Positions 1 to 64,000 of a stretch of 64,000 nt of DNA are shown here, piece after piece. This DNA comes from Thermoanaerobaculia bacterium (GTDB lineage Bacteria; Acidobacteriota; Thermoanaerobaculia; UBA5066): the NCBI GenBank assembly GCA_963719225.1, contig CAVRAY010000001.1, positions 2,944,001 to 3,008,000 of the forward strand, read 5' to 3'. Numbering within the stretch: position 1 is the stretch's first letter; each line of letters opens with the position of its first letter. The position numbers and the translations under genes are program-made. The notes under the pieces were generated by a model. That model ran no database searches. It saw nothing but the letters and a program-made list of their open reading frames with translations, and had not been told where the DNA came from.

Positions 1-271
1 TCGCGACCTTCAGGGAGAAGAGGAGGAAGAGTCCGACGAGAACCGCCGCCACGAACGGGATCGGAGAGCCGGCGACGCCCGCGAAGATGCCTCCGGCCGC
101 GAGCGAGATGAAGAACGCGAGCAGGCTCACGCCGCTGACGTAACGGCGCGCCTGCAGGTCCTTCTCGCTTTCGCGATGCCGCCGGTCGGAAGCCGATCGC
201 CGCGGCGACACGGTGGCGTTCGCGTCCGCCTTCGCCTTTTCGGCAAGCTGACGGATCGTTCTGACGAGCAT
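1..271 (-). CDS. Probable SPFH/band-7 (slipin-like) membrane protein, 5' part; runs off the window
   Basis: Not in the ORF track. Manual translation from ATG 271: MLVRTIRQLAEKAK...VSLLAFFISLAAGGIFAGVAGSPIPFVAAVLVGLFLLFSLKVA. Two hydrophobic helices end in FSLKVA, as at the start of SPFH domains. GGAGG RBS overlaps the GntR stop. Confidence 0.5.
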   Translation of the reverse strand, partial: MLVRTIRQLAEKAKADANATVSPRRSASDRRHRESEKDLQARRYVSGVSLLAFFISLAAGGIFAGVAGSPIPFVAAVLVGLFLLFSLKVA

Positions 272-275
272 GGCG

Positions 276-668
276 CTACCTCCTGCCGGCTTCCTCGGTC
301 TTCCCGAGGAGAGCGTCGGCGAACTCATCGGACGTGAATCCCTGCGCCGTCGCGAGGGACAGGAACTGGTCCACGAGGCGGTCGAGGGCCTTGCGGCGCT
401 CGGCCGTGCGTTTCTCGGGCTTGCGGTGGGCGACGAACGTGCCCGTGCCCTGCTGCGTCTCCACGATCCCCCGGATCTCCATCTCCCGATAGGCCCGCGC
501 GATCGTGTTCAGGTTGACGGAAAGGTCCACGGCGAGCTGTCGCACCGTCGGGAGCTGCGTCCCCGCCTTCAGGCGTCCGTCGGCCACGGCGAGGAGGACC
601 TGGTCGATGATCTGCCGGTAGAACGGCACCCCGGAGCCGGTATCGAGGCGGAACGGCGGGCTCGCCAT
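276..668 (-). CDS. GntR family transcriptional regulator, YtrA subfamily
   Basis: PFYRQIIDQV...LPTVRQLAVDLSVNLNTIARAYREME...GTFV winged HTH with a short C-terminal helix; 130 aa. Confidence 0.93.
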   Translation of the reverse strand: MASPPFRLDTGSGVPFYRQIIDQVLLAVADGRLKAGTQLPTVRQLAVDLSVNLNTIARAYREMEIRGIVETQQGTGTFVAHRKPEKRTAERRKALDRLVDQFLSLATAQGFTSDEFADALLGKTEEAGRR

Positions 669-674
669 GTCTCT

Positions 675-703
675 AATATACTAGTCAACTAGTACAATGT
701 CAA
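675..703 (-). promoter_or_regulatory. Sigma70 promoter of gntR with a YtrA-type palindromic operator in the spacer
   Basis: Minus strand TTGACA (703-698), 17 nt, TATATT (680-675), 6 nt, ATG (668). Perfect inverted repeat TACTAGT-CA-ACTAGTA at 679-694. Confidence 0.8.
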
Positions 704-718
704 GGGCCGTCGGATCCC

Positions 719-1120
719 CTAGAGAACGTCGGCCAGGGTCGTCTTCTCGAGCCGGGAGGAAACCAGGTCCCGGATCTCCTTGAAGACGCGGAGGAGCCGC
801 TTTTCCCTCTCGACGGGCGTCGGCTCGTAGAAATACGTGCTGACCGACTCGGTCGGCGCGAGAGCGCCATCCAGCAGCCGGATCACCTCGGCGAGCGAGA
901 TCTTGCCGGCCGGCCGCGCGAGGCGGTACCCGCCGTGCGGCCCCTTCTGGCTCTGCACGAGCCGCGCACGCTTGAGGGCCATCAACAGCTGCTCGAGGAA
1001 CTTCGCGGGCAGCCCCTGCGCCTCGGCCATCGCCGCCACGGCCACGTAGCCCTCCCCTTTCGCGCGGGCGAGGTGAAGGAGCGCGAGGAGGGCGTACTCG
1101 CTGCGCCGCGTGAGCTTCAT
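719..1120 (-). CDS. Rrf2 family transcriptional regulator (CymR-like, no Cys)
   Basis: MKLTRRSEYALLALLHLA...FLEQLLMALKRARLVQSQKGPHGGYRLARP signature; divergent from the sulfate operon. Confidence 0.93.
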   Translation of the reverse strand: MKLTRRSEYALLALLHLARAKGEGYVAVAAMAEAQGLPAKFLEQLLMALKRARLVQSQKGPHGGYRLARPAGKISLAEVIRLLDGALAPTESVSTYFYEPTPVEREKRLLRVFKEIRDLVSSRLEKTTLADVL

Positions 1121-1142
1121 GGCCGATTTCTCCCGGCCGATA

Positions 1143-1174
1143 ATACTTGACTAGACCAGTGGGGTAAATAACAT
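1143..1174 (+). promoter_or_regulatory. Promoter of the sbp operon with an overlapping Rrf2/IscR-type operator
   Basis: TTGACT (1147-1152), 16 nt, TAACAT (1169-1174), 7 nt, ATG. ATACTTGACTAGACCAGTGGGGTAA resembles the IscR type-1 box. Confidence 0.6.
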
Positions 1175-1181
1175 AAGAAAA

Positions 1182-2138
1182 ATGCTCGCCACCCTCGCCG
1201 TGGTTACCCTCCTCAACGTCTCCTACGACCCCACGCGCGAGCTGTACGACGAGATCAACGCTGCGTTCGCGAGAGCGTGGCTGGCAGAGACCGGCCAGAA
1301 GGTCACGATCAATCAGTCGCACGGGGGCTCCGGCAAGCAGGCCCGGTCCGTCATCGACGGCCTCGAGGCCGACGTCGTGACGCTCGCCCTCTCCGGCGAC
1401 GTCGACGCGATCGCGACGCGGTCCGGCCTCCTGCCCGCGACGTGGCAGGCGCGCCTTCCGCGGAACAGCGCTCCCTTCACCTCCACGATCGTCTTCGTCG
1501 TCCGCGCGGGGAACCCGAAGGGGATCCGGGACTGGGACGACCTCCCGAAGCCCGGCGTCGCGGTCGTCACGCCGAATCCCAAGACGTCCGGCGGCGCCCG
1601 CTGGAATTACCTCGCGGCCTGGGGCTACGCTCTGAAGAGACCGGGCGGAAGCGCGAAGACCGCGCGCGACTTTCTGTCGGCTCTTTTCCGGAACGTTTCC
1701 GTTCTCGACGCCGGCGCCCGAGGCGCCACGACGACGTTCGCCGAGCGCGGTCTCGGGGACGTCCTCATCGCATGGGAGAGCGAGGCGCTCTTCCTGACGA
1801 AGGAAGTCGGCAAGGGCCGTTTCGAGATCGTCGTTCCGTCCGTCAGCATCCTCGCAGAGCCGCCGGTCGCCCTCGTGGACAGGAATGCCGACAAGCACGG
1901 CACCCGTGCAGCGGCACAGGCCTACCTCGAGTTCCTTTACACGGACGAGGCGCAGGCGATCGCCGCGAAGCACCACTTCAGGCCGGGGAGCGCGAGGGCC
2001 GCGGCCTCTCACGCGGGCGACTTCCCGAAGATCTCCCTCTTCACGATCGACGACGTCTTCGGCGGATGGGGGCGGGCCCAGAAGGCCCACTTCGACGACG
2101 GCGGCGCGTTCGACCAGATCTACCAGGCCGGCCGATGA
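1182..2138 (+). CDS. sbp: Sulfate ABC transporter substrate-binding protein
   Basis: [57 protein letters not shown] motifs. Confidence 0.95.
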
Positions 2139-3808
2139 GAGGAGCCCGCCGGCACGGGGTTCTTCCCGGGTTCGGGCCCGCTTTCGGCGTCACCCTTCTC
2201 TACGTCGGCCTCCTGGTCCTCGTGCCCCTCGCCGCGCTTTTCGTGGAGACAGCGGGCCTTTCGCCCGCGGAGCTTCTCCGCGTCGTGACGGCGCCCCGCG
2301 CGCTCGCGGCCTACCGCCTGAGCTTCGGGGCCGCGCTCGCCGCCGCGCTCCTCAACGCGGTCTTCGGCCTCCTCCTCGCCTGGGTGCTGGCCCGCTACCG
2401 CTTCCGGGGGCGCGCGTTCGTGGACGCGATCGTGGATCTTCCCTTCGCGCTTCCGACGGCCGTCGCGGGTCTCACGCTCACGGCGCTGTACTCCAGCCAC
2501 GGCTGGATCGGCCGCATTCTCGAGCCGCTCGGACTCAAGGTCGCCTTCACGCCCGTCGGCGTGGTCCTCGCGCTCACGTTCGTCGGCCTGCCGTTCGTCG
2601 TCCGGACGGTCCAGCCGGTCCTCGAGGACCTCGACGCGGAGCTGGAGGAGGTCGCGGCCGTGCTCGGGGCCTCGCGCCTTCAGACGTTCGTCCGCATCGT
2701 GTTTCCGAACCTCCTCCCGCCGCTCCTGACGGGGTTCACGCTGGCCTTCGCGCGGGCGCTCGGGGAATACGGCTCGATCGTGTTCGTTTCGGGCAACATG
2801 CCGTTCCGCACCGAGATCGCGCCCCTTCTCATCGTGACGAAGCTCGAGCAGTACGACACGGCCGGAGCCGCGGCGATCGCGCTCGTCCTCCTCGTGACGT
2901 CGTTCGCCCTCGTGTTCACGATCAACGCGCTGCAGCGCTGGACGCGGCGCCGGGCGGGGGCGTCCACCGTGATCGGACGCGGCTTCCGGCTCGCTCCCGC
3001 GCTGGCGGACGCGCCGGCTCTGCGGCGGGGCCTCCTGGCCACGGCGATCCTCTTTCTCGGACTCTTCCTCTTCGCGCCGCTCGCGGCCGTCTTCGCGCAG
3101 GCGCTCGCCAAGGGTCCGGCGGCCTATCTGGCGGCGATCACCCGGCCCGCCGCCCTCGCGGCGATTCGTCTCACGCTCCTGACGGCCGCGATCGCGGTGC
3201 CGCTGCACCTCGTCTTCGGAGTGGTCGCGGCGTGGCTCGTCGCGAAGTTCCGATTTCGGGGAAAGGCTCTCCTCGTCTCGCTCATCGACCTTCCGTTCGC
3301 GGTCTCCCCGGTCATCGCCGGCCTCGTGTTCGTCCTGCTCTTCGGACGGCAGGGACTCCTGGGCCCCTTCCTCGCCGCGCACGACTGGAAAGTCATCTTC
3401 GCGGTCCCCGGGATCGTCCTCGCGACGGTCTTCGTGACGTTTCCGTTCGTCGCCCGAGAGGTTCTCGCCGTCCTCGAAGCGCAGGGAAACGAAGAGGAGG
3501 AGGCCGCTCTCACGCTCGGGGCGGGCGGCTGGCAGACGTTCTTCCGCGTGACGCTCCCGAAGGCGCGCTGGGGAATCCTCTACGGCGCCGTGCTGTGTAA
3601 CGCGCGCGCGATGGGAGAGTTCGGCGCGGTCTCGGTCGTGTCGGGGCACATCCGCGGCGTGACGAACACGATGCCGCTCCACGTCGAGATCCTCTACAAC
3701 GAGTACGACTTCACGGGCGCGTTCGCGGTTGCATCGCTTCTGACCTTCCTCGCTCTCGTCACGCTCGCGGCGCGGAAGCTGGCGGAGGCGCGGGTGAGAT
3801 CGGCATGA
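2135..3808 (+). CDS. cysT: Sulfate ABC transporter permease, CysT-CysW fused in one reading frame
   Basis: ATG 2135 overlaps the sbp stop (ATGA). First half [12 protein letters not shown]...ARALGEYGS is CysT; second half [12 protein letters not shown]...[20 protein letters not shown] is CysW; no stop between them. Confidence 0.88.
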
Positions 3809-4545
3809 GCGTCGTCGTGACGGATCTCAAGCGCCGCTTCACGCCGGACGGGCCGCCGGCCGTCGCGGGCGTCTCGTTCACCGCGCCCACGGGCGCGATC
3901 ACGGGCATCCTGGGCCCGTCCGGGGCCGGGAAGTCGACGGTCCTGCGCCTGATCGCCGGGCTCGAGGAACCGGACGAGGGCCGCGTCCTGCTGCACGGCG
4001 AGGACGTCACGGAAGTCCCGGTCCAGAAGCGCGGCGTCGGCTTCGTGTTCCAGGGCTATGCGCTCTTCGGACATCTCTCCGTGCGCGAGAACGTTCTCTT
4101 CGGCCTGCGCGTCCGGCACGTTCCGCGAAAGGAAGCGTCGGAGCGGGCAGACGACCTCCTCCACCGCGTCCAGCTCGACCGATTCGGCGAACGCCGCCCG
4201 TCGGAGCTCTCCGGCGGCCAGAGGCAGCGCGTGGCCTTCGCTCGGGCTCTCGCCGTGAACCCGCGCGTCCTCCTTCTCGACGAGCCGTTCGGCGCCCTCG
4301 ACGCGGGCGTGCGGCTCGAGCTCGGCGAGTGGCTCCTCAGGCTTCACGAAGAAACGGGCCTGACCACGCTCCTCGTCACGCACGACCAGCCGGAGGCGTT
4401 CGCGCTCGCCGAGCGCCTCGTCGTCCTTCTCGACGGGAAGGTCGCGCAGGCGGGCACGCCGGGGGAGCTGCGCGCGCATCCAGCCGACGGGCGCCTCGAG
4501 GCCTTCCTCAGGGTCGTCTCGCGCGGACCGAGTGGTTCTTCCTGA
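3805..4545 (+). CDS. cysA: Sulfate ABC transporter ATP-binding protein (short; no C-terminal TOBE domain)
   Basis: GPSGAGKST Walker A, LSGGQRQRVA, LLLDEPFGALD, VTHDQ; operon context; 246 aa. Confidence 0.88.
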   Translation: MSVVVTDLKRRFTPDGPPAVAGVSFTAPTGAITGILGPSGAGKSTVLRLIAGLEEPDEGRVLLHGEDVTEVPVQKRGVGFVFQGYALFGHLSVRENVLFGLRVRHVPRKEASERADDLLHRVQLDRFGERRPSELSGGQRQRVAFARALAVNPRVLLLDEPFGALDAGVRLELGEWLLRLHEETGLTTLLVTHDQPEAFALAERLVVLLDGKVAQAGTPGELRAHPADGRLEAFLRVVSRGPSGSS

Positions 4546-4548
4546 CGA

Positions 4549-5724
4549 TCAGCCCCAGCGCGGCTGCTCGTCGGGGCTGATCCCGAGAGTCAGCTTTCCG
4601 ACGATCTCGTGGGTCAGCGCCGAGTTCGCCGGGTGGAAGCGGCCCGCACGGGCGTCGCGGAAGAGCCTTTCCAGCTCGCTCTTCTTGAACATGCCGAAGC
4701 CGCCGGACAGGTCGAGCGCGCGGTCCACGATCCGGAACGCGCCTTCGACCACGTGATACTTCATCGCGACGAGCCTGAGGAACCAGTCGGGACCGATGGC
4801 GCCCCGGGTCCAGTCCCGCGCGATCGCGTCGACGTGGGGACCCATCGACTCGAGCTCGATCGAGATCTCCGCGATGCCGTGCTGGATCTCCGGGTGATAG
4901 ATCATCGGCCGCGTGAGCCCGATCGACGTCTTCGTCTTCAGCTGTTCGACCAGGACGTCGCGCGTCCTGAGGCCGATCGCGTAGTAGACGTTCGCGAAGC
5001 CCACGAGGGCCCACGTGAAGAAGCCGAGGACGAACATGTCGACGCCCGCGACGCCCGCCGGGATCACGCGGGCGACGTACTTGTCGGGCACGAACGCCCC
5101 CTCGAGGATCGTGTCGTCGCTCCGCGTCGCCCGCATCCCGAGGACGTCCCAGGTCTCCTTGACGGTGACGCCTTTCGTGCCGCGCGGCAGGTACCCGTGA
5201 ACGATCTTCGGGGCGGTCGGGTCGCTCGTGTCCATCGCATGCAGTCCGAGACGCGTCCAGACGGGGGTCAGGCTGCCGAAGGCCTTGTGCCCCGTGAAGC
5301 GCCAGCCCCCGTCGGCGCGTTCCGCCTTCGCGGTGGAGAGGAGACCCGGGATGTCGTTGCCGTGCTCGGCGTGCCCGGCGGCGAACACCTCTCCAGCGGC
5401 GGCTTCCTTGAGGATCCACTCGAGGGACTTGTCGCCGCTCCGCCAGAGGTCGGCCGCGTCGCCGACCCAGTAGTTGTGCATGTTGATGCATAGCGCGGTG
5501 GCGGGCGCGTAGAGAGCGAGCTTGCGCGTCTCGAGGGCCACCTCCTCGAGCGTCATCCCCGCGCCGCCGAACTCCTTCGGCACCGCCATGAGGAGGTACC
5601 CAGCGGCCTTCAGGTCGTCGAAGTCCTCCTGGCAGAAGCGGTTCTCGCGGTCGTAGAGAGGGGCCCTCTCGCGGCACTTGGCGAGCAGAGTGTCCGTGAG
5701 CACGTGGTTCGTCGCAACGGACAT
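4549..5724 (-). CDS. Acyl-CoA dehydrogenase family flavoprotein
   Basis: VPKEFGGAG, GWRFTGHKAFGS, WDVLGMRATRSDD, LERLFRDARAG. Start moved to ATG 5724, which follows a GGAGGTG RBS. Confidence 0.88.
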   Translation of the reverse strand: MSVATNHVLTDTLLAKCRERAPLYDRENRFCQEDFDDLKAAGYLLMAVPKEFGGAGMTLEEVALETRKLALYAPATALCINMHNYWVGDAADLWRSGDKSLEWILKEAAAGEVFAAGHAEHGNDIPGLLSTAKAERADGGWRFTGHKAFGSLTPVWTRLGLHAMDTSDPTAPKIVHGYLPRGTKGVTVKETWDVLGMRATRSDDTILEGAFVPDKYVARVIPAGVAGVDMFVLGFFTWALVGFANVYYAIGLRTRDVLVEQLKTKTSIGLTRPMIYHPEIQHGIAEISIELESMGPHVDAIARDWTRGAIGPDWFLRLVAMKYHVVEGAFRIVDRALDLSGGFGMFKKSELERLFRDARAGRFHPANSALTHEIVGKLTLGISPDEQPRWG

Positions 5725-5822
5725 GACGTCACCTCCGGAATTCCCGTCTGAAGTTCCCTTGGAGCGCGCGGATTTTGACGCGTTTGCGATGAGAGTCAAT
5801 CTCAACCGTAAAATAGAGCCGC

Positions 5823-8477
5823 ATGATCGAGCCCAGCGCGTCCGATCCGGAGTCGCTGCGACTCGCGGAGGACCGTGTCCGGAAGAAGAACTGGAAGCGG
5901 TGGGGCCCGTATCTTTCCGAGCGTCAGTGGGGAACCGTCCGCGAGGACTACAGCCCGGACGGTGCGGCCTGGGACTACTTCCCCCACGACATCGCGCGCT
6001 CGCGGGCGTATCGCTGGGGCGAGGACGGCATCGCCGGCATTTCCGACCGGCACGGAAGCCTCTGCCTCGCGCTCGCGCTTTGGAACGGGGTGGACCCGTA
6101 CCTGAAGGAGCGCCTCTTCGGCCTCAGCGGCTCCGAAGGAAACCACGGCGAGGACGTCAAGGAGTATTACTTCTATCTCGACTCCACGCCGACGCACTCG
6201 TACATGCGGATGCTGTACAAGTACCCGCAGGCGGAGTTCCCGTACGCGAAGCTGCGCGAGGAGAACGCGCGTCGCGGCAGGCGGGAGCTGGAGTACGAGC
6301 TCCTCGACACCGGCGTCTTTTCGGAGAATCGTTACTTCGACGTCTTCGTGACGTATGCGAAGGTTTCGCCGGAGGACATCCTCGCGGAGATCGAGGTCGT
6401 CAACCGCGGGCCCCAGGCCGCGACGATTCACGTCCTTCCGACGCTCTGGTTCCGCAATACATGGTCGTGGGGCCTCAACGCGCGGAAGCCGCGCGCGCGG
6501 AAAGTCGAAGGCCCTGCGGGCGCGGCGGCGGTCGCGATCACGCACCCCGCTTACGGCGACCGCACGCTCTACGCCGAAGGAGCGCCGGAGCTCCTGTTCA
6601 CCGAGAACGAGACGAACCACCGGTTTCTCTACGGCACCGAGAACGACGGGCCGTACGTGAAGGACGCGTTCAACGAGCGCGTGGTCCACGGCGTGGAAGA
6701 GGCGGTGAACCCCGCGGGTTTCGGAACGAAAGCCGCAGCGTGGTATCGGCTCGAGATCCCGGCGGGCGGATCGATGAAGGTTCGGCTGCGCCTGACGGAC
6801 GTGAAGCCGGCGGATCCGCTCGGTCCCTCCTTCGATGCATCTCTCGCGGTCCGCCGCGCGGAGGCGGACGCGTTCTACGCAAACGTGATCCCGAACGACG
6901 TCTCGGACGACGCGAAGAGCGTCATGCGCCAGTCGTTCGGCGGCCTCCTGTGGAGCAAGCAGTATTACGGCTTCGAGATCGCGCGCTGGCTGAAGGGCGA
7001 TCCCGACCAGCCCCCGCCGCCGGCGCAGCGCCGGCACGGCCGCAACGCAGAGTGGGGGCACCTCTACAACGCCGACGTCATGTCGATGCCGGACAAGTGG
7101 GAGTACCCGTGGTACGCCGCGTGGGACCTCGCGTTCCACACGGTGCCGCTCGCGCTCGTGGATCCCGACTTCGCCAAGCAGCAGCTCATCCTCCTCCTGC
7201 GCGAGTGGTACATGCACCCGAACGGGCAGCTGCCCGCGTACGAGTGGAAGTTCAGCGACGTGAATCCTCCCGTCCACGCGTGGGCCGCGTGGCGCGTCTA
7301 CAAGATCGACGCGAAGCGCTCGGGGAAAGCAGACCGCAAGTTTCTCGAGCGGGTGTTCCACAAGCTGCTCCTGAACTTCACGTGGTGGGTGAACCGCAAG
7401 GACGAGGAGGGCCGGAACGTCTTCCAGGGAGGCTTTCTCGGCCTCGACAACATCGGCGTCTTCGACCGCAGCGCTCCGCTGCCCACCGGCGGCCACCTCG
7501 AGCAGTCGGACGGCACGAGCTGGATGGGCATGTATTGCCTCAACATGCTCGCGATCGCCCTCGAGCTTTCCCGCGGGGACGCCGCCTACGAAGACGTCGC
7601 GTCCAAGTTCTTCGAGCACTTCGTCTACATCGCGCGCGCCATGAACAACCTCGGCGGCGAAGGCATCGAGCTGTGGGACAAGCAGGACGGCTTCTATTAC
7701 GACGTCCTGCACCTTCCCGGCGGCGGCCGCCTCCCGATGCGCATTCGTTCGATGGTGGGCCTCATCCCCCTCTTCGCGGTGGAGACGCTGGAGCCCGACG
7801 TCGTGGACCGCCTGCCCGGCTTCAAGCGGCGCATGCAGTGGTTCATCGACAACCGGCCGGACTTCGCGAGCCACGTCGAGACGATCTCGACGGACGACGG
7901 CCCGCGCCGTTTCCTCTCTCTCGTGAACCGCCACCGGTTGCATTCGGTGTGCTCGTACCTCCTCGACCCCGAGGAGTTCCTCTCGGACTTCGGCATCCGC
8001 GCGCTCTCGCGTTTCCACAGGGAGCACCCGTACGTGATCGACGTCATGGGCATGGAGCACCGAGTGGATTACGAGCCGGCCGAGTCGTCCACCGGCCTCT
8101 TCGGCGGGAACTCGAACTGGCGAGGGCCGATCTGGTTTCCCGTGAACTACCTCATCATCGAGTCGCTCCAGAAGTTCCACCACTTCCTGGGAGATTCGTT
8201 CCAGGTCGAGTTCCCGACGCGCTCGGGAAAGAAGTCGACGCTGTGGGACGTCGCCGGCGAGCTCTCGCGCCGCCTCACGCGAATCTTCCTGAAGGACGAG
8301 AGCGGGAGGCGGCCCGTCTACGGAGGCACCGAGACGTTCCAGACCGATCCACATTGGCGCGACTACGTCCTCTTCTACGAGTATTTCCACGGCGATCTCG
8401 GCGCCGGGATCGGCGCGAGCCACCAGACCGGCTGGACGGGACTCGTCGCGAAGCTGATCCAGCAAAGCGGCGATTAG
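5823..8477 (+). CDS. GH63-like (MGH1-like) glucosidase
   Basis: [62 protein letters not shown]. Confidence 0.92.
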
Positions 8478-8534
8478 CCGCGATGCGAACAGCGGAGCGC
8501 AAATGACAGATAAGCTCATTCAGCTTCGCGGTGA

Positions 8535-10505
8535 ATGATCGAGCCCGACAGGCGCGAGTGGCTCGAAACGAACGGCCTCGGCGGGTACGCGATGTCGACG
8601 GTCACCGGCGAAAACACGCGCAGGTATCACGGTCTCCTCGTGGCGGCGACGAAACCGCCCGTGGGCCGCGTCGTGCTTCTCTCGAAGCTCGAGGAGACGC
8701 TCGTCGTCGCCGGTCGGCGGATCGACCTCTCGACGAACCGCTTCCCCGGCGTCACACACCCCGAGGGCTATCGGTTCCTGGAGGACTTCCGGAAGCATCC
8801 GTTCCCGACGTTCACGTGGGACGTGGACGGCGTCGTCCTGGAGAAGGAAGTCTTCATGCCGCGCGGCGAGAACGCCGTGTGGGTGACGTGGCGGATTCTG
8901 GATCGTGGTACGCAGGAGCGGTCGATCGGCCTCGAGGTGCGCCCCCTCGTCGCTTTCCGCGACTTCCACGCGCTGACGCACGAGAACGACGGGCTTGACC
9001 GGACGGTCGAGATCGCCGAGGGGAAGATCAGAATTGCTCCATACGGAGGTCTCCCCGAGCTCTTCATCGCGCACGACGGCAGCGCGGAGCGAGCTGGAGA
9101 CTGGTACAGATCCTTCGAGTATGAAGAGGAGAGGGCTCGAGGGTTCGACTTCAGCGAGGATCTGTGGCATCCGGTGACCCTCTCTTACTCATTCGAAGAA
9201 ACTCCCGGACGCGCGACCGCTCGCAGGGCCGCCAACTTCGTCGCTTCCACCTCCCCCCGCTCCGCATCCGACATTCACCTTCTAAGAAAAAACGAGCTCA
9301 CCCGGCGCGAGAACATCGCTGCAAAGGGTGGGCGCAGCCCATTCGTGCGCGCGCTCTTGCGCGCTTCCGACCAGTTCCTCGTCGCCCGCGGCAACCTGAC
9401 GACGGTGATCGCCGGCTACCCGTGGTTCTCCGACTGGGGCCGCGACACGATGATCTCGCTGCCGGGCCTCACGCTGACGACCGGCCGGCCGGAGGTGGCG
9501 AAGGAGATCCTCCTCGCGTTTTCGGAACACGTGGATCAGGGGATGCTCCCGAACCGCTTCCCGGACGCCGGAGACGCGGAGGAGCCGGAATACAACACCG
9601 TCGACGCGACGCTCTGGTACTTCGAGGCCGTGCGGCAGTACGTGGAGGCGACGGGCGACCTCGCGCTCGTCCGCGACCGCCTCTTCGGCGTCCTCGCGGA
9701 CATCGTCTCCTGGCACGAGCGCGGCACGCGCTACGGAATCCGCGTGGACGAAGACGGCCTCCTCGAATGGCACGCCTCCGGCGAGGCGCTCACGTGGATG
9801 GATGCGCGGATTGGAGGCCGACCGGTCACGCCGCGCGAGGGCAAGCCGGTCGAGATCCAGGCCCTGTGGTTCAACGCCCTCCGCACGATGAGCGACTTCG
9901 CGAGGAAGATCGGGGAAGAAAATTCTTCGAATGATTATCGGGCTCGTGCGGAGGTGTGCCGCGCGAGCTTTCTCTCGGTCTTCCCCGACGAGGGCGAAGG
10001 CCGCGGCCTCGTCGACTGCATCGACGGGACCTTCCGCGACCGCTCCATCCGCCCAAACCAGCTCTTCGCCGTGAGCCTCCACCACTCGATGGTTCCGAAG
10101 CCCCTCGCCCGAGGCGTCCTCGCGGTCGTCGAGGAGCACCTCCTGACGCCGTACGGTCTCCGCACGCTCTCACCGAGGGACCCGGCGTACCGCGGTCGCT
10201 ACGAAGGGGGACCGGCGGAGCGCGACTCGGCGTATCACCAGGGCACGGTGTGGCCGTGGCTCCTCGGGGCCTACGCGACGGCGTTCCGCCGGCTACACGG
10301 CGAAGGATCGAAGACCAAGAACGCGATCCGCCGCCTCCTCGCGCCGCTCCGGGATTTCCTGGTCGGCGACGGACTCGGGCAGCTTCCGGAGATCTTCGAC
10401 GGCGATGCGCCCCACCGACCGCGCGGCTGCCCGGCGCAAGCCTGGAGCGTCGCCGAGCTCCTGCGCGCAGCCGTCGACGCGAAAGCCCTGAAAACCCGGG
10501 AATAA
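8535..10505 (+). CDS. Glycogen debranching enzyme (amylo-alpha-1,6-glucosidase, GDE_N plus GDE_C)
   Basis: REWLETNGLGGYA...TRRYHGLLVAA, IAGYPWFSDWGRDTMISLPGL, YHQGTVWPWL, GCPAQAWSVAE. Confidence 0.93.
   Translation: MIEPDRREWLETNGLGGYAMSTVTGENTRRYHGLLVAATKPPVGRVVLLSKLEETLVVAGRRIDLSTNRFPGVTHPEGYRFLEDFRKHPFPTFTWDVDGVVLEKEVFMPRGENAVWVTWRILDRGTQERSIGLEVRPLVAFRDFHALTHENDGLDRTVEIAEGKIRIAPYGGLPELFIAHDGSAERAGDWYRSFEYEEERARGFDFSEDLWHPVTLSYSFEETPGRATARRAANFVASTSPRSASDIHLLRKNELTRRENIAAKGGRSPFVRALLRASDQFLVARGNLTTVIAGYPWFSDWGRDTMISLPGLTLTTGRPEVAKEILLAFSEHVDQGMLPNRFPDAGDAEEPEYNTVDATLWYFEAVRQYVEATGDLALVRDRLFGVLADIVSWHERGTRYGIRVDEDGLLEWHASGEALTWMDARIGGRPVTPREGKPVEIQALWFNALRTMSDFARKIGEENSSNDYRARAEVCRASFLSVFPDEGEGRGLVDCIDGTFRDRSIRPNQLFAVSLHHSMVPKPLARGVLAVVEEHLLTPYGLRTLSPRDPAYRGRYEGGPAERDSAYHQGTVWPWLLGAYATAFRRLHGEGSKTKNAIRRLLAPLRDFLVGDGLGQLPEIFDGDAPHRPRGCPAQAWSVAELLRAAVDAKALKTRE
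9276..9288 (+). repeat. Dispersed motif CACCTTCTAAGAA, in the debranching enzyme gene
   Basis: Exact 13-mer, read as HLLRK. Confidence 0.8.
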
Positions 10506-10554
10506 GACGGATCCCTTCCGGCATCCACCCCTTCGAAGCCGAAAGGAGAGCCCA

Positions 10555-11037
10555 TTGAAGCTGGCCCGGCTCGTTCTGGGGCTCGACGCTCGAATGGCGA
10601 AACTCCTCGCGCCACTTTCAGACGTCGTGCTGCTCGTCCTACGAGCCACATGGGGATGGCAGTTCTTCCAGACGGGCCTCGGAAAGCTCCGGAACATCGA
10701 GCGCGTCATCACGTTCTTCACGTCCCTCGGGATTCCGGCCCCGGCCCTGAGCGCGTATTTCGTCGGAACGCTCGAGATGGCCGGAGGTCTGCTCCTGCTC
10801 GTGGGCCTTTTCGCGCGCCCCGTCGCCCTTCTCCTCGCAGGGAACATGGTCGTGGCCTATCTCACCGCTGACCGCGGTGCGCTCTTCGGCGTTCTTTCCA
10901 ACCTCGAAGCCTTCCAGAAGGCGGATCCCTTCATGTTCCTCCTCGTCTCCGTGATCGTCCTCGCGTTCGGTGCGGGCGCCGTATCACTGGATCGCCTCAT
11001 GCAAAAGGCCGGAGCGGCTGATCCAGGTCCTCCGTGA
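10555..11037 (+). CDS. DoxX family membrane protein (BufD-like)
   Basis: LLVLRATWGWQFFQTGLGKL...F.SLGIPAP...E..GGLLLLVGL.AR...GAGAVSLD; TTG start after an AAGGAG RBS. Confidence 0.88.
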   Translation: MKLARLVLGLDARMAKLLAPLSDVVLLVLRATWGWQFFQTGLGKLRNIERVITFFTSLGIPAPALSAYFVGTLEMAGGLLLLVGLFARPVALLLAGNMVVAYLTADRGALFGVLSNLEAFQKADPFMFLLVSVIVLAFGAGAVSLDRLMQKAGAADPGPP

Positions 11038-11163
11038 CGTCCGTATGGAATGGAGTCGATTTTGCGACATAATCTCGTTCTCATACACGCCGCAATGCTA
11101 CGCATCGCCGGAAAAGCAGAAGAATCACCCCCAAAACTGCAAAGGAACTCCAAGGAGGCACCC

Positions 11164-11547
11164 ATGAATCGTCGCCAGTTCGCCACCACCCTCGGAGCCG
11201 CGGTCGCGGGCATCGTCGCCGGGAAAGCCCTCCTCGCCGACGACAAGCCGGCCGAGTCCGCCAAACCCAAGGACCACGTTTGCGCGGGCAAGAACGGATG
11301 TAAGGGCCAGGGCGCCTGTACCACGAAGGACAACGCGTGCGCCGGCCAGAACGCCTGCAAGGGCAAGGGCGGCTGCGCCTCGGCGTCCATGAAACACGAC
11401 TGTTCCGGGAAGAACGAGTGCCATGGCGCGGGCGGCTGCGCCACGAAAGACCACAAGTGCGCCGGCCTGAACGACTGCAAGGGCAAGGGGGGCTGCGCGG
11501 TTCCGCTCAAGAAGAAGGCGGCTCCCGCGGCGCCGAAGGCAAGCTGA
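11164..11547 (+). CDS. Cys-rich RiPP precursor (BufA2/bufferin-like metallophore) with twin-arginine signal peptide
   Basis: AAGGAGG RBS, then MNRRQFATTLGAAVAGIVAGKALLA. Four CxGxNxCxGxGxC units (12 Cys). Directly upstream of DUF692. Confidence 0.85.
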   Translation: MNRRQFATTLGAAVAGIVAGKALLADDKPAESAKPKDHVCAGKNGCKGQGACTTKDNACAGQNACKGKGGCASASMKHDCSGKNECHGAGGCATKDHKCAGLNDCKGKGGCAVPLKKKAAPAAPKAS

Positions 11548-11558
11548 TTCTTCTTCCC

Positions 11559-12431
11559 ATGGGAGACCGGTTCGGATTGCCCGATCTCGGCGTGGGGGTC
11601 GGGCTCCGCACGGTCCACTTCGGACACGTCCTCTCGAAGGCGCCCGACGTGGACTTCTTCGAGGCCCTCACCGAGAACTTTCTCGATACGGGCGGGCGGC
11701 CGCGCTACGTGCTCGACCGCGTCGCTGAGCGCTATCCGATCGTCCTCCACGGCGTCTCGATGTCCATCGGGGGGGCGGACCCTCTCGACCTCGGTTACCT
11801 GAAGAAGGTCAAGGCGCTCGCCGCGCGCGTGAACGCGCAGTGGGTGTCGGATCACCTCTGCTTCACCGGAGTTTCGGGGCGCAACACACACGACCTGCTC
11901 CCCCTGCCGTACAACGAGGAGACTCTGCGCCACGTCGTGTCCCGCGTGAAGCAGGCCTCCGACGCCCTCGAGCAGCCCCTCGTCCTCGAGAACCCGTCCT
12001 CGTACCTGGAGTTCCGGTCCTCGACGATGTCCGAGGCCGCGTTCTTCGCGCGCCTCCTGGAGGACGCAGACTGCGGGATGCTGCTCGACGTGAACAACGT
12101 CTACGTGAGTTCCGTGAACCACGGGTTCGATCCCGTCGCCTATCTCGATGCGATTCCGGCGGACCGAGTCGTGCAGTACCACCTCGCCGGCCACACCGAC
12201 AAGGGCACTCACCTCCTCGACACGCACAGCGCGCGCATGAAGAGGGACGTCTGGAAGCTCTATGCGCACGCGATCGCCCGCACGGGGCCGCGCACCACGC
12301 TGTACGAATGGGACGAGGACATCCCGAGCTTCAAGACCCTCCACGGCGAGGCGAAGAAGGCCTTCAGGTATCGCCCGCCCTTCGTGCGCGAATCCCGCTT
12401 CGACGCTCCGCGGCGGGCTGCCCGTGCCTGA
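11559..12431 (+). CDS. DUF692 multinuclear non-heme iron oxidative enzyme (MNIO; BufB-like)
   Basis: GVGLRTVH, FFEALTENF, LHGVSMSIG, WVSDHLCF, HDLLPLPY, LENPSSY, LLDVNNVYV, YHLAGH, LDTH, LYEWD. Confidence 0.95.
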   Translation: MGDRFGLPDLGVGVGLRTVHFGHVLSKAPDVDFFEALTENFLDTGGRPRYVLDRVAERYPIVLHGVSMSIGGADPLDLGYLKKVKALAARVNAQWVSDHLCFTGVSGRNTHDLLPLPYNEETLRHVVSRVKQASDALEQPLVLENPSSYLEFRSSTMSEAAFFARLLEDADCGMLLDVNNVYVSSVNHGFDPVAYLDAIPADRVVQYHLAGHTDKGTHLLDTHSARMKRDVWKLYAHAIARTGPRTTLYEWDEDIPSFKTLHGEAKKAFRYRPPFVRESRFDAPRRAARA

Positions 12432-13254
12432 GCTGCCGCGTCTCGAGCGTTGGATGCAGGCTGTGATCGTGCACCCGGCCGGCGTCGAAAAAGCCGTCCG
12501 CGCCCCGTCCGCGACGCGCCACTTGAGAGTTGCCGAAGCGCGCCGGGCGATCCTCCCTTCCCGGACGATGGAGCCCCTCGAGCGGCTCGCGGTCTATCAG
12601 GGGATGTTCCCGCTGCGCATGCACGATGCGCTGGCGGCCGATTATCCCGGCGTCGCCGCCTTCCTCGGACCCGAACGCTTCTTCGAATTCGTCCTCGCCT
12701 ACGTGGCGGTCCATCCCTCCCGCAGCTACACGTTCGCCCACCTCGGCACCCACGTGCCTGAGTTCCTGAGGAGAACGCGTCGCTTCTACCCCGCTCCCTT
12801 CCTCCACGACCTCGCGCGTCTCGAGCGCGCGATCACCGAGGTGTTCGAAGTCGACGAAGAGGGCGCGCAGCACCCGGTGCGACCGCTCCGCCACGTCGCC
12901 GCGGATTGGGAGTCGCGGCGCTTCGCCACGCCCTCGACGCTTCGGCTTCTCGCATTCGACCACGCCGCGGGAGCCGCGCTCGACGCGCTGAAGGCGGGGA
13001 AGCGTCCGCAAACCCGCCCGCGCGCGACGTGGACGGCGCTGCACCGCCGCCGCTACGCGGTCTACCGTCTCGAGCTGACGCGGCAGGAATTCCATCTCCT
13101 CGGCGCCCTCGCGAAGGGACGGACGCTCGGGGCGGCGCTTCGCGCGGCGGCCCGCGCATTTGGGAAAACGCTCGAGCCGCGCGCCGTCACGCGCGCGTTT
13201 CGCACCTTCACCGCGGAAGGCCTGCTTGCGGGGGTTGAGGGAAATCGATCCTAG
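12424..13254 (+). CDS. DUF2063/HvfC-BufC-like MNIO partner protein
   Basis: GTG start overlapping the DUF692 stop. ERLAVYQGMFPLRMHDALAADYPGVAAFLG..F...Y...HPS.S and DLARLERA are typical of this family. Confidence 0.85.
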   Translation: MPELPRLERWMQAVIVHPAGVEKAVRAPSATRHLRVAEARRAILPSRTMEPLERLAVYQGMFPLRMHDALAADYPGVAAFLGPERFFEFVLAYVAVHPSRSYTFAHLGTHVPEFLRRTRRFYPAPFLHDLARLERAITEVFEVDEEGAQHPVRPLRHVAADWESRRFATPSTLRLLAFDHAAGAALDALKAGKRPQTRPRATWTALHRRRYAVYRLELTRQEFHLLGALAKGRTLGAALRAAARAFGKTLEPRAVTRAFRTFTAEGLLAGVEGNRS

Positions 13255-13484
13255 GGCTTCGGTGCGCGCGGCGGCAGATCGCACGCCTGCGGATCCGACT
13301 GGAAGCCGATCTTGTTGTGGGTGCCGTCGCAGAACGGCTTGCTCGCGGACCCGCCGCAGCGGCAAAAGGCGATCGTCGTGCGGCCGCCGAGCCCGAACGC
13401 CTTCTCCGTGCCGTCCACGACGTTGACGTCCCCGGTCACGAGGAGCGGGCCGTTCGGCTTCACCAGAATCTTGACGTCGCTCAT
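13251..13484 (-). CDS. CDGSH iron-sulfur domain protein
   Basis: NGPLLVTG...FCRCGGSASKPFCDGTH. Confidence 0.93.
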   Translation of the reverse strand: MSDVKILVKPNGPLLVTGDVNVVDGTEKAFGLGGRTTIAFCRCGGSASKPFCDGTHNKIGFQSDPQACDLPPRAPKP

Positions 13485-13493
13485 CTCATCACC

Positions 13494-14000
13494 TCAATGC
13501 GGCTTCTTCTCGAGATCGAGGAAGCGCTTCTTCGCGGTCTTCAGGAAATCGAACGCGCGTCCCTTGCCCGACCAGCCCTCGAGCGTCACGTTCGCGGCGA
13601 GGCCGGGGCGCGAGACGACGAGGGTCGGAAATCCGCGCAGCCGATAGCGCTCCGCGAGCGCGAGCATCTCCGGGGAGTTCTGCCCGGTTTCGCGCATGCG
13701 ATCCACTACCTCGATCGGGACGAAGTCCTTCTCGACCTGGGCCGCCGTCTCCGGTACCGCGAAGACCTGCCCTTGGAGCTGCCGGCAGGGCTCGCACCAT
13801 CCGGCCGTGAAGAAGTAGAGCGCGGGCTTTCCGCTCTTCTTCGCCTCGGCATCACCGGCGGTGATCGAGCGCCACTTGATCGGTTCCTTGCCATGCGCGG
13901 CCTTCCTGAAGCTCGTATCCGATCGTGAAGGACCGGGCACGGCCAGAACGATCGCGAGGAAGGCGCCGAGCAACGGGGGAAGGGGCCGGGGGACACGCAT
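13494..14000 (-). CDS. Exported thioredoxin-like protein
   Basis: Signal-like N-terminus; KPALYFFTAGWCEPCRQL; GFPTLVV. Start placed 7 nt after TG-t-TAAGAT. Confidence 0.8.
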   Translation of the reverse strand: MRVPRPLPPLLGAFLAIVLAVPGPSRSDTSFRKAAHGKEPIKWRSITAGDAEAKKSGKPALYFFTAGWCEPCRQLQGQVFAVPETAAQVEKDFVPIEVVDRMRETGQNSPEMLALAERYRLRGFPTLVVSRPGLAANVTLEGWSGKGRAFDFLKTAKKRFLDLEKKPH

Positions 14001-14047
14001 CATTTCGATCTTAACAGCGGCGAATCGCCGCCGCACGCCGACAGGTC

Positions 14048-16009
14048 TCACCGCGCTTCGGGAAGGTCGGAAAGGAACGCGCGCAGGGACCGCGGCCATT
14101 CCGAAGGCGGACGCGCGAGCGCCTGCCTCAGCGTGACCGTCCGGATCCCGCGCCCCGCTTGGGAGAGGAGGGCGGCGGCCACGGCGTCCTGACCCGCGTC
14201 GCGCGCCGCGAGCGCCCGGACGAGGGCGACGACCGGAGCGTTCAGGACCCGCTCGGGCAGAGAGTCGAGAAACGCCCGGGCGTCCTCCATCCGCCCCGAA
14301 AGTCTCAGCGCTTCCGCCCGGAGGGCGGCGGTGTACGCGGAGGGCGAAACTTCGAAGAGCTTCCTGGCGAGGCGGGAGGCGCGATCCGGACGCGCGATGT
14401 CCAGATTCCGCAGCGTCTGATCCGCGAGCCCCGCGATCCAGGCGGTGCTGTACGTGCCCGGCCGCTCACCGTCGGGTCGCCCGAAGCACATGAAGAGGTG
14501 CGGCCACCGGAACCTGGAGGCGAGGTACCGCACGAGCGGCGTCTGCGTCGTGATCTGCGGCGAGTCGGCCGGAAGGCGCGGAACGGCATCGGGGCTCGTC
14601 GCGAGCCACGGAGGCGAAGCGAGGCGGCGCCTGCGCTCGTCGTCGTCACGCTCGGCGATGCGGTTCGCGAGGAGAAACGGATGAACCCGGAACGCCGAGA
14701 AGGCGGGGTCTGAAGCCGCAGGCACGTAGCGAGGCAGCCAGTACGTCCCCTCACGGCTCTCCGGCGGCCGGAAGGAAACGGGGTACTCCTCGTACAGCGC
14801 ACGTGGGACGCGCGCGAGCCCCGTGGCCGAAACGTAGTAGAACGTGGCCGCCTCGGCCTGAAACGTCCCGAGTGCGTTCACCCCGATGCCGAGGACGACG
14901 AGCCCGACGCCGGCGGCGCGTCGCGCGGGCGTCCCGACGGCCGTGCCCGCCGCCGAGGCGAGAAGCGGGACGAGCGGGACCAGGAAGCGCGGTCCCCACC
15001 CCCCGCTGCCGTCCCAGGCCCACCAGCCCGAGTAGAGCGCGAGCGTTCCCGCCGTGAGAGCGAGCATCGAGGCCGCGGCGCCGCGCGTCTCCCGCCCGCG
15101 AACGAGGGAGACGAGGCCGACCGCGGCGAGGAGACCCAGCGGGAAATAGAGCAGGAGCCCCTTGTTCGGGCCGACCAGGAGGCGCCAGGCCCCGTCGAGG
15201 GGCGGATGTGAGAAGAACTGCCCGCGCGAGTAGGAAGAGAAAGGGCGGCCGAAGCGAACGAATTCGAACGTGAGCATGGCCGCGATCGGGACGGCGATGC
15301 CCGCGAGAGCCGCGGCCCAGGCCCTCGACTTCTCACGCGCCGGAGGCCACGCGCCGGCGAGAAGCGGCAGCAGCGGCAGCGGGACGAAGAGGAGGTTCAC
15401 GACCTTCGTAAGCGCGAGAAAACCGGCGCAGAAGCCCGCGGCGAAGCCGAGCTCGAGAGCCCGCTTTCCTTCCGTCCGGCTCGCGCGGACCGCGAGCATC
15501 ACGGCGAATACGAGACACACGGCCTGGAGCGGCTCGGTGAACCCGCAGGCCGTGTACGGCCAGAGAGGCGAGGCGAGGGCCGTCCCGAACACGGCTAGGC
15601 CCTGGCCGAAAAGGCCCGCGCCCAGCAGCTTTGCGAGGAGGCCGGCTCCGCCGGCCGCCGCCGTCACGAGGAGGACTTGCAGGAGAACGAAGAGAGTCTG
15701 CGAGGTCCGCGCTCCAAAACGTGCCTCCCACGGGCCCGCAGCGAGGGCGAAAGGCACCTCGAGCAGCGGCAGGCCCATGCCGTAGGGCGAAACCGCGTCG
15801 CCGGCCGGCCGCGGGATGGCGAACGTCTGCCCGCGGGCGATCCCGACCTCGAAGGTCTCGGCGATCGAGATCGCCGTATAGAGCATCTGCTGCTCGTCGG
15901 AGACCGTCCCGAAGGTCCGCTCTTCCGCCGTCCCGGCGAGCAGGAGGAAGACGGCGAGTACCGAAAGACCGAGCGCACGCGGCGCGCTCTTCAGGGACGG
16001 GAGGGCCAT
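14048..16009 (-). CDS. Polytopic membrane protein, probable GT-C-fold glycosyltransferase
   Basis: SDE near the first loop, SPYGMG, LLVGPNKGLLLYFP, WWAWDGSGGWGPRFLVP; many TM helices; paralog of 24738-26264. Confidence 0.65.
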   Translation of the reverse strand: MALPSLKSAPRALGLSVLAVFLLLAGTAEERTFGTVSDEQQMLYTAISIAETFEVGIARGQTFAIPRPAGDAVSPYGMGLPLLEVPFALAAGPWEARFGARTSQTLFVLLQVLLVTAAAGGAGLLAKLLGAGLFGQGLAVFGTALASPLWPYTACGFTEPLQAVCLVFAVMLAVRASRTEGKRALELGFAAGFCAGFLALTKVVNLLFVPLPLLPLLAGAWPPAREKSRAWAAALAGIAVPIAAMLTFEFVRFGRPFSSYSRGQFFSHPPLDGAWRLLVGPNKGLLLYFPLGLLAAVGLVSLVRGRETRGAAASMLALTAGTLALYSGWWAWDGSGGWGPRFLVPLVPLLASAAGTAVGTPARRAAGVGLVVLGIGVNALGTFQAEAATFYYVSATGLARVPRALYEEYPVSFRPPESREGTYWLPRYVPAASDPAFSAFRVHPFLLANRIAERDDDERRRRLASPPWLATSPDAVPRLPADSPQITTQTPLVRYLASRFRWPHLFMCFGRPDGERPGTYSTAWIAGLADQTLRNLDIARPDRASRLARKLFEVSPSAYTAALRAEALRLSGRMEDARAFLDSLPERVLNAPVVALVRALAARDAGQDAVAAALLSQAGRGIRTVTLRQALARPPSEWPRSLRAFLSDLPEAR

Positions 16010-16584
16010 CTCTCCGTCACCTTCCGCTCCGATCCGGCGAGAGCGCGCCTCACCGCGGCGTCGGGCTCGGTCTCCACCGCGAAGTACTCGGCTCCGTCGC
16101 GGGCGAATCCCTGATCCGCGACGTGCCGCAGGGCGGTGAGGAGAGGGTCGAAATAGCCGGAGCCGTTGAAGAGGACGATCGGCCGCGAATGGTGGCCGAG
16201 CTGGCGCCACGTCACGATCTCGAAGAACTCGTCGAGCGTCCCGAAGCCTCCGGCGAGGGCCAGGAAACCGGCCGCCACTTCCGACATCCGCGCCTTGCGC
16301 TCGTGCATCGTCGTCACGACGTCGAGATGCGTGAGGCCGCCGTGCGCGACCTCCTTTTCCGCGAGGCCCGCCGGGATCACGCCGTAGACGGGCGCGCCCT
16401 CCTCGAGGGCCGCGTCCGCGAGGATCCCCATGAGCCCGACGCGCCCGCCGCCGTAGACGAGGCCCGCGCCGGCGCGAGCGATCGCGCGCCCGACGGCCGC
16501 CGCGTCTTCGGCGTGCACAGGCGAAAGTCCGGTGCGCGCGCCGCAGAAGACCGCGAGCATGGGCCGGTCGAAAGTGCGTGGCAT
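15991..16584 (-). CDS. LOG family (TIGR00730) nucleotide monophosphate nucleosidase
   Basis: AVFCGA, LVYGGGRVGLMG, MHERKARM, AGGFGTLDEFFEIVTWRQLG. Confidence 0.92.
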   Translation of the reverse strand: MPRTFDRPMLAVFCGARTGLSPVHAEDAAAVGRAIARAGAGLVYGGGRVGLMGILADAALEEGAPVYGVIPAGLAEKEVAHGGLTHLDVVTTMHERKARMSEVAAGFLALAGGFGTLDEFFEIVTWRQLGHHSRPIVLFNGSGYFDPLLTALRHVADQGFARDGAEYFAVETEPDAAVRRALAGSERKVTERWPSRP

Positions 16585-16632
16585 TCCGGAATGATGCCCG
16601 AACGGCCCTCCCGGGCTGTTAAGGTCGCCCGC

Positions 16633-17205
16633 GTGAGCCGGCCCGCGCCGCTCGATCCCGCCCGCGCGGCACTTCGTGACGCGCTCCTGCGGCACACCCC
16701 TGTGGACGCCGAGGAGGCGGACGACCTGAAGGAGATCCTCCTCCTCGTTGAGCGCGAGCGGGCCTGCTTTTCGCGCCATACGTTTTCTCCCGGGCACGTC
16801 ACGGGCAGCGCGTTCGTGGCCTGCCGTTCGACGGGGAATGTCCTCCTCCACCATCACCGGAGGCTCGACGCGTGGCTCCAGCTCGGAGGGCACGACGACG
16901 GAGAGCACGACCCGCGTGCGACCGCGCTGAGGGAGGCGGAGGAGGAATCGGGATTGAAGGACCTCGTCCTCCTGTCAGACGAGATCCTCGACGTCGACGT
17001 GCACGACATCCCCGCCGCGAAGGGCGAACCGCCCCACAAACATCACGACGTTCGTTACGCGCTCGAGACGAGACGCCCGGACAAAATTCAACGCGACGCG
17101 GGAGAGTCGCTCGACCTGGCCTGGTTCACGCTGGAGGCGGCGGCGGAAAAGATGAACGAGCCTGGCGCGCGGCGGGCACTGGCCCGTTTGGCGAAGCTCC
17201 TCTAG
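16633..17205 (+). CDS. NUDIX hydrolase
   Basis: GHVTGSAFV...LLHHHRRLDAWLQLGGH.DGE...ALREAEEESGL Nudix box; GTG start 7 nt after TG-t-TAAGGT. Confidence 0.88.
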   Translation: MSRPAPLDPARAALRDALLRHTPVDAEEADDLKEILLLVERERACFSRHTFSPGHVTGSAFVACRSTGNVLLHHHRRLDAWLQLGGHDDGEHDPRATALREAEEESGLKDLVLLSDEILDVDVHDIPAAKGEPPHKHHDVRYALETRRPDKIQRDAGESLDLAWFTLEAAAEKMNEPGARRALARLAKLL

Positions 17206-17216
17206 AACCGCCTGGA

Positions 17217-19085
17217 CTATTTCTTTCTAAGAGAATCTCCCGGTCTTTCCCCCGAGAGCGACTCTTCCGCGTCCGCGTACATCTTGTCGATGACGTCCCT
17301 GTACTTGTCGGCGATCACGCGGCGCTTGATCTTCATCGTGGGCGTCAGCTCGCCGCCCTCGATCGTGAAGTCGTTCGTGAGAAGGCTGAACGCGCGGATC
17401 TGACGCTCGTGAGGCTCGTCGCCGTTCAGGATGTCGATCGCCTGCTTCACGAGAGAGAGGACCTTAGGATTCTTCACGAGCGCGTCGCGGTCCCGGTACT
17501 TCACGCCGGTGGAGAGCGCCCAGGCCTCGAGCTTCTCGAAGTTCGGCACGATGAGCGCCGACAGGAACTTCCGTCGGTCCCCGATGAGGACCGCGGACGA
17601 GACGTACCGCACGGACCGAAGCGCGGCTTCGATCGGCGCCGGTGCGATGTTCTTGCCGTAGGCGTTGATGAGGATCTCTTTCTTGCGGTCGGTGAGAGTG
17701 AGGAACCCGTCCTCGTCGAAGGAGCCGATGTCGCCCGTCAGGAACCATCCATCCGCATCGAAGACGCTCGCGGTCTCTTCCGGCTTCCGCCAGTAGCCGC
17801 CCTCCATCACGTTCGGACCCTTCGCGAGGACCTCGCCGTCCGGGGCGATCTTCAACATGACACCGGGGATCGCGCGCCCGACCGTGCCGAGGCGCCACTC
17901 CCCCGGACGATTGCAGGCGAGAACGGGGCTCGTCTCCGTGAGGCCGTAGCCCTCGTACACCTCGATGCCCGCCGCCCAGAAGAATTCGGCGACGTCGCGC
18001 GAAAGCGGCGCGCCGCCCGAGATCGCAAAGAGAAACCGCCCGCCGAGCCTGGCTTTGATCTTCCCGAAGACGAGCCTGTCCGCGAGCGCGAACTTCGCCC
18101 TCAAGAAGAACCCCGGCGAATTCCCCGCCTCGACGGCCGCGAGACGGCGGAGGCCCGTCGAAACGCCCCAGTTGAAGATCGCCCGGCGCAGCGCCGGAGC
18201 GCTCTCCACCGCCGCCTGGACGCGCATGAGCATCTTTTCGTACACGCGCGGGACGGCGGCAAAGCAATCCGGCTTGATCTCGACGAAATTCTCCGAGAGC
18301 TTGTCGATCGACTCGGCGTACGTGATGGTCGCGGCCCGCGAAAAGAAGAGATAGTCGACCATTCGCTCGAAAACGTGCGAGAGAGGCAGGAAGGACAAGG
18401 CGCTCGTGTCGCCGGTCACGTCGAAGAGGGCGGAGCAGGCGGCGACGTTCGACACGAAGTTCTCGTGCGTCAGGATCGCGCCCTTCGGCTCGCCCGTCGT
18501 GCCCGACGTGTAGATCATCGTCGCGAGATCCCCTGGAAGGACCGAGGACGCGCGTTCCTCGAAAGCCTCCGGATCGGCGCGCAGAGCCGCGAGGCCCTTC
18601 TGGACCACGGTCGCGAAAGGCGTGGCCTTCCCGCCGCTCCAGGGCACGTGGTCGAGAACGATCACGTGCTTGAGCTCCGGGCACCGGTCCCGGACGTCGA
18701 CGACTTTCTGGAGCTCGACGGCGGTCGAGACGACGACGACTTTCGCGAGCGAGTCCCGGAGGATGTACTCGACCTGCGGCGCGAGGTAGCTCGTGTAGAT
18801 CGGCACGCTGAGCGCGCCGAGGGAAAGGGCCGCGAAGTCCGTCATCGGCCACTCGGGACGGTTCTCCGAGAGGATCGCGACGCGGTCGTCCCGGTCGACG
18901 CCGAGGAGCGCGAGCCCCAGCGCGAGGCCCCGGGTGCGCTCTCCGAAGTCCTCCGCCGAGAGGGACGTCCACGTCCCGCCGACCTTCGACACGAGGAGCT
19001 CCGCCTTCCCGCTCGAGGCGGCATATCGAAAATAGTCCAGCAGAGTTTGGGCGGGAAGCGGTTCGAGCACGATCTTCCGATCCAT
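17217..19085 (-). CDS. Long-chain fatty acid-CoA ligase (AMP-dependent synthetase)
   Basis: MIYTSGTTGEPKG, SFLPLSHVFER, EGYGLTETSP, GWFLTGDIG, DRKKEILI. Confidence 0.93.
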   Translation of the reverse strand: MDRKIVLEPLPAQTLLDYFRYAASSGKAELLVSKVGGTWTSLSAEDFGERTRGLALGLALLGVDRDDRVAILSENRPEWPMTDFAALSLGALSVPIYTSYLAPQVEYILRDSLAKVVVVSTAVELQKVVDVRDRCPELKHVIVLDHVPWSGGKATPFATVVQKGLAALRADPEAFEERASSVLPGDLATMIYTSGTTGEPKGAILTHENFVSNVAACSALFDVTGDTSALSFLPLSHVFERMVDYLFFSRAATITYAESIDKLSENFVEIKPDCFAAVPRVYEKMLMRVQAAVESAPALRRAIFNWGVSTGLRRLAAVEAGNSPGFFLRAKFALADRLVFGKIKARLGGRFLFAISGGAPLSRDVAEFFWAAGIEVYEGYGLTETSPVLACNRPGEWRLGTVGRAIPGVMLKIAPDGEVLAKGPNVMEGGYWRKPEETASVFDADGWFLTGDIGSFDEDGFLTLTDRKKEILINAYGKNIAPAPIEAALRSVRYVSSAVLIGDRRKFLSALIVPNFEKLEAWALSTGVKYRDRDALVKNPKVLSLVKQAIDILNGDEPHERQIRAFSLLTNDFTIEGGELTPTMKIKRRVIADKYRDVIDKMYADAEESLSGERPGDSLRKK

Positions 19086-19123
19086 TATGCCGGAGAGGGT
19101 CGGCTCCGGCGGCAGGCGCGGCC

Positions 19124-20329
19124 CTAGAGCGGCCGCACCGAGATCGAGAGGACGTCGGCGCAGCCGCGCTGGATCTCCTCGAGCACCGACGCCTGCGGCG
19201 CCTGTCCCACCTGAATGCTGGCGCACGCGGCTTCCGCGCCCGCGAAGACGACGTTTTCCGTCTGCTCGACGTTGATCCCGGCCGCGCGGAGGACGCCGAA
19301 CACGTGCGCGAGGACGCCGACGCGGTCGCGATGCCGGACGGACAGGACGTGCGTCGCCGGCGTGCGGCTCGCGAGGTTGACGGCGTTCGGAACCTCCCCC
19401 GTCGAAGCGAAGGCGGCGACGATCCGCACGGCCTCGGCCGCGATTGCGTTCTGCGCCTGGTCCGTCGAGGCGCCCACGTGGTGCGTGCCGATGACGCCGG
19501 GGAGGAGCGCGATGGTGTCCTCGAACGGACCGGTGCCGCCCGCCGGCTCCTTCGCGAAGACGTCGAGTCCGGCTCGAAGCCCCTTCTCGGCGATCGCGGC
19601 CTCGAGGGCGGGCTGGTCGACGACCTCGCCGCGGCTCGTGTTCACGAAGAAGGAGCCCGGCTTCATCGCCGCGAAGAACTTCGCGTCGAGCATGCTTTTC
19701 GTCTCCTTCGTGAGCGCACAATGCACCGTGACGACATCGGACGCGGCCGCGAGCGCGTGAATCGAGTCGGCGCGCGCGATGCCGAGCCGGGAGGCGCGGT
19801 CGTCGTCCAGGGACCGGCTCCACGCGACGACCGGCATCCCGAACGCTTTCGCGCGCGTCACGACCTCGAGCCCGATCGATCCGAGGCCGATCACCCCGAG
19901 CGTGCGTCCGGCGAGACCCCGGGCCTTCTGGTACTCGGCCTTGTTCCACACTCTGTTGCGCAGGTCCACCGCTTCCTCGACGAGGCGCCGGTCGAGCGCG
20001 AGGATGAGGCCCCACGTCAGCTCGGCGACCGCGATCGCGTTCTTGCCCGGGCAGTTCGAGACCGCGATGGCCCGGGTGGAAGCCGCCGGAAGGTCGATCG
20101 TGTTCACGCCCGCGCCCGCGCGGACGATCAGCGCGAGACCGGAGGCCTTTTCCATCTCCTGGGCACCGACTTTCGTCGACCTCACGACAAGCACCTCGGC
20201 ACCGGTCTCGGCGAGTCGCGCGGCGAGAGAGGGACCCTCGAGCTTCGGCTCGTAGAGCACTTCGCAGCCGAGGGCTTTGAGGCCGGCGAGACCCGACTCC
20301 TCGAACTTGTCAGCGACGAGCACTTTCAT
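19124..20329 (-). CDS. serA: D-3-phosphoglycerate dehydrogenase with C-terminal ACT domain
   Basis: RAGAGVNTID, GVIGLGSIG, NTSRGEVVD, HHVGASTDQAQ, ACT motif HRDRVGVLA; next to DUF1015. Confidence 0.8.
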   Translation of the reverse strand: MKVLVADKFEESGLAGLKALGCEVLYEPKLEGPSLAARLAETGAEVLVVRSTKVGAQEMEKASGLALIVRAGAGVNTIDLPAASTRAIAVSNCPGKNAIAVAELTWGLILALDRRLVEEAVDLRNRVWNKAEYQKARGLAGRTLGVIGLGSIGLEVVTRAKAFGMPVVAWSRSLDDDRASRLGIARADSIHALAAASDVVTVHCALTKETKSMLDAKFFAAMKPGSFFVNTSRGEVVDQPALEAAIAEKGLRAGLDVFAKEPAGGTGPFEDTIALLPGVIGTHHVGASTDQAQNAIAAEAVRIVAAFASTGEVPNAVNLASRTPATHVLSVRHRDRVGVLAHVFGVLRAAGINVEQTENVVFAGAEAACASIQVGQAPQASVLEEIQRGCADVLSISVRPL

Positions 20330-20337
20330 GGCGGACC

Positions 20338-21567
20338 TCAGAATCGGTGAACGAACAGGCCGGAGCGCAGCTTCGGCTCGAACCACGTGGACTTCGGCGG
20401 CATCGTGACCCCTGCGTCCGCGATCGCCATGACCTCGGCGAGGGACGTCGGGAACATCGCGAACGCGACGGCTCCCCGCCCCGAGCGCACGCGCTCCTCG
20501 AGCTCCCCCGTGCCGCGGATCCCACCGACGAAGTCGACGCGCGGGTCGGTGCGGGGATCGCCGATGCCGAGGACGGGCCCGAGGAGACGGTCCTGGAGAA
20601 TCGAAACGTCCAGAGATTCAATGGGATCTGAAACCGCAATCGGCTCGCTCGGTGTCAGGGTCTGCCAATTTTCTTCGAAGAACATGGAGAACTCGCCTTT
20701 TCGCGACGGCGAAGCAGCAGAAGCGGGCGCAATCGAAAACCTCTTTCTCACACCTTCTAAGAAATCCCCGGTCGTCTTCCCCCCCAGGTCTTTCACGACC
20801 CGGTTGTACGGAAGGATGGCGAGCTGGTCGTCCGGGAAGATCGCCGCGGGAAACCAGTTGACCGGATGCTCGTCCGGAAGAGTCCCGACCTTTCCTTTCA
20901 CGGCCTGGCGTGCGCGCGCGGCCGACGCGCAGCGGTGATGGCCGTCGGCGACGTAGAGAAAGGGCACGGATGCGAAGGACGCGACGAAGAACGCGGCGTC
21001 GCCCTCCGGCACGATCCAGAGGGTGTGTCTCACGCCGTCCGGAGCCTCGAAGTCGAACTCGGGAGCCGCCGCGGTCACGCGGGCGACGCGGCCGTCGATC
21101 GAGTCCGCCGCCCGATAGGTCAGGAACACCGGCTCGGCGTGGGCCGACTGCGCGAGCAGATGCCGGACGCGGTCGTCTTCCTTGTCGGGACGCGTCTTCT
21201 CGTGCTTGCGGATGACGTCCGCGTCGTAGTCGTCCACCGAGCACGCGGCGACGACGCCGTCCTGAGTGCGCCCTCTCCACGTCTGGCGGTAGACGAGGAG
21301 ACGGGGGACGGCGTCGCTCTCGAGGGTGCCGTTCGCGTAAAAGGCGTCGAGGTTCTCGCGCCCCTTCGCGTAGACGGCGTCGGAATGGATGTCGACGTTC
21401 TCCGGCAGGTCGATCTCCGGGCGGCAGACGTGCAGGAACGACAACGGGTTTCCGGCCGCGAGCGCGCGGGCCTCGGGCGTGTCCACGACGTCGTAGGGGA
21501 CGGATGCGACGCGCGCCGCGAGCTTGCGGGGGGGCCGGCCGGAGGGGAAAGGACGGATGCGAGCCAT
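20338..21567 (-). CDS. DUF1015 family protein
   Basis: ASVPYDVV, IRKHEKTRPDKEDDR, YVADGHHRCASA, MPPKSTWFEPKLRSGL. Confidence 0.93.
   Translation of the reverse strand: MARIRPFPSGRPPRKLAARVASVPYDVVDTPEARALAAGNPLSFLHVCRPEIDLPENVDIHSDAVYAKGRENLDAFYANGTLESDAVPRLLVYRQTWRGRTQDGVVAACSVDDYDADVIRKHEKTRPDKEDDRVRHLLAQSAHAEPVFLTYRAADSIDGRVARVTAAAPEFDFEAPDGVRHTLWIVPEGDAAFFVASFASVPFLYVADGHHRCASAARARQAVKGKVGTLPDEHPVNWFPAAIFPDDQLAILPYNRVVKDLGGKTTGDFLEGVRKRFSIAPASAASPSRKGEFSMFFEENWQTLTPSEPIAVSDPIESLDVSILQDRLLGPVLGIGDPRTDPRVDFVGGIRGTGELEERVRSGRGAVAFAMFPTSLAEVMAIADAGVTMPPKSTWFEPKLRSGLFVHRF
20751..20775 (+). repeat. Dispersed motif CACCTTCTAAGAAATCCCC, in the DUF1015 gene
   Basis: 24 of 25 nt identical to 49139-49163; read as TTGDFLEG on the minus strand. 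Confidence 0.8.
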
Positions 21568-21659
21568 GGGCGAAGTATCCCCCAGCCCGGGTCTTGCGCG
21601 GGGTGAGCGTGCTAGACTTTCCCATCGATCGGACCCGCCACTGAAAGGAAATTCCGGGA

Positions 21660-21932
21660 ATGAAACTGTACGTCGGCAATCTCTCTTACGGTGTGAACGA
21701 TGCCTCCCTCCGGGCCCTCTTCGAACCCCATGGAGCCGTCGAATCGGCCACGGTCGTCGCGGATCGCGAGTCGGGCCGCTCCAAGGGATTCGGCTTCGTC
21801 GAGATGAGCGACGCGGACGCCCAGAAGGCCATCCAGGCGCTCAACGGGTCGCAGCACGACGGTCGCACGATCCGCGTGAACGAGGCCCGTCCGAAGACCG
21901 ACGAGCCGCGCGGACCCCGCGGACCCCGCTGA
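21660..21932 (+). CDS. RRM (RNP-1) RNA-binding protein
   Basis: KLYVGNLSY (RNP2), GRSKGFGFVEM (RNP1), IRVNEARP. Confidence 0.95.
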   Translation: MKLYVGNLSYGVNDASLRALFEPHGAVESATVVADRESGRSKGFGFVEMSDADAQKAIQALNGSQHDGRTIRVNEARPKTDEPRGPRGPR

Positions 21933-21972
21933 GCAGGCGCGGGTTGCGGGTCCCCCGGAGGGCACCCGCGAC

Positions 21973-23679
21973 ATGACTCGTTTCTTTCGGGCTGCGGCCC
22001 TGCCGGCCGCGGCCCTTTTTCTTTTCGCCGGAGCCGCGCCTTCCGGGGACGACCTCGTGTTCACCGGCGGACGCGTCGTCGACGGATCGGGGAAAGCGGC
22101 ATTCCGGGGAGACGTCGCCGTAAGGGACGGCCGCATCTCCGGAGTCGGGAACCTCGCACCGGATCGGATCGCCCGTGCCCGCCGCCGGATCGATGCGACC
22201 GGCCTCGTCATCGCGCCGGGGTTCATCGACCTCCTCGGGCAGTCCGAATACAACGCCCTCGTCGACCGGCGCGCGGCCTCCAAGATCACACAGGGAATCA
22301 CCTCCGAGGTCACGGGAGAAGGCGAGTCCATCGCGCCCCTCGACGAAACGCTGCTCAAGTCCAATGAAGACACGTACCGCCATTACGGCCTCAGGCCGGA
22401 CTGGTCGTCGCTCCTCACGTACTTCATGAGGTTCCGTCGGACTCCGCCCACGATCAATCTCGGCACTTTCGTCGGCCTCGGGGGAATCCGGCGGATGGTC
22501 ATCGGGACCGACGACCGGCGAGCCGGCCCGAGCGAGCTCGAACGGATGAAGGCGCTCGTCGCACAGGCCATGGAAGACGGCGCGCTCGGAGTTTCCACGT
22601 CGCTTCAGTACGTGCCCGACCTCTACAACTCGACGGAGGAGATCATCGCCTGCGCGAAGGTCGCGGCCTCACGTGGAGGCGTGTACTTCACGCACCAGCG
22701 TTCCGAGGGAAACCGGATCGACACCTCGCTCGCCGAGGTGTTCCGAATCGCCCGCGAAGCCCGCATCCCGGCGAACGTGTGGCACCTGAAGACGGCCTAC
22801 CGGCGCAACTGGGGATCGATGCCGAGGATTCTCGCCGCGTTCAAGGCCGCGCGCGCCTCGGGGCTGGACGTCGCGGCGAATCAGTATCCCTGGAACGCGG
22901 GCTCGAACGGGTTGGACGCGTGCCTCCCGCCGTGGGTGCGCCAGGGCGGCCGCGAGAGGCTGCTGGCGCGCCTGCGCGACCCGGAGGCGCGTGTTCGCAT
23001 CCGGAACGAGATGGCCGAGGATGCCGAGTCCTGGGAGAACCAGTGGTTCGGCTCGGGCGGCGGGACCGGCGTCATGCTCGCCGCCGTTCTCAGCCCCGAG
23101 CTCAAGAAATACGAGGGCGGGACGCTCCAGGAAATCGGCGCGCTCATGAAGAAGGATCCGCGCGACGCGCTGATGGACATCGTGCTCGCCGATCGCGCGA
23201 ACGCGCAGTGCATCATCTTCATGATGCGAGAGGACGACGTGCGGGCTGCCTTGAAAGATCCTTTCGTCGGCTTCTGCACGGATTCCGGAGCGGCGGCCAT
23301 CGACGGGATTTACTCGGAAGAGAGGTCGCACCCCCGCGCCTGGGCATCCACGGCGCGCATCCTCGCCACGTACGTGCGCGACGAGAGGCTCATTCCGCTC
23401 GAAGAGGCGGTGAGGAAGATGACCTCGTTCTCCGCCGCTCGCGCCGGGCTCCGGAATCGCGGCCTTCTGAAGGCGGGGCTGGCCGGTGACGTCGTCGCCT
23501 TCGATCTCGGCCGCGTGAAGGCCGTCTCCACGTATGCCGACCCGCTGCACTATTCCGAGGGGTTCCCGTACGTCGCCGTCAACGGCGTCCTCGTCGTCGA
23601 CGCGGGGAAAATCACGGCGGAACGACCGGGCCAGCCGCTTCTCGGCCCGGGCGCGACGCGGGCTGCTACCGCGCGGTGA
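21973..23679 (+). CDS. N-acyl-D-amino-acid deacylase (amidohydrolase family), exported
   Basis: Signal peptide; GRVVDGSG, APGFID, QGITSEV, HPRAW, LEEAVRKMTS. Confidence 0.88.
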   Translation: MTRFFRAAALPAAALFLFAGAAPSGDDLVFTGGRVVDGSGKAAFRGDVAVRDGRISGVGNLAPDRIARARRRIDATGLVIAPGFIDLLGQSEYNALVDRRAASKITQGITSEVTGEGESIAPLDETLLKSNEDTYRHYGLRPDWSSLLTYFMRFRRTPPTINLGTFVGLGGIRRMVIGTDDRRAGPSELERMKALVAQAMEDGALGVSTSLQYVPDLYNSTEEIIACAKVAASRGGVYFTHQRSEGNRIDTSLAEVFRIAREARIPANVWHLKTAYRRNWGSMPRILAAFKAARASGLDVAANQYPWNAGSNGLDACLPPWVRQGGRERLLARLRDPEARVRIRNEMAEDAESWENQWFGSGGGTGVMLAAVLSPELKKYEGGTLQEIGALMKKDPRDALMDIVLADRANAQCIIFMMREDDVRAALKDPFVGFCTDSGAAAIDGIYSEERSHPRAWASTARILATYVRDERLIPLEEAVRKMTSFSAARAGLRNRGLLKAGLAGDVVAFDLGRVKAVSTYADPLHYSEGFPYVAVNGVLVVDAGKITAERPGQPLLGPGATRAATAR

Positions 23680-24610
23680 TGACCGCGCCCTCGATCATGA
23701 GCGAGCCGAGGTCGGACACAGGGGATTCGGCGGGCGCCTTGCGCCACTTCCTGAGAAGCTCGACGACGCTGTCGCCGATCCTGAGGAGGTTCTCGCGGCT
23801 GGATCCGCCGAGGTGCGGCGTCATGAGGACGTTCGGCGCGGACAACAGCGGGCTGTTCGGATCTGGCGGATCGCTCAGGAAAACGTCCGTCGCGTAGGCG
23901 CGCACCTTCCCCGACGCGAGAGCCGCGGCGAGATCGGACTCCACGACGATCGAGCCGCGGGCGGTGTTCACGATCACGACGCCGCTCTTCATCCTGGCGA
24001 GCGTGTGCCCGTTCACGAGGCCGCGCGTCTCCGTCGTGGCCGGCACGTGGAAGCTGATGAAATCGGAGCGCAGGAAGAGCTCGTCGAGGTCGTCCACGAG
24101 CTCGGCGAGGGCATGATTCGCGATGTGCGGGTCGTAGGCGATGACCTTCATCCCGAAGGCCTGGGCCCGCCGCGCGACCTCCGTGCCGATCAGGCCGGCG
24201 CCGACGAGTCCGAGCGTCTTCCCGAAGAGCTCGGTGCGCTTGAGCTCCTTCTTGAGGAAGCGGCCCTGCTTGAGGCCGGTGTGTCCCTCGACGAGGCGGC
24301 TCGGAACCGCGAGAAGGAGCGCCATGGTGAGCTCCGCCACGGCGACCGACGATGCGCGCGGCGTGTTCTTCACGTCGATCCCGCGCTCGCGGCAGGCCTG
24401 GATATCGACGTTGTCGAGGCCGACCCCGCCGCGGATCACGAGCTTCAGGTTCGGCGCGCCGTTCAGGAACTCGTTCGTCACCTTCGTTTTCGACCGTACG
24501 AGGACGACTTCGGCATCCTTGAGACGCGCGGGGTCGGTCAGCACCTCCCCGAACGTGGCGAGGCGGCCGGGAAGTGACTCGTCGAAGGCGTCCGCAATCA
24601 GGATCTTCAT
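23666..24610 (-). CDS. D-isomer-specific 2-hydroxyacid dehydrogenase (PGDH-like, no ACT domain)
   Basis: RGGVGLDNVD, GLVGAGLIG, NTARG, TPHLGGS. Confidence 0.9.
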   Translation of the reverse strand: MKILIADAFDESLPGRLATFGEVLTDPARLKDAEVVLVRSKTKVTNEFLNGAPNLKLVIRGGVGLDNVDIQACRERGIDVKNTPRASSVAVAELTMALLLAVPSRLVEGHTGLKQGRFLKKELKRTELFGKTLGLVGAGLIGTEVARRAQAFGMKVIAYDPHIANHALAELVDDLDELFLRSDFISFHVPATTETRGLVNGHTLARMKSGVVIVNTARGSIVVESDLAAALASGKVRAYATDVFLSDPPDPNSPLLSAPNVLMTPHLGGSSRENLLRIGDSVVELLRKWRKAPAESPVSDLGSLMIEGAVITAR

Positions 24611-24737
24611 GGAAATCCTCCCTTCGTGCAGGACGATCCTCGTCAGGCGGGCTGCGGGACCACCCCCTCACAAGCTGCAGGCAGCGACGGCGTCGAACCA
24701 TGATGCGCCGGTATCAGGCGGATCGAACGAGCGGCAC

Positions 24738-26260
24738 TCAGCGATTCGACGCGGCCCGAACGCGCGCTTCGGCGTACGCGAGGAGCCGGGCCGAGTCAGG
24801 GTCCGTGGGGGAAAGCCGCGCCGCTTCGCGCGCCCAGGAAAGGGCTTTCGCGGGTTCGTCGCGCGCGACGTACCCCGCCGCCGAACGGACGAGCAGTCGG
24901 GGAATCATCGGTGACAAGGGGGGAAGCCCCATCGCGCGCCGGAGGAGCCAGGGCGACACGGAAGCCGCGGCATCGGGAGGAGGCTCTCCTTCCACGACGC
25001 CGTGCCTCAGCCACGGCCGGCGCAGTTCGAGGGCGGCGATGTTGCGCGCGGCGAGCCACGCGTGGCCCACGATGGGACTGAGCGTGGGAATCGTCGAGAC
25101 CCGAACCGGCCCGGGCGCCGGCCACGAGATGCCGGGAGGAGGACGCAGGAGCTCCGCGTAGCCGATCCAGGCCCCCGGCGCGTGGAGTACGCCGAGGACG
25201 TTGACGGCAACACCCACCGCGAACGCAGCGGCCACCGCGCGGCGCGGCGCGTGAACGGCCGGCGCGCAGACGAGCGGCAGGACCGGCAGGAGAAGACGCG
25301 GGCCCCATGCGGTTCCTCCCTCCCACCACGACCAGCGGGCGACGACGAGAATGTGTGCGGTGGGAATGGCGAAGAGAAGAAGACGCGCGGGCAGCGCAAG
25401 TCGGCGCCATCCGAAGGCGGCGAGGACAACGACGGGCGCGTAGAAGACCAGGCCCTTCCCGGGCGAGACGAGAAGGCCGACAAGACCCGTCGCGAGAGGC
25501 GTCGAGAAGCGGAGGGCGAGGCCACCGTAGCCGACGTCCCACACGCTCCCGCGCAACGCGTTTGCGGCGAGCTGCAGCACAATCGCAGCGCCGAAGCACG
25601 AGACGATCCGCAACACGGGCGCCGCCTGGCGGCGCGGGCCGAGGGCAGCGGCCAGCACGAACAATGGCACGGTGAGCCACAGGACCGGCTTCAGGAGGCA
25701 GGCGCAGCTCCAGAGCGCGGCAGCCCTCACCCCCGCCCGGGTCCCTCCCCGGATCAGCACCGCAGCGCCGACGGCGAGCGCCGCTCCCGCGAACGGCTCC
25801 ATGAACGAGTCGGCGGCGTACGGCCAGAGGAAGGTGCCGGCGACGAAGGCCGGCGCCCAGAGGCGGGAAGCCGATGGCTCGAGCGCGCGCACGAGACGAC
25901 CGAAGGCCCAGCCGCAGAGGATGGCGCCCATCGTCCAGAGGAGAGCGGCCGCTGCGTCGAGCCCGCGGGCACCGAGCAGAGCCCTGAGGAGCCACGCGGG
26001 AGCCAAGACGACGAGCGCCAGGCACGTCGGGAAAATCCCGTACATCGAATGAGTCGCCGAGAGGCCCGCTGTTGCGGCTTCTCCGGAGGGCATCCGCCCG
26101 TATGCCGCCTCGCCGCGGATCAGGACCCCGAGCGCCTCGGAGATCACTTCAGCCCCGTCGGACGTATTGACGCTTCGAGCGACGAACGCACACATGCAGA
26201 CGAGCATCAGGAGCGCCAGGGCCGCGCCGCGGGACCTCAGCCCGTCCCGTAGGGCTTCCT

Positions 26261-26264
<4 letters not shown>
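24738..26264 (-). CDS. Polytopic membrane protein, probable GT-C-fold glycosyltransferase
   Basis: TSDG, HSMYG, LLVSPGKGLVFYAP, WSWWEGGTAWGPRLLLP; paralog of 14048-16009. Confidence 0.65.
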
Positions 26265-28200
<1,936 letters not shown>

Positions 28201-28204
<4 letters not shown>

Positions 28205-29350
28205 CCCGGCCACGGGTCCTCCTCCGTCTCCTTGAACGAGACTCCCCGCGCCGCAAGCCCGTCCACGAAGGCGGCGAAGAGATCGGGCCTCGTGCCCAGC
28301 AACTCGAGCGGCAGGACGCCCGGATCGAGGAGCGAGCCCGATGCGAGGAGCTTCGCGGCGATGACGCACGGGAACCCCGTCGTCCGCGCCATCGAGGTGG
28401 CGCCCGTCTTCACGTCCGTCCGGTCGAAGAGGTCGTGCACGAGGCGGACCGGCCGGCCGGCGCGCGAGCCGCGAGACTCCACGCGGAGGACGGTGAACTC
28501 CTCCTCCCCGTCGGGTCTCTTCCACTGGGCGAAGAGCAGCGCCTCGGCGACCGCACGCGGTGCCACTCGCGCGCCGCCCGCCTCGACGGGCTCGTCGTGG
28601 AGAAAGCCGCTGTCGCGCAGGAGGCGCATCTTTTCGGCATGCCCCGGCCAGCGCAGCGTCTGCTCGCGCAGGTTTCGCGCCTTCACGGTCTTGAGGACGG
28701 TGCGAAGGCCGTCCGTCAGGAACCCCTCGAGCGTCCCGACGCCCGGCACGTCGAAGCGCGTCACCTCGGACAGCGCGGGCCTGGTGACGATCTGCCCGTC
28801 CTCGACGAGGCGCGCCGGGCGCGTGTACTCCTCGATGACGTCGGTCGCGGAGAACACGATGCGGTACTCCCACGGCGGCACGCGCCGGAACGGGAGTCCG
28901 CCGACCGAGATCACGATCGAGTCGACGACGTCGAGACGGCCGGCCGCGCGCCCGCACGCGAGGTTCGACAGGCCCGGGGAGACGCCGCAATCCACGATCG
29001 CGGCGACGCCCCTCTGCTTCGCGAGGGCGTCCAGCGGCATCGGGTCCTCGGGAGCGAAAGAAATGTCGGCGATGGGCTTGCCGGCATCGATCACCGTCCC
29101 CAGCATCGCGTGGCCGAGGAATCGCAGGCACCGCGCCGACCACGACGTCCGACGGCGCGACCGCCGCGGCGACCGCGGTCGGGCTCGCGAAGTCGAGGCG
29201 AGCCGTCGTGACGCGCGGCCGGCCCGCGAAGTAGCCGAGGGCGTCCTCGGAGCGATCGCAGACGAGAACCTCGAACCGCCCGTCGTCGGCGAGCGTCCGC
29301 GCGATGAGCGAGCCGACGAGTCCGGCTCCGAGGACGGTCACGTGCGTCAT
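28201..29350 (-). pseudogene. Saccharopine dehydrogenase / lysine 6-dehydrogenase family protein with a 1-nt frameshift at about 29124
   Basis: N-terminus MTHVTVLGAGLVG...GAVP is in one frame; FLGHAML...DCGVSPGLSN...TLRWPGH...SMARTTGF is in another. Deleting base 29124 restores GAVPGFLG. May be an assembly error. Confidence 0.8.
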
Positions 29351-29356
29351 GAAGGC

Positions 29357-29759
29357 CTATTTCCGCCCGACGAGGAACATGCCGGCGACGATCAGGAGCG
29401 TCCCGACCCAGCGGTTCGGGCCGACGGACTCGCCGAGAACGAGGGAGGACGCGGCGAGCAGGAAGACGAAGTAGAGGCTCGCCATGACGGGCACCGCGAA
29501 GCTGATCTCGAACCGGGAGAGCGCCGCCAGCCAGACGAGGTTCGTCAAGGCACCTAGCGCATACCCCGCGAGGATCAGGGGCGTCGTGAAGATGCGGCGG
29601 ATGAGCGCGAGCAGCCCCTCGAAGCTGATGCCGATCGGCCCGCCCTTGGAGACGCCGGCCTTGAGGAAGAGCTGGTTCGCGCAGGTCATTGCAGCGACCG
29701 CTACGAGGAGCAGGACGTGAACGCCGTAGCGAGAGAAAACTTCGCCGGTATGACTTCAC
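29357..29759 (-). CDS. Small EamA/SMR-like (ArnE/ArnF-like) membrane transporter; 5' end apparently frameshifted
   Basis: ANQLFLKAG...WLAALSRFEISFAVP...LVLGESV...WVGTLLIVAG. The RBS-preceded GTG at 29759 is one base out of frame with the body (ATG 29689). Confidence 0.7.
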
Positions 29760-29847
29760 CGTTCTTCCTCCTCCGCCCGCCGTCGAGGGGCCGGCATCAT
29801 CTTGCCACGGCGTGCCTGCGGGACCAGATGCGATACTGCGGCGCCGC

Positions 29848-30680
29848 ATGCACGAAACGGGCGTGTCGCGCGTTCCCGGGTGGCGGCGGCTCTTCCGCCA
29901 CAGCTCTCGCCTCGGACTTCGCTGGCTGCGTGGGGCCACGGGCTGGCGCGACGCACGGGGAGGTCTGGCGAGGCTTCTCGTGCCGCTGGACCCCTGGAGG
30001 TACTGGGAACTGGGACGTCTCGCCGACGTGCCGTTCTCGGGCCGCTGCCTCGACGTCTCGAGTCCGAAGCTCCTCCCGAGTCTCCTCGCCCGTGAGTGCA
30101 CGGGAGCGTGGGCGGCGGTCGACTTCTTCCATGAGGAGGTCGCGCGCTGGCGGCGCCTCGATCCGTCACTGGCGCTCGCGGTCTGCGACGGCCGCTCTCT
30201 CCCTTTCCCGGAGGCCACCTTCGAGCATGCCGTGTGCGTGTCCGTCGTCGAGCACATCGCAGGCGACGGCGATAAACGAACGATGGACGAGATCTGGCGT
30301 GTCCTGAAGCCCGGCGGCGTCCTCCACCTCACGACCAACGCCGCGCGTGAGCCGCGCGAGATCTGGGGCCGAAGGCGGCCTTGGGGTACGGTTCATGTCG
30401 AGCGTGACGGCCTCGCGTTCTTCGAGCGCCACTATGGTCCGGACGAGGTCGCGGCTCGCCTGCTGCGGCGCTCCTGGACGTCCTGACCTGGGAGTGGGTA
30501 ACGGAGTCTTCGCGCTGGATCGAGGACGCATTCGTCCGCCTGCTCCCGTTCTCGTACGTTCTGGGGAGGCTCCTTCGCTTCCTGTGCCCGCGGAACTTCC
30601 GAGTCTCCCAGACTCCTTTCCTCCCCGAAGACGGACGGTTCGGCGTGGTCTATCTCCGGCTGAGGAAGCCCGCAGCTTGA
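29848..30680 (+). CDS. Class I SAM-dependent methyltransferase; apparent 1-nt deletion at about 30477
   Basis: CLDVSSPK, DGRSLPFPEATF, CVSVVEHI, RVLKPGG. After W at 30475 the -1 frame continues DVLTWEW...GVVYLRLRKPAA to a stop at 30680. Confidence 0.72.
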
Positions 30681-30690
30681 TCTCCCGGCT

Positions 30691-31596
30691 TCACGGCCGG
30701 GCCCTCTTCGTGAGAAGAAGATTGATCCACGCCTGTGTTCGTCCGCGACATGTCTCGAGAATCTCCGCGGGGCGAAGTGGATGGCGCTCGGCTTCCGGCA
30801 CCTCGACGTCCTCGAACTGGAAGCCAAGGCTCTCGAGATCCGCGAGGAACGACGCGGCGTCGACGAGGGCCCGTGCGAGCCCCTCGGGCCAGATCTCCAT
30901 AAGGGCCGTGATTCGCGGCAGCCCGAAGAGGCGGCGCCCGCCATCAACGACGAGAGCTTCGGCGCCCTGAACGTCGACCTTCACGAGGATTCCCGCGTCG
31001 AAGGAACGGGCCTCGTCTCCGAAACTGTCGAGAGTCATCGCTTCGACTTCCACGAAGCGGCCCGACGACGTCCGGACCGAGCCTGGATGAAAGGAGTGCG
31101 CCCCGAAGTTCGCGTCATCGAGGTGCAGCCGTACGATGCCGGCCTTATCCGAGACGGCGACAGGAAGGGGTCGGATGTTCGTGAACCCGTTCTCCGCGAT
31201 GCTGCGCATCAGCAGACTGAAGTTCCGAGGCTCGGGCTCGAAGGCGTACACCCGGCCCGAAGGCCCGACCGCGCGCGCCGCGAGGAGCGTGTAATAGCCG
31301 ATGTTCGCTCCGACGTCGAAGACACACATCCCCGCGCGCACGTTGGCGAGGAAAGCCTCGGTCTCCGACCGCTCCCAGACCTCGTCTCCGAGAAGGTGTG
31401 TCGCGATGACGCGGTCGCGCGTGTCCACCCAGATAGGCATCCCGTTCACGACGACGCGTTGTTCGCCACCCGGGAAAACGAGGCGGTGGAGCAGCGCGTA
31501 GGCCTGCCGGGCGCCGGGCACGCGCTCAGCGCCCGCGCGGGAGAGTGCGGCGACCAGGCGTGAGAATGCCCGCTGGAGGCCGGCCCCCGCGCTCAC
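30691..31596 (-). CDS. FkbM family methyltransferase
   Basis: FDVGANIGYYT, VYAFEPEP, KVDVQGAE; GTGA overlap start. Confidence 0.92.
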   Translation of the reverse strand: MSAGAGLQRAFSRLVAALSRAGAERVPGARQAYALLHRLVFPGGEQRVVVNGMPIWVDTRDRVIATHLLGDEVWERSETEAFLANVRAGMCVFDVGANIGYYTLLAARAVGPSGRVYAFEPEPRNFSLLMRSIAENGFTNIRPLPVAVSDKAGIVRLHLDDANFGAHSFHPGSVRTSSGRFVEVEAMTLDSFGDEARSFDAGILVKVDVQGAEALVVDGGRRLFGLPRITALMEIWPEGLARALVDAASFLADLESLGFQFEDVEVPEAERHPLRPAEILETCRGRTQAWINLLLTKRARP

Positions 31597-32660
31597 GCCG
31601 CGAGCTCTCCATAGACGGCGTCGTGAGCGCGCACGCACGCCTCGATCGTGAGTTGCGTCGCCCTCCGGCGGCCCGCCTCGACGAGGCCGGCGGGGTTCCG
31701 GAGCACGTCTTCGATCCCGCTCGCGATGTCACCGGGAGAGAGCGGATCCACGTACCGCGCCGCGTCGCCGCAGACCTCCGGGAGCGACGTGACGCGCGAG
31801 ACGACCACGGGGCAGCCACAGGCCATCGCCTCGACGGGAGGAAGTCCAAATCCTTCCCACAGGCTTGGGAAGACGGTCGCGGACGCGGTCTGATAAAGAC
31901 GGATCAGCTCGTCGTCGCTCACGAGGCCGCGGCTCACGACGCCGTCCGGCAGGGGGCGGCTGCCGTGGCCCGCCCCGGTCAGGACGAGCGTGACCTCCGG
32001 CCGGCGCGCGCGCACCCGGCCGAACGCCTCGAAGAGACGCGCGTGGTTCTTGTGAGGCCAGAAATTCGCCGGGTAGAGGACGAAGGGCTCGCGCGCGTCC
32101 GCGCCCGGGCGGAACCGGTCCGGATCGATCCCGAGCGGAATGACCCGGATCTTGCCGGCCGGCACACCAAGATGCCGCATCAAAGAGCTTGCGCTGAATC
32201 GGCTGAGCGTGATGACCACTCGGGCCAGTTTCGCGGTTCGCGCATACATCCACTTCCGGTACGCACGCTCCGGAATAGAGAAGAACTCCGGATACACCTC
32301 GTGCTGAACGTCGGCGATCGTCACGGCAGCCGGGACGCGCGTCACGGGCGGAATCATGACCGTCAGCGGATAGTGCAACGCCACGGTGCCACCCGCCAGC
32401 ATCTCCCGCGCGACACGGCCCGGCCTCGCGACCGCGAAGGCCATCGCGACCGCCCGCCCCGTGAGGCTCCGCGACGCGGGATACGCGGAAATGATACGGG
32501 CCGGAATGCCTTCGGCCACGTCCGGAGCGATGGTTGGAAGCAGGGCGACGTAGGAACGTGACCCGCAACGGCCAAGCCCGCGGCACAGGTCGCGTGCATA
32601 GCGTTCGATCCCCGCGCCCGACGCCCCCGGAACGAGCGTCAAGAGACTGATGCCGATCAC
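31593..32660 (-). CDS. Glycosyltransferase family 4 (GT-B)
   Basis: [27 protein letters not shown]; GTGA overlap start. Confidence 0.92.
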
Positions 32661-33679
32661 GCGGCTCCCCCGGCCAGGCCGCCGAGGAAGTCGGTGAGGT
32701 CCGGGAGGTGACGGCGGTAGTCCGCGGCCTCGGAGGCGAGCCTCTCTTCCTCCATTTCGCCGACCAGGCCGGAGAAGAGAACCTGACGACCCGTCGACCA
32801 CGCGTTCCAGAATTTGGACGGGAAGACGGCTTTCGGAATGGCCGGGTGGCCCGCGACAAGATGGATCTCGGCCTCCCAGTACGCGCGGATCAGGTCACCG
32901 GGTCGCTTCAGGGCGGCCCCCACGCGAATCCAGTCCGGAAGGCGCGCGAGGCCGGGGCCATCGCCCTGAACGGTGATCTCGAACCCGTCGCGCCGAAGTC
33001 TCTCGCAGAGCGCGAGGAAGCTGGGCAGGTGATGACCCCACCCCAGGTTGCCGGAGTAGAGCGCGGTTCCCGGGCGAAAGGGACGAGGTTCGCCGAGGTC
33101 GAGCGTTGGCCAGTTCCGGATAACCCGCGCATTCGGGCCATGGTAGCCGAGGTTCCCGGCGGCCTTCACGACGCGGTCCCATTCCGCGAGGCGCGCCTGC
33201 CATCTCGCAGAGAAGCGGCGGCGGAGCGCGAGAGGAAGGTCAACGACGCCGCGGATCAGCTCGGGATAGAAGTCCTGCAGCCAGTAAACGCCGCGCGCGC
33301 CTCTCCTCCGGACTTGGTGAATGAGCCCAATCGTCGTCGGCGGGGCGCTCGTCACGACGACGACGTCCCCGGGCGAGACGGACCGCAGGATCTCCGACGC
33401 GAACGCGCGCCTCACGGATTCGTACTCGAGCGCGGTTGAAAGAAGCCGGCCCCTCTTCCCTTCGCGATGGGGCACCCGCTCGATAGACGTCGCGGGCGCC
33501 GGTCTCTCGCCCGGGCGATACGAGCCCGTGCCTCCGACGAGCCGCACCGGGACGCCGGCGCGCGCGAGTGCGTCCGCCACCTGCTCCGCATAAATTCCCG
33601 TTGGCGCGTCGTCCGGCCAAAGGTACTGCGACAGGATGTGAACGACGCCGCCGCGCGGTCCCCAGGCCTCCCGGCTCAT
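32657..33679 (-). CDS. Glycosyltransferase, GT4-like
   Basis: SQYLWPDDAPTG, TSAPP, WLQDFYPE, LYSGNLGWGH, FPSKF. Confidence 0.8.
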   Translation of the reverse strand: MSREAWGPRGGVVHILSQYLWPDDAPTGIYAEQVADALARAGVPVRLVGGTGSYRPGERPAPATSIERVPHREGKRGRLLSTALEYESVRRAFASEILRSVSPGDVVVVTSAPPTTIGLIHQVRRRGARGVYWLQDFYPELIRGVVDLPLALRRRFSARWQARLAEWDRVVKAAGNLGYHGPNARVIRNWPTLDLGEPRPFRPGTALYSGNLGWGHHLPSFLALCERLRRDGFEITVQGDGPGLARLPDWIRVGAALKRPGDLIRAYWEAEIHLVAGHPAIPKAVFPSKFWNAWSTGRQVLFSGLVGEMEEERLASEAADYRRHLPDLTDFLGGLAGGAA

Positions 33680-34596
33680 CCCCGGAAGTTTCGGAGCTGG
33701 ATCTGCCACGACTCCCGACGGTGCCGGAGCCCCGATTCCAGCATGACGCCCGTCAGGAGCGAGAAGAGCGCCAGGTTCATCAATGCCGCGGCGAGGATCG
33801 CGAGTGGGAAATGTCCGACCAGGTGGGTTTGAAAGTACTCGCGCACAGGCAGAATTCCCGCGGCGAGGCCGGCCACGAAGAAGAACCCCGAAACGAGCGC
33901 AAAGAACTCGAAGGGACGATAGTCGCGGAAGAGCACGAGGATCAGGCGCAGAATCCGGGTTCCGTCGCGCACGGTCCGCAGCTTCGAAGCGGTCCCTTCC
34001 GCTCGTTCCCGGAAGGGTACCGGCGCCTCGGCGACGCGGAAGCCCTTTTCGACGGCCTGAATCGTGAGCTCCGTCTCGAGCTCGAATCCGCGAAACAGGA
34101 TCGGCACGTTCTTGTAGAAACGGCGTGAGAACAGTCTCAGTCCAGAAAACAGGTCGCGCGGGGAGTAGCCAAATACGACGCTCATCGCGGCGTGGAACAG
34201 GGCCGAGCCGCCGCGATGAAAACGGCGGAACACGGCCTCGCTTCCCTTGGGCGTCCGCAGGCCCGTCACCATGTCCATCCCCTGCTCGCAGAGCGGGAAC
34301 AGGAGACGCGCGCCCTCGGCCGGGTACGTCCCGTCGCCGTCCACCATGAGGACGAGGTCCTCGTCGATCAGGTTCAGGGCGGTCGCCACGGCCCTCGCCT
34401 TTCCGCGCCTCTCTTCCAGGATCACCTCCGCGCTTGCGGCACGGGCAGCGGTCGCCGTCCCGTCTGTCGACCCGTTGTCGACGACGAGGATGCGCGCCTC
34501 GGGGAACGCACGGCGGTATTCCGACACGACGGACGCGATCCCCTTCTCCTCATTCAGGCACGGAATGAGCACCGCGAGCGTCCGCTTTTCAGCCAT
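33676..34596 (-). CDS. Glycosyltransferase family 2 (polyprenol-phosphate sugar synthase-like, two C-terminal TM helices)
   Basis: LIPCLNEE, VVDNGSTD, MVDGDGTY, GFELETE, SKLRTVRDG. Confidence 0.92.
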   Translation of the reverse strand: MAEKRTLAVLIPCLNEEKGIASVVSEYRRAFPEARILVVDNGSTDGTATAARAASAEVILEERRGKARAVATALNLIDEDLVLMVDGDGTYPAEGARLLFPLCEQGMDMVTGLRTPKGSEAVFRRFHRGGSALFHAAMSVVFGYSPRDLFSGLRLFSRRFYKNVPILFRGFELETELTIQAVEKGFRVAEAPVPFRERAEGTASKLRTVRDGTRILRLILVLFRDYRPFEFFALVSGFFFVAGLAAGILPVREYFQTHLVGHFPLAILAAALMNLALFSLLTGVMLESGLRHRRESWQIQLRNFRG

Positions 34597-34630
34597 GAAT
34601 CGCTCCCATTCTACGGCCAGGCTCTCGGCC

Positions 34631-36316
34631 TCAGTCGTAGACGCCGCGAAAGAGATCGTCGGGCGGCAAGGTCACCGGAAGAGGCATTGCGAACGTCGTT
34701 CCGACGGGGAGGAGATAGCGTGGACCGTCGGCGGTCGAGACGGAGACTTGGTGCGAGCCCAGCGTGACGAAATCGTCCGCACGGATTTCCCGGCCGTCGA
34801 GGCGCCACGTCTCTCCGCTTGGGGACCCGTCGGGCCGGAACAGTCGGTAGCGTCCAGGCCACCGGTTCACGAAGGGTACGGGCCGAGTGTCCCCGCAGAA
34901 CGCTCCGGTCAGAAGAACGTCGGGATGGACCCGAATGTACGAGCGGTCGAGCAGGTGCTGCAGGGGTTCCCGCAACTGGTGAACGCGGTAGTTCAGGATC
35001 CAGAGCTTCGGCCGGGAATCGAGGATGTGCCGGATCGAGCGATCGTCCCCGCGCGTCAACTCGGCGCGAACCCCCTCGAGGACGAGCGCCTCCCAGCTGA
35101 TCAGAGGCGCCAGGGTGCGTGTCGGAAGCATGCCGATGCCGTCGAAGTAATGGTCGCCGGGCGCGACGAGATGCTCCGCATACTCGACGACTTCATTCTG
35201 AACTCGGTTGTCGTGTACGAGATAGGCGAAATTGCGGGGTAGCTGCCACATGAGAAGTGCGCAGGCCGCGATGCGGACCCAGGGGCCGCGCTCCCGGGAA
35301 CGCTTTTCGAGCCACGAGAGCGCGCCGGGCGCGAACAAGGAGAGGAATGGCAATGCCATGACGAAGACGTAAGGCCAGGGTTGCTCGTGCAGGAACACCA
35401 GCAGCGTGACGACCGACGCCATGACGGCCGCGAGTCGCAACCGCGGCGGGGACGACCGGATTCGCGCCAGGACCAACGCGAGTCCGACCGCGGTGAGCGC
35501 GTAGGACACGGGGTTCCGTCCGAGAGTCTGTAGGACGAAGTGCCCGCGGATTCCCGCGTACTGCGGGTTGCCATGGAGCGGAACGAAATGCAGCGGGCTC
35601 AAGAAAACCATCGCGATCACGCGGAAAGGGTTTCGGCGATCGAACCACATCCCGTAGGCGAGGAGCGCGCCGGCGATGCCGCCGGCATAAGCGCCGAGCC
35701 GCGCGATCTGACGGCGGAGAGTGAGGCACCCGAAACCCGAGACGGCAAGGGCGAGGCCGAGGGCGACCAACGGATAGACGGCTTTCTGTGTGCTCAGAAA
35801 AGCGCCGCCGGCGAGGAGGCCGGCGAAAAACGCCCGGCTCGTGCCCTCCCCTCCGACGGCGACGAACACGGCGGCCGTCGCGAAGAAGACGGCGACCGTG
35901 TCGGATCGGATCCGGAACGAGCGTTCCATGAAGTTGGTGAACGAGAAAAGCACCGAGACGGCAAACCAGGCTTCAAAACGGCTGTGGCCGATCCGGCGCG
36001 CGATCCCCAGCGTCGCCCCGGCCGCGAAGAACGCGAGAAGGAGGCCCTCCATCCTCGCGACGTGCAGCAGGTCGACCGCGTTACTGGCGAGGAAATGAGC
36101 TACTTCGAAGACGTATATGTACAGGACGGTCTTGATGGGATCGAGCCCGTGATAGAAACCCACGGGAATATAGAGCGGGAACGTCGCCTGCGTGTACTCG
36201 TCCATGACGTAGCGCGAGTTCCATGCGAGGACTGGCAGCAGAAGCGTCCGCAAGGCGAGAACTCCCATGAGGACCGCGAATGCGAGGCGATGAATTCGCT
36301 CCGGCACGATCTTCAT
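34631..36316 (-). CDS. Polytopic membrane protein, probable GT-C-fold glycosyltransferase
   Basis: MDE after TM1; RIRSD and STQKA loop motifs; about 11 TM helices plus a periplasmic C-terminus. Confidence 0.6.
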   Translation of the reverse strand: MKIVPERIHRLAFAVLMGVLALRTLLLPVLAWNSRYVMDEYTQATFPLYIPVGFYHGLDPIKTVLYIYVFEVAHFLASNAVDLLHVARMEGLLLAFFAAGATLGIARRIGHSRFEAWFAVSVLFSFTNFMERSFRIRSDTVAVFFATAAVFVAVGGEGTSRAFFAGLLAGGAFLSTQKAVYPLVALGLALAVSGFGCLTLRRQIARLGAYAGGIAGALLAYGMWFDRRNPFRVIAMVFLSPLHFVPLHGNPQYAGIRGHFVLQTLGRNPVSYALTAVGLALVLARIRSSPPRLRLAAVMASVVTLLVFLHEQPWPYVFVMALPFLSLFAPGALSWLEKRSRERGPWVRIAACALLMWQLPRNFAYLVHDNRVQNEVVEYAEHLVAPGDHYFDGIGMLPTRTLAPLISWEALVLEGVRAELTRGDDRSIRHILDSRPKLWILNYRVHQLREPLQHLLDRSYIRVHPDVLLTGAFCGDTRPVPFVNRWPGRYRLFRPDGSPSGETWRLDGREIRADDFVTLGSHQVSVSTADGPRYLLPVGTTFAMPLPVTLPPDDLFRGVYD

Positions 36317-36505
36317 CTGGGCACGAATGCGTCGCGATCGCCGGCCTCGCTCGCGCGGCGCCTTTCGGCGCGGACACGCCCGCGCGCGATGCGTTCGTGG
36401 CCTTCGTGCTGCGCCTTTCGGTCGCGCAGATCGGGAGCGCTCATCGGGCGATGCCCCTCCACCGTGAATCGGACTGTCGCAAACCGCTGGCTATACTGAG
36501 CGATC

Positions 36506-38083
36506 TTGACATGTGCGAACGTCCGCTCACGCTCGTGGGCGCTGCTCGGCGCCGCGGCCGTCGCCGTCCCTCTGCTCCTGCTCCTTCTCCAGTTCGGCGC
36601 CGGGCGCGACCAGGGAGCGTACCTCGTGGTCGCGCGCGTGATGCAGGCTGGCGGAATGCCATACCGGGACGCCTGGGATGTCAAACCTCCGGGCATTTTT
36701 CTCGTCTACCGGCTCGCGCTCGCCTTCGGAGACGGAATGCTACCGGTCCGCGTGATCGAGGCGCTCGCGCTCGCGTTTCAGGCGATCGCCTTCGCTGTCC
36801 TTACCCGTCGCTTCGTGGGATCGGCCGTGCCGGGCGCCTGGGGCGGTGCGCTCGCAATTCTGATCCATGTGCAACTCGAGTTCTGGCATACCGGACAGCC
36901 GGAGAGTTTCGGCGGTCCCATCCTCGCGTGGGCGCTCGTCCTCGCGACGAACGTCGGGCGCCGAAAACTGAGCCTTTTCGCGTCAGGCGCCCTCTTCGGT
37001 ATGGCCGCCCTCCTGAAACCGCCTCTCGGCGGAGGGGTCGTCCTCGTGGCGGCCATCCTCGCGTGGCGGGATGCCCGCGCGGCGGTAACGGGACAGGGCC
37101 GCGCCGCCCTGAAGCCCCTGGTAACGATGGCACTCGGCTCCGCAGCAGTCGTGGCAGCAGCGTTCGCGTGGTTCCTGATTCGTGGTGCCGTTCCCGACCT
37201 GATGGAGACGTTCCGCGACTTCGTACCGCGCTACACCGCGCTAAGCCTTCGCGGACACAGCGCCCTGGGCCTCATTTACCGCGCATTTTTCGAATGGTTC
37301 GCCGTGTATTCCGCGCTCATCCCCGCGGGTGTCGCTCTTCTCCTGCTCTGGCGCGGGTCCGAGGACGAAACCTGGGGCCTCGCGCTCGTCGGGGCCGTTC
37401 TGGCCCCCCAAATCGCCGGCGTCGCGATGCAGGCCAAGTTCTTCGCCTACCACTACGGAGCGGCGCTGCCGTTCGGCGCTCTCCTCGCAGCGTGGGGCGC
37501 CGCGCGGGGATGGCGGCGCTTCCGCGGAGTCGCCCCCCGCCTCGCCGGGGTTGGGCTCGCGTTGCTGTTGCTCCGGGCCGATGCGCGGCCGCGCTACCCG
37601 TGGCTTGATCAGGCCGCGTCCCGCGTACGCGCCGCCCTCTCGCCCGCGGAACGAAACCGCATCCTCGACGCGCTTCAGTCGGCTGGTGACGTCGACGCAG
37701 CTGCGAACCGACGGGCTTCAGATTGGGTCCGCGGCGCAACACCCGCCGGCTCTTCGCTCTTTGTGTGGGGCTATGAACCCGTGCTCTACGACGACTCCGG
37801 TCGGGCACCAGCCTCGCGATTCATCTACAACGCGCCGCTGCGCACGTCGTGGTACGCCCACGTGGCGCGCCCGCGCCTCCTCGAGGATCTTGGAGGGCGA
37901 CGAAAGCCGGCCGCGATTCTCGTCGAGCGCGGCGACGTCGTCCCGCAAGTGACCGGCGACTCGATCGACAGCGCCGGAGCCCTCGAAGGGTTCGCCGAGC
38001 TGCGGGACCTGCTTGCGCGCGACTACGTCCCCGTGGTCGATACCGGACGCTTCGTCGGGTTCGTCCGTCGCCGCGCACCGTAA
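36506..38083 (+). CDS. ArnT/PMT-like (GT-C) membrane glycosyltransferase
   Basis: GRDQGAYLVVARVM..GGMPYRDAWDVKPPGIF; QPESF; KFFAYHY. Confidence 0.75.
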   Translation: MTCANVRSRSWALLGAAAVAVPLLLLLLQFGAGRDQGAYLVVARVMQAGGMPYRDAWDVKPPGIFLVYRLALAFGDGMLPVRVIEALALAFQAIAFAVLTRRFVGSAVPGAWGGALAILIHVQLEFWHTGQPESFGGPILAWALVLATNVGRRKLSLFASGALFGMAALLKPPLGGGVVLVAAILAWRDARAAVTGQGRAALKPLVTMALGSAAVVAAAFAWFLIRGAVPDLMETFRDFVPRYTALSLRGHSALGLIYRAFFEWFAVYSALIPAGVALLLLWRGSEDETWGLALVGAVLAPQIAGVAMQAKFFAYHYGAALPFGALLAAWGAARGWRRFRGVAPRLAGVGLALLLLRADARPRYPWLDQAASRVRAALSPAERNRILDALQSAGDVDAAANRRASDWVRGATPAGSSLFVWGYEPVLYDDSGRAPASRFIYNAPLRTSWYAHVARPRLLEDLGGRRKPAAILVERGDVVPQVTGDSIDSAGALEGFAELRDLLARDYVPVVDTGRFVGFVRRRAP

Positions 38084-38133
38084 GGACGCCGCGATCGGGC
38101 GCGTGTCGCGTTCCTCACGGGCATGACGACATT

Positions 38134-39852
38134 CTACGGGGTCGGTCGCTGGCCCGGCTTCGGCAGGAAGAGCAGCCCCTCCGACGCGTGCCGGAGCGGA
38201 ACCGGTCCCGCATCCCCGACGCGCCGCGCGACCACGTAGCGGCGGGAAACCTCGAGAAAGAACCGATCGAGGAATCCGTTTCCGTAGATCGCCGCTCCGT
38301 ACTCAGGATAGGCACGGTTCGTCACGAGAAGAGCGTCGGGCGGGCGCTCGCGAAGCCGGCGGATCATCAGCTCTTCCGCCGCAGCTCCCTGAAATCCGGG
38401 AACGAAGGCTTCGTCCACGAACGGATTCTTGCGGCCCGTCACGAAGAGAAGGAACCCGGGCTCCGGAAAGATTCCGATGGTTCCCCCCTGAGGCACCGTC
38501 TCGCGGATGACCCGCGCGGCCTCGGTCACGAAGCGCGCCTCCTGAGGAACGAGAGAGACCGACGCACCCGGAAGGTCGACGCGTGTCATGGCGGCCATTC
38601 CGATTCCCTGGATGCGAAGCGCGATCTGGGCGGTCGCGAGCCCCAGCACGAGAGCCAGGAACGCTCCTCTCGCTTTCGTGTGCCGGCCGATCCAGGACAG
38701 CGCGACGACGAGCGCGAGGGGAGCCGAGAAAGCGCCGTACACGGGATTTCGGAGAAAGAAGGGCTGCCGCGCCAGCGCGGGAAGCATGACGAGGGCGGCC
38801 CCCGCGGCCGCCGGGTCGAGCGGGAAATCTCCACGCCTCGTGGCTGCGACCGCCTGGAGGAGAGCGGCGATCCCTACGCATCCCGCGAGCGGCAGGAGCG
38901 CGTGCAGCCACGCGTTCGAGGGCGAGAAGAACGTGAGCCCCCCGGCCACGAAGAGAAGTGGAATCAGAACGACGTTGAACGTCTTCCCTCCCGGTCGAAG
39001 GAGGAGCGCGAGGGCGATTCCGATCGCGGACGGGAAAAGCGCTTCCCAAAACCCTCCATGCGCGAAGTCGGCCGCCGTCAGCCCGCCGAAGAGGAGGCCC
39101 CGATAAAGGCGTCCGAATGACTCGGGGACGGAAAGAGCGATGAGAAAGCCCTGCCGTTTCATCTGGTCGACGCCGAACCGAAGGATCGGAGCCGCGTACG
39201 CGATTCCAGCCGTTCCGAGCATTCCCGCGCCCGCAAGGAACGCTTCCCTCCGCGGGCGGCGGAGGGCGAGGACGAAAAGGGGACCCAGGAGCGCGAGCGG
39301 GACCATCTCGACCTTCGTTCCCGCCGCGAGGCCGGCGACGAGTCCGGCGGCGATCGAGCCGATGGGCGACTGCGAGACCAGGGCGAGCTCGAGGGCCCAC
39401 CATGCGCCGACGGTCCCCGCGAGCGCGGCGACGCTGTACGGAAACGGCCACGAGCCCCCGATGCCGAACGCGCACGCGCCGATCGCGAACGCCGAGACGG
39501 CGGCCGCGAGCGATTCGCCTGGAACGAGCCGGCGCGCGATCCTCCGAAGCGCCTCCACGCCGAGAAGGGCGAGGAGGGTTCGCCACGCGACGAGGACGTC
39601 GAGGCTTCTGCCGAACGTCCGGAGAAGGAAACCATCCAGGAGGGCGGGAAGCGGCCCGTAGGCGTAGCCGACGTCGCGATAGAGCGCTTCGCCGTCGGCG
39701 AGGCGCAGCCCCGTGTTCATCTCCCGTCCGGAGTCCTCGAAGGGAAGAATCCAGCGCCTGAACGTCGCGACGAAGAGGACCGCGAAAACGAGGTGCGGCA
39801 GAAGCGTCCAGAAAAGGCCCGACCGACCGGCCGTTCTCGAGCTCTCCGACAT
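38134..39852 (-). CDS. Polytopic membrane protein, GT-C/ArnT-like
   Basis: EDSGREM...LADGEALYRDVGYAYGPL; TKVE; many TM helices. Confidence 0.7.
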   Translation of the reverse strand: MSESSRTAGRSGLFWTLLPHLVFAVLFVATFRRWILPFEDSGREMNTGLRLADGEALYRDVGYAYGPLPALLDGFLLRTFGRSLDVLVAWRTLLALLGVEALRRIARRLVPGESLAAAVSAFAIGACAFGIGGSWPFPYSVAALAGTVGAWWALELALVSQSPIGSIAAGLVAGLAAGTKVEMVPLALLGPLFVLALRRPRREAFLAGAGMLGTAGIAYAAPILRFGVDQMKRQGFLIALSVPESFGRLYRGLLFGGLTAADFAHGGFWEALFPSAIGIALALLLRPGGKTFNVVLIPLLFVAGGLTFFSPSNAWLHALLPLAGCVGIAALLQAVAATRRGDFPLDPAAAGAALVMLPALARQPFFLRNPVYGAFSAPLALVVALSWIGRHTKARGAFLALVLGLATAQIALRIQGIGMAAMTRVDLPGASVSLVPQEARFVTEAARVIRETVPQGGTIGIFPEPGFLLFVTGRKNPFVDEAFVPGFQGAAAEELMIRRLRERPPDALLVTNRAYPEYGAAIYGNGFLDRFFLEVSRRYVVARRVGDAGPVPLRHASEGLLFLPKPGQRPTP

Positions 39853-39916
39853 CAGGTGCGCCGAGGGTAGCGCACCCGCGGCCTGCCGCGGACCCTGCCT
39901 TATAGTGCCGTCACGT

Positions 39917-41356
39917 ATGCAATCAGGCGACCGCGCGGAGCGCGAGTACCGGCGGCGCCGCGTCGCGCACTGGAATGCGCTCGCCCGCCGCACCGACGCG
40001 GGCCGCGGCTGGGGCGCCTACTACCACGAGCGGCTCGCGCGGCTTCTCCGGATGCAGATCTCGCCCGGGCTGCGCGTCCTCGAGATCGGCTGCGCGCGCG
40101 GCGACCTGCTCGCAGCGCTCGAGCCCGGTTTCGGGGTCGGGATCGATTTCTCCCGCGAGACGATCGCGCGCGCCCGTCGCGCGCATCCGCACCTCGCCTT
40201 CGTGGAGGCCGATGCGCACGCGGTCCCGCTCGCGGGGCCGTTCGACGTCATCGTGCTTTCGGACCTCGTGAACGACGCGTGGGACGTCCAGCGGATCTTC
40301 TCGGAGGTCCGGCGCCTGAGCGGTCGCGCGACGCGCATCCTCGTGAACGTCTACAGCCGCGTTTGGGAGCTGCCGCTCGCGATCGCGGGCTCCCTCGGCA
40401 TCGCCCGTCCGAACCTGGCGCAGAACTGGCTCACCGTCGAGGACCTCACGCACCTCTGTGAGCTGACCGGCCTCGAGGTCGTGCGCCGCCGGGAGGAGTT
40501 CCTCCTGCCTTTGCCCGTGCCGTTACTCGCACCGTTCGCGAACCGGGTCCTCGGGCGCCTCTGGCCGTTTCGGCTGTTCGCGCTCACGAACGTCCTCGTC
40601 GCGAGGCTCGTGCCGCGCCTTCGGCCCGACGATCCGCCGCCCCGCGTGTCCGTCGTCGTGCCCGCCCGCAACGAGGCCGAGAACATCGCCGAAATCTTCG
40701 ACCGCGTGCCACGGATGGGCGCGGGCACGGAGCTCGTGTTCGTGGAAGGCCACTCCGGCGACGCGACGTACGACAGGATTGCCGCGGAGATCGCACATCG
40801 GCCGGGCATGGCCTGCCAGCTCCACCGGCAGACCGGCGTCGGGAAGGGAGATGCGGTGCGCCTGGGCTTCGCGCACGCGACCGGGGACGTCTTCATGATC
40901 CTCGACGCCGATCTGACCGTGCCGCCCGAGGACCTGCCGCGCTTCTACGAGGCGCTCGTCGAGGGCAAGGGCGAGTTCGTGAACGGCGTGCGCCTCGTCT
41001 ACCCGATGGAGGAGCGCGCGATGCGCTTCCTCAACCTCATCGGGAACAAGTTCTTCAGCCTCGCGTTTTCGCGCGTTCTCGGCCAGCCGGTCAAGGACAC
41101 GCTCTGCGGGACGAAGGTCCTGAGCCGCACCGACTACGAGCGCATCGCGGCGAATCGCGCGGCGTTCGGCGACTTCGACCCCTTCGGGGACTTCGACCTT
41201 CTGTTCGGCGCCTCCCGTCTCAATCTCAAGATCGTGGATTTGCCGATCCGCTATCGCGAGCGCCGTTACGGGACGACGAACATCGACCGCTGGCGACATG
41301 GCGCTCTCCTCTTCCGGATGCTCGGCTTCGCGGCGACGCGTCTCTGGATGGTCTGA
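39917..41356 (+). CDS. Bifunctional class I SAM methyltransferase / GT2 glycosyltransferase
   Basis: N-terminal VLEIGCARG; C-terminal VVVPARNE, ILDADLTVPPEDL, DTLCGTK. Confidence 0.9.
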   Translation: MQSGDRAEREYRRRRVAHWNALARRTDAGRGWGAYYHERLARLLRMQISPGLRVLEIGCARGDLLAALEPGFGVGIDFSRETIARARRAHPHLAFVEADAHAVPLAGPFDVIVLSDLVNDAWDVQRIFSEVRRLSGRATRILVNVYSRVWELPLAIAGSLGIARPNLAQNWLTVEDLTHLCELTGLEVVRRREEFLLPLPVPLLAPFANRVLGRLWPFRLFALTNVLVARLVPRLRPDDPPPRVSVVVPARNEAENIAEIFDRVPRMGAGTELVFVEGHSGDATYDRIAAEIAHRPGMACQLHRQTGVGKGDAVRLGFAHATGDVFMILDADLTVPPEDLPRFYEALVEGKGEFVNGVRLVYPMEERAMRFLNLIGNKFFSLAFSRVLGQPVKDTLCGTKVLSRTDYERIAANRAAFGDFDPFGDFDLLFGASRLNLKIVDLPIRYRERRYGTTNIDRWRHGALLFRMLGFAATRLWMV

Positions 41357-41359
41357 CCG

Positions 41360-42139
41360 ATGCGCACCTTCGTCGCGCGACTGCTCGCCGAGCCGCGCGC
41401 GCGGGATCTCGAGCTGGACGACCCCGCCACGACGGTGGCGCGGCGCTCGATCATCGCCGGCAAGCCGCCGCTCCGCCGCATCTACGAGGAGTGGTACGAC
41501 GACCTCGCGGCGCAACTGCCCGCGGGACCCGGAGCCGTTCTCGAGCTGGGGTCCGGGCCCGGGTTCCTGGCAGAGCGGATTCCGGAGGTCGTCACCTCCG
41601 AGGTGTTCGTGTGTGCGGGCCTCCGCGGCGCCCTGGACGCGCGCGCTCTCCCCTTCCGCCCCGGGGCGCTGCGGGCCATCCTCATGACCGACGTCTTCCA
41701 TCACGTGCCCGATGCGGCGCTCTTCCTGCGCGAGGCCTCGAAGGCGCTTCGCCCGGGCGGGCGCATCATCATGGTGGAACCTTGGGTCACGCCCTGGTCG
41801 CGCTTCGTCTACGGGACTTTCCACCACGAGCCGTTCGACCCAGGGAGCAAGGACTGGACGTTTCCCGGGGGCGGGCCGCTCTCGGCGGCGAACGGTGCCT
41901 TGCCCTGGATCGTCTTCTCCCGCGACCGCGAGCGTTTCCGGCGCGAGTTTCCGTCGCTGCGCGTCGTCGACGTCGCCCCGCGGCTTCCCTTCCGCTACCT
42001 TCTTTCCGGCGGACTTTCGATGCGATCCCTCGTCCCACGAACTGCCTTCGAATGGATCGCACGCGCCGAAGCGCGGCTCGGGCGGCGCGCCGCCGAGAGA
42101 TGGGCGATGTTCGCGCGGATCGTCGTCGAACGGGTCTGA
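41360..42139 (+). CDS. Class I SAM-dependent methyltransferase
   Basis: VLELGSGPG, DARALPF, DVFHHVPD, LRPGG. Confidence 0.9.
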   Translation: MRTFVARLLAEPRARDLELDDPATTVARRSIIAGKPPLRRIYEEWYDDLAAQLPAGPGAVLELGSGPGFLAERIPEVVTSEVFVCAGLRGALDARALPFRPGALRAILMTDVFHHVPDAALFLREASKALRPGGRIIMVEPWVTPWSRFVYGTFHHEPFDPGSKDWTFPGGGPLSAANGALPWIVFSRDRERFRREFPSLRVVDVAPRLPFRYLLSGGLSMRSLVPRTAFEWIARAEARLGRRAAERWAMFARIVVERV

Positions 42140-42158
42140 CTCGGAGGCGTCCCGGCCC

Positions 42159-42890
42159 TCAGCGGTCCGCGGGACGCCGGGCGCGGATCCACAACGATCC
42201 GGCGAGCTCGCGCACGAGGGGAAGCCTCTCGAGCCCGAGACCGACGCGTTTCACGGACGCGATCATCGATTCCGGCGTGGAGGGATGCAGCCAATCGAAA
42301 GGGGTGATCTCGATATTTTCGAATCCTGTCCGCGACAGGACTCCCGCGAGGCGCCAGCGCACGAAAGCCGTTTCATCCGGCGACACGTAGGGAAACCATC
42401 GTCGAAATCTGCGTTCCGCGAAGACCTGCGGATTGAGCATGTTGGGTTCGGCAAAGCTCATCCTCCCGCCCGGCCTCAGGAGCGCGAATATCTTCGCGAA
42501 CGATTCATTCGAATCGAGGTGATGGAGAATCGACGAGCCGATGACGGCGTCGAAGGGCCCGTCGACCTCGCAATCCTCGAAGCGCTTCTCGAGGAACACG
42601 ACCCGCTCCGGCAGCCGTCGTGCGAAGGCCTTCTGGAGCAAGTCGCCCGAGATGTCCACGGCCACGAGCCGCGCGCCCGTTTGCGCGAACCGCTCGGTGA
42701 ACATCCCCGTGCCGCAGCCGATTTCCAGCGCGCGGGTTTGGGGACCGAGGTTTCCGCCCCTGATGATCAGGTCCGCGCGTCTGTCGGCGCGCTGGCGGCC
42801 CGCGGGGGTGTTCCAGCCCCAGATTTCTTCCGTCTCGAGGTCGGCGAGCCTCTTGCCATGTTCGATTTCGTGTCGCGCCCGCGAGCTCAT
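42159..42890 (-). CDS. Class I SAM-dependent methyltransferase
   Basis: ALEIGCGTG, VDIS, SILHHL, LRPGG.MSFAEPN; ATGA overlap start. Confidence 0.9.
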   Translation of the reverse strand: MSSRARHEIEHGKRLADLETEEIWGWNTPAGRQRADRRADLIIRGGNLGPQTRALEIGCGTGMFTERFAQTGARLVAVDISGDLLQKAFARRLPERVVFLEKRFEDCEVDGPFDAVIGSSILHHLDSNESFAKIFALLRPGGRMSFAEPNMLNPQVFAERRFRRWFPYVSPDETAFVRWRLAGVLSRTGFENIEITPFDWLHPSTPESMIASVKRVGLGLERLPLVRELAGSLWIRARRPADR

Positions 42891-44023
42891 TCTGGATCCA
42901 GCTTTCCCGCTCGCCGAAGTCCGATTCCGGGTTCGGCAGCCAGGTGCTTCGCGATGAGGTGCGCGGCGATCCGGTGACCGGCGACATTCCAGTGAAAGTC
43001 GGACGGAGGGAACACGGCAACACCTTTCGCCTCGGCCGCCCGCAATTCGTCGAGAGGCTCGATGACGTCGATGGCCTCCTTCCGGCACAAGCGAATGAGT
43101 GCCGCGTACGTCGCGTCATCCTGCGCGCGGCATGGAAGGGGGGCCGTCGGCCGGACCTGACAGACAGAAGGGATCGCGAGCACGAGGAACCGGATGCCTC
43201 GCTCTTCACAGACACGCCTCGTTTCGTCGAGGATCGCCCCCGTCTCCAGCTCGGCCGGAGGCGGGTGCGGCCCCGACCTGCTGCTCAGCCGGGCGCGCCG
43301 GAGGGGCGTCAGATCCGGGGTGCGGAAGAAGCCGCGGTCGAGCCACTGCCACGCCGCGAGAATCAACCGCGGAGTGAGGAGATGTCTCCGAAAGAAAGAG
43401 CGCAGGGCCGTCAGACCGCCCGTCGGCGGAGCCGCGATCGGGACGCCCTTCAGAACGAGGCGACCGCCCTCCAGCACGTACCGGGGGCGGGGATATCCGA
43501 ACATGCTGTCGCTCGCGTTGTCCGCGAAGTCGTTGAGGTAGAACCCGAGTGTCACGACGTCCGGGTGATACCGGAATCCCTCCCGCTCCAGCCACACCAG
43601 CTCCTGAGCCGTTCCCCATGCGCAAACCCCCGCGTTGATGGCCTCGACGCCTTCGAGTTCGCGCTCGAGGACCTTCGGGTACGTCTCGCCGTCTCCGACT
43701 CTCCATCCCCACGTCAAGGAGTCGCCCAGGCAAAGGACGCGACGCGCGTCCCGGCGCGCGGGCTCGATCTCCCGATCTCGCAGACCTCTCGAGTTGATTC
43801 GGGCGAACAAGTCGGGCTGACCGACCTCTCGCATCGGGCCCTTGACGCCAGGACGACCCGACCACCCCACCCAGGGATCGAATTGCGAGAATTCCGCCGT
43901 GTCGATCGGCTTGGGAGTGACGAGCCGGATGAGGCCTTCACTCAGGACGAGGGCGACGATTGAACCGATCGCGAGGGCGGCGACGCGCAACAGGATCTCC
44001 CGCGCGGAGCGGCGCGACGGCAT
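42887..44023 (-). CDS. SGNH/GDSL hydrolase family protein (possible glycan O-acyltransferase subunit)
   Basis: LCLGDSLTWG, INAGV, YLNDF, DFHWN catalytic blocks; N-terminal TM anchor. Confidence 0.88.
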   Translation of the reverse strand: MPSRRSAREILLRVAALAIGSIVALVLSEGLIRLVTPKPIDTAEFSQFDPWVGWSGRPGVKGPMREVGQPDLFARINSRGLRDREIEPARRDARRVLCLGDSLTWGWRVGDGETYPKVLERELEGVEAINAGVCAWGTAQELVWLEREGFRYHPDVVTLGFYLNDFADNASDSMFGYPRPRYVLEGGRLVLKGVPIAAPPTGGLTALRSFFRRHLLTPRLILAAWQWLDRGFFRTPDLTPLRRARLSSRSGPHPPPAELETGAILDETRRVCEERGIRFLVLAIPSVCQVRPTAPLPCRAQDDATYAALIRLCRKEAIDVIEPLDELRAAEAKGVAVFPPSDFHWNVAGHRIAAHLIAKHLAAEPGIGLRRAGKLDPE

Positions 44024-44081
44024 CGAAGCAACATCTTAACGCCGCCCAGGCGCCACTCCTCCGCGATCAGGAACCGAAAGG

Positions 44082-44114
44082 AAAGAGAAAAGGCCCGGCG
44101 TTTCCGCCGGGCCC
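44082..44114 (-). terminator. Rho-independent terminator of groES-groEL
   Basis: Minus strand GGGCCCGGCG-GAAA-CGCCGGGCCT followed by TTTCTCTTT. Confidence 0.85.
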
Positions 44115-44140
44115 GAATTGCATCGATGAGAGGGGGCAGG

Positions 44141-45796
<1,656 letters not shown>

Positions 45797-46090
45797 TTAC
45801 TTCGTTTCGACGATCGCGAGCACTTCGTCCTCGCGGAGGATGAGGAGCTCTTCGTCTTCGATCTTGATTTCGGTGCCGGCGTACTTGCCGATCAGGATGC
45901 GGTCGCCTTTCTTCACGTCGAGCGGAATCCGCTTGCCGTTGTCGTCGAACTTGCCTTCGCCGACGGCCTCGACCTTGGCCTCCATGGGCTTCTCCTTGGC
46001 GGTGTCGGGGATGATGATTCCGCCACGCACCTGCTCCTTGGCCTCGATGCGCTTGACGAGAATCCGGTCATAGAGGGGACGAACTTTCAT
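45797..46090 (-). CDS. groS: Co-chaperonin GroES
   Basis: [14 protein letters not shown]...[13 protein letters not shown]; AAGGAG RBS before ATG 46090. Confidence 0.98.
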
Positions 46091-46187
46091 GGGACGCTCC
46101 TTTCGGTTCTTCGGACGCCGCGCGAGGCGAATGGCTCGCCGACGCCCTGGTTTTGACTCTCTATTCTTGTTCCCGCCGGTCGCTTTG

Positions 46188-46214
46188 TTAGCAGTCAAAG
46201 CCGGCGAGTGCCAG
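46188..46214 (-). promoter_or_regulatory. CIRCE element (HrcA operator)
   Basis: TTAGCAGTC-N9-GAGTGCCAG versus consensus TTAGCACTC-N9-GAGTGCTAA, directly downstream of the groES -10. Confidence 0.9.
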
Positions 46215-46215
46215 A

Positions 46216-46244
46216 AATCTATCCTCCGCTGACAAATCTGTCAA
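46216..46244 (-). promoter_or_regulatory. Sigma70 promoter of groES-groEL
   Basis: TTGACA (46244-46239), 17 nt, TAGATT (46221-46216); AT-rich upstream tract. Confidence 0.8.
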
Positions 46245-46303
46245 GCAGATCTATAGATATTGTATAAATTGTTGATCCAGAATGGATTAATAATGAGATT
46301 TTT

Positions 46304-47458
46304 CTAGGATTCGCGAGAGAACGAGGCGAGCGTGGACGCGAGCGTGCTCTTCTGCTCGGCCGAGAGCTCGGGAAAAACCGGGAGGGCGAGCGTCTCGTTC
46401 GCCGCCTTCTCGGCCTCGGGACAGTCTCCCGGGCGCCCGCCGAGAGAGGCGAAACACTCCTGGAGGTGCAACGGCACGGGATAGTAGATCGCGTTTCCGA
46501 TCTGCCTTTCGTCGAGGAGCTTCTTCAAGGCGTCGCGCCGGCCCTTCCCCACGCGTACGACGAACTGGTTGAAGACGTGCTCGCGCTCGGCCGCTTGCCG
46601 CGGAAAGCTCAGGCCCCCCGCCTCGTAATCCCGCCCGCCCGCGTCGCGGTACAGCTTTTCGATCTCGGCCGCGTTCGCACGCCGCGCGCGCGCCCAGCCG
46701 TCGAGGTGCGGCAGCTTCACGTGCAGGATCGCGGCCTGCAGCGCGTCGAGCCGGAAGTTCCCGCCCACGAGCCTGTGGTGATAGCGCGACGTCTCGCCGT
46801 GCATCCGCAAGGCGCGGAGGCGTGCGGCGTGCGCGTCGTCCTGTGTCGTCACCATGCCGCCGTCGCCGAACCCGCCGAGGTTCTTGGAGGGAAAAAAGGA
46901 GAAGGCGCCGAACTCGCCGAGCGCTCCCGCCTTGACGCCCTTGTAGGCCGCTCCGAGCGATTGGCAGGCGTCCTCGAGGACGGGGATCCCCTTACGCTTC
47001 GCCACGTCGCGAATCGGATCCATGTCCGCGCACTGGCCGTAGAGATGGACGGGCTGGATGAGCTTCGTCCGCGGCGTGATCGCCTTCTCGAGCTTCGAAG
47101 CGTCCAGGTTGAACGTTTCCGGCTCGATGTCGACGAAGACCGCCCGCGCGCCCAGCCTCGCGACGGCGCCGGCCGTCGAGAAGAACGAGTAGGGGGACGT
47201 CACGACGTCGTCGCCCGGGCCGACGCCGAGCGCCATCATGACCGCGAGCTGCGCGTCGGTGCCCGAGGACATCCCGATGGCGTGCCGCACGCCGACGTAC
47301 GAGGCGACCGCCTTCTCGAAGGCCTCGACGCGCGGACCCAGGATGAAGTACTGGCTCTCGAAGACTTCGGCCGTCGCGCGCAGGATTTCCTCGCGGATCG
47401 TCGCGTACTGTTTCTTCAGATCGAGGAGCGGTACGGGAACGGCGGTCACAGTGGTCAC
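46304..47458 (-). CDS. DegT/DnrJ/EryC1/StrS family aminotransferase
   Basis: SSGTDA, PVHLYGQ, EDACQS, FSFFPSKNLGGFGDGG, NFRLDALQAA. Confidence 0.94.
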   Translation of the reverse strand: MTTVTAVPVPLLDLKKQYATIREEILRATAEVFESQYFILGPRVEAFEKAVASYVGVRHAIGMSSGTDAQLAVMMALGVGPGDDVVTSPYSFFSTAGAVARLGARAVFVDIEPETFNLDASKLEKAITPRTKLIQPVHLYGQCADMDPIRDVAKRKGIPVLEDACQSLGAAYKGVKAGALGEFGAFSFFPSKNLGGFGDGGMVTTQDDAHAARLRALRMHGETSRYHHRLVGGNFRLDALQAAILHVKLPHLDGWARARRANAAEIEKLYRDAGGRDYEAGGLSFPRQAAEREHVFNQFVVRVGKGRRDALKKLLDERQIGNAIYYPVPLHLQECFASLGGRPGDCPEAEKAANETLALPVFPELSAEQKSTLASTLASFSRES

Positions 47459-47469
47459 GGCAGGCGAGG

Positions 47470-48489
47470 CTACACCAGCCCTCGATTCACGAGCTCCGCC
47501 TTCATCCAGGCATAGACGACCGGCGCGAGCACGACTCCCGGAATCCCGAAGGCCGCCTCGAAAACGAGGATCGCGAGGAGCGTCTCCCATGCGGACGCGC
47601 CGATGCGCCCGCCCACGATCTTCGCGTTGAGCAGGTACTCGAGCTTGTGGATGAGGACGAGGAACGCGAGCGATACGGCCGCGACCCAGGGCGCCACGCC
47701 GAGGGAGACGAGGACGATCACCGTGTTCGAGACGAGGTTTCCGGCCACGGGAATGAGACCGCAAAGAAAGGTGATCGCGACGAGCGTGCCTGCCAGCGGA
47801 AGCCGCGCACCCAAGGCCGGCAGGATCGCGAAAACGAAGAGCGCCGTCAGGATCGTGTTGACTGCGGAAATTTCGATCTGGGCCTTCGCGACGGAACGGA
47901 AGCTGTCGCCGAAGCGGACGAGCCTCTCCTGGAGCTGCGCCGCGAGCCGCCCTGGGACGCTCTTCGGTGCGCGGAAGAAGACGAGCACGCCGACGACGGC
48001 GCCCAGCAGCGCATGCACCAGGCCGCGTGCGCCGACGGTTCCCGCGTGGCGCAGCTCGCCCGCATGCTCGCGCAACCAGTCTCCGACGGCCTCAGTCGAT
48101 CCTCCGGGGCCGGGGAGCGGAAGGGGAAGGCCGGCCTCTTCGAGGGTCTCCCTCAAGCGCGCGAGCGTGTCCCCCATCCTCTCGAGCACAGCCGGAAGGT
48201 CGCCGATCCGCCCGCGGACGAAGCCGTAGAGAAGGATGATCGCGAGGGCGACGAGACCCGCCGCGACGAGGCCGAGGAGGCCCGCCGCGAGCGCACGCGC
48301 GAGGCCGTGCGAGACGCGCCCGCCACGCAGCCGACGTGCCATCGATTGGAGAAGAGCCCATGCGAGGAATCCTGCGAGGAGCGCCGGCACGAGATGAAGG
48401 ACCAGCACCGCCAGAAGGGCGAGCGCGGAGAGGACGAATGACGCCCGTTCGTACGGAACGGGGCGGGCAACCGCAGGGGCATCACTCAT
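47470..48489 (-). CDS. AI-2E family transporter
   Basis: AQIEISAVNTILT, GLIPVAGNL, HKLEYLLNAKIVG, EAAFGIPG. Confidence 0.88.
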   Translation of the reverse strand: MSDAPAVARPVPYERASFVLSALALLAVLVLHLVPALLAGFLAWALLQSMARRLRGGRVSHGLARALAAGLLGLVAAGLVALAIILLYGFVRGRIGDLPAVLERMGDTLARLRETLEEAGLPLPLPGPGGSTEAVGDWLREHAGELRHAGTVGARGLVHALLGAVVGVLVFFRAPKSVPGRLAAQLQERLVRFGDSFRSVAKAQIEISAVNTILTALFVFAILPALGARLPLAGTLVAITFLCGLIPVAGNLVSNTVIVLVSLGVAPWVAAVSLAFLVLIHKLEYLLNAKIVGGRIGASAWETLLAILVFEAAFGIPGVVLAPVVYAWMKAELVNRGLV

Positions 48490-49862
48490 CGCGCGGGATT
48501 ATCCGATGCCCGGCGAAACACGCCGGCCAGCCGGTCGCACTCGGCGACGAGGGCGTCGCGCCGCGCGCGCAGGCGCGCGATCCCGCCGGGCGCGAACGCG
48601 AGGGCGAGGAGCTCGCGCGCCTGGCTCTCGCGCCAGGACGCGTACTCGAAGAAGAGAAGAGAAGAGATTCCTGCGAATGGAAGAAAGAGGAGGGCCAGGG
48701 CGGCCCAGAGCGCGCCGGCAACTTTCCAGACAGCAGCTGTCTCGAGCGCGAGGAAGAGCGAGAAGAGGATGGTTCCCGCGACCAGCTTGTAGAGCGCGAT
48801 CTGGTCGCGATGCTCCGAGGCGCCCGGCATGCGGTTCGCGATCGCCCCGCACAGGCGGTAGGGCACCCACCACGCAACCACGCCGACGACGGCGACGGGG
48901 AAACCGACAGCGATCACGGCCAGGGCCCTCAGCGTATGAAAGAGAATGGTCCACGCCGAGGGCGGCGAGTCCAGGGAGGACGCAGTCAAAGAGATTCTTC
49001 TTAGAAGGTGGTTGAAGGCGCGGGCACGCCGCGCGACGGAGGCCACGGCGCCGGGTTCTACACGCTTCAGAACCTCGCGCGCGGCGAGGAGAAGCCGGCG
49101 AACGCGGAACGAACGTGCCAACTCGCCCTCCCCCTCTTCACCTTCTAAGAAATCCCCCGTCGTTCCCTCCCCCGTGGTTCTCTTTCCCGGAATCTTCGAC
49201 CCGTAGAGAGCGTCCACCGCCGCGACGACCTCGTGGTCTTCCCAGTCGTCCGCGTTGAGCGTGACGCCGAGAAGCGCCTGCTCGATTGCCTCCGTCCACG
49301 CCTCGACGGTCGGATCGGCCGGGGGCGCAACGGGTGCGCCGATCTTCACGAGCACGTCGGACCGGAATTCCTCCTTCTTCGTGAACCAGAGGCCGATAGG
49401 GACGACCACCGGGGATTTCTTAGAAAGGAGGAGGACGCGGGCGGCCCCGGTGCGCAGCTCCGAGAGGCGCGGGTCCGAGTGTGAGCGTCCTTCGGGGAAG
49501 ATCAGCACGCAGCCGTCGCGCTCCAGCTCGGCCGCGAGCCGCTCGAACGAGCCGCGATTCCTGTCTTCCCCCTTCGAAGGAATCTCCCGGTCCTCCTCCC
49601 CTCTCCTCACGACCGGCACGCAACCGAGGAGGTCAAGAAGGGTTTTCAGCCCGGGAATCTTCCAGAGCGTGGATTTCGCGACGAAGACGACGGGACGTTC
49701 GACGACGCGAAGGACGAGCATCGGGTCGACGAGCCCGTTGTAATGGTTCGCGACGAAGAGGACCGGGCCCCGGTCCGCCACGTTCTCGCGCCCGGTAACC
49801 TCGACGCGCCGGTAGAAGAGATCGACGAGGAAACGGACGAGCCAGACGACGGCGCGCTTCAC
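48486..49862 (-). CDS. Lysophospholipid/glycerol acyltransferase family protein with C-terminal TM helices
   Basis: ANHYNGLVD (HxxxxD), FVAKSTL, IFPEGRSH; GTGA overlap start. Confidence 0.88.
   Translation of the reverse strand: MKRAVVWLVRFLVDLFYRRVEVTGRENVADRGPVLFVANHYNGLVDPMLVLRVVERPVVFVAKSTLWKIPGLKTLLDLLGCVPVVRRGEEDREIPSKGEDRNRGSFERLAAELERDGCVLIFPEGRSHSDPRLSELRTGAARVLLLSKKSPVVVPIGLWFTKKEEFRSDVLVKIGAPVAPPADPTVEAWTEAIEQALLGVTLNADDWEDHEVVAAVDALYGSKIPGKRTTGEGTTGDFLEGEEGEGELARSFRVRRLLLAAREVLKRVEPGAVASVARRARAFNHLLRRISLTASSLDSPPSAWTILFHTLRALAVIAVGFPVAVVGVVAWWVPYRLCGAIANRMPGASEHRDQIALYKLVAGTILFSLFLALETAAVWKVAGALWAALALLFLPFAGISSLLFFEYASWRESQARELLALAFAPGGIARLRARRDALVAECDRLAGVFRRASDNPAR
48998..49426. 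repeat. Three copies of the TTCTWAGAA motif in the acyltransferase gene
   Basis: 48998-49010 (reverse), 49139-49151 (forward), 49416-49426 (reverse); read as HLLRR, DFLEG and LSKKS. Confidence 0.8.
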
Positions 49863-51178
49863 GCAGGAGGCGCCGCGGCCGGGACTCTCGGGAAGCGCAC
49901 CTTGAGGAATGCGCCGATCGCGAAGACGAGGACGACGAAGAGCACGGAGATCCCCGCGCGATATCCCGCCGGACTCTTGTCCGGGAAGAGCGTGAGGGTC
50001 GCCGCCCAGAGGAAGGGCCCGAGCACGGACGCGGCCTCGCCGGCGAGGGTGAAGAACCCGAAGAACTCGGTCGTGCGCTCCTTCGGAACGAGCGCGATGA
50101 GCCCGAGCCTGCCGGTCACCTTGATGCCGCCGAGTCCGATTCCCGCGAGGACGCCGACGATCGTGAAGGTCCTCGGGTCGCGCACGAGGAGCGCGAGGGC
50201 GAAGACGAGCACCCAGTTGCCGAGCGCCACGAGCGTCGCCGTACGGATCGTCACGCGCTGGCAGAGGAAGCCGTAGAGGAGCCCGCCGACGACCGCCACG
50301 GCAGTCGCGACGAGCAGGAGGATCTGCACCTGGGCATCGTTCAGGCCCACGGCATAACGCGAGTACGTCGACATCTGAATCTGGATCGTGTGGATGACGT
50401 CGATGTAGAGGAAGTTCGCGACGAGGAACCAGAGGAGAGAAGGCGTCGAGGGGAGAGAGCGGATGGTATGGAGAACGTCCCGAAGAGGGGATGAAGAGGG
50501 AGAGAGAGATTTCTTGGAAGGGGAAGAGGGGCGGGGCAGGCGCGCAAAGAACAGCAGCGGGACGGCCGCCGCGAGCCACAGCAGCGCCGTCGGCAGATAG
50601 GCGTTCTGGCGCACCCAGGCCGCATTTACATTCGAAGAAACCTGCGTGACCGACAACGCATCGATTACCGGCAAGAGAATGTGAGGCATCTTTAGCCGGA
50701 TCGCGCCCGACACGAACGGCAGGACGAGGAACATGCCCAGGAGCGATCCGAGATACCCCGCCGCCACGCCGAAGCCCGACACGCGCCCGGAGTTGGTCTC
50801 GTCGGACACGTCCGGGAGAAGCGCGTTGTAGAAGACGTAGGCGCACTGGAACGCGATGTTCGCGAACGCGAAAAAGACGAGAAGGCGCGGCACCGGCCCG
50901 GGTGCGGCGACGAGGGCCGTGAAGGCGACTCCCGCGAGGACGAACGGCACGAGGAAGCGCCGCTTCCCCGCCCGGTCCGCGAGGTGTCCCAGGAACGGCG
51001 CCGCCACCGCCACGACCGCCATCGAGAGGCCGAACGCGAGCGAGAACTTTTCGCTTCCGCGGGGCACGCGTCCGGCGATGTCGAGCGGCAGATGCAGAGA
51101 CAGCAGGTTCATCGCGAAGCTCGTCGCCCCGAGCTCGTAGAGGCTCCACGCGAGGACGGTCCCGCCTCGGACCTTCAC
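49859..51178 (-). CDS. MFS transporter (UMF1/Atg22-like)
   Basis: AWSLYELG, APFLGHLADR, FYNALLPDV, GRVSGFG...GYLG, EFFGFF. Confidence 0.88.
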   Translation of the reverse strand: MKVRGGTVLAWSLYELGATSFAMNLLSLHLPLDIAGRVPRGSEKFSLAFGLSMAVVAVAAPFLGHLADRAGKRRFLVPFVLAGVAFTALVAAPGPVPRLLVFFAFANIAFQCAYVFYNALLPDVSDETNSGRVSGFGVAAGYLGSLLGMFLVLPFVSGAIRLKMPHILLPVIDALSVTQVSSNVNAAWVRQNAYLPTALLWLAAAVPLLFFARLPRPSSPSKKSLSPSSSPLRDVLHTIRSLPSTPSLLWFLVANFLYIDVIHTIQIQMSTYSRYAVGLNDAQVQILLLVATAVAVVGGLLYGFLCQRVTIRTATLVALGNWVLVFALALLVRDPRTFTIVGVLAGIGLGGIKVTGRLGLIALVPKERTTEFFGFFTLAGEAASVLGPFLWAATLTLFPDKSPAGYRAGISVLFVVLVFAIGAFLKVRFPRVPAAAPPA

Positions 51179-51882
51179 GAGATCCTGTAGGCCGGTTGAG
51201 GCCTGCGGGACGGCCGAAAGACCAGCGCCCAGGCGACGCCGAAGACGAATCCGCCGACGTGCGCCCAGAATGCGACGCCCCCCTGCGAAGCCGCCGCCCG
51301 GCCGGCACGCGTGAGCTGCTCCGATCCCATCCAGAACTGCAGCGCGAACCATCCGAGGAGATAGACGCCGGCGGGGACCTCCACGACGGGAAAAAGGACG
51401 AACAGCGGGACGACGGTCACGATGCGGGCGCGCGGGTAATAGACGAGGTACGCCCCGAGGACGCCCGCGATCGCTCCCGAAGCGCCCAGGTTCGGGATCG
51501 CCGACGACGGCGAAAGGAACGCCTGCAGGAGGGTCGCGCACAGGCCCGCCGCGAGGTAGAAGACGAGAAACCGGAAGTGACCGAGCGCGTCCTCGACGTT
51601 GTCGCCGAAGATCCAGAGGAAAAGCATGTTTCCGAGCAGGTGCAAAAGCCCGCCGTGCAGGAACATCGCGGTGAAGATCGTGACGACCGCGGCCGAGAAC
51701 GTCCAGCCGGCGAGCTCGGGGTGAAAGAACCGGAGAGGAATGAACGCGAAGGTGTCGAGGAACGCGTCCAGGGTCTCGCCCTGCAGGATCTCAAGGAAGA
51801 AGGCCGCGACGTTCGCGACGACGAGGAGCCGTGTGACGAAGGGAACGGTCCGCGTCCGGATCGTGTCGCGGAGCGGGATCAT
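51175..51882 (-). CDS. Rhomboid family intramembrane serine protease
   Basis: MFLHGGLLHLLGNMLFLWIFGDNVE, GASGA, AHVGGF. Confidence 0.95.
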   Translation of the reverse strand: MIPLRDTIRTRTVPFVTRLLVVANVAAFFLEILQGETLDAFLDTFAFIPLRFFHPELAGWTFSAAVVTIFTAMFLHGGLLHLLGNMLFLWIFGDNVEDALGHFRFLVFYLAAGLCATLLQAFLSPSSAIPNLGASGAIAGVLGAYLVYYPRARIVTVVPLFVLFPVVEVPAGVYLLGWFALQFWMGSEQLTRAGRAAASQGGVAFWAHVGGFVFGVAWALVFRPSRRPQPAYRIS

Positions 51883-51920
51883 GAACGATCCATATCGGGG
51901 CGCGCGCGAGGCGCGGGCGC

Positions 51921-52208
51921 CTACTTCCGCCGCTTGTTCAGCAGGTCCTTGAGGTCCTTGCCGGCGCGAAAGCGCGCGACCTTCGCCGCGGCGATGCGGA
52001 TCGTGGCCTTCGTTCGAGGGTTGATTCCCGCGCGCGCCTTTCGGTCGGCCACGTGAAAGACGCCGAGACCGGGAATCGCGACGCGCAGGCCCTTCTTCAG
52101 GTTTCCGGTGACGGCGTTCACGACCGAGTCGAGCGCCGCAGTCGCGTCCTTCCGCGTCAGGCCCGTGTCGTTCGCAATTGCATCCACGATGTCGGCTTTG
52201 CCCGCCAT
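51921..52208 (-). CDS. HU family DNA-binding protein
   Basis: KADIVDAIA...IPGLGVF...RKARAGINPRT...F.AGKDLKD; AAGGAG RBS. Confidence 0.93.
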   Translation of the reverse strand: MAGKADIVDAIANDTGLTRKDATAALDSVVNAVTGNLKKGLRVAIPGLGVFHVADRKARAGINPRTKATIRIAAAKVARFRAGKDLKDLLNKRRK

Positions 52209-52250
52209 GGGGTCTCCTTCTGGCTTTCGCGGTCGCCGGGAAGCGCCGGC

Positions 52251-52279
52251 AATGTAGGCTCGGCCCCGGGCCTTGTCAA
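52251..52279 (-). promoter_or_regulatory. Sigma70 promoter of the HU-rhomboid operon
   Basis: TTGACA (52279-52274), 17 nt, TACATT (52256-52251). Confidence 0.75.
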
Positions 52280-53622
52280 CGCGGGGATTCGCGGCGAAGA
52301 ACGGCCGCCGTGAATCCGTCGTGCGTGCTCCCCGGCAGGATGCGGACGAGGCCATCGCGCGAGACGGCGGCCGCGAGCGGCGCGGGAAGGCCCGCCGCGC
52401 CGGGGACGACGGGGCGGAAGTCCGGCCTCCTTCCGAGGAGCGCGGCCAGCACCTCCTCGTTTTCCTCACGCTCCAACGAGCACGTCACGTAGACGAGCGT
52501 GCCGCCCGGCGCGACGAGGTCGAGCGCCGCTGCGAGGAGCCGCCGCTGGGTCTCGGCGAACCCGGTCAGGTCCTGCGGCTTCAGGCGAAGCCGGATCTCG
52601 GGGTTCTTGCGGAGCGTGCCGGTTCCGGAGCACGGAGCGTCGAGGAGAATCGAGGCGAACCGGCCGACGGGCAGGGGCGGGCGGGCCGCGTCCGCCAGGA
52701 CGACGAGCGCCTCAGGTCGACGTCCGGCAGCTCTCAGGTTGGCGGCGAGCCTGACCGCGCGCGAAACGGACTTCTCGAGCGCGATGACGCCGCGCGCCCG
52801 CCTCGTCGCGAGAAGGGTGCGCGTCTTGCCGCCTGGGGCCGCGGCGAGGTCGATCACGACCTCGGCCGCCGGAACGAGCTCCACCATCGCCTGTGCCGCC
52901 ACGTCGACGACCGCGAGCTCGCCGGATGCGACGCGGGAATTCGAAACGGCATTTCCCGCCGTCACCGTGAGCGCGAGCGGGGCCCACGGCGAACGCACGG
53001 CCTCGACGCCGTCCGCCGCGAGACGCCGGAGGATCTCCTCGGGGGTCCCGGCGCGGGGATCCGCCAGGAGGTCGATCGGCGCGTCCTCGTCGTCGGCCGC
53101 CAGCGCGGCCCGGGCCGCTTCTTCGCCGAATGCCGCGACCCAACGCGCCACGAGCCATTCCGGATGCGACGTCTCGAGCGCGAGCCGGCGGATGGGATCG
53201 ACTTTCCCCGAAAGGACGACGGCGCCGGGCCGCGCCTCTTTCTCGGCCACCCGGCGGAGAACGGCGTTCACGAGGCCTGCCGCCTTCGGCGCGAAGCTTC
53301 GCATCGCGGCCACGGTCTCTCCGACGGCGGCGTGCGGCGGCACGCGATCCATGAGAAGGAGCTGGGCAGCCCCGAGGCGAAGCGCTGCGAGAACCGCCGG
53401 CTCGAGCGACTCCGGCGTCTGCCGGAGATGTCGCGACAGGACGTGGTCGAGACGGATGGCGCCCCGAAGCGTCTTTTTCACGAGCGCGCGCAGAAAGTCG
53501 CGGTCGCGCGGCGGAAGGTCGCGACCGCGTGCGTCCAGAAGAGGCGAGGCGTGCGCGCCGTCCCGGGCCACGCGCACGAGAATTCCGAGCGCCCGCTCGC
53601 GGACGGGCCGCGTATCGCCCAT
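52276..53622 (-). CDS. rsmB: 16S rRNA m5C967 methyltransferase RsmB (NusB domain plus methyltransferase)
   Basis: VNAVLRR, SHPEWL, DLAAAPGGKT, LLDAPCSGTG, YVTCS; downstream of fmt. Confidence 0.9.
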   Translation of the reverse strand: MGDTRPVRERALGILVRVARDGAHASPLLDARGRDLPPRDRDFLRALVKKTLRGAIRLDHVLSRHLRQTPESLEPAVLAALRLGAAQLLLMDRVPPHAAVGETVAAMRSFAPKAAGLVNAVLRRVAEKEARPGAVVLSGKVDPIRRLALETSHPEWLVARWVAAFGEEAARAALAADDEDAPIDLLADPRAGTPEEILRRLAADGVEAVRSPWAPLALTVTAGNAVSNSRVASGELAVVDVAAQAMVELVPAAEVVIDLAAAPGGKTRTLLATRRARGVIALEKSVSRAVRLAANLRAAGRRPEALVVLADAARPPLPVGRFASILLDAPCSGTGTLRKNPEIRLRLKPQDLTGFAETQRRLLAAALDLVAPGGTLVYVTCSLEREENEEVLAALLGRRPDFRPVVPGAAGLPAPLAAAVSRDGLVRILPGSTHDGFTAAVLRRESPR

Positions 53623-54650
53623 CAGCCCCACAGCTCGCCGGGTGCGACGCGCTCGCCGCGCACGAACTCGGCCGCGGCGAGCGGCCTCCTGCCTTCGGAC
53701 TGCAACGTCGCAATCGAGACTGCCCCTTCGCCGCACGCGACGACGATGCGCAGGCCCGCTTCGAGGAGAACCCCCGGGGTTTCTTTGCTCCCTCGCGCAA
53801 CGGAGGCATCTCGCGCGATCGGCGTGAGGCCCGAGAGCTTCAGGCGCGTATTCCTTCGAAAGGTGAAGAGACCAGGCCACGGAGTGAAGGCACGGTCTCG
53901 GCGCGCCAGCTCGGCCGCGGGCCGGGCCCAGTCGACACGGCCGTCCTCGCGGGCGATCTTCGGGCAATACGTAGCCAAGGAAGAATCCTGAGGAAGAGGA
54001 GGAGAGAAGATTTTCTTGGAAGGCGCGGGGGGCGCCGGCACCTCCGCGCCGCCGATGCCGCGCGGCATCAGCGGTGCGGTTGCGTCGGGCAATTCACCTT
54101 CTAAGAAATACAACGTTTCCACCAGTAAACCCGCACCTAACTGCGCCAGCCGCGCGCCGAGGGAAGCAGAATCTTCTCTCTCCCCGATCCTCGTCTCCCG
54201 CGTCGCGTAGACCGGGCCGGTGTCCATCCCGGCGTCCATCTTCATGATCGAGACACCGGTGACCTCCTCTCCCGCGAGGATGGCCGCCTGCACCGGCGAG
54301 GCCCCGCGCCAGCGCGGGAGGAGCGAGCCGTGCACGTTCAGGCAGCCGAGCCGCGGGAGGTCGAGCACCCTCTGCGCCAGGATTTTTCCGTACGCGACGA
54401 CCACGAAGGCGTCGGCACGAGCCTCGGCGAGGCGCGCGACCGCGGCGTCATCCTTCAGCGTAGAAGGCTGGAAGACGTGGATTCCCAGCGACTTCGCCCT
54501 TGCAGCGACGGGCGGATCGGTCACCTCGCCTTTTCGCCCGACGGGTTTTCCCGGCTGGGAAACGACGAGCGGCACGCGATGACCCGCAGCGAGCATCGCC
54601 TCGAGCGTCGGGAGAGCGAAAGGCGGCGATCCGAAAAAAATTATTTGCAC
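53622..54650 (-). CDS. fmt: Methionyl-tRNA formyltransferase, carrying an internal insert of about 28 aa
   Basis: FFGSPPFA, VVAYGKIL, NVHGSLLPRWRGASP, MDAGMDTG, PWPG. Confidence 0.95.
   Translation of the reverse strand: MQIIFFGSPPFALPTLEAMLAAGHRVPLVVSQPGKPVGRKGEVTDPPVAARAKSLGIHVFQPSTLKDDAAVARLAEARADAFVVVAYGKILAQRVLDLPRLGCLNVHGSLLPRWRGASPVQAAILAGEEVTGVSIMKMDAGMDTGPVYATRETRIGEREDSASLGARLAQLGAGLLVETLYFLEGELPDATAPLMPRGIGGAEVPAPPAPSKKIFSPPLPQDSSLATYCPKIAREDGRVDWARPAAELARRDRAFTPWPGLFTFRRNTRLKLSGLTPIARDASVARGSKETPGVLLEAGLRIVVACGEGAVSIATLQSEGRRPLAAAEFVRGERVAPGELWG
54044..54079. repeat. REP-like palindrome inside the fmt insert
   Basis: Perfect 16-bp palindrome GATGCCGCGCGGCATC (54054-54069), extending with one mismatch and one G-T pair to 54044-54079. 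Confidence 0.75.
54095..54107 (+). repeat. Dispersed motif CACCTTCTAAGAA, in fmt
   Basis: Exact 13-mer, read as YFLEGE; degenerate inverted partner TTTCTTGGAAGGCG at 54012-54025. Confidence 0.8.
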
Positions 54651-54738
54651 CGCGCGAGTGTATCGACACGAAACCTCGTTTTCCCTCTAGAATGCGCGCA
54701 TCCCGAACCGGGAGCGAATCAAGAAAGGACGGAATCAA

Positions 54739-55026
54739 ATGGCTGGAATGACGAAATCGCAGATCGCGGAGGCCCTCGCGGAGAAGACGGGCCTCACGAA
54801 GAAGGCTTCGGCGCAATACCTCGAGGAGCTCGCCGCTCTCGCCTACAAGGGCGCCAAGAACTCCTTCACGTTGCCTGGCCTCGGCAAGCTCGTGCTGGTG
54901 AACCGCAAGGCGCGCATGGGTCGCAACCCCGCGACCGGCGAGGCGATCAAGATCCCGGCGAAGCGCGTCGTGAAGTTCCGCGTCGCGAAAGCCGCCAAAG
55001 ACGCGATCCTCGGCGCAAAGAAGTAG
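54739..55026 (+). CDS. HU family DNA-binding protein
   Basis: MTKSQIAEALAEK...LPGLGKL...RKARMGRNPATGEAIKIPAKRVVKF. Confidence 0.95.
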   Translation: MAGMTKSQIAEALAEKTGLTKKASAQYLEELAALAYKGAKNSFTLPGLGKLVLVNRKARMGRNPATGEAIKIPAKRVVKFRVAKAAKDAILGAKK

Positions 55027-55036
55027 CGCGATAGCG

Positions 55037-55061
55037 TGCCCGCGGCCTCCGGCCGCGGGCA
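55037..55061. terminator. Hairpin between convergent HU and ftsK (probable bidirectional terminator)
   Basis: TGCCCGCGGCC-TCC-GGCCGCGGGCA, 11-bp perfect stem; no clear U tract. Confidence 0.6.
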
Positions 55062-55071
55062 TCGAGATTTC

Positions 55072-57495
55072 CTACGACCGTCGGTTGCGGTCGATCTCCT
55101 CGAAGTAGTCCGTCGGAACGAGGATCTCGCGGCTCCTGCTCCCGCCCGCGGGCGGTCCCACGATTCCGTCGCGCTGCATCATGTCGATGAGCTTGCCGGC
55201 GCGCGAGAAACCGATCTCGAGCCTCCGCTGCAAGAACGAGATCGATGCCATGCGCTCCCGCACGACGAGGCGCGCCGCCTGGTCGTAGATCGGATCCGTG
55301 TCGTCAGAGTCCGCCCTGAGGCCGCCGGCCGCGCCTTGTGATTCGCGGTCGACCGTCACGCTCTCGTCGTAGATCGGCTTGCCCTGCTTTTTCAGGAACC
55401 GGCAGATTTCCTTCGTCTCCTCGCCGCTGATGAAGCCGCCGTGCACGCGCATGAGATACGACGTTCCGGCGGCGAGATACAGCATGTCCCCCTGGCCGAG
55501 GAGAGACTCGGCGCCCATCGAGTCGAGGATCGTGCGTGAGTCGATCTTCGTCCGCGCCGTGTAGGCGACCCGGCACGGCAGGTTCGCCTTGATCGTGCCC
55601 GTGATGACGTCCACGGATGGGCGCTGCGTTGCGAGGACGAGGTGGACGCCCACGGCCCGGGCTTTCTGCGCGAGGCGCGCGACGGACTCCTCGATCTCGC
55701 GCGGCGCCGTCATCATGAGATCTGCGAGCTCGTCGATGACGATCACGATGTACGGCATCGGGGAGATCGCGCCGGTCTCGTCGGCTTTCAGCCTTTCGCC
55801 GAGCTTCTCCCTCACCTCGGCCACCGAGCGCGGATCGCGGATCGCGGCGTTGTACTGCTCGATGTTGCGCACGCCGGGCCACTCCGACAGGAGCTTGTAG
55901 CGGCCTTCCATCTCGTCCACGGCCCACTTGAGCGCATTCGCGGCCTTCTTGGGGTCCGTGATGACCGGCACGAGCAGATGCGGAAGGTCCTCGTAGTCCT
56001 TCATGTCGTTCATCTTGGGATCGACGAAGATGAACTTGACCTCGTCCGGGCGTGCCTTGAAGAGGATGGAGGTGATCATCCCGGAGACGCCCACGCTCTT
56101 CCCGGCTCCCGTTTGACCCGCGACGAGGAGGTGCGGCATCCGCCCGAGGTCCGCGACGACGGGCTCGCCGTGCACGTCGATGCCGAGCGCGATCGTGAGG
56201 AGCGACGGAGAGCGCCGGAATTTCTCGCTTTCGATGACCTCCCGCAGCGCGATGAGGTCGCGGCTTCGATTCGGAACCTCGATCCCGATCGCGGCGCGGC
56301 CCGGCATCCGCTCGATGCGGACCTTTTCCGCCGCGAGCGCGAGCGCGAGGTCGTTCTCGAGGGACGCAACCTGCGAGACCTTGACGCCCGCGGACGGCTT
56401 GAACTCGTAGGTCGTGACGACGGGCCCCGGCGTGTAGGCGTCCACGGCGCCCTCGACGCCGAACTCGAGGCATTTGGCCGCGATGAGCTCCATCGTCTGC
56501 CGGAATTCCTCGCGGTCGCTTTCCCGGTCCCGCTTCGGGGCGGCGCGGAGCAGCTTCGCGGGCGGAAAAACCCAGCCGGAGGAATCCCGCGGGGCCGGAA
56601 AAGGCAGGATCCTCTGCGGGGCGTCCGCCTTCTTCTCGAGCCGCGCCGGCCGGGCCACGGGTCTCGGCGGCTCGATTTCGGCGCCGCCTGCCTTCCGGAT
56701 CGAGAAGCGTCCCTCTCCCGCCTTTTCCTTGACGCGGAGCGTGGCGACCGAGGGGATGTAGACGAGGTCCCCCTCCGGCTCCGCCGCCTTCTCGGGCGTC
56801 GGCCGCGTGGCGTCCTCTTTCGCGCGCTCGAGATGCTTCTTCACGACGTCCCGCCGCTGTTTCTCCTTGAGGACGAGCTCACGGCGGCGCCGGCGCTCGA
56901 GCAGGAGAGAACGCCACCAGCCCGAGAGCCGCAGCGTCGTACCCGAAAGGCCGTCGCCGAGAGAGAGGGAGGTGGCGAGGAGCAGCCCGATGAGAAGGCC
57001 GGCGGACAGGAGGATCGCGGCACCCGGAGGGTTGAGCGCCGAAACCGCGAACGAGCCGAGGAGGTCGCCCACGAAGCCGCCCGCGTCGAGCCCGCCTCCG
57101 AACGCCCGGGGGCGCCCGAAAGCGAGGTGCGCGAGAGGCGCGAGCGTCACGACGACGAGCGCGATGCCCACGCCCTTCGTGCCCCAGCCGCCGACCTGCC
57201 TCGAACGAAAGCGCCGCCAGCCGAGAACGAGGAGCGCGAGAGGCGCGACGATCGCCGCGAGACCGAAGAACTGGAGGCTGCCGTCCGCGAACGTGGCGCC
57301 GAAGCGCCCCGCCCAGTTGCGTGGCCGGAGCCCCTGGTCGTTCACGGCCGAGAAGAGCGAGGGGTCGTTCGGGTGATACGAGACGAGCGCCGCGAGCAGA
57401 ACGAGGCCCGCGGCGAGGAGAACGATTCCGAGAAACTCGTCCCGCCGCCGCACGAGGGCCGACGGAGGAGGCGCGGTCTTGAGCGCGGTCGCCAT
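55072..57495 (-). CDS. ftsK: DNA translocase FtsK
   Basis: 4TM N-domain, MPHLLVAGQTGAGKS, IDELADLMM, LATQRPSVDVITG, gamma domain LQRRLEIGFSRAG. Confidence 0.97.
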   Translation of the reverse strand: MATALKTAPPPSALVRRRDEFLGIVLLAAGLVLLAALVSYHPNDPSLFSAVNDQGLRPRNWAGRFGATFADGSLQFFGLAAIVAPLALLVLGWRRFRSRQVGGWGTKGVGIALVVVTLAPLAHLAFGRPRAFGGGLDAGGFVGDLLGSFAVSALNPPGAAILLSAGLLIGLLLATSLSLGDGLSGTTLRLSGWWRSLLLERRRRRELVLKEKQRRDVVKKHLERAKEDATRPTPEKAAEPEGDLVYIPSVATLRVKEKAGEGRFSIRKAGGAEIEPPRPVARPARLEKKADAPQRILPFPAPRDSSGWVFPPAKLLRAAPKRDRESDREEFRQTMELIAAKCLEFGVEGAVDAYTPGPVVTTYEFKPSAGVKVSQVASLENDLALALAAEKVRIERMPGRAAIGIEVPNRSRDLIALREVIESEKFRRSPSLLTIALGIDVHGEPVVADLGRMPHLLVAGQTGAGKSVGVSGMITSILFKARPDEVKFIFVDPKMNDMKDYEDLPHLLVPVITDPKKAANALKWAVDEMEGRYKLLSEWPGVRNIEQYNAAIRDPRSVAEVREKLGERLKADETGAISPMPYIVIVIDELADLMMTAPREIEESVARLAQKARAVGVHLVLATQRPSVDVITGTIKANLPCRVAYTARTKIDSRTILDSMGAESLLGQGDMLYLAAGTSYLMRVHGGFISGEETKEICRFLKKQGKPIYDESVTVDRESQGAAGGLRADSDDTDPIYDQAARLVVRERMASISFLQRRLEIGFSRAGKLIDMMQRDGIVGPPAGGSRSREILVPTDYFEEIDRNRRS

Positions 57496-58370
57496 CACGA
57501 AACGCCCTTCAGCTCCCCGGCGAATCCCGACGAGATCCGCTCGCCGAGGAGGACGAGCACGAGACCGAGCACGGCGCAGTAGACGATGAACGGTGTCAGG
57601 CGCATCGAGATGACGAGCTTCAGGAGGACCCCGACGGCGAAGTACCCGACCACCGCAGAGACGAGCATCCCGACTCCGTAGGCAGGGAGAGAGCCTCCGT
57701 CGGCGAGTGGGCCCGTGTGGTGTCGGTACGCGTGCAGGTTCTCCACGGCCGCTGCCGCGAGGATCGTCGGAATCGAGAGGAGAAACGAGAACTCCGCCGC
57801 TGCCCGCCGCGACAGTCCGGAGAGGAGGCCGACGGAGATCGTGTTCCCCGAGCGCGAGAGGCCGTGGAAGATCGCCGAAAGGGCCTGGCAGGCCCCCATG
57901 ACGGAAGCATCGCGCGGACGAATTTCTTCGAGCGTGAGACCGCCCTCGCCGCGGCGCCGGCCGATCCTCTGGGCCAACAGGAGCAACACCGACGTGGCGC
58001 AAAGCGCGGCTCCCATTCGACGGAATTCCGTCATCCCCGAGACCGCGACGCCCTTGAATGGCATCGCGACCACGCCCGTGAGCGCGACCGCAAGGAAGAG
58101 GAGCCCCGCGAGGCGCCACGCCGAACGGCGCTCGGACGCGTCGCCCGACACGAGCCCCGCGAGCGTCTTGCCCAGCCGCTCGCGGAAATACAGCACGACC
58201 GCCGCGAGCGTGCCGACGTGAAGGAGGACGTCGAAGAGGATTCCGGGCTGCGCGAACCCGGGAAGGAAGCGCTGCGCGAGCGCCAGATGCGCCGTCGAGG
58301 AGACGGGCAGAAACTCGGTCAGGCCCTGCACGACGCCGAGCAGGACGGCCTGGCCGACGGTCACCGACAT
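57495..58370 (-). CDS. uppP: Undecaprenyl-diphosphate phosphatase
   Basis: QGLTEFLPVSSTAH, GLSRSG, AAEFSFLLSIP. Confidence 0.93.
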   Translation of the reverse strand: MSVTVGQAVLLGVVQGLTEFLPVSSTAHLALAQRFLPGFAQPGILFDVLLHVGTLAAVVLYFRERLGKTLAGLVSGDASERRSAWRLAGLLFLAVALTGVVAMPFKGVAVSGMTEFRRMGAALCATSVLLLLAQRIGRRRGEGGLTLEEIRPRDASVMGACQALSAIFHGLSRSGNTISVGLLSGLSRRAAAEFSFLLSIPTILAAAAVENLHAYRHHTGPLADGGSLPAYGVGMLVSAVVGYFAVGVLLKLVISMRLTPFIVYCAVLGLVLVLLGERISSGFAGELKGVS

Positions 58371-58406
58371 CGACGAATTGTAGCAGGCGGTGTCGCGGTT
58401 CTCGGG

Positions 58407-59213
58407 CTACTTGCCGGGTGGTCCGAGCCTCGGCGCGAGCGCGCGAAAGACGTCCAGTCCGAGCGTTTCCGCTCGCGTCGTCGAGGGAAGTCCGGCGTCC
58501 GCGACCGCCGAAATCGCGCGCTCGCGTCCCCAGAGCGGTGTGAGCGCGTTCACGAGAGTCTTTCGCCGCGACGTGAAGCCCGCCGAGGCCACGCGGAGCG
58601 CGTCGTCCGATCCGGCCACCGGCCCGTGAGGCACGAGCTCGAGGACGGAAGATCGCACCTTCGGAGGCGGCGAAAAATCCCCCCGCGAGACGTCGAAGAG
58701 CCGGCGCGCAGCCGCGTGCGCGCCGACGTCCAGCGTGAGAAAACCGTAGGCGTCGCCTCCCGGCTCGGCGACGATCCGGTCCGCGACTTCCTTCTGGATC
58801 ATGACGACCAGGCGGGAGAAGAGGTCCGGCCGCCGGACGAACGCACGCAGCATCGGCGTGGCGCTCTCGTACGGGAGATTGCCGACGAACGGCACCGGCG
58901 GTCGCGCGCCGATTTGCGCGAGAGTGGTCTCGATGTCGGCCTTGAGGACGTCCGCCGTCTCCACGAAGAGGGCCCGCTCGGCGAGCTCGTGCGAAAGGCG
59001 CGCCGCCAGGACGGGATCCACCTCGAAGGCGAGGACGCGCGCGCCCCGGTCGAGGAGCGGCCGTGTGAGAGCTCCGCGGCCCGGCCCCACCTCGACGACG
59101 GTCTCCCCCTCCCGGGCCCCCAGCGCGTCGAGAATTTTTTCGACCGTCGAAACGTTGACGAGGAAGTGCTGCCCCCAGCGGGGCCGGGAAAGCCGCACGC
59201 TTGACGCTCTCAC
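58407..59213 (-). CDS. rsmA: 16S rRNA m6(2)A1518/1519 dimethyltransferase RsmA/KsgA
   Basis: WGQHFL, EVGPGRGALT, GNLPY, MIQKEVA, FSPPPKVRS. Confidence 0.95.
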   Translation of the reverse strand: MRASSVRLSRPRWGQHFLVNVSTVEKILDALGAREGETVVEVGPGRGALTRPLLDRGARVLAFEVDPVLAARLSHELAERALFVETADVLKADIETTLAQIGARPPVPFVGNLPYESATPMLRAFVRRPDLFSRLVVMIQKEVADRIVAEPGGDAYGFLTLDVGAHAAARRLFDVSRGDFSPPPKVRSSVLELVPHGPVAGSDDALRVASAGFTSRRKTLVNALTPLWGRERAISAVADAGLPSTTRAETLGLDVFRALAPRLGPPGK

Positions 59214-59292
59214 ACGCCGCACCCTACCATCGAAGCTTGCGCCCGGGATCGCCCCGCCGCGACCGCACGGCCGCCAGAAAGGAACTCACGAA

Positions 59293-59622
59293 ATGTCCGC
59301 AAACGTCCTCGAGCTGAGCGAAGGGTCGTTCGAATCCACCGTCCTGAAGAGCACGAAGCCCGTCCTGGTGGACTTCTGGGCGGTCTGGTGCGGCCCCTGC
59401 CGGCAGGTGGCGCCGATCGTCGAGTCGCTCGCGTTGAAGTGGGGGGAGAAGGTCACGGTGACGAAGCTGAACGTGGACGACGTGCCTTCCGTGGCCGAGC
59501 GCTACGGAATCATGTCGATTCCCACGCTCATGCTCTTCAAGGGCGGGCAGATCGTCGAGCGCGTCGTCGGCGTCTCGCCGCAGGCCTCGCTCGAGCGCAA
59601 GTTCGAGCCGCATCTGAACTGA
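59293..59622 (+). CDS. trxA: Thioredoxin
   Basis: VLVDFWAVWCGPC, SIPTL; AAAGGAA RBS; promoter TTGACG (59201), 18 nt, TACCAT (59225). Confidence 0.95.
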   Translation: MSANVLELSEGSFESTVLKSTKPVLVDFWAVWCGPCRQVAPIVESLALKWGEKVTVTKLNVDDVPSVAERYGIMSIPTLMLFKGGQIVERVVGVSPQASLERKFEPHLN

Positions 59623-59994
59623 CTATTTCCCGGGTTTCTCTTCCTCCGGCCCCGGCATGATCTTCCGTGCGATGGGGCCGTCGGGACCGTCTTCGTAAAG
59701 GATCCTGAGGCGGGCGCCGCGCTTCGGTGTCGCCGTGATCTCGGTGTTCGCATCGATGTCGAACGCGCGGCCGGGCTGTCCGACTTCCGACAGGACGAGG
59801 AATGCCCCCGGCTCGTACCGCAGGCACGATCCCGCCGCCCGGAGGAACGGCGCCGGTGTCGGCGTCGCCGTGGGGGCGGGCGTCGGGGTGGGCGTCCGCC
59901 GCTTCTTCTTCCTCGCGGCCTCCGACACGGGCGCCGAGAGGAAGAGCACCGCAAGTGCGAGACACGCGAAGCGGGCGGATGCCGGGAAAGCCAT
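59623..59994 (-). CDS. Hypothetical exported protein with a Pro/Thr linker
   Basis: MAFPASARFACLALAVLFLSAPVSEA signal, RKKKRR, TPTPTPAPTATPTP, small beta-rich domain. Confidence 0.65.
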   Translation of the reverse strand: MAFPASARFACLALAVLFLSAPVSEAARKKKRRTPTPTPAPTATPTPAPFLRAAGSCLRYEPGAFLVLSEVGQPGRAFDIDANTEITATPKRGARLRILYEDGPDGPIARKIMPGPEEEKPGK

Positions 59995-60151
59995 CCGTTC
60001 GAGGATAACCGCGAGACCCGGGTTATCCTTACCCGAGCTCGGAACGGGCGAAATCAGCTCCGGACGCCCCGGCATCCCGCTTGCTGTACTTGACTTCCGG
60101 CCGTTCCCCGATGCCGATTCGGCGTCGAAATGAAGCCTTCGAAGGGACAGG

Positions 60152-61186
<1,035 letters not shown>

Positions 61187-61253
61187 TGGACGCGGTGGAA
61201 CGCGCCGAGTCGTGCCTCTCCCTCAGGGGGCTCTAGCCCCCTCGGACCCCCGC

Positions 61254-62138
61254 ATGCTGCCACGCGAGATCGTCCGAAAGCTCCACCGCATCCGCATCCG
61301 GACGAACCGTCTCGTGGAAGCGGGCGTGGGAGGCGAATACCACTCGGTCTTCCGCGGGCGCGGGATGGAGTTCTCCGAGGTGCGCGAATACGTGCCCGGA
61401 GACGACGTGAGGACGATCGACTGGAACGTCACGGCCCGGACGGGCGTCCCGCACGTCAAGAAGTTCGTGGAGGAGCGGGACCTCACGGTTCTGCTCCTCC
61501 TCGACCTCTCGGCGTCGCAGGGTTTCGGCTCGCAGTACCTCACGAAGCGCGAGCTGATGGCCGAGCTCGCGGCCCTTCTTTCGTTCGCGGCGATCAAGAA
61601 CCACGACCGCGTCGGCGCGCTCCTCTTCACGGACCGGCTCGAGCGCTATCACCCGCCGCGCAAGGGCGTCGATCATGCGCTCGCGATCACCCGTGACGCG
61701 CTTTCGCTCGTGCCGGCCGGTCGGACGACCGACCTCGCGCTCGCGCTTCGAAGCGCCGCGTCGCTCCTGAAGCAGCGCGCGGTCGTCTTCGTCGTGTCGG
61801 ACTTCCTCGCGGCGGGATACGAGAAGGCGCTGAAGACCCTCAACAAGCGCCACGACGTCGTCGCGATCCCGATCGCCGATCCGCGCGAGCAGGCCCTCCC
61901 GCCCGCGGGGCTCGTGCGGCTGCGCGACGCCGAGACGGGGGCCACGCGCGTCTTCGACACGGCCGACCCGGTGTTCCGCCAGGCCTGGGGGCGACGCACG
62001 GCGAGCCTGCCGGAGCCGGCCGCGGTCTTCCGCTCCTCGGGAATCGACTCCATCCCCTTGAGGACGGACGCGTCCTACGAGCTGCCCCTCGTGCGCTTCT
62101 TCAAGGAGCGCGAAAAACGCAAGGCGTCGGGGCGATGA
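61254..62138 (+). CDS. DUF58 domain protein
   Basis: GEYHSVFRGRGMEFSEVREYVPGDDVRTIDWNVTAR; start uncertain (61212 or 61254). Confidence 0.92.
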   Translation: MLPREIVRKLHRIRIRTNRLVEAGVGGEYHSVFRGRGMEFSEVREYVPGDDVRTIDWNVTARTGVPHVKKFVEERDLTVLLLLDLSASQGFGSQYLTKRELMAELAALLSFAAIKNHDRVGALLFTDRLERYHPPRKGVDHALAITRDALSLVPAGRTTDLALALRSAASLLKQRAVVFVVSDFLAAGYEKALKTLNKRHDVVAIPIADPREQALPPAGLVRLRDAETGATRVFDTADPVFRQAWGRRTASLPEPAAVFRSSGIDSIPLRTDASYELPLVRFFKEREKRKASGR

Positions 62139-63226
62139 AGAGAATTCTTTTTGCTCCCTCGCGCACTGTTGCACTGGGCGTCATGACCTTGCTGCTCACG
62201 TCGGGATTCGCTGTTTTCTCTTTGAACGGTCAAGAGGGACCGCCCGCGGGCGCCGCCAAGAAATCTTCGTCTTCCTCTTTCTCTTCATACTCGATTTCCG
62301 CGACCGTCGACCACGCGTCCGTCTCCCTCGGCGACCGCGTGGTCGTGACGTACGCCGCCCGCATTCCCGCGGGCGCGACGCTGACGCTCGACGCGCTCGT
62401 GACGCCGGCCCCCGAAGAGGGCGCGCGGCCTCCCGGCGGCGCCGTCCTGGAGTTCGAGAACCCTTCGCCGCCCACCGTCGCGAAGAGCGCCACGGGAGAT
62501 CTCTTCGAATGGCGGCAGGCCGTGGCGCTGTTCCCATTTCAGGCGGGGACGGTGAGCGTGCCGGGCCCCCACTATTCATTCAAAGAATCTCCTTCTTCGT
62601 CTTCCTCCGTCGACGTCCGACCACCCACCGTGGAGCTGACGGTGGCTTCGCGCCTCCCGAAGGACCAGAAGCCCGACCAGCTCGCACCGAAGGCCGACAA
62701 GCCGGTGCGGATCCCGGCATGGCCGGCGTCCTGGTGGGTCGCCCTCGGCGTCGGAGCAGCGCTCGTGGCGGCGCTCGTCGCCTGGCTCGTCGCGCGCCGG
62801 CGGCGGAAGGCCGCGCTCCCCGAGGCCGCGGAGCCCCCCATCCCGCCCGGAGAGGAGCTGCGCCTCGCGCTCGCCCGGCTCGCCGCGGCCGCGGAGGAGC
62901 TCGGCGACGACGCGCGCGGCTTCTACTCCGAGCTCACGTATGCCGTGAAGCGCTTCCTCGAGCGCGTGACGGGCGATCCCGTCCTCGAATGGACGACGTT
63001 CGAGACGGTGAGGCGCTTGCGTGAGAAGGGCTTCGAGTTCCCGCGCGAGGCCGCGTTCCCCGAGCTCCTCGCCTCCGCCGACCGCGTCAAGTTCGGAAAA
63101 GGACCCGCGACGCGCGCGGACGCGAGGGAAGCGCTCGTCAGGGCACGCGTCGTCCTCCACGACGTCGAAGCGCGACAGAAGGCCGACGCCGCCCGCGCCG
63201 CCGCCGCGAAGGAGCGCGCCTCGTGA
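62135..63226 (+). CDS. BatD/DUF4381-like membrane-anchored protein of a Bat operon
   Basis: Signal peptide, Ig-like region, TM helix, then FYSELTYAVKRFLE...TTFE...ADRVKF; operon position. Confidence 0.65.
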   Translation: MKRILFAPSRTVALGVMTLLLTSGFAVFSLNGQEGPPAGAAKKSSSSSFSSYSISATVDHASVSLGDRVVVTYAARIPAGATLTLDALVTPAPEEGARPPGGAVLEFENPSPPTVAKSATGDLFEWRQAVALFPFQAGTVSVPGPHYSFKESPSSSSSVDVRPPTVELTVASRLPKDQKPDQLAPKADKPVRIPAWPASWWVALGVGAALVAALVAWLVARRRRKAALPEAAEPPIPPGEELRLALARLAAAAEELGDDARGFYSELTYAVKRFLERVTGDPVLEWTTFETVRRLREKGFEFPREAAFPELLASADRVKFGKGPATRADAREALVRARVVLHDVEARQKADAARAAAAKERAS

Positions 63227-64000
63227 CCGAAATCCGCTCCTTCCTCGCCTCGCTCCTGCCGCCGGGACTGTCGTTTCGCGATCCTCTGCTGCTCTTTCTT
63301 CTCCTCCTCGTCCCGCTCGCGATCGCCTTCAAGATTCTTCGCGAGAAGCGCGGGGACGGAGCGCTCGTCGTGCCGACGCTCGCGAACGTCGCCGGCGTGC
63401 GTCGGACGTGGCGCGTGCGCTTCCGCCTGCTGCCTTTCGCTCTGGCGCTGATCGGCTACTCCGGCCTCGTCGTCGCGCTCGCCCGGCCGCGCCTCGGCCT
63501 CGAACGGACGGAGTCGTGGACCGAGGGGGTCGACATCTTCATCGCGCTCGACGCGTCCGGCTCGATGGCCGCCGAGGACTTCGCGCCGAAGAACCGCTTC
63601 TTCGTCGCGAAGGCCTGCGCGCGCCAGTTCATCGAGGGGCGCTCGAGCGATCGCGTCGGCCTCCTCGTGTTCGCCGGCCGATCGCGCACGATCAGCCCGC
63701 TGACGACCGACCGCGGCATGGTCCTAGACCGACTCCAGGCTCTCAGGCTCGGGGATCAGGGCGACGGCACCGCGATCGGCCTTGCGCTCGGCAACGCCCT
63801 CGCGCGCCTGCGGCCCTCGAAGGCAAAATCGCGCGTCCTCGTCCTCGTGACCGACGGCGGGAACAACGCGGGGGAAATCGACCCGGATACCGCCGCGCTC
63901 GTCGCGAAGGCTCTCGGCGTGCGCGTGTACACGATCGGCGTCGGAACGAACGGCGGGCCGGTCGAGATCCCCATTCCCATCCGGGACCCCGAGACCGGGC
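63223..64000 (+). CDS. batA: BatA-like VWA domain protein (3' end outside the window)
   Basis: Not in the ORF track. GTG 63223 overlaps the upstream stop. FRDPLLL, ALARP, DIFIALDASGSM (MIDAS), GTAIG, VTDGGNN, YTIGVG. Confidence 0.88.
   Translation, partial: MTEIRSFLASLLPPGLSFRDPLLLFLLLLVPLAIAFKILREKRGDGALVVPTLANVAGVRRTWRVRFRLLPFALALIGYSGLVVALARPRLGLERTESWTEGVDIFIALDASGSMAAEDFAPKNRFFVAKACARQFIEGRSSDRVGLLVFAGRSRTISPLTTDRGMVLDRLQALRLGDQGDGTAIGLALGNALARLRPSKAKSRVLVLVTDGGNNAGEIDPDTAALVAKALGVRVYTIGVGTNGGPVEIPIPIRDPETG

Follow-up and report, generated by a model that had tools for sequence, protein, structure and literature searches.

Why an AT-rich 13-mer should recur, in different frames and on both strands, within unrelated genes of a bacterium with a G+C-rich genome is the question raised by the window analyzed here, a stretch of 64,000 nucleotides from a Thermoanaerobaculia genome. 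The answer that we favor, with moderate confidence, is that the 13-mer forms the core of an arm of about 25 nt belonging to small palindromic repeats of a single genus, and that these arms are likely sites for a putative protein that would mobilize the elements and maintain the arms.

A previous reading based on the sequence only had reported the exact 13-mer CACCTTCTAAGAA at 9276, 20751, 49139, and 54095 on the plus strand and at 48998-49010 on the minus strand, and all five copies were recovered, against 0.01 expected; five or more copies occurred in none of 100 dinucleotide shuffles. The core TTCTWAGAA was likewise present six times (0.05 expected), with the sixth copy at 49417, while a weight matrix also picked up near copies at 17225, 50511, and 54013, and the copies at 20751 and 49139 were indeed identical at 24 of 25 nt. 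Pfam searches confirmed the two host genes previously named, DUF1015 and an acyltransferase, and added a glycogen debranching enzyme, a methionyl-tRNA formyltransferase (fmt), and an MFS transporter; the acyltransferase gene was missed by the gene caller used here. In the whole genome (4.75 Mb, two contigs), 273 cores and 67 13-mers were counted, compared to 6.7 and 0.04 expected under an order-4 Markov model. The codon-aware null proposed earlier gave the same picture, since genes predicted in the present analysis contained 130 cores against 2.8 +/- 1.7 (maximum 8) in 20 synonymous-codon shuffles, and 32 13-mers against 0.1. The suspicion of an assembly artifact was refuted, because the 12-mer CCTTCTAAGAAA recurs 21 to 210 times in each of the 28 independently assembled genomes of the genus, whereas its reversed control occurs 0 to 3 times.

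The interpretation of the motif as a DNA-level, genome-wide, and lineage-specific signal rather than a protein motif also held, considering that it is read as HLLRK/R, PSKKS, or DFLEGE and that intergenic copies exist, and the rare codons that it was said to impose were observed. Two earlier descriptions required adjustment. The motif TTCTAAGAA is real, but it is merely the commonest variant of TTCNAAGAA, with the central T as the least conserved position of the core (T 54%, G 26%, A 11%, C 8%); and the 13-mers described as single copies were correctly placed, but most of them are one arm of an inverted pair. Among the full-text literature matches listed, none presented TTCTAAGAA as a motif of bacterial genomes.

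The repeated unit is an inverted pair of arms of about 25 nt, CCYYWTTCMCC-TTCNAAGAA-AWYY (logo derived from 496 arms), ordered as purine tail, arm, variable core of 40-290 nt, inverted arm, and pyrimidine tail, with the tails outward and the TTCACC sides of both arms turned toward each other. About 250 arm pairs occur per genome. Among 771 sites with a matrix score >16, adjacent sites were paired as '-+' in 249 cases versus 13 as '+-', and exact cores alone gave '-+' in 35 of 45 adjacent pairs, with arm-to-arm spacing peaking at 68-97 nt. Predicted genes contain 126 of 248 pairs, 42 lie at gene edges and 12 between diverging genes, and pairs are also frequent between genes with same-direction or converging transcription. 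No covariation between the arms of a pair was found beyond their shared consensus, and none of the 24 base pairs predicted in a 9-copy alignment showed a compensatory change; base pairing was rejected on these grounds as the selected feature. We infer that the arms probably act through sequence recognition and that the hairpin is incidental to their inverted arrangement. The arms and pairs of the window are listed in Table 1.

Table 1. Arms and arm pairs of the repeat family located in the window.
Feature	Position	Strand	Details and basis
DUF1015 arm pair	20659..20777	.	Gene 20338-21567, minus; weak arm core 20671-20679, strong arm with exact 13-mer 20751-20763, spacing 84 nt; weight matrix, Pfam
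Acyltransferase arm pair 1	48986..49165	.	Gene 48489-49862, minus; 13-mers 48998-49010 (-) and 49139-49151 (+)
Acyltransferase arm pair 2	49405..49595	.	Cores 49417-49425 (TTCTTAGAA on +) and 49573-49581 (variant TTCGAAGGA)
Variant arm TTCGCAGGAATCTCTTCTCTTC, acyltransferase membrane part	48660..48690	-	Weight matrix, orthologues
MFS/ATG22-like transporter arm pair	50499..50653	.	Gene 49859-51178, minus; cores 50511 (TTCCAAGAA, minus strand) and 50631 (TTCGAAGAA); weight matrix, Pfam
Compact fmt element	53999..54121	.	Gene 53622-54650, minus; interdomain linker
Debranching enzyme arms, same direction	9180..9302	+	9192 weak; 9276-9288 exact 13-mer
Single weaker arm TTCGAAGAA, debranching enzyme gene	9923..9931	-	Weight matrix, relatives
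Single near-copy arm TTCTAAGAG, 3' edge of AMP-binding enzyme gene	17225..17233	+	Weight matrix, Pfam
Single arm TTCGAAGGA, fmt C-terminal domain region	53852..53860	-	Weight matrix
Single variant arm TTCAAAGAA with pyrimidine tail	62579..62587	+	Weight matrix

Alignment of orthologues, also suggested by the sequence-only reading, revealed that arm gains in the DUF1015 and acyltransferase genes coincide with both synonymous and amino-acid-changing substitutions. The DUF1015 pair, whose inter-arm stretch is native coding sequence, is found at the same place in four other species of the genus, and its arms are missing without any indel in five outgroup genomes from four genera. The first acyltransferase pair also has a native core, which codes for a conserved helical segment; compared to the outgroups, its arm at 48998 leaves LLRR unchanged while using the codons CTT CTA AGA AGA instead of CTC CTC CGC CGC, and its arm at 49139 sits in an insertion of about 9 amino acids. 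The second pair is conserved in 14 orthologues, and one of its arms arose by substitution, since the outgroup sequence has equal length, while the variant arm in the membrane part retains the rare codons CTT CCA ... GCA GGA ... TCT TCT CTT in nearly all 14 genomes. Altered without indels were thus the DUF1015 arm and acyltransferase sites 1 and 3, for which plain transposition is inadequate because no length change accompanied their origin. These alignments show that clustered substitutions generated arms within native coding DNA while leaving its length unchanged, and such arms fit better with selection or a drive than with transposition.

Once present, the arms resist the composition of the genome. 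A/T third codon positions of the present genome (G000) were retained in all four relatives at 28 of 59 sites in arms versus 75 of 1598 elsewhere (odds ratio 18, p = 5e-20). Arms were less conserved than the remaining sequence at first and second codon positions, overall third-position identity was no higher in arms (0.46 vs. 0.40, p = 0.2), and plain identity of arms showed no excess over all aligned bases, the codon-position test being the only informative one. Moreover, when the acyltransferase gene was aligned across 14 genomes, A/T-ending codons clustered at the five arms only, apart from scattered single columns. The comparison shows that A/T-ending codons of arms persist across species despite genomic G+C pressure.

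Additional evidence concerns mobility. The motif had been tentatively ascribed to a nucleoid or occlusion protein site, an uptake signal, or a mobile element, and the last of these gained direct support from a copy at a new locus, a site filled in one genome and empty in another, and an indel that preserves the reading frame. G000 and G011 share an element at C1:1963209 whose site is empty in G003, the insert comprising 140-190 nt including both tails. The core of this element recurs in G000 at C1:~947477, with 72 of 88 arm-to-arm columns identical (82%), and the latter locus is orthologous to loci of G039, G001, and G007. By this comparison, full elements of 140-190 nt behave as mobile DNA and have been copied to new loci. 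In fmt, the arm at 54095-54107 is conserved widely, and an in-frame segment of about 80 nt, composed of a GC-rich hairpin core, the arm at 54013-54021, and the pyrimidine tail, is found in G000, G003, G008, and G049 and not in G013 and G031; fmt residues 180-230 fall outside Pfam domains. The arms of the debranching enzyme gene fall between the regions for GDE_N and GDE_C, where the frame is open yet without coding signal (9100-9340), and they are conserved in G003 and G008 and unaligned in G013 and G031. Both genes show that elements can occupy interdomain linkers of proteins in frame. Among the remaining features, the transporter pair is found in the sister-genus genome G049 and mostly lost in G050, the single arm at 17225..17233 is retained in G003 only, and that at 53852..53860 occurs in four relatives and in G049. 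A comparison with public reads covered four runs with noisy matches from related strains, from which only one metagenome contig, skipping 53999-54092 of fmt, was used; no strand-changing joint at an arm pair was seen among the 15 of 30 joints listed.

According to the explanation that we favor, a putative arm-binding enzyme or protein would both move the elements and hold the arms, and the arm consensus may be maintained by a trans-acting protein or by gene conversion among about 600 arms. Searches of the genome found no partner transposase for the elements. The Y1/RAYT transposase (PF01797) had no match in G000, in a search whose control matched 6 of 14 known genomes, and a RAYT/REPIN system was rejected accordingly. 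None of 121 repeated regions of at least 400 bp in G000 was bounded by arms, a screen that a single-copy gene would escape. IS110 was discarded as the parent, its five copies having one arm 65 nt inside one end, an armless opposite end, and insertion flanks that are unrelated. Long-range '-+' neighbors 400-5000 bp apart numbered 19, and the 18 genes tightly flanked by arms were rejected as enzyme candidates, none being transposase-like: 15 are ordinary, with 12 encoding metabolic enzymes, one a transporter permease, and two FG-GAP repeat proteins, and the other three have no Pfam family. A recent MITE burst was also rejected: in an all-against-all comparison of the 273 flanks, long matches corresponded only to neighboring overlaps, IS110 copies, and kinase paralogues, and similarity between elements of G000 seldom exceeds about 48 nt, which argues against such a burst.

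The distribution of the 12-mer restricts the palindromic-repeat family to one genus, apart from a faint presence in the sister genus, in which seven of eight genomes carry 1-16 copies. The 12-mer was absent from the 26 genomes examined of eight other genera of the family and from all 12 genomes of two other families (11 without the unpublished G019). The roughly 10-fold range of copy number within the genus is consistent with selfish DNA that expands in bursts and then decays, and in some genomes, such as G004, decay of the arms is visible. Viral carriage was also considered and rejected, as the 47 viral-contig loci with the 17-mer all have a G+C of 0.47 or less and are thus regarded as chance matches in low-G+C phages. 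The only passage found in the literature on palindromic repeats of Thermoanaerobaculia reports CRISPR counts.

The arms that originated in place admit a broader proposal, which we put forward only tentatively: a sequence-specific process distinct from ordinary transposition, either a drive or a selected system, may rewrite native coding DNA into paired 25-nt motifs through clustered substitutions, keeping its length and holding rare A/T codons despite G+C pressure. If so, the mobile palindromes would merely make most conspicuous a signal which would represent a new kind of genome-wide cis-code, paired and oriented, and in principle comparable to uptake sequences.

Somewhat unlikely, in our judgment, is that the arms are host-selected sites of a lineage-specific DNA-binding protein, such as an organizer of the nucleoid or of chromosome domains, which would appear at any position that coding constraints permit, with the mobile copies as by-products that happen to include the site. 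Such sites would account for arms arising without indels through substitutions, some of which change amino acids, and for the retention of rare A/T codons, and the strict '-+' geometry lacking arm-arm covariation suits a protein that reads two half-sites. The density in G000 is 32.5 pairs per Mb up to 0.8 Mb from the skew minimum, 76.4 in the rest of C1, and 25.2 on contig C2, so that the region around the skew minimum is depleted 2.3-fold (binomial p = 1e-8) and C2 3-fold, which hints at a possible link with chromosome biology; however, this gradient relative to the presumed origin comes from one genome, which showed no strand bias by replichore. A 12-mer count from 21 to 210 among genomes of similar size, together with decaying arms, would be unusual for an essential cis-signal; besides, the arm spacing shows no helical periodicity, elements are gained and lost at individual loci, and no candidate protein emerged.

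An uptake signal, in which the arms would spread by biased DNA uptake and recombination with inverted pairs as favored variants, is less probable and we consider it doubtful. The known signals, DUS of Neisseria and USS of Pasteurellaceae, occur about once per kb on both strands, prefer tolerant coding positions, form genus-level dialects, and are often found as inverted pairs. The present motif resembles them in being over-represented on both strands, inside and outside genes, and its origin in place through synonymous and conservative changes, its restriction to one genus and, in weak form, the sister genus, its scarcity on the second replicon, and its long weak flanking consensus would be expected of an uptake signal. 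However, the 625-771 matrix sites in 4.75 Mb correspond to 0.13-0.16 per kb (exact cores, about 0.06 per kb), some 10-20 times below the density of DUS and USS; the arm is longer, elements move, copy number spans 10-fold within the genus, and known uptake systems make no use of an orientation rule (249:13 here) or of a 40-290 nt spacing. A ComP_DUS profile search gave no match, with the control equally silent.

A role of the pairs in RNA, as long hairpins serving as bidirectional terminators, shields of mRNA 3' ends, or RNase III substrates, is in our view improbable. Compact elements did fold better than shuffled sequences (intergenic z = -2.34, fmt z = -4.87), arms and tails made up the main stem in all 16 folded examples, the hairpin is followed in the '-+' order by a pyrimidine-rich tail whichever strand is read, and many pairs separate genes that have the same or converging transcription. 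In contrast, pairs with native cores folded poorly (DUF1015 pair, z = +2.34), no compensatory changes were detected, a hairpin has no need of a specific 25-nt sequence, and about half of the pairs lie within genes, with others at gene edges or between diverging genes. Rfam covariance models had no match in the window at the gathering score.

Finally, chance, codon usage, a shared peptide motif, and an assembly or polishing artifact are already refuted and can hardly be entertained, for although codon content predicts 83.8 of the 403 loose TTCNAAGAA matches in genes (about one fifth) and the reversed-sequence control yields 104 matrix matches versus 629, these sources are opposed by a 40- to 1000-fold excess over the Markov, dinucleotide, and synonymous-shuffle nulls, by the three frame-and-strand readings and intergenic copies, by the 28 genomes with near-zero controls, and by the orientation of the arms.

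Among known repeats, the closest kinds, judged by analogy, would be Rickettsia palindromic elements (RPEs), MITEs, and REPINs. A review of MITEs describes RPEs as palindromic repeats of about 100-150 bp, found between genes and in frame in unrelated housekeeping genes, which are old, genus-wide, and tolerated in loops and linkers (PMC10969869). The elements of fmt and the debranching enzyme likewise lie between Pfam domains with the frame open. Here, however, the host is a free-living Acidobacteriota lineage with 68% G+C, most copies share just the arms of about 25 nt and the tails while their cores diverge, and many pairs flank native coding sequence, having arisen by substitution rather than insertion. 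To our knowledge, an origin of arms by substitution has not been described for RPEs. We regard RPEs as an analogue rather than as the family of the present repeats because the phylum differs. Similar to REPs and REPINs, the present repeats pair a short conserved sequence with its inverted copy across a less conserved spacer, as doublets that can form hairpins; they are specific to a lineage, reach hundreds of copies per genome, and comprise old 'singlets' as well. REPs, in contrast, are extragenic and typically carry a GTAG/CTAC head, whereas about half of the present copies are intragenic and this head was not seen.

MITEs such as Correia/NEMIS, ERIC, and BOX share with the present elements the inverted terminal arms, small size, and non-coding nature. 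The same review reports presence/absence of MITEs between relatives and occasional in-frame fusions (PMC10969869), and here too the same element occurs at non-orthologous loci and varies in presence among relatives. Nonetheless, the search of repeated regions and IS110 copies yielded no insertion sequence that shares the arms and could be the parent, no clear target duplication was present at the sole filled/empty site compared, the elements terminate in purine/pyrimidine tails that are fuzzy and differ in length, and core conservation does not extend across the family.

Bacterial genes rarely contain repeats, and the classic exception is provided by the Rickettsia palindromic elements. The present family adds a second case, independent of the first and much larger, from an uncultured, free-living soil lineage of high G+C whose genomes carry about 250 pairs each, half within reading frames. 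Not described for the known families are the creation of arms in native coding sequence by substitution, amino-acid changes included, and the maintenance of their rare codons. In practical terms, the arms lower coding scores and can disrupt gene calls, enlarge linker regions of proteins, and provide a sharp metagenome marker for the genus. If a protein reads the arms, the question of what maintains such repeats would become testable, because species of the genus differ 10-fold in copy number.

The AT-rich motif of the window is established as the core of the conserved part, an arm of about 25 nt, of a family of small palindromic elements confined to a single genus apart from a faint presence in the sister genus; each genome holds about 250 pairs of inverted arms, half of them within genes. 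The five exact 13-mers reported in the sequence-only reading are all present in the window where they were said to lie (0.01 expected; 0 of 100 shuffles reached 5), and its six 9-nt cores (TTCTWAGAA) were equally recovered (0.05 expected). The genome of the window (G000) comprises 4.75 Mb at 68% G+C in two contigs, C1 and C2, and the window itself occupies C1:2944001-3008000. Genome-wide, we counted 273 cores, 146 of them on the + strand and 127 on the - strand, along with 67 13-mers, against 6.7 and 0.04, respectively, expected under an order-4 Markov model, and since the pentamer CTAAG occurs just 378 times in the entire genome, about four in ten CTAAG belong to the motif. The enrichment also held under the codon-aware null that the sequence-only reading had called for, in which synonymous codons were shuffled inside each of 3441 predicted genes (20 shuffles), with 130 cores in genes compared to 2.8 +/- 1.7 (20-shuffle maximum 8) and 32 13-mers compared to 0.1. 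Nor can the motif be put down to an artefact in a single assembly: the 12-mer CCTTCTAAGAAA occurs at 21-210 copies in all 28 other genomes of the genus, where its backwards-read control has 0-3 copies per genome.

The same 12-mer was found in 7 of 8 genomes of the sister genus (1-16 copies each), in none of 26 genomes from eight other genera of the family, and in none of 12 genomes from two other families of the order (none of 11 without the unpublished genome G019). When some 185,000 species genomes were scanned for a 17-mer, at least 80 loci matched; among the matches listed, most are titled as Thermoanaerobaculia or Acidobacteriota metagenome-assembled genomes, and the others are single chance matches in low-G+C taxa.

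Alignment of all cores with their flanks gave an asymmetric arm consensus of about 25 nt, CCYYWTTCMCC-TTCNAAGAA-AWYY, after which comes a G-poor, pyrimidine-rich tail of about 30 nt. The central N is the core position with the lowest conservation, so that TTCTAAGAA is merely the commonest variant. A weight matrix detected 629 sites at scores >20 and 784 at scores >16, against 104 and 229 in the reversed-sequence control. Neighbouring sites up to 400 bp apart were in '-+' order in 249 cases, compared with 13 '+-', 34 '--' and 31 '++', and exact cores only gave '-+' in 35 of 45 neighbouring pairs. Within each pair, the two TTCACC sides point towards each other and the tails outward, the top strand having a purine-rich left tail and a pyrimidine-rich right tail; the spacing between cores is most often 68-97 nt, with values up to about 290 nt becoming rarer, and no 10.5-nt periodicity was found in it. 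Most window copies previously taken as single turned out to be one half of a pair, their partners bearing the variant cores TTCGAAGAA, TTCCAAGAA or TTCGAAGGA.

Table. Arm pairs in the window and distribution of pairs over the genes and contigs of G000
Feature	Location	Number	Basis or density
Arm pair	window, cores 20671/20755		weight-matrix matches
Arm pair	window, cores 48998/49143		weight-matrix matches
Arm pair	window, cores 49417/49573		weight-matrix matches
Arm pair	window, cores 50511/50631		weight-matrix matches
Arm pair	window, cores 54013/54099		weight-matrix matches
Pairs	inside genes	126 of 248	
Pairs	across gene edge	42 of 248	
Pairs	intergenic, codirectional neighbours	58 of 248	
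Pairs	intergenic, diverging neighbours	12 of 248	
Pairs	intergenic, converging neighbours	10 of 248	
Pairs (G000 only)	C1, up to 0.8 Mb from position 0	52	32.5 per Mb
Pairs (G000 only)	C1 remainder	174	76.4 per Mb
Pairs (G000 only)	contig C2	22	25.2 per Mb

The positions of the 248 pairs relative to genes (see the table) were obtained with a crude in-house codon-likelihood gene caller. The Pfam-assigned host genes of the window encode a glycogen debranching enzyme, a DUF1015 protein, an acyltransferase, an MFS/ATG22-like transporter and a methionyl-tRNA formyltransferase, and in all five the open frame continues across the arms, which yield HLLR(K/R) or PSKKS when read one way and DFLEGE when read the other; the remaining arm frames hold stop codons. 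The caller failed to call the acyltransferase gene, probably because the arms lower its coding score, and arm-bearing genes may be mis-called in the automatic annotation of these genomes. This gene is spanned by a 940-codon open frame (window 48486-51308, minus) that overlaps the upstream transporter gene in a different frame. An arm variant at 62579 was also observed in the gene of a predicted 347-residue protein (window 62183-63226, +) that matched no Pfam family at E <= 1e-5.

The mobile-element option of the sequence-only reading gained support from filled and empty sites, a paralogous copy at a new locus and in-frame presence or absence in fmt. The element at C1:1963209, with a 64-nt core, is intergenic between two converging genes; the same place is occupied in a second genome (G011) and empty in a third (G003), where the stop codons lie about 12 bases apart. 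The inserted block, spanning purine tail to pyrimidine tail, is about 140 nt long in G000 and reaches about 190 nt in G011, thus tail length varies; the G011 tails have double the length of those in G000. Copies of the 64-nt core were found elsewhere in at least 8 other genomes (72-83% identity over 100-120 nt), and G000 has a second copy, at C1:~947477, which agrees with the first in 72 of 88 arm-to-arm columns and sits at a locus orthologous to element loci in G039, G001 and G007. The presence of the same element at non-orthologous G000 loci indicates that one element was copied to a new site. In fmt, an in-frame block of about 80 nt, made up of a GC-rich hairpin together with an arm and its pyrimidine tail, occupies the linker separating the two Pfam domains in G000, G003, G008 and the sister-genus genome G049, and is absent from G013 and G031, which retain the other arm alone; one public-metagenome contig skips exactly 53999-54092. 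The arms of the debranching enzyme lie between the GDE_N and GDE_C domains, in a 240-nt stretch with an open frame and without coding signal. In the acyltransferase gene, a 10-residue purine-tail expansion (PGKRTTGEGTTG; window 49160-49200, minus) adjoins the arm at 49139 in G000 alone, and tails therefore lengthen or shorten in frame within genes, as they do between genes.

Plain mobile-element insertion cannot explain the arms that arose in place in the acyltransferase, DUF1015 and kinase genes. Both acyltransferase pairs flank native, conserved protein segments. At site 1 (arm at 49417), MVERDV in the outgroup corresponds to LSKKSP in the genus, with equal length; at site 3 (arm at 48998), both encode LLRR, by CTC CTC CGC CGC in the outgroup and CTT CTA AGA AGA here, and the residues that follow are altered, building the pyrimidine tail with no indel. 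Site 2 (arm at 49139), an insertion of about 9 residues, is the sole insertion among the three. Five DUF1015 outgroup genomes of four genera, including both sister-genus genomes, align gap-free, with GAG TTC CTG GCC GCG GTC in place of the strong arm GAT TTC TTA GAA GGT GTG of G000 and TAC TTC AGC GGA GGG in place of the weaker second arm TTC TTC GAA GAA AAT; amino-acid changes accompany the DNA change at the arms. Outside the window, at least 8 paralogous tandem Ser/Thr kinase genes (C1:2293328-2319827) each have an arm pair with a spacing of exactly 93 nt that encloses the part coding for the alphaC helix, and this part is certainly native. The pyrimidine tail of these kinases encodes a poly-Ser/Pro loop.

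Almost all of the 20 window matrix matches recur at an identical position in four further species, whose proteins are 69-79% identical. Arm-column identity is not above that of all aligned DNA, and overall third-position identity did not differ significantly (0.46 in arms vs 0.40 elsewhere, p = 0.2). Genome-wide pressure on third positions is towards G or C, and the A/T third positions of G000 were retained in all four relatives at 28 of 59 arm positions, compared to 75 of 1598 positions outside the arms (odds ratio 18, p = 5e-20). The first and second codon positions are less conserved in arms than elsewhere, which places the arms where protein constraint is weak. Mostly A/T-ending codons were observed in 32 of 446 columns, each scored with 10 or more sequences, of a 14-genome acyltransferase alignment, clustering at the five arms of the gene, scattered single columns excepted. 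Degenerate arms at all three sites were found in some species, such as G004, in agreement with their low genome-wide 12-mer counts; G034, G012 and G035 are low-copy species like G004.

The cumulative GC skew of C1 has its minimum at about 0 and its maximum at 2.10 Mb, and pair density differs within this contig (binomial p = 1e-8, G000 only); no replichore bias in arm orientation was found in G000. Arms that arose in place, rare codons that were retained and this position-dependent density would fit arms that are putative host-selected binding sites, which we consider rather unlikely, and would also fit a drive resembling that of uptake signals, a distinctly improbable reading. Many repeats of at least 400 bp on C2 (0.87 Mb) are mirrored, as 12026-13442 is by 792569-793985 and 147286-150793 by 666088-669591, a pattern that points to a large inverted duplication or to an assembly artefact of the fold-back type. 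G000 is flagged for 6.2% contamination.

Arms of the same pair resemble each other at variable positions no more than arms of different pairs do (z from -2.0 to +3.3, near 0 at variable positions), and compensatory change was seen in none of 24 predicted base pairs among nine homologous copies. Compact elements fold better than shuffles (z = -2.34 and -4.87), and the DUF1015 pair, with its native core, folds no better (z = +2.34). We conclude that it is the sequence of each arm that is retained, the hairpin being a consequence of two inverted arms. An RNA role of the hairpin, against which both the missing covariation and the native-core pairs speak, is improbable.

On balance, we lean towards the arms being recognition sequences of a putative trans-acting factor that moves full elements and keeps the arms alike. 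Such a factor would recognize the arms and mobilize full elements, and arm likeness might be kept up by the factor directly or via gene conversion among about 600 arms. Searches for a partner, which would miss a single-copy, non-transposase reader, found no Y1/RAYT transposase in G000 and no arm-bounded case among its 121 repeated regions of at least 400 bp. An IS110-family element was rejected as an arm-bounded partner, as one arm lies 65 nt inside one end and the other end is armless in five copies. This element encodes a 351-aa DEDD transposase in about 1.52 kb, its five copies lying in C1:2198821-2210165 and C1:1109929-1112942, four of them clustered in 11 kb at a distance of about 0.1 Mb from the maximum of the cumulative GC skew. 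A distinct IS-like repeat of about 1.35 kb has nine copies, spread over both contigs. The 18 closely arm-flanked genes, none transposase-like, were also discarded; they encode 12 metabolic enzymes, a transporter permease, two FG-GAP repeat proteins and three proteins without Pfam match.

In the way the family works, Rickettsia palindromic elements (PMC10969869) are among the closest analogues. REPINs and MITEs are also among them; however, unlike REPINs, the pairs are not confined to extragenic DNA and RAYT was not found, and unlike classical MITEs, no parent element turned up in the partner searches. At the one filled and empty site compared, no clear target duplication was seen. Full-text literature searches found no description of the arm family. 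The paired arms substituted into native coding DNA could be a feature beyond the known kinds of repeats.
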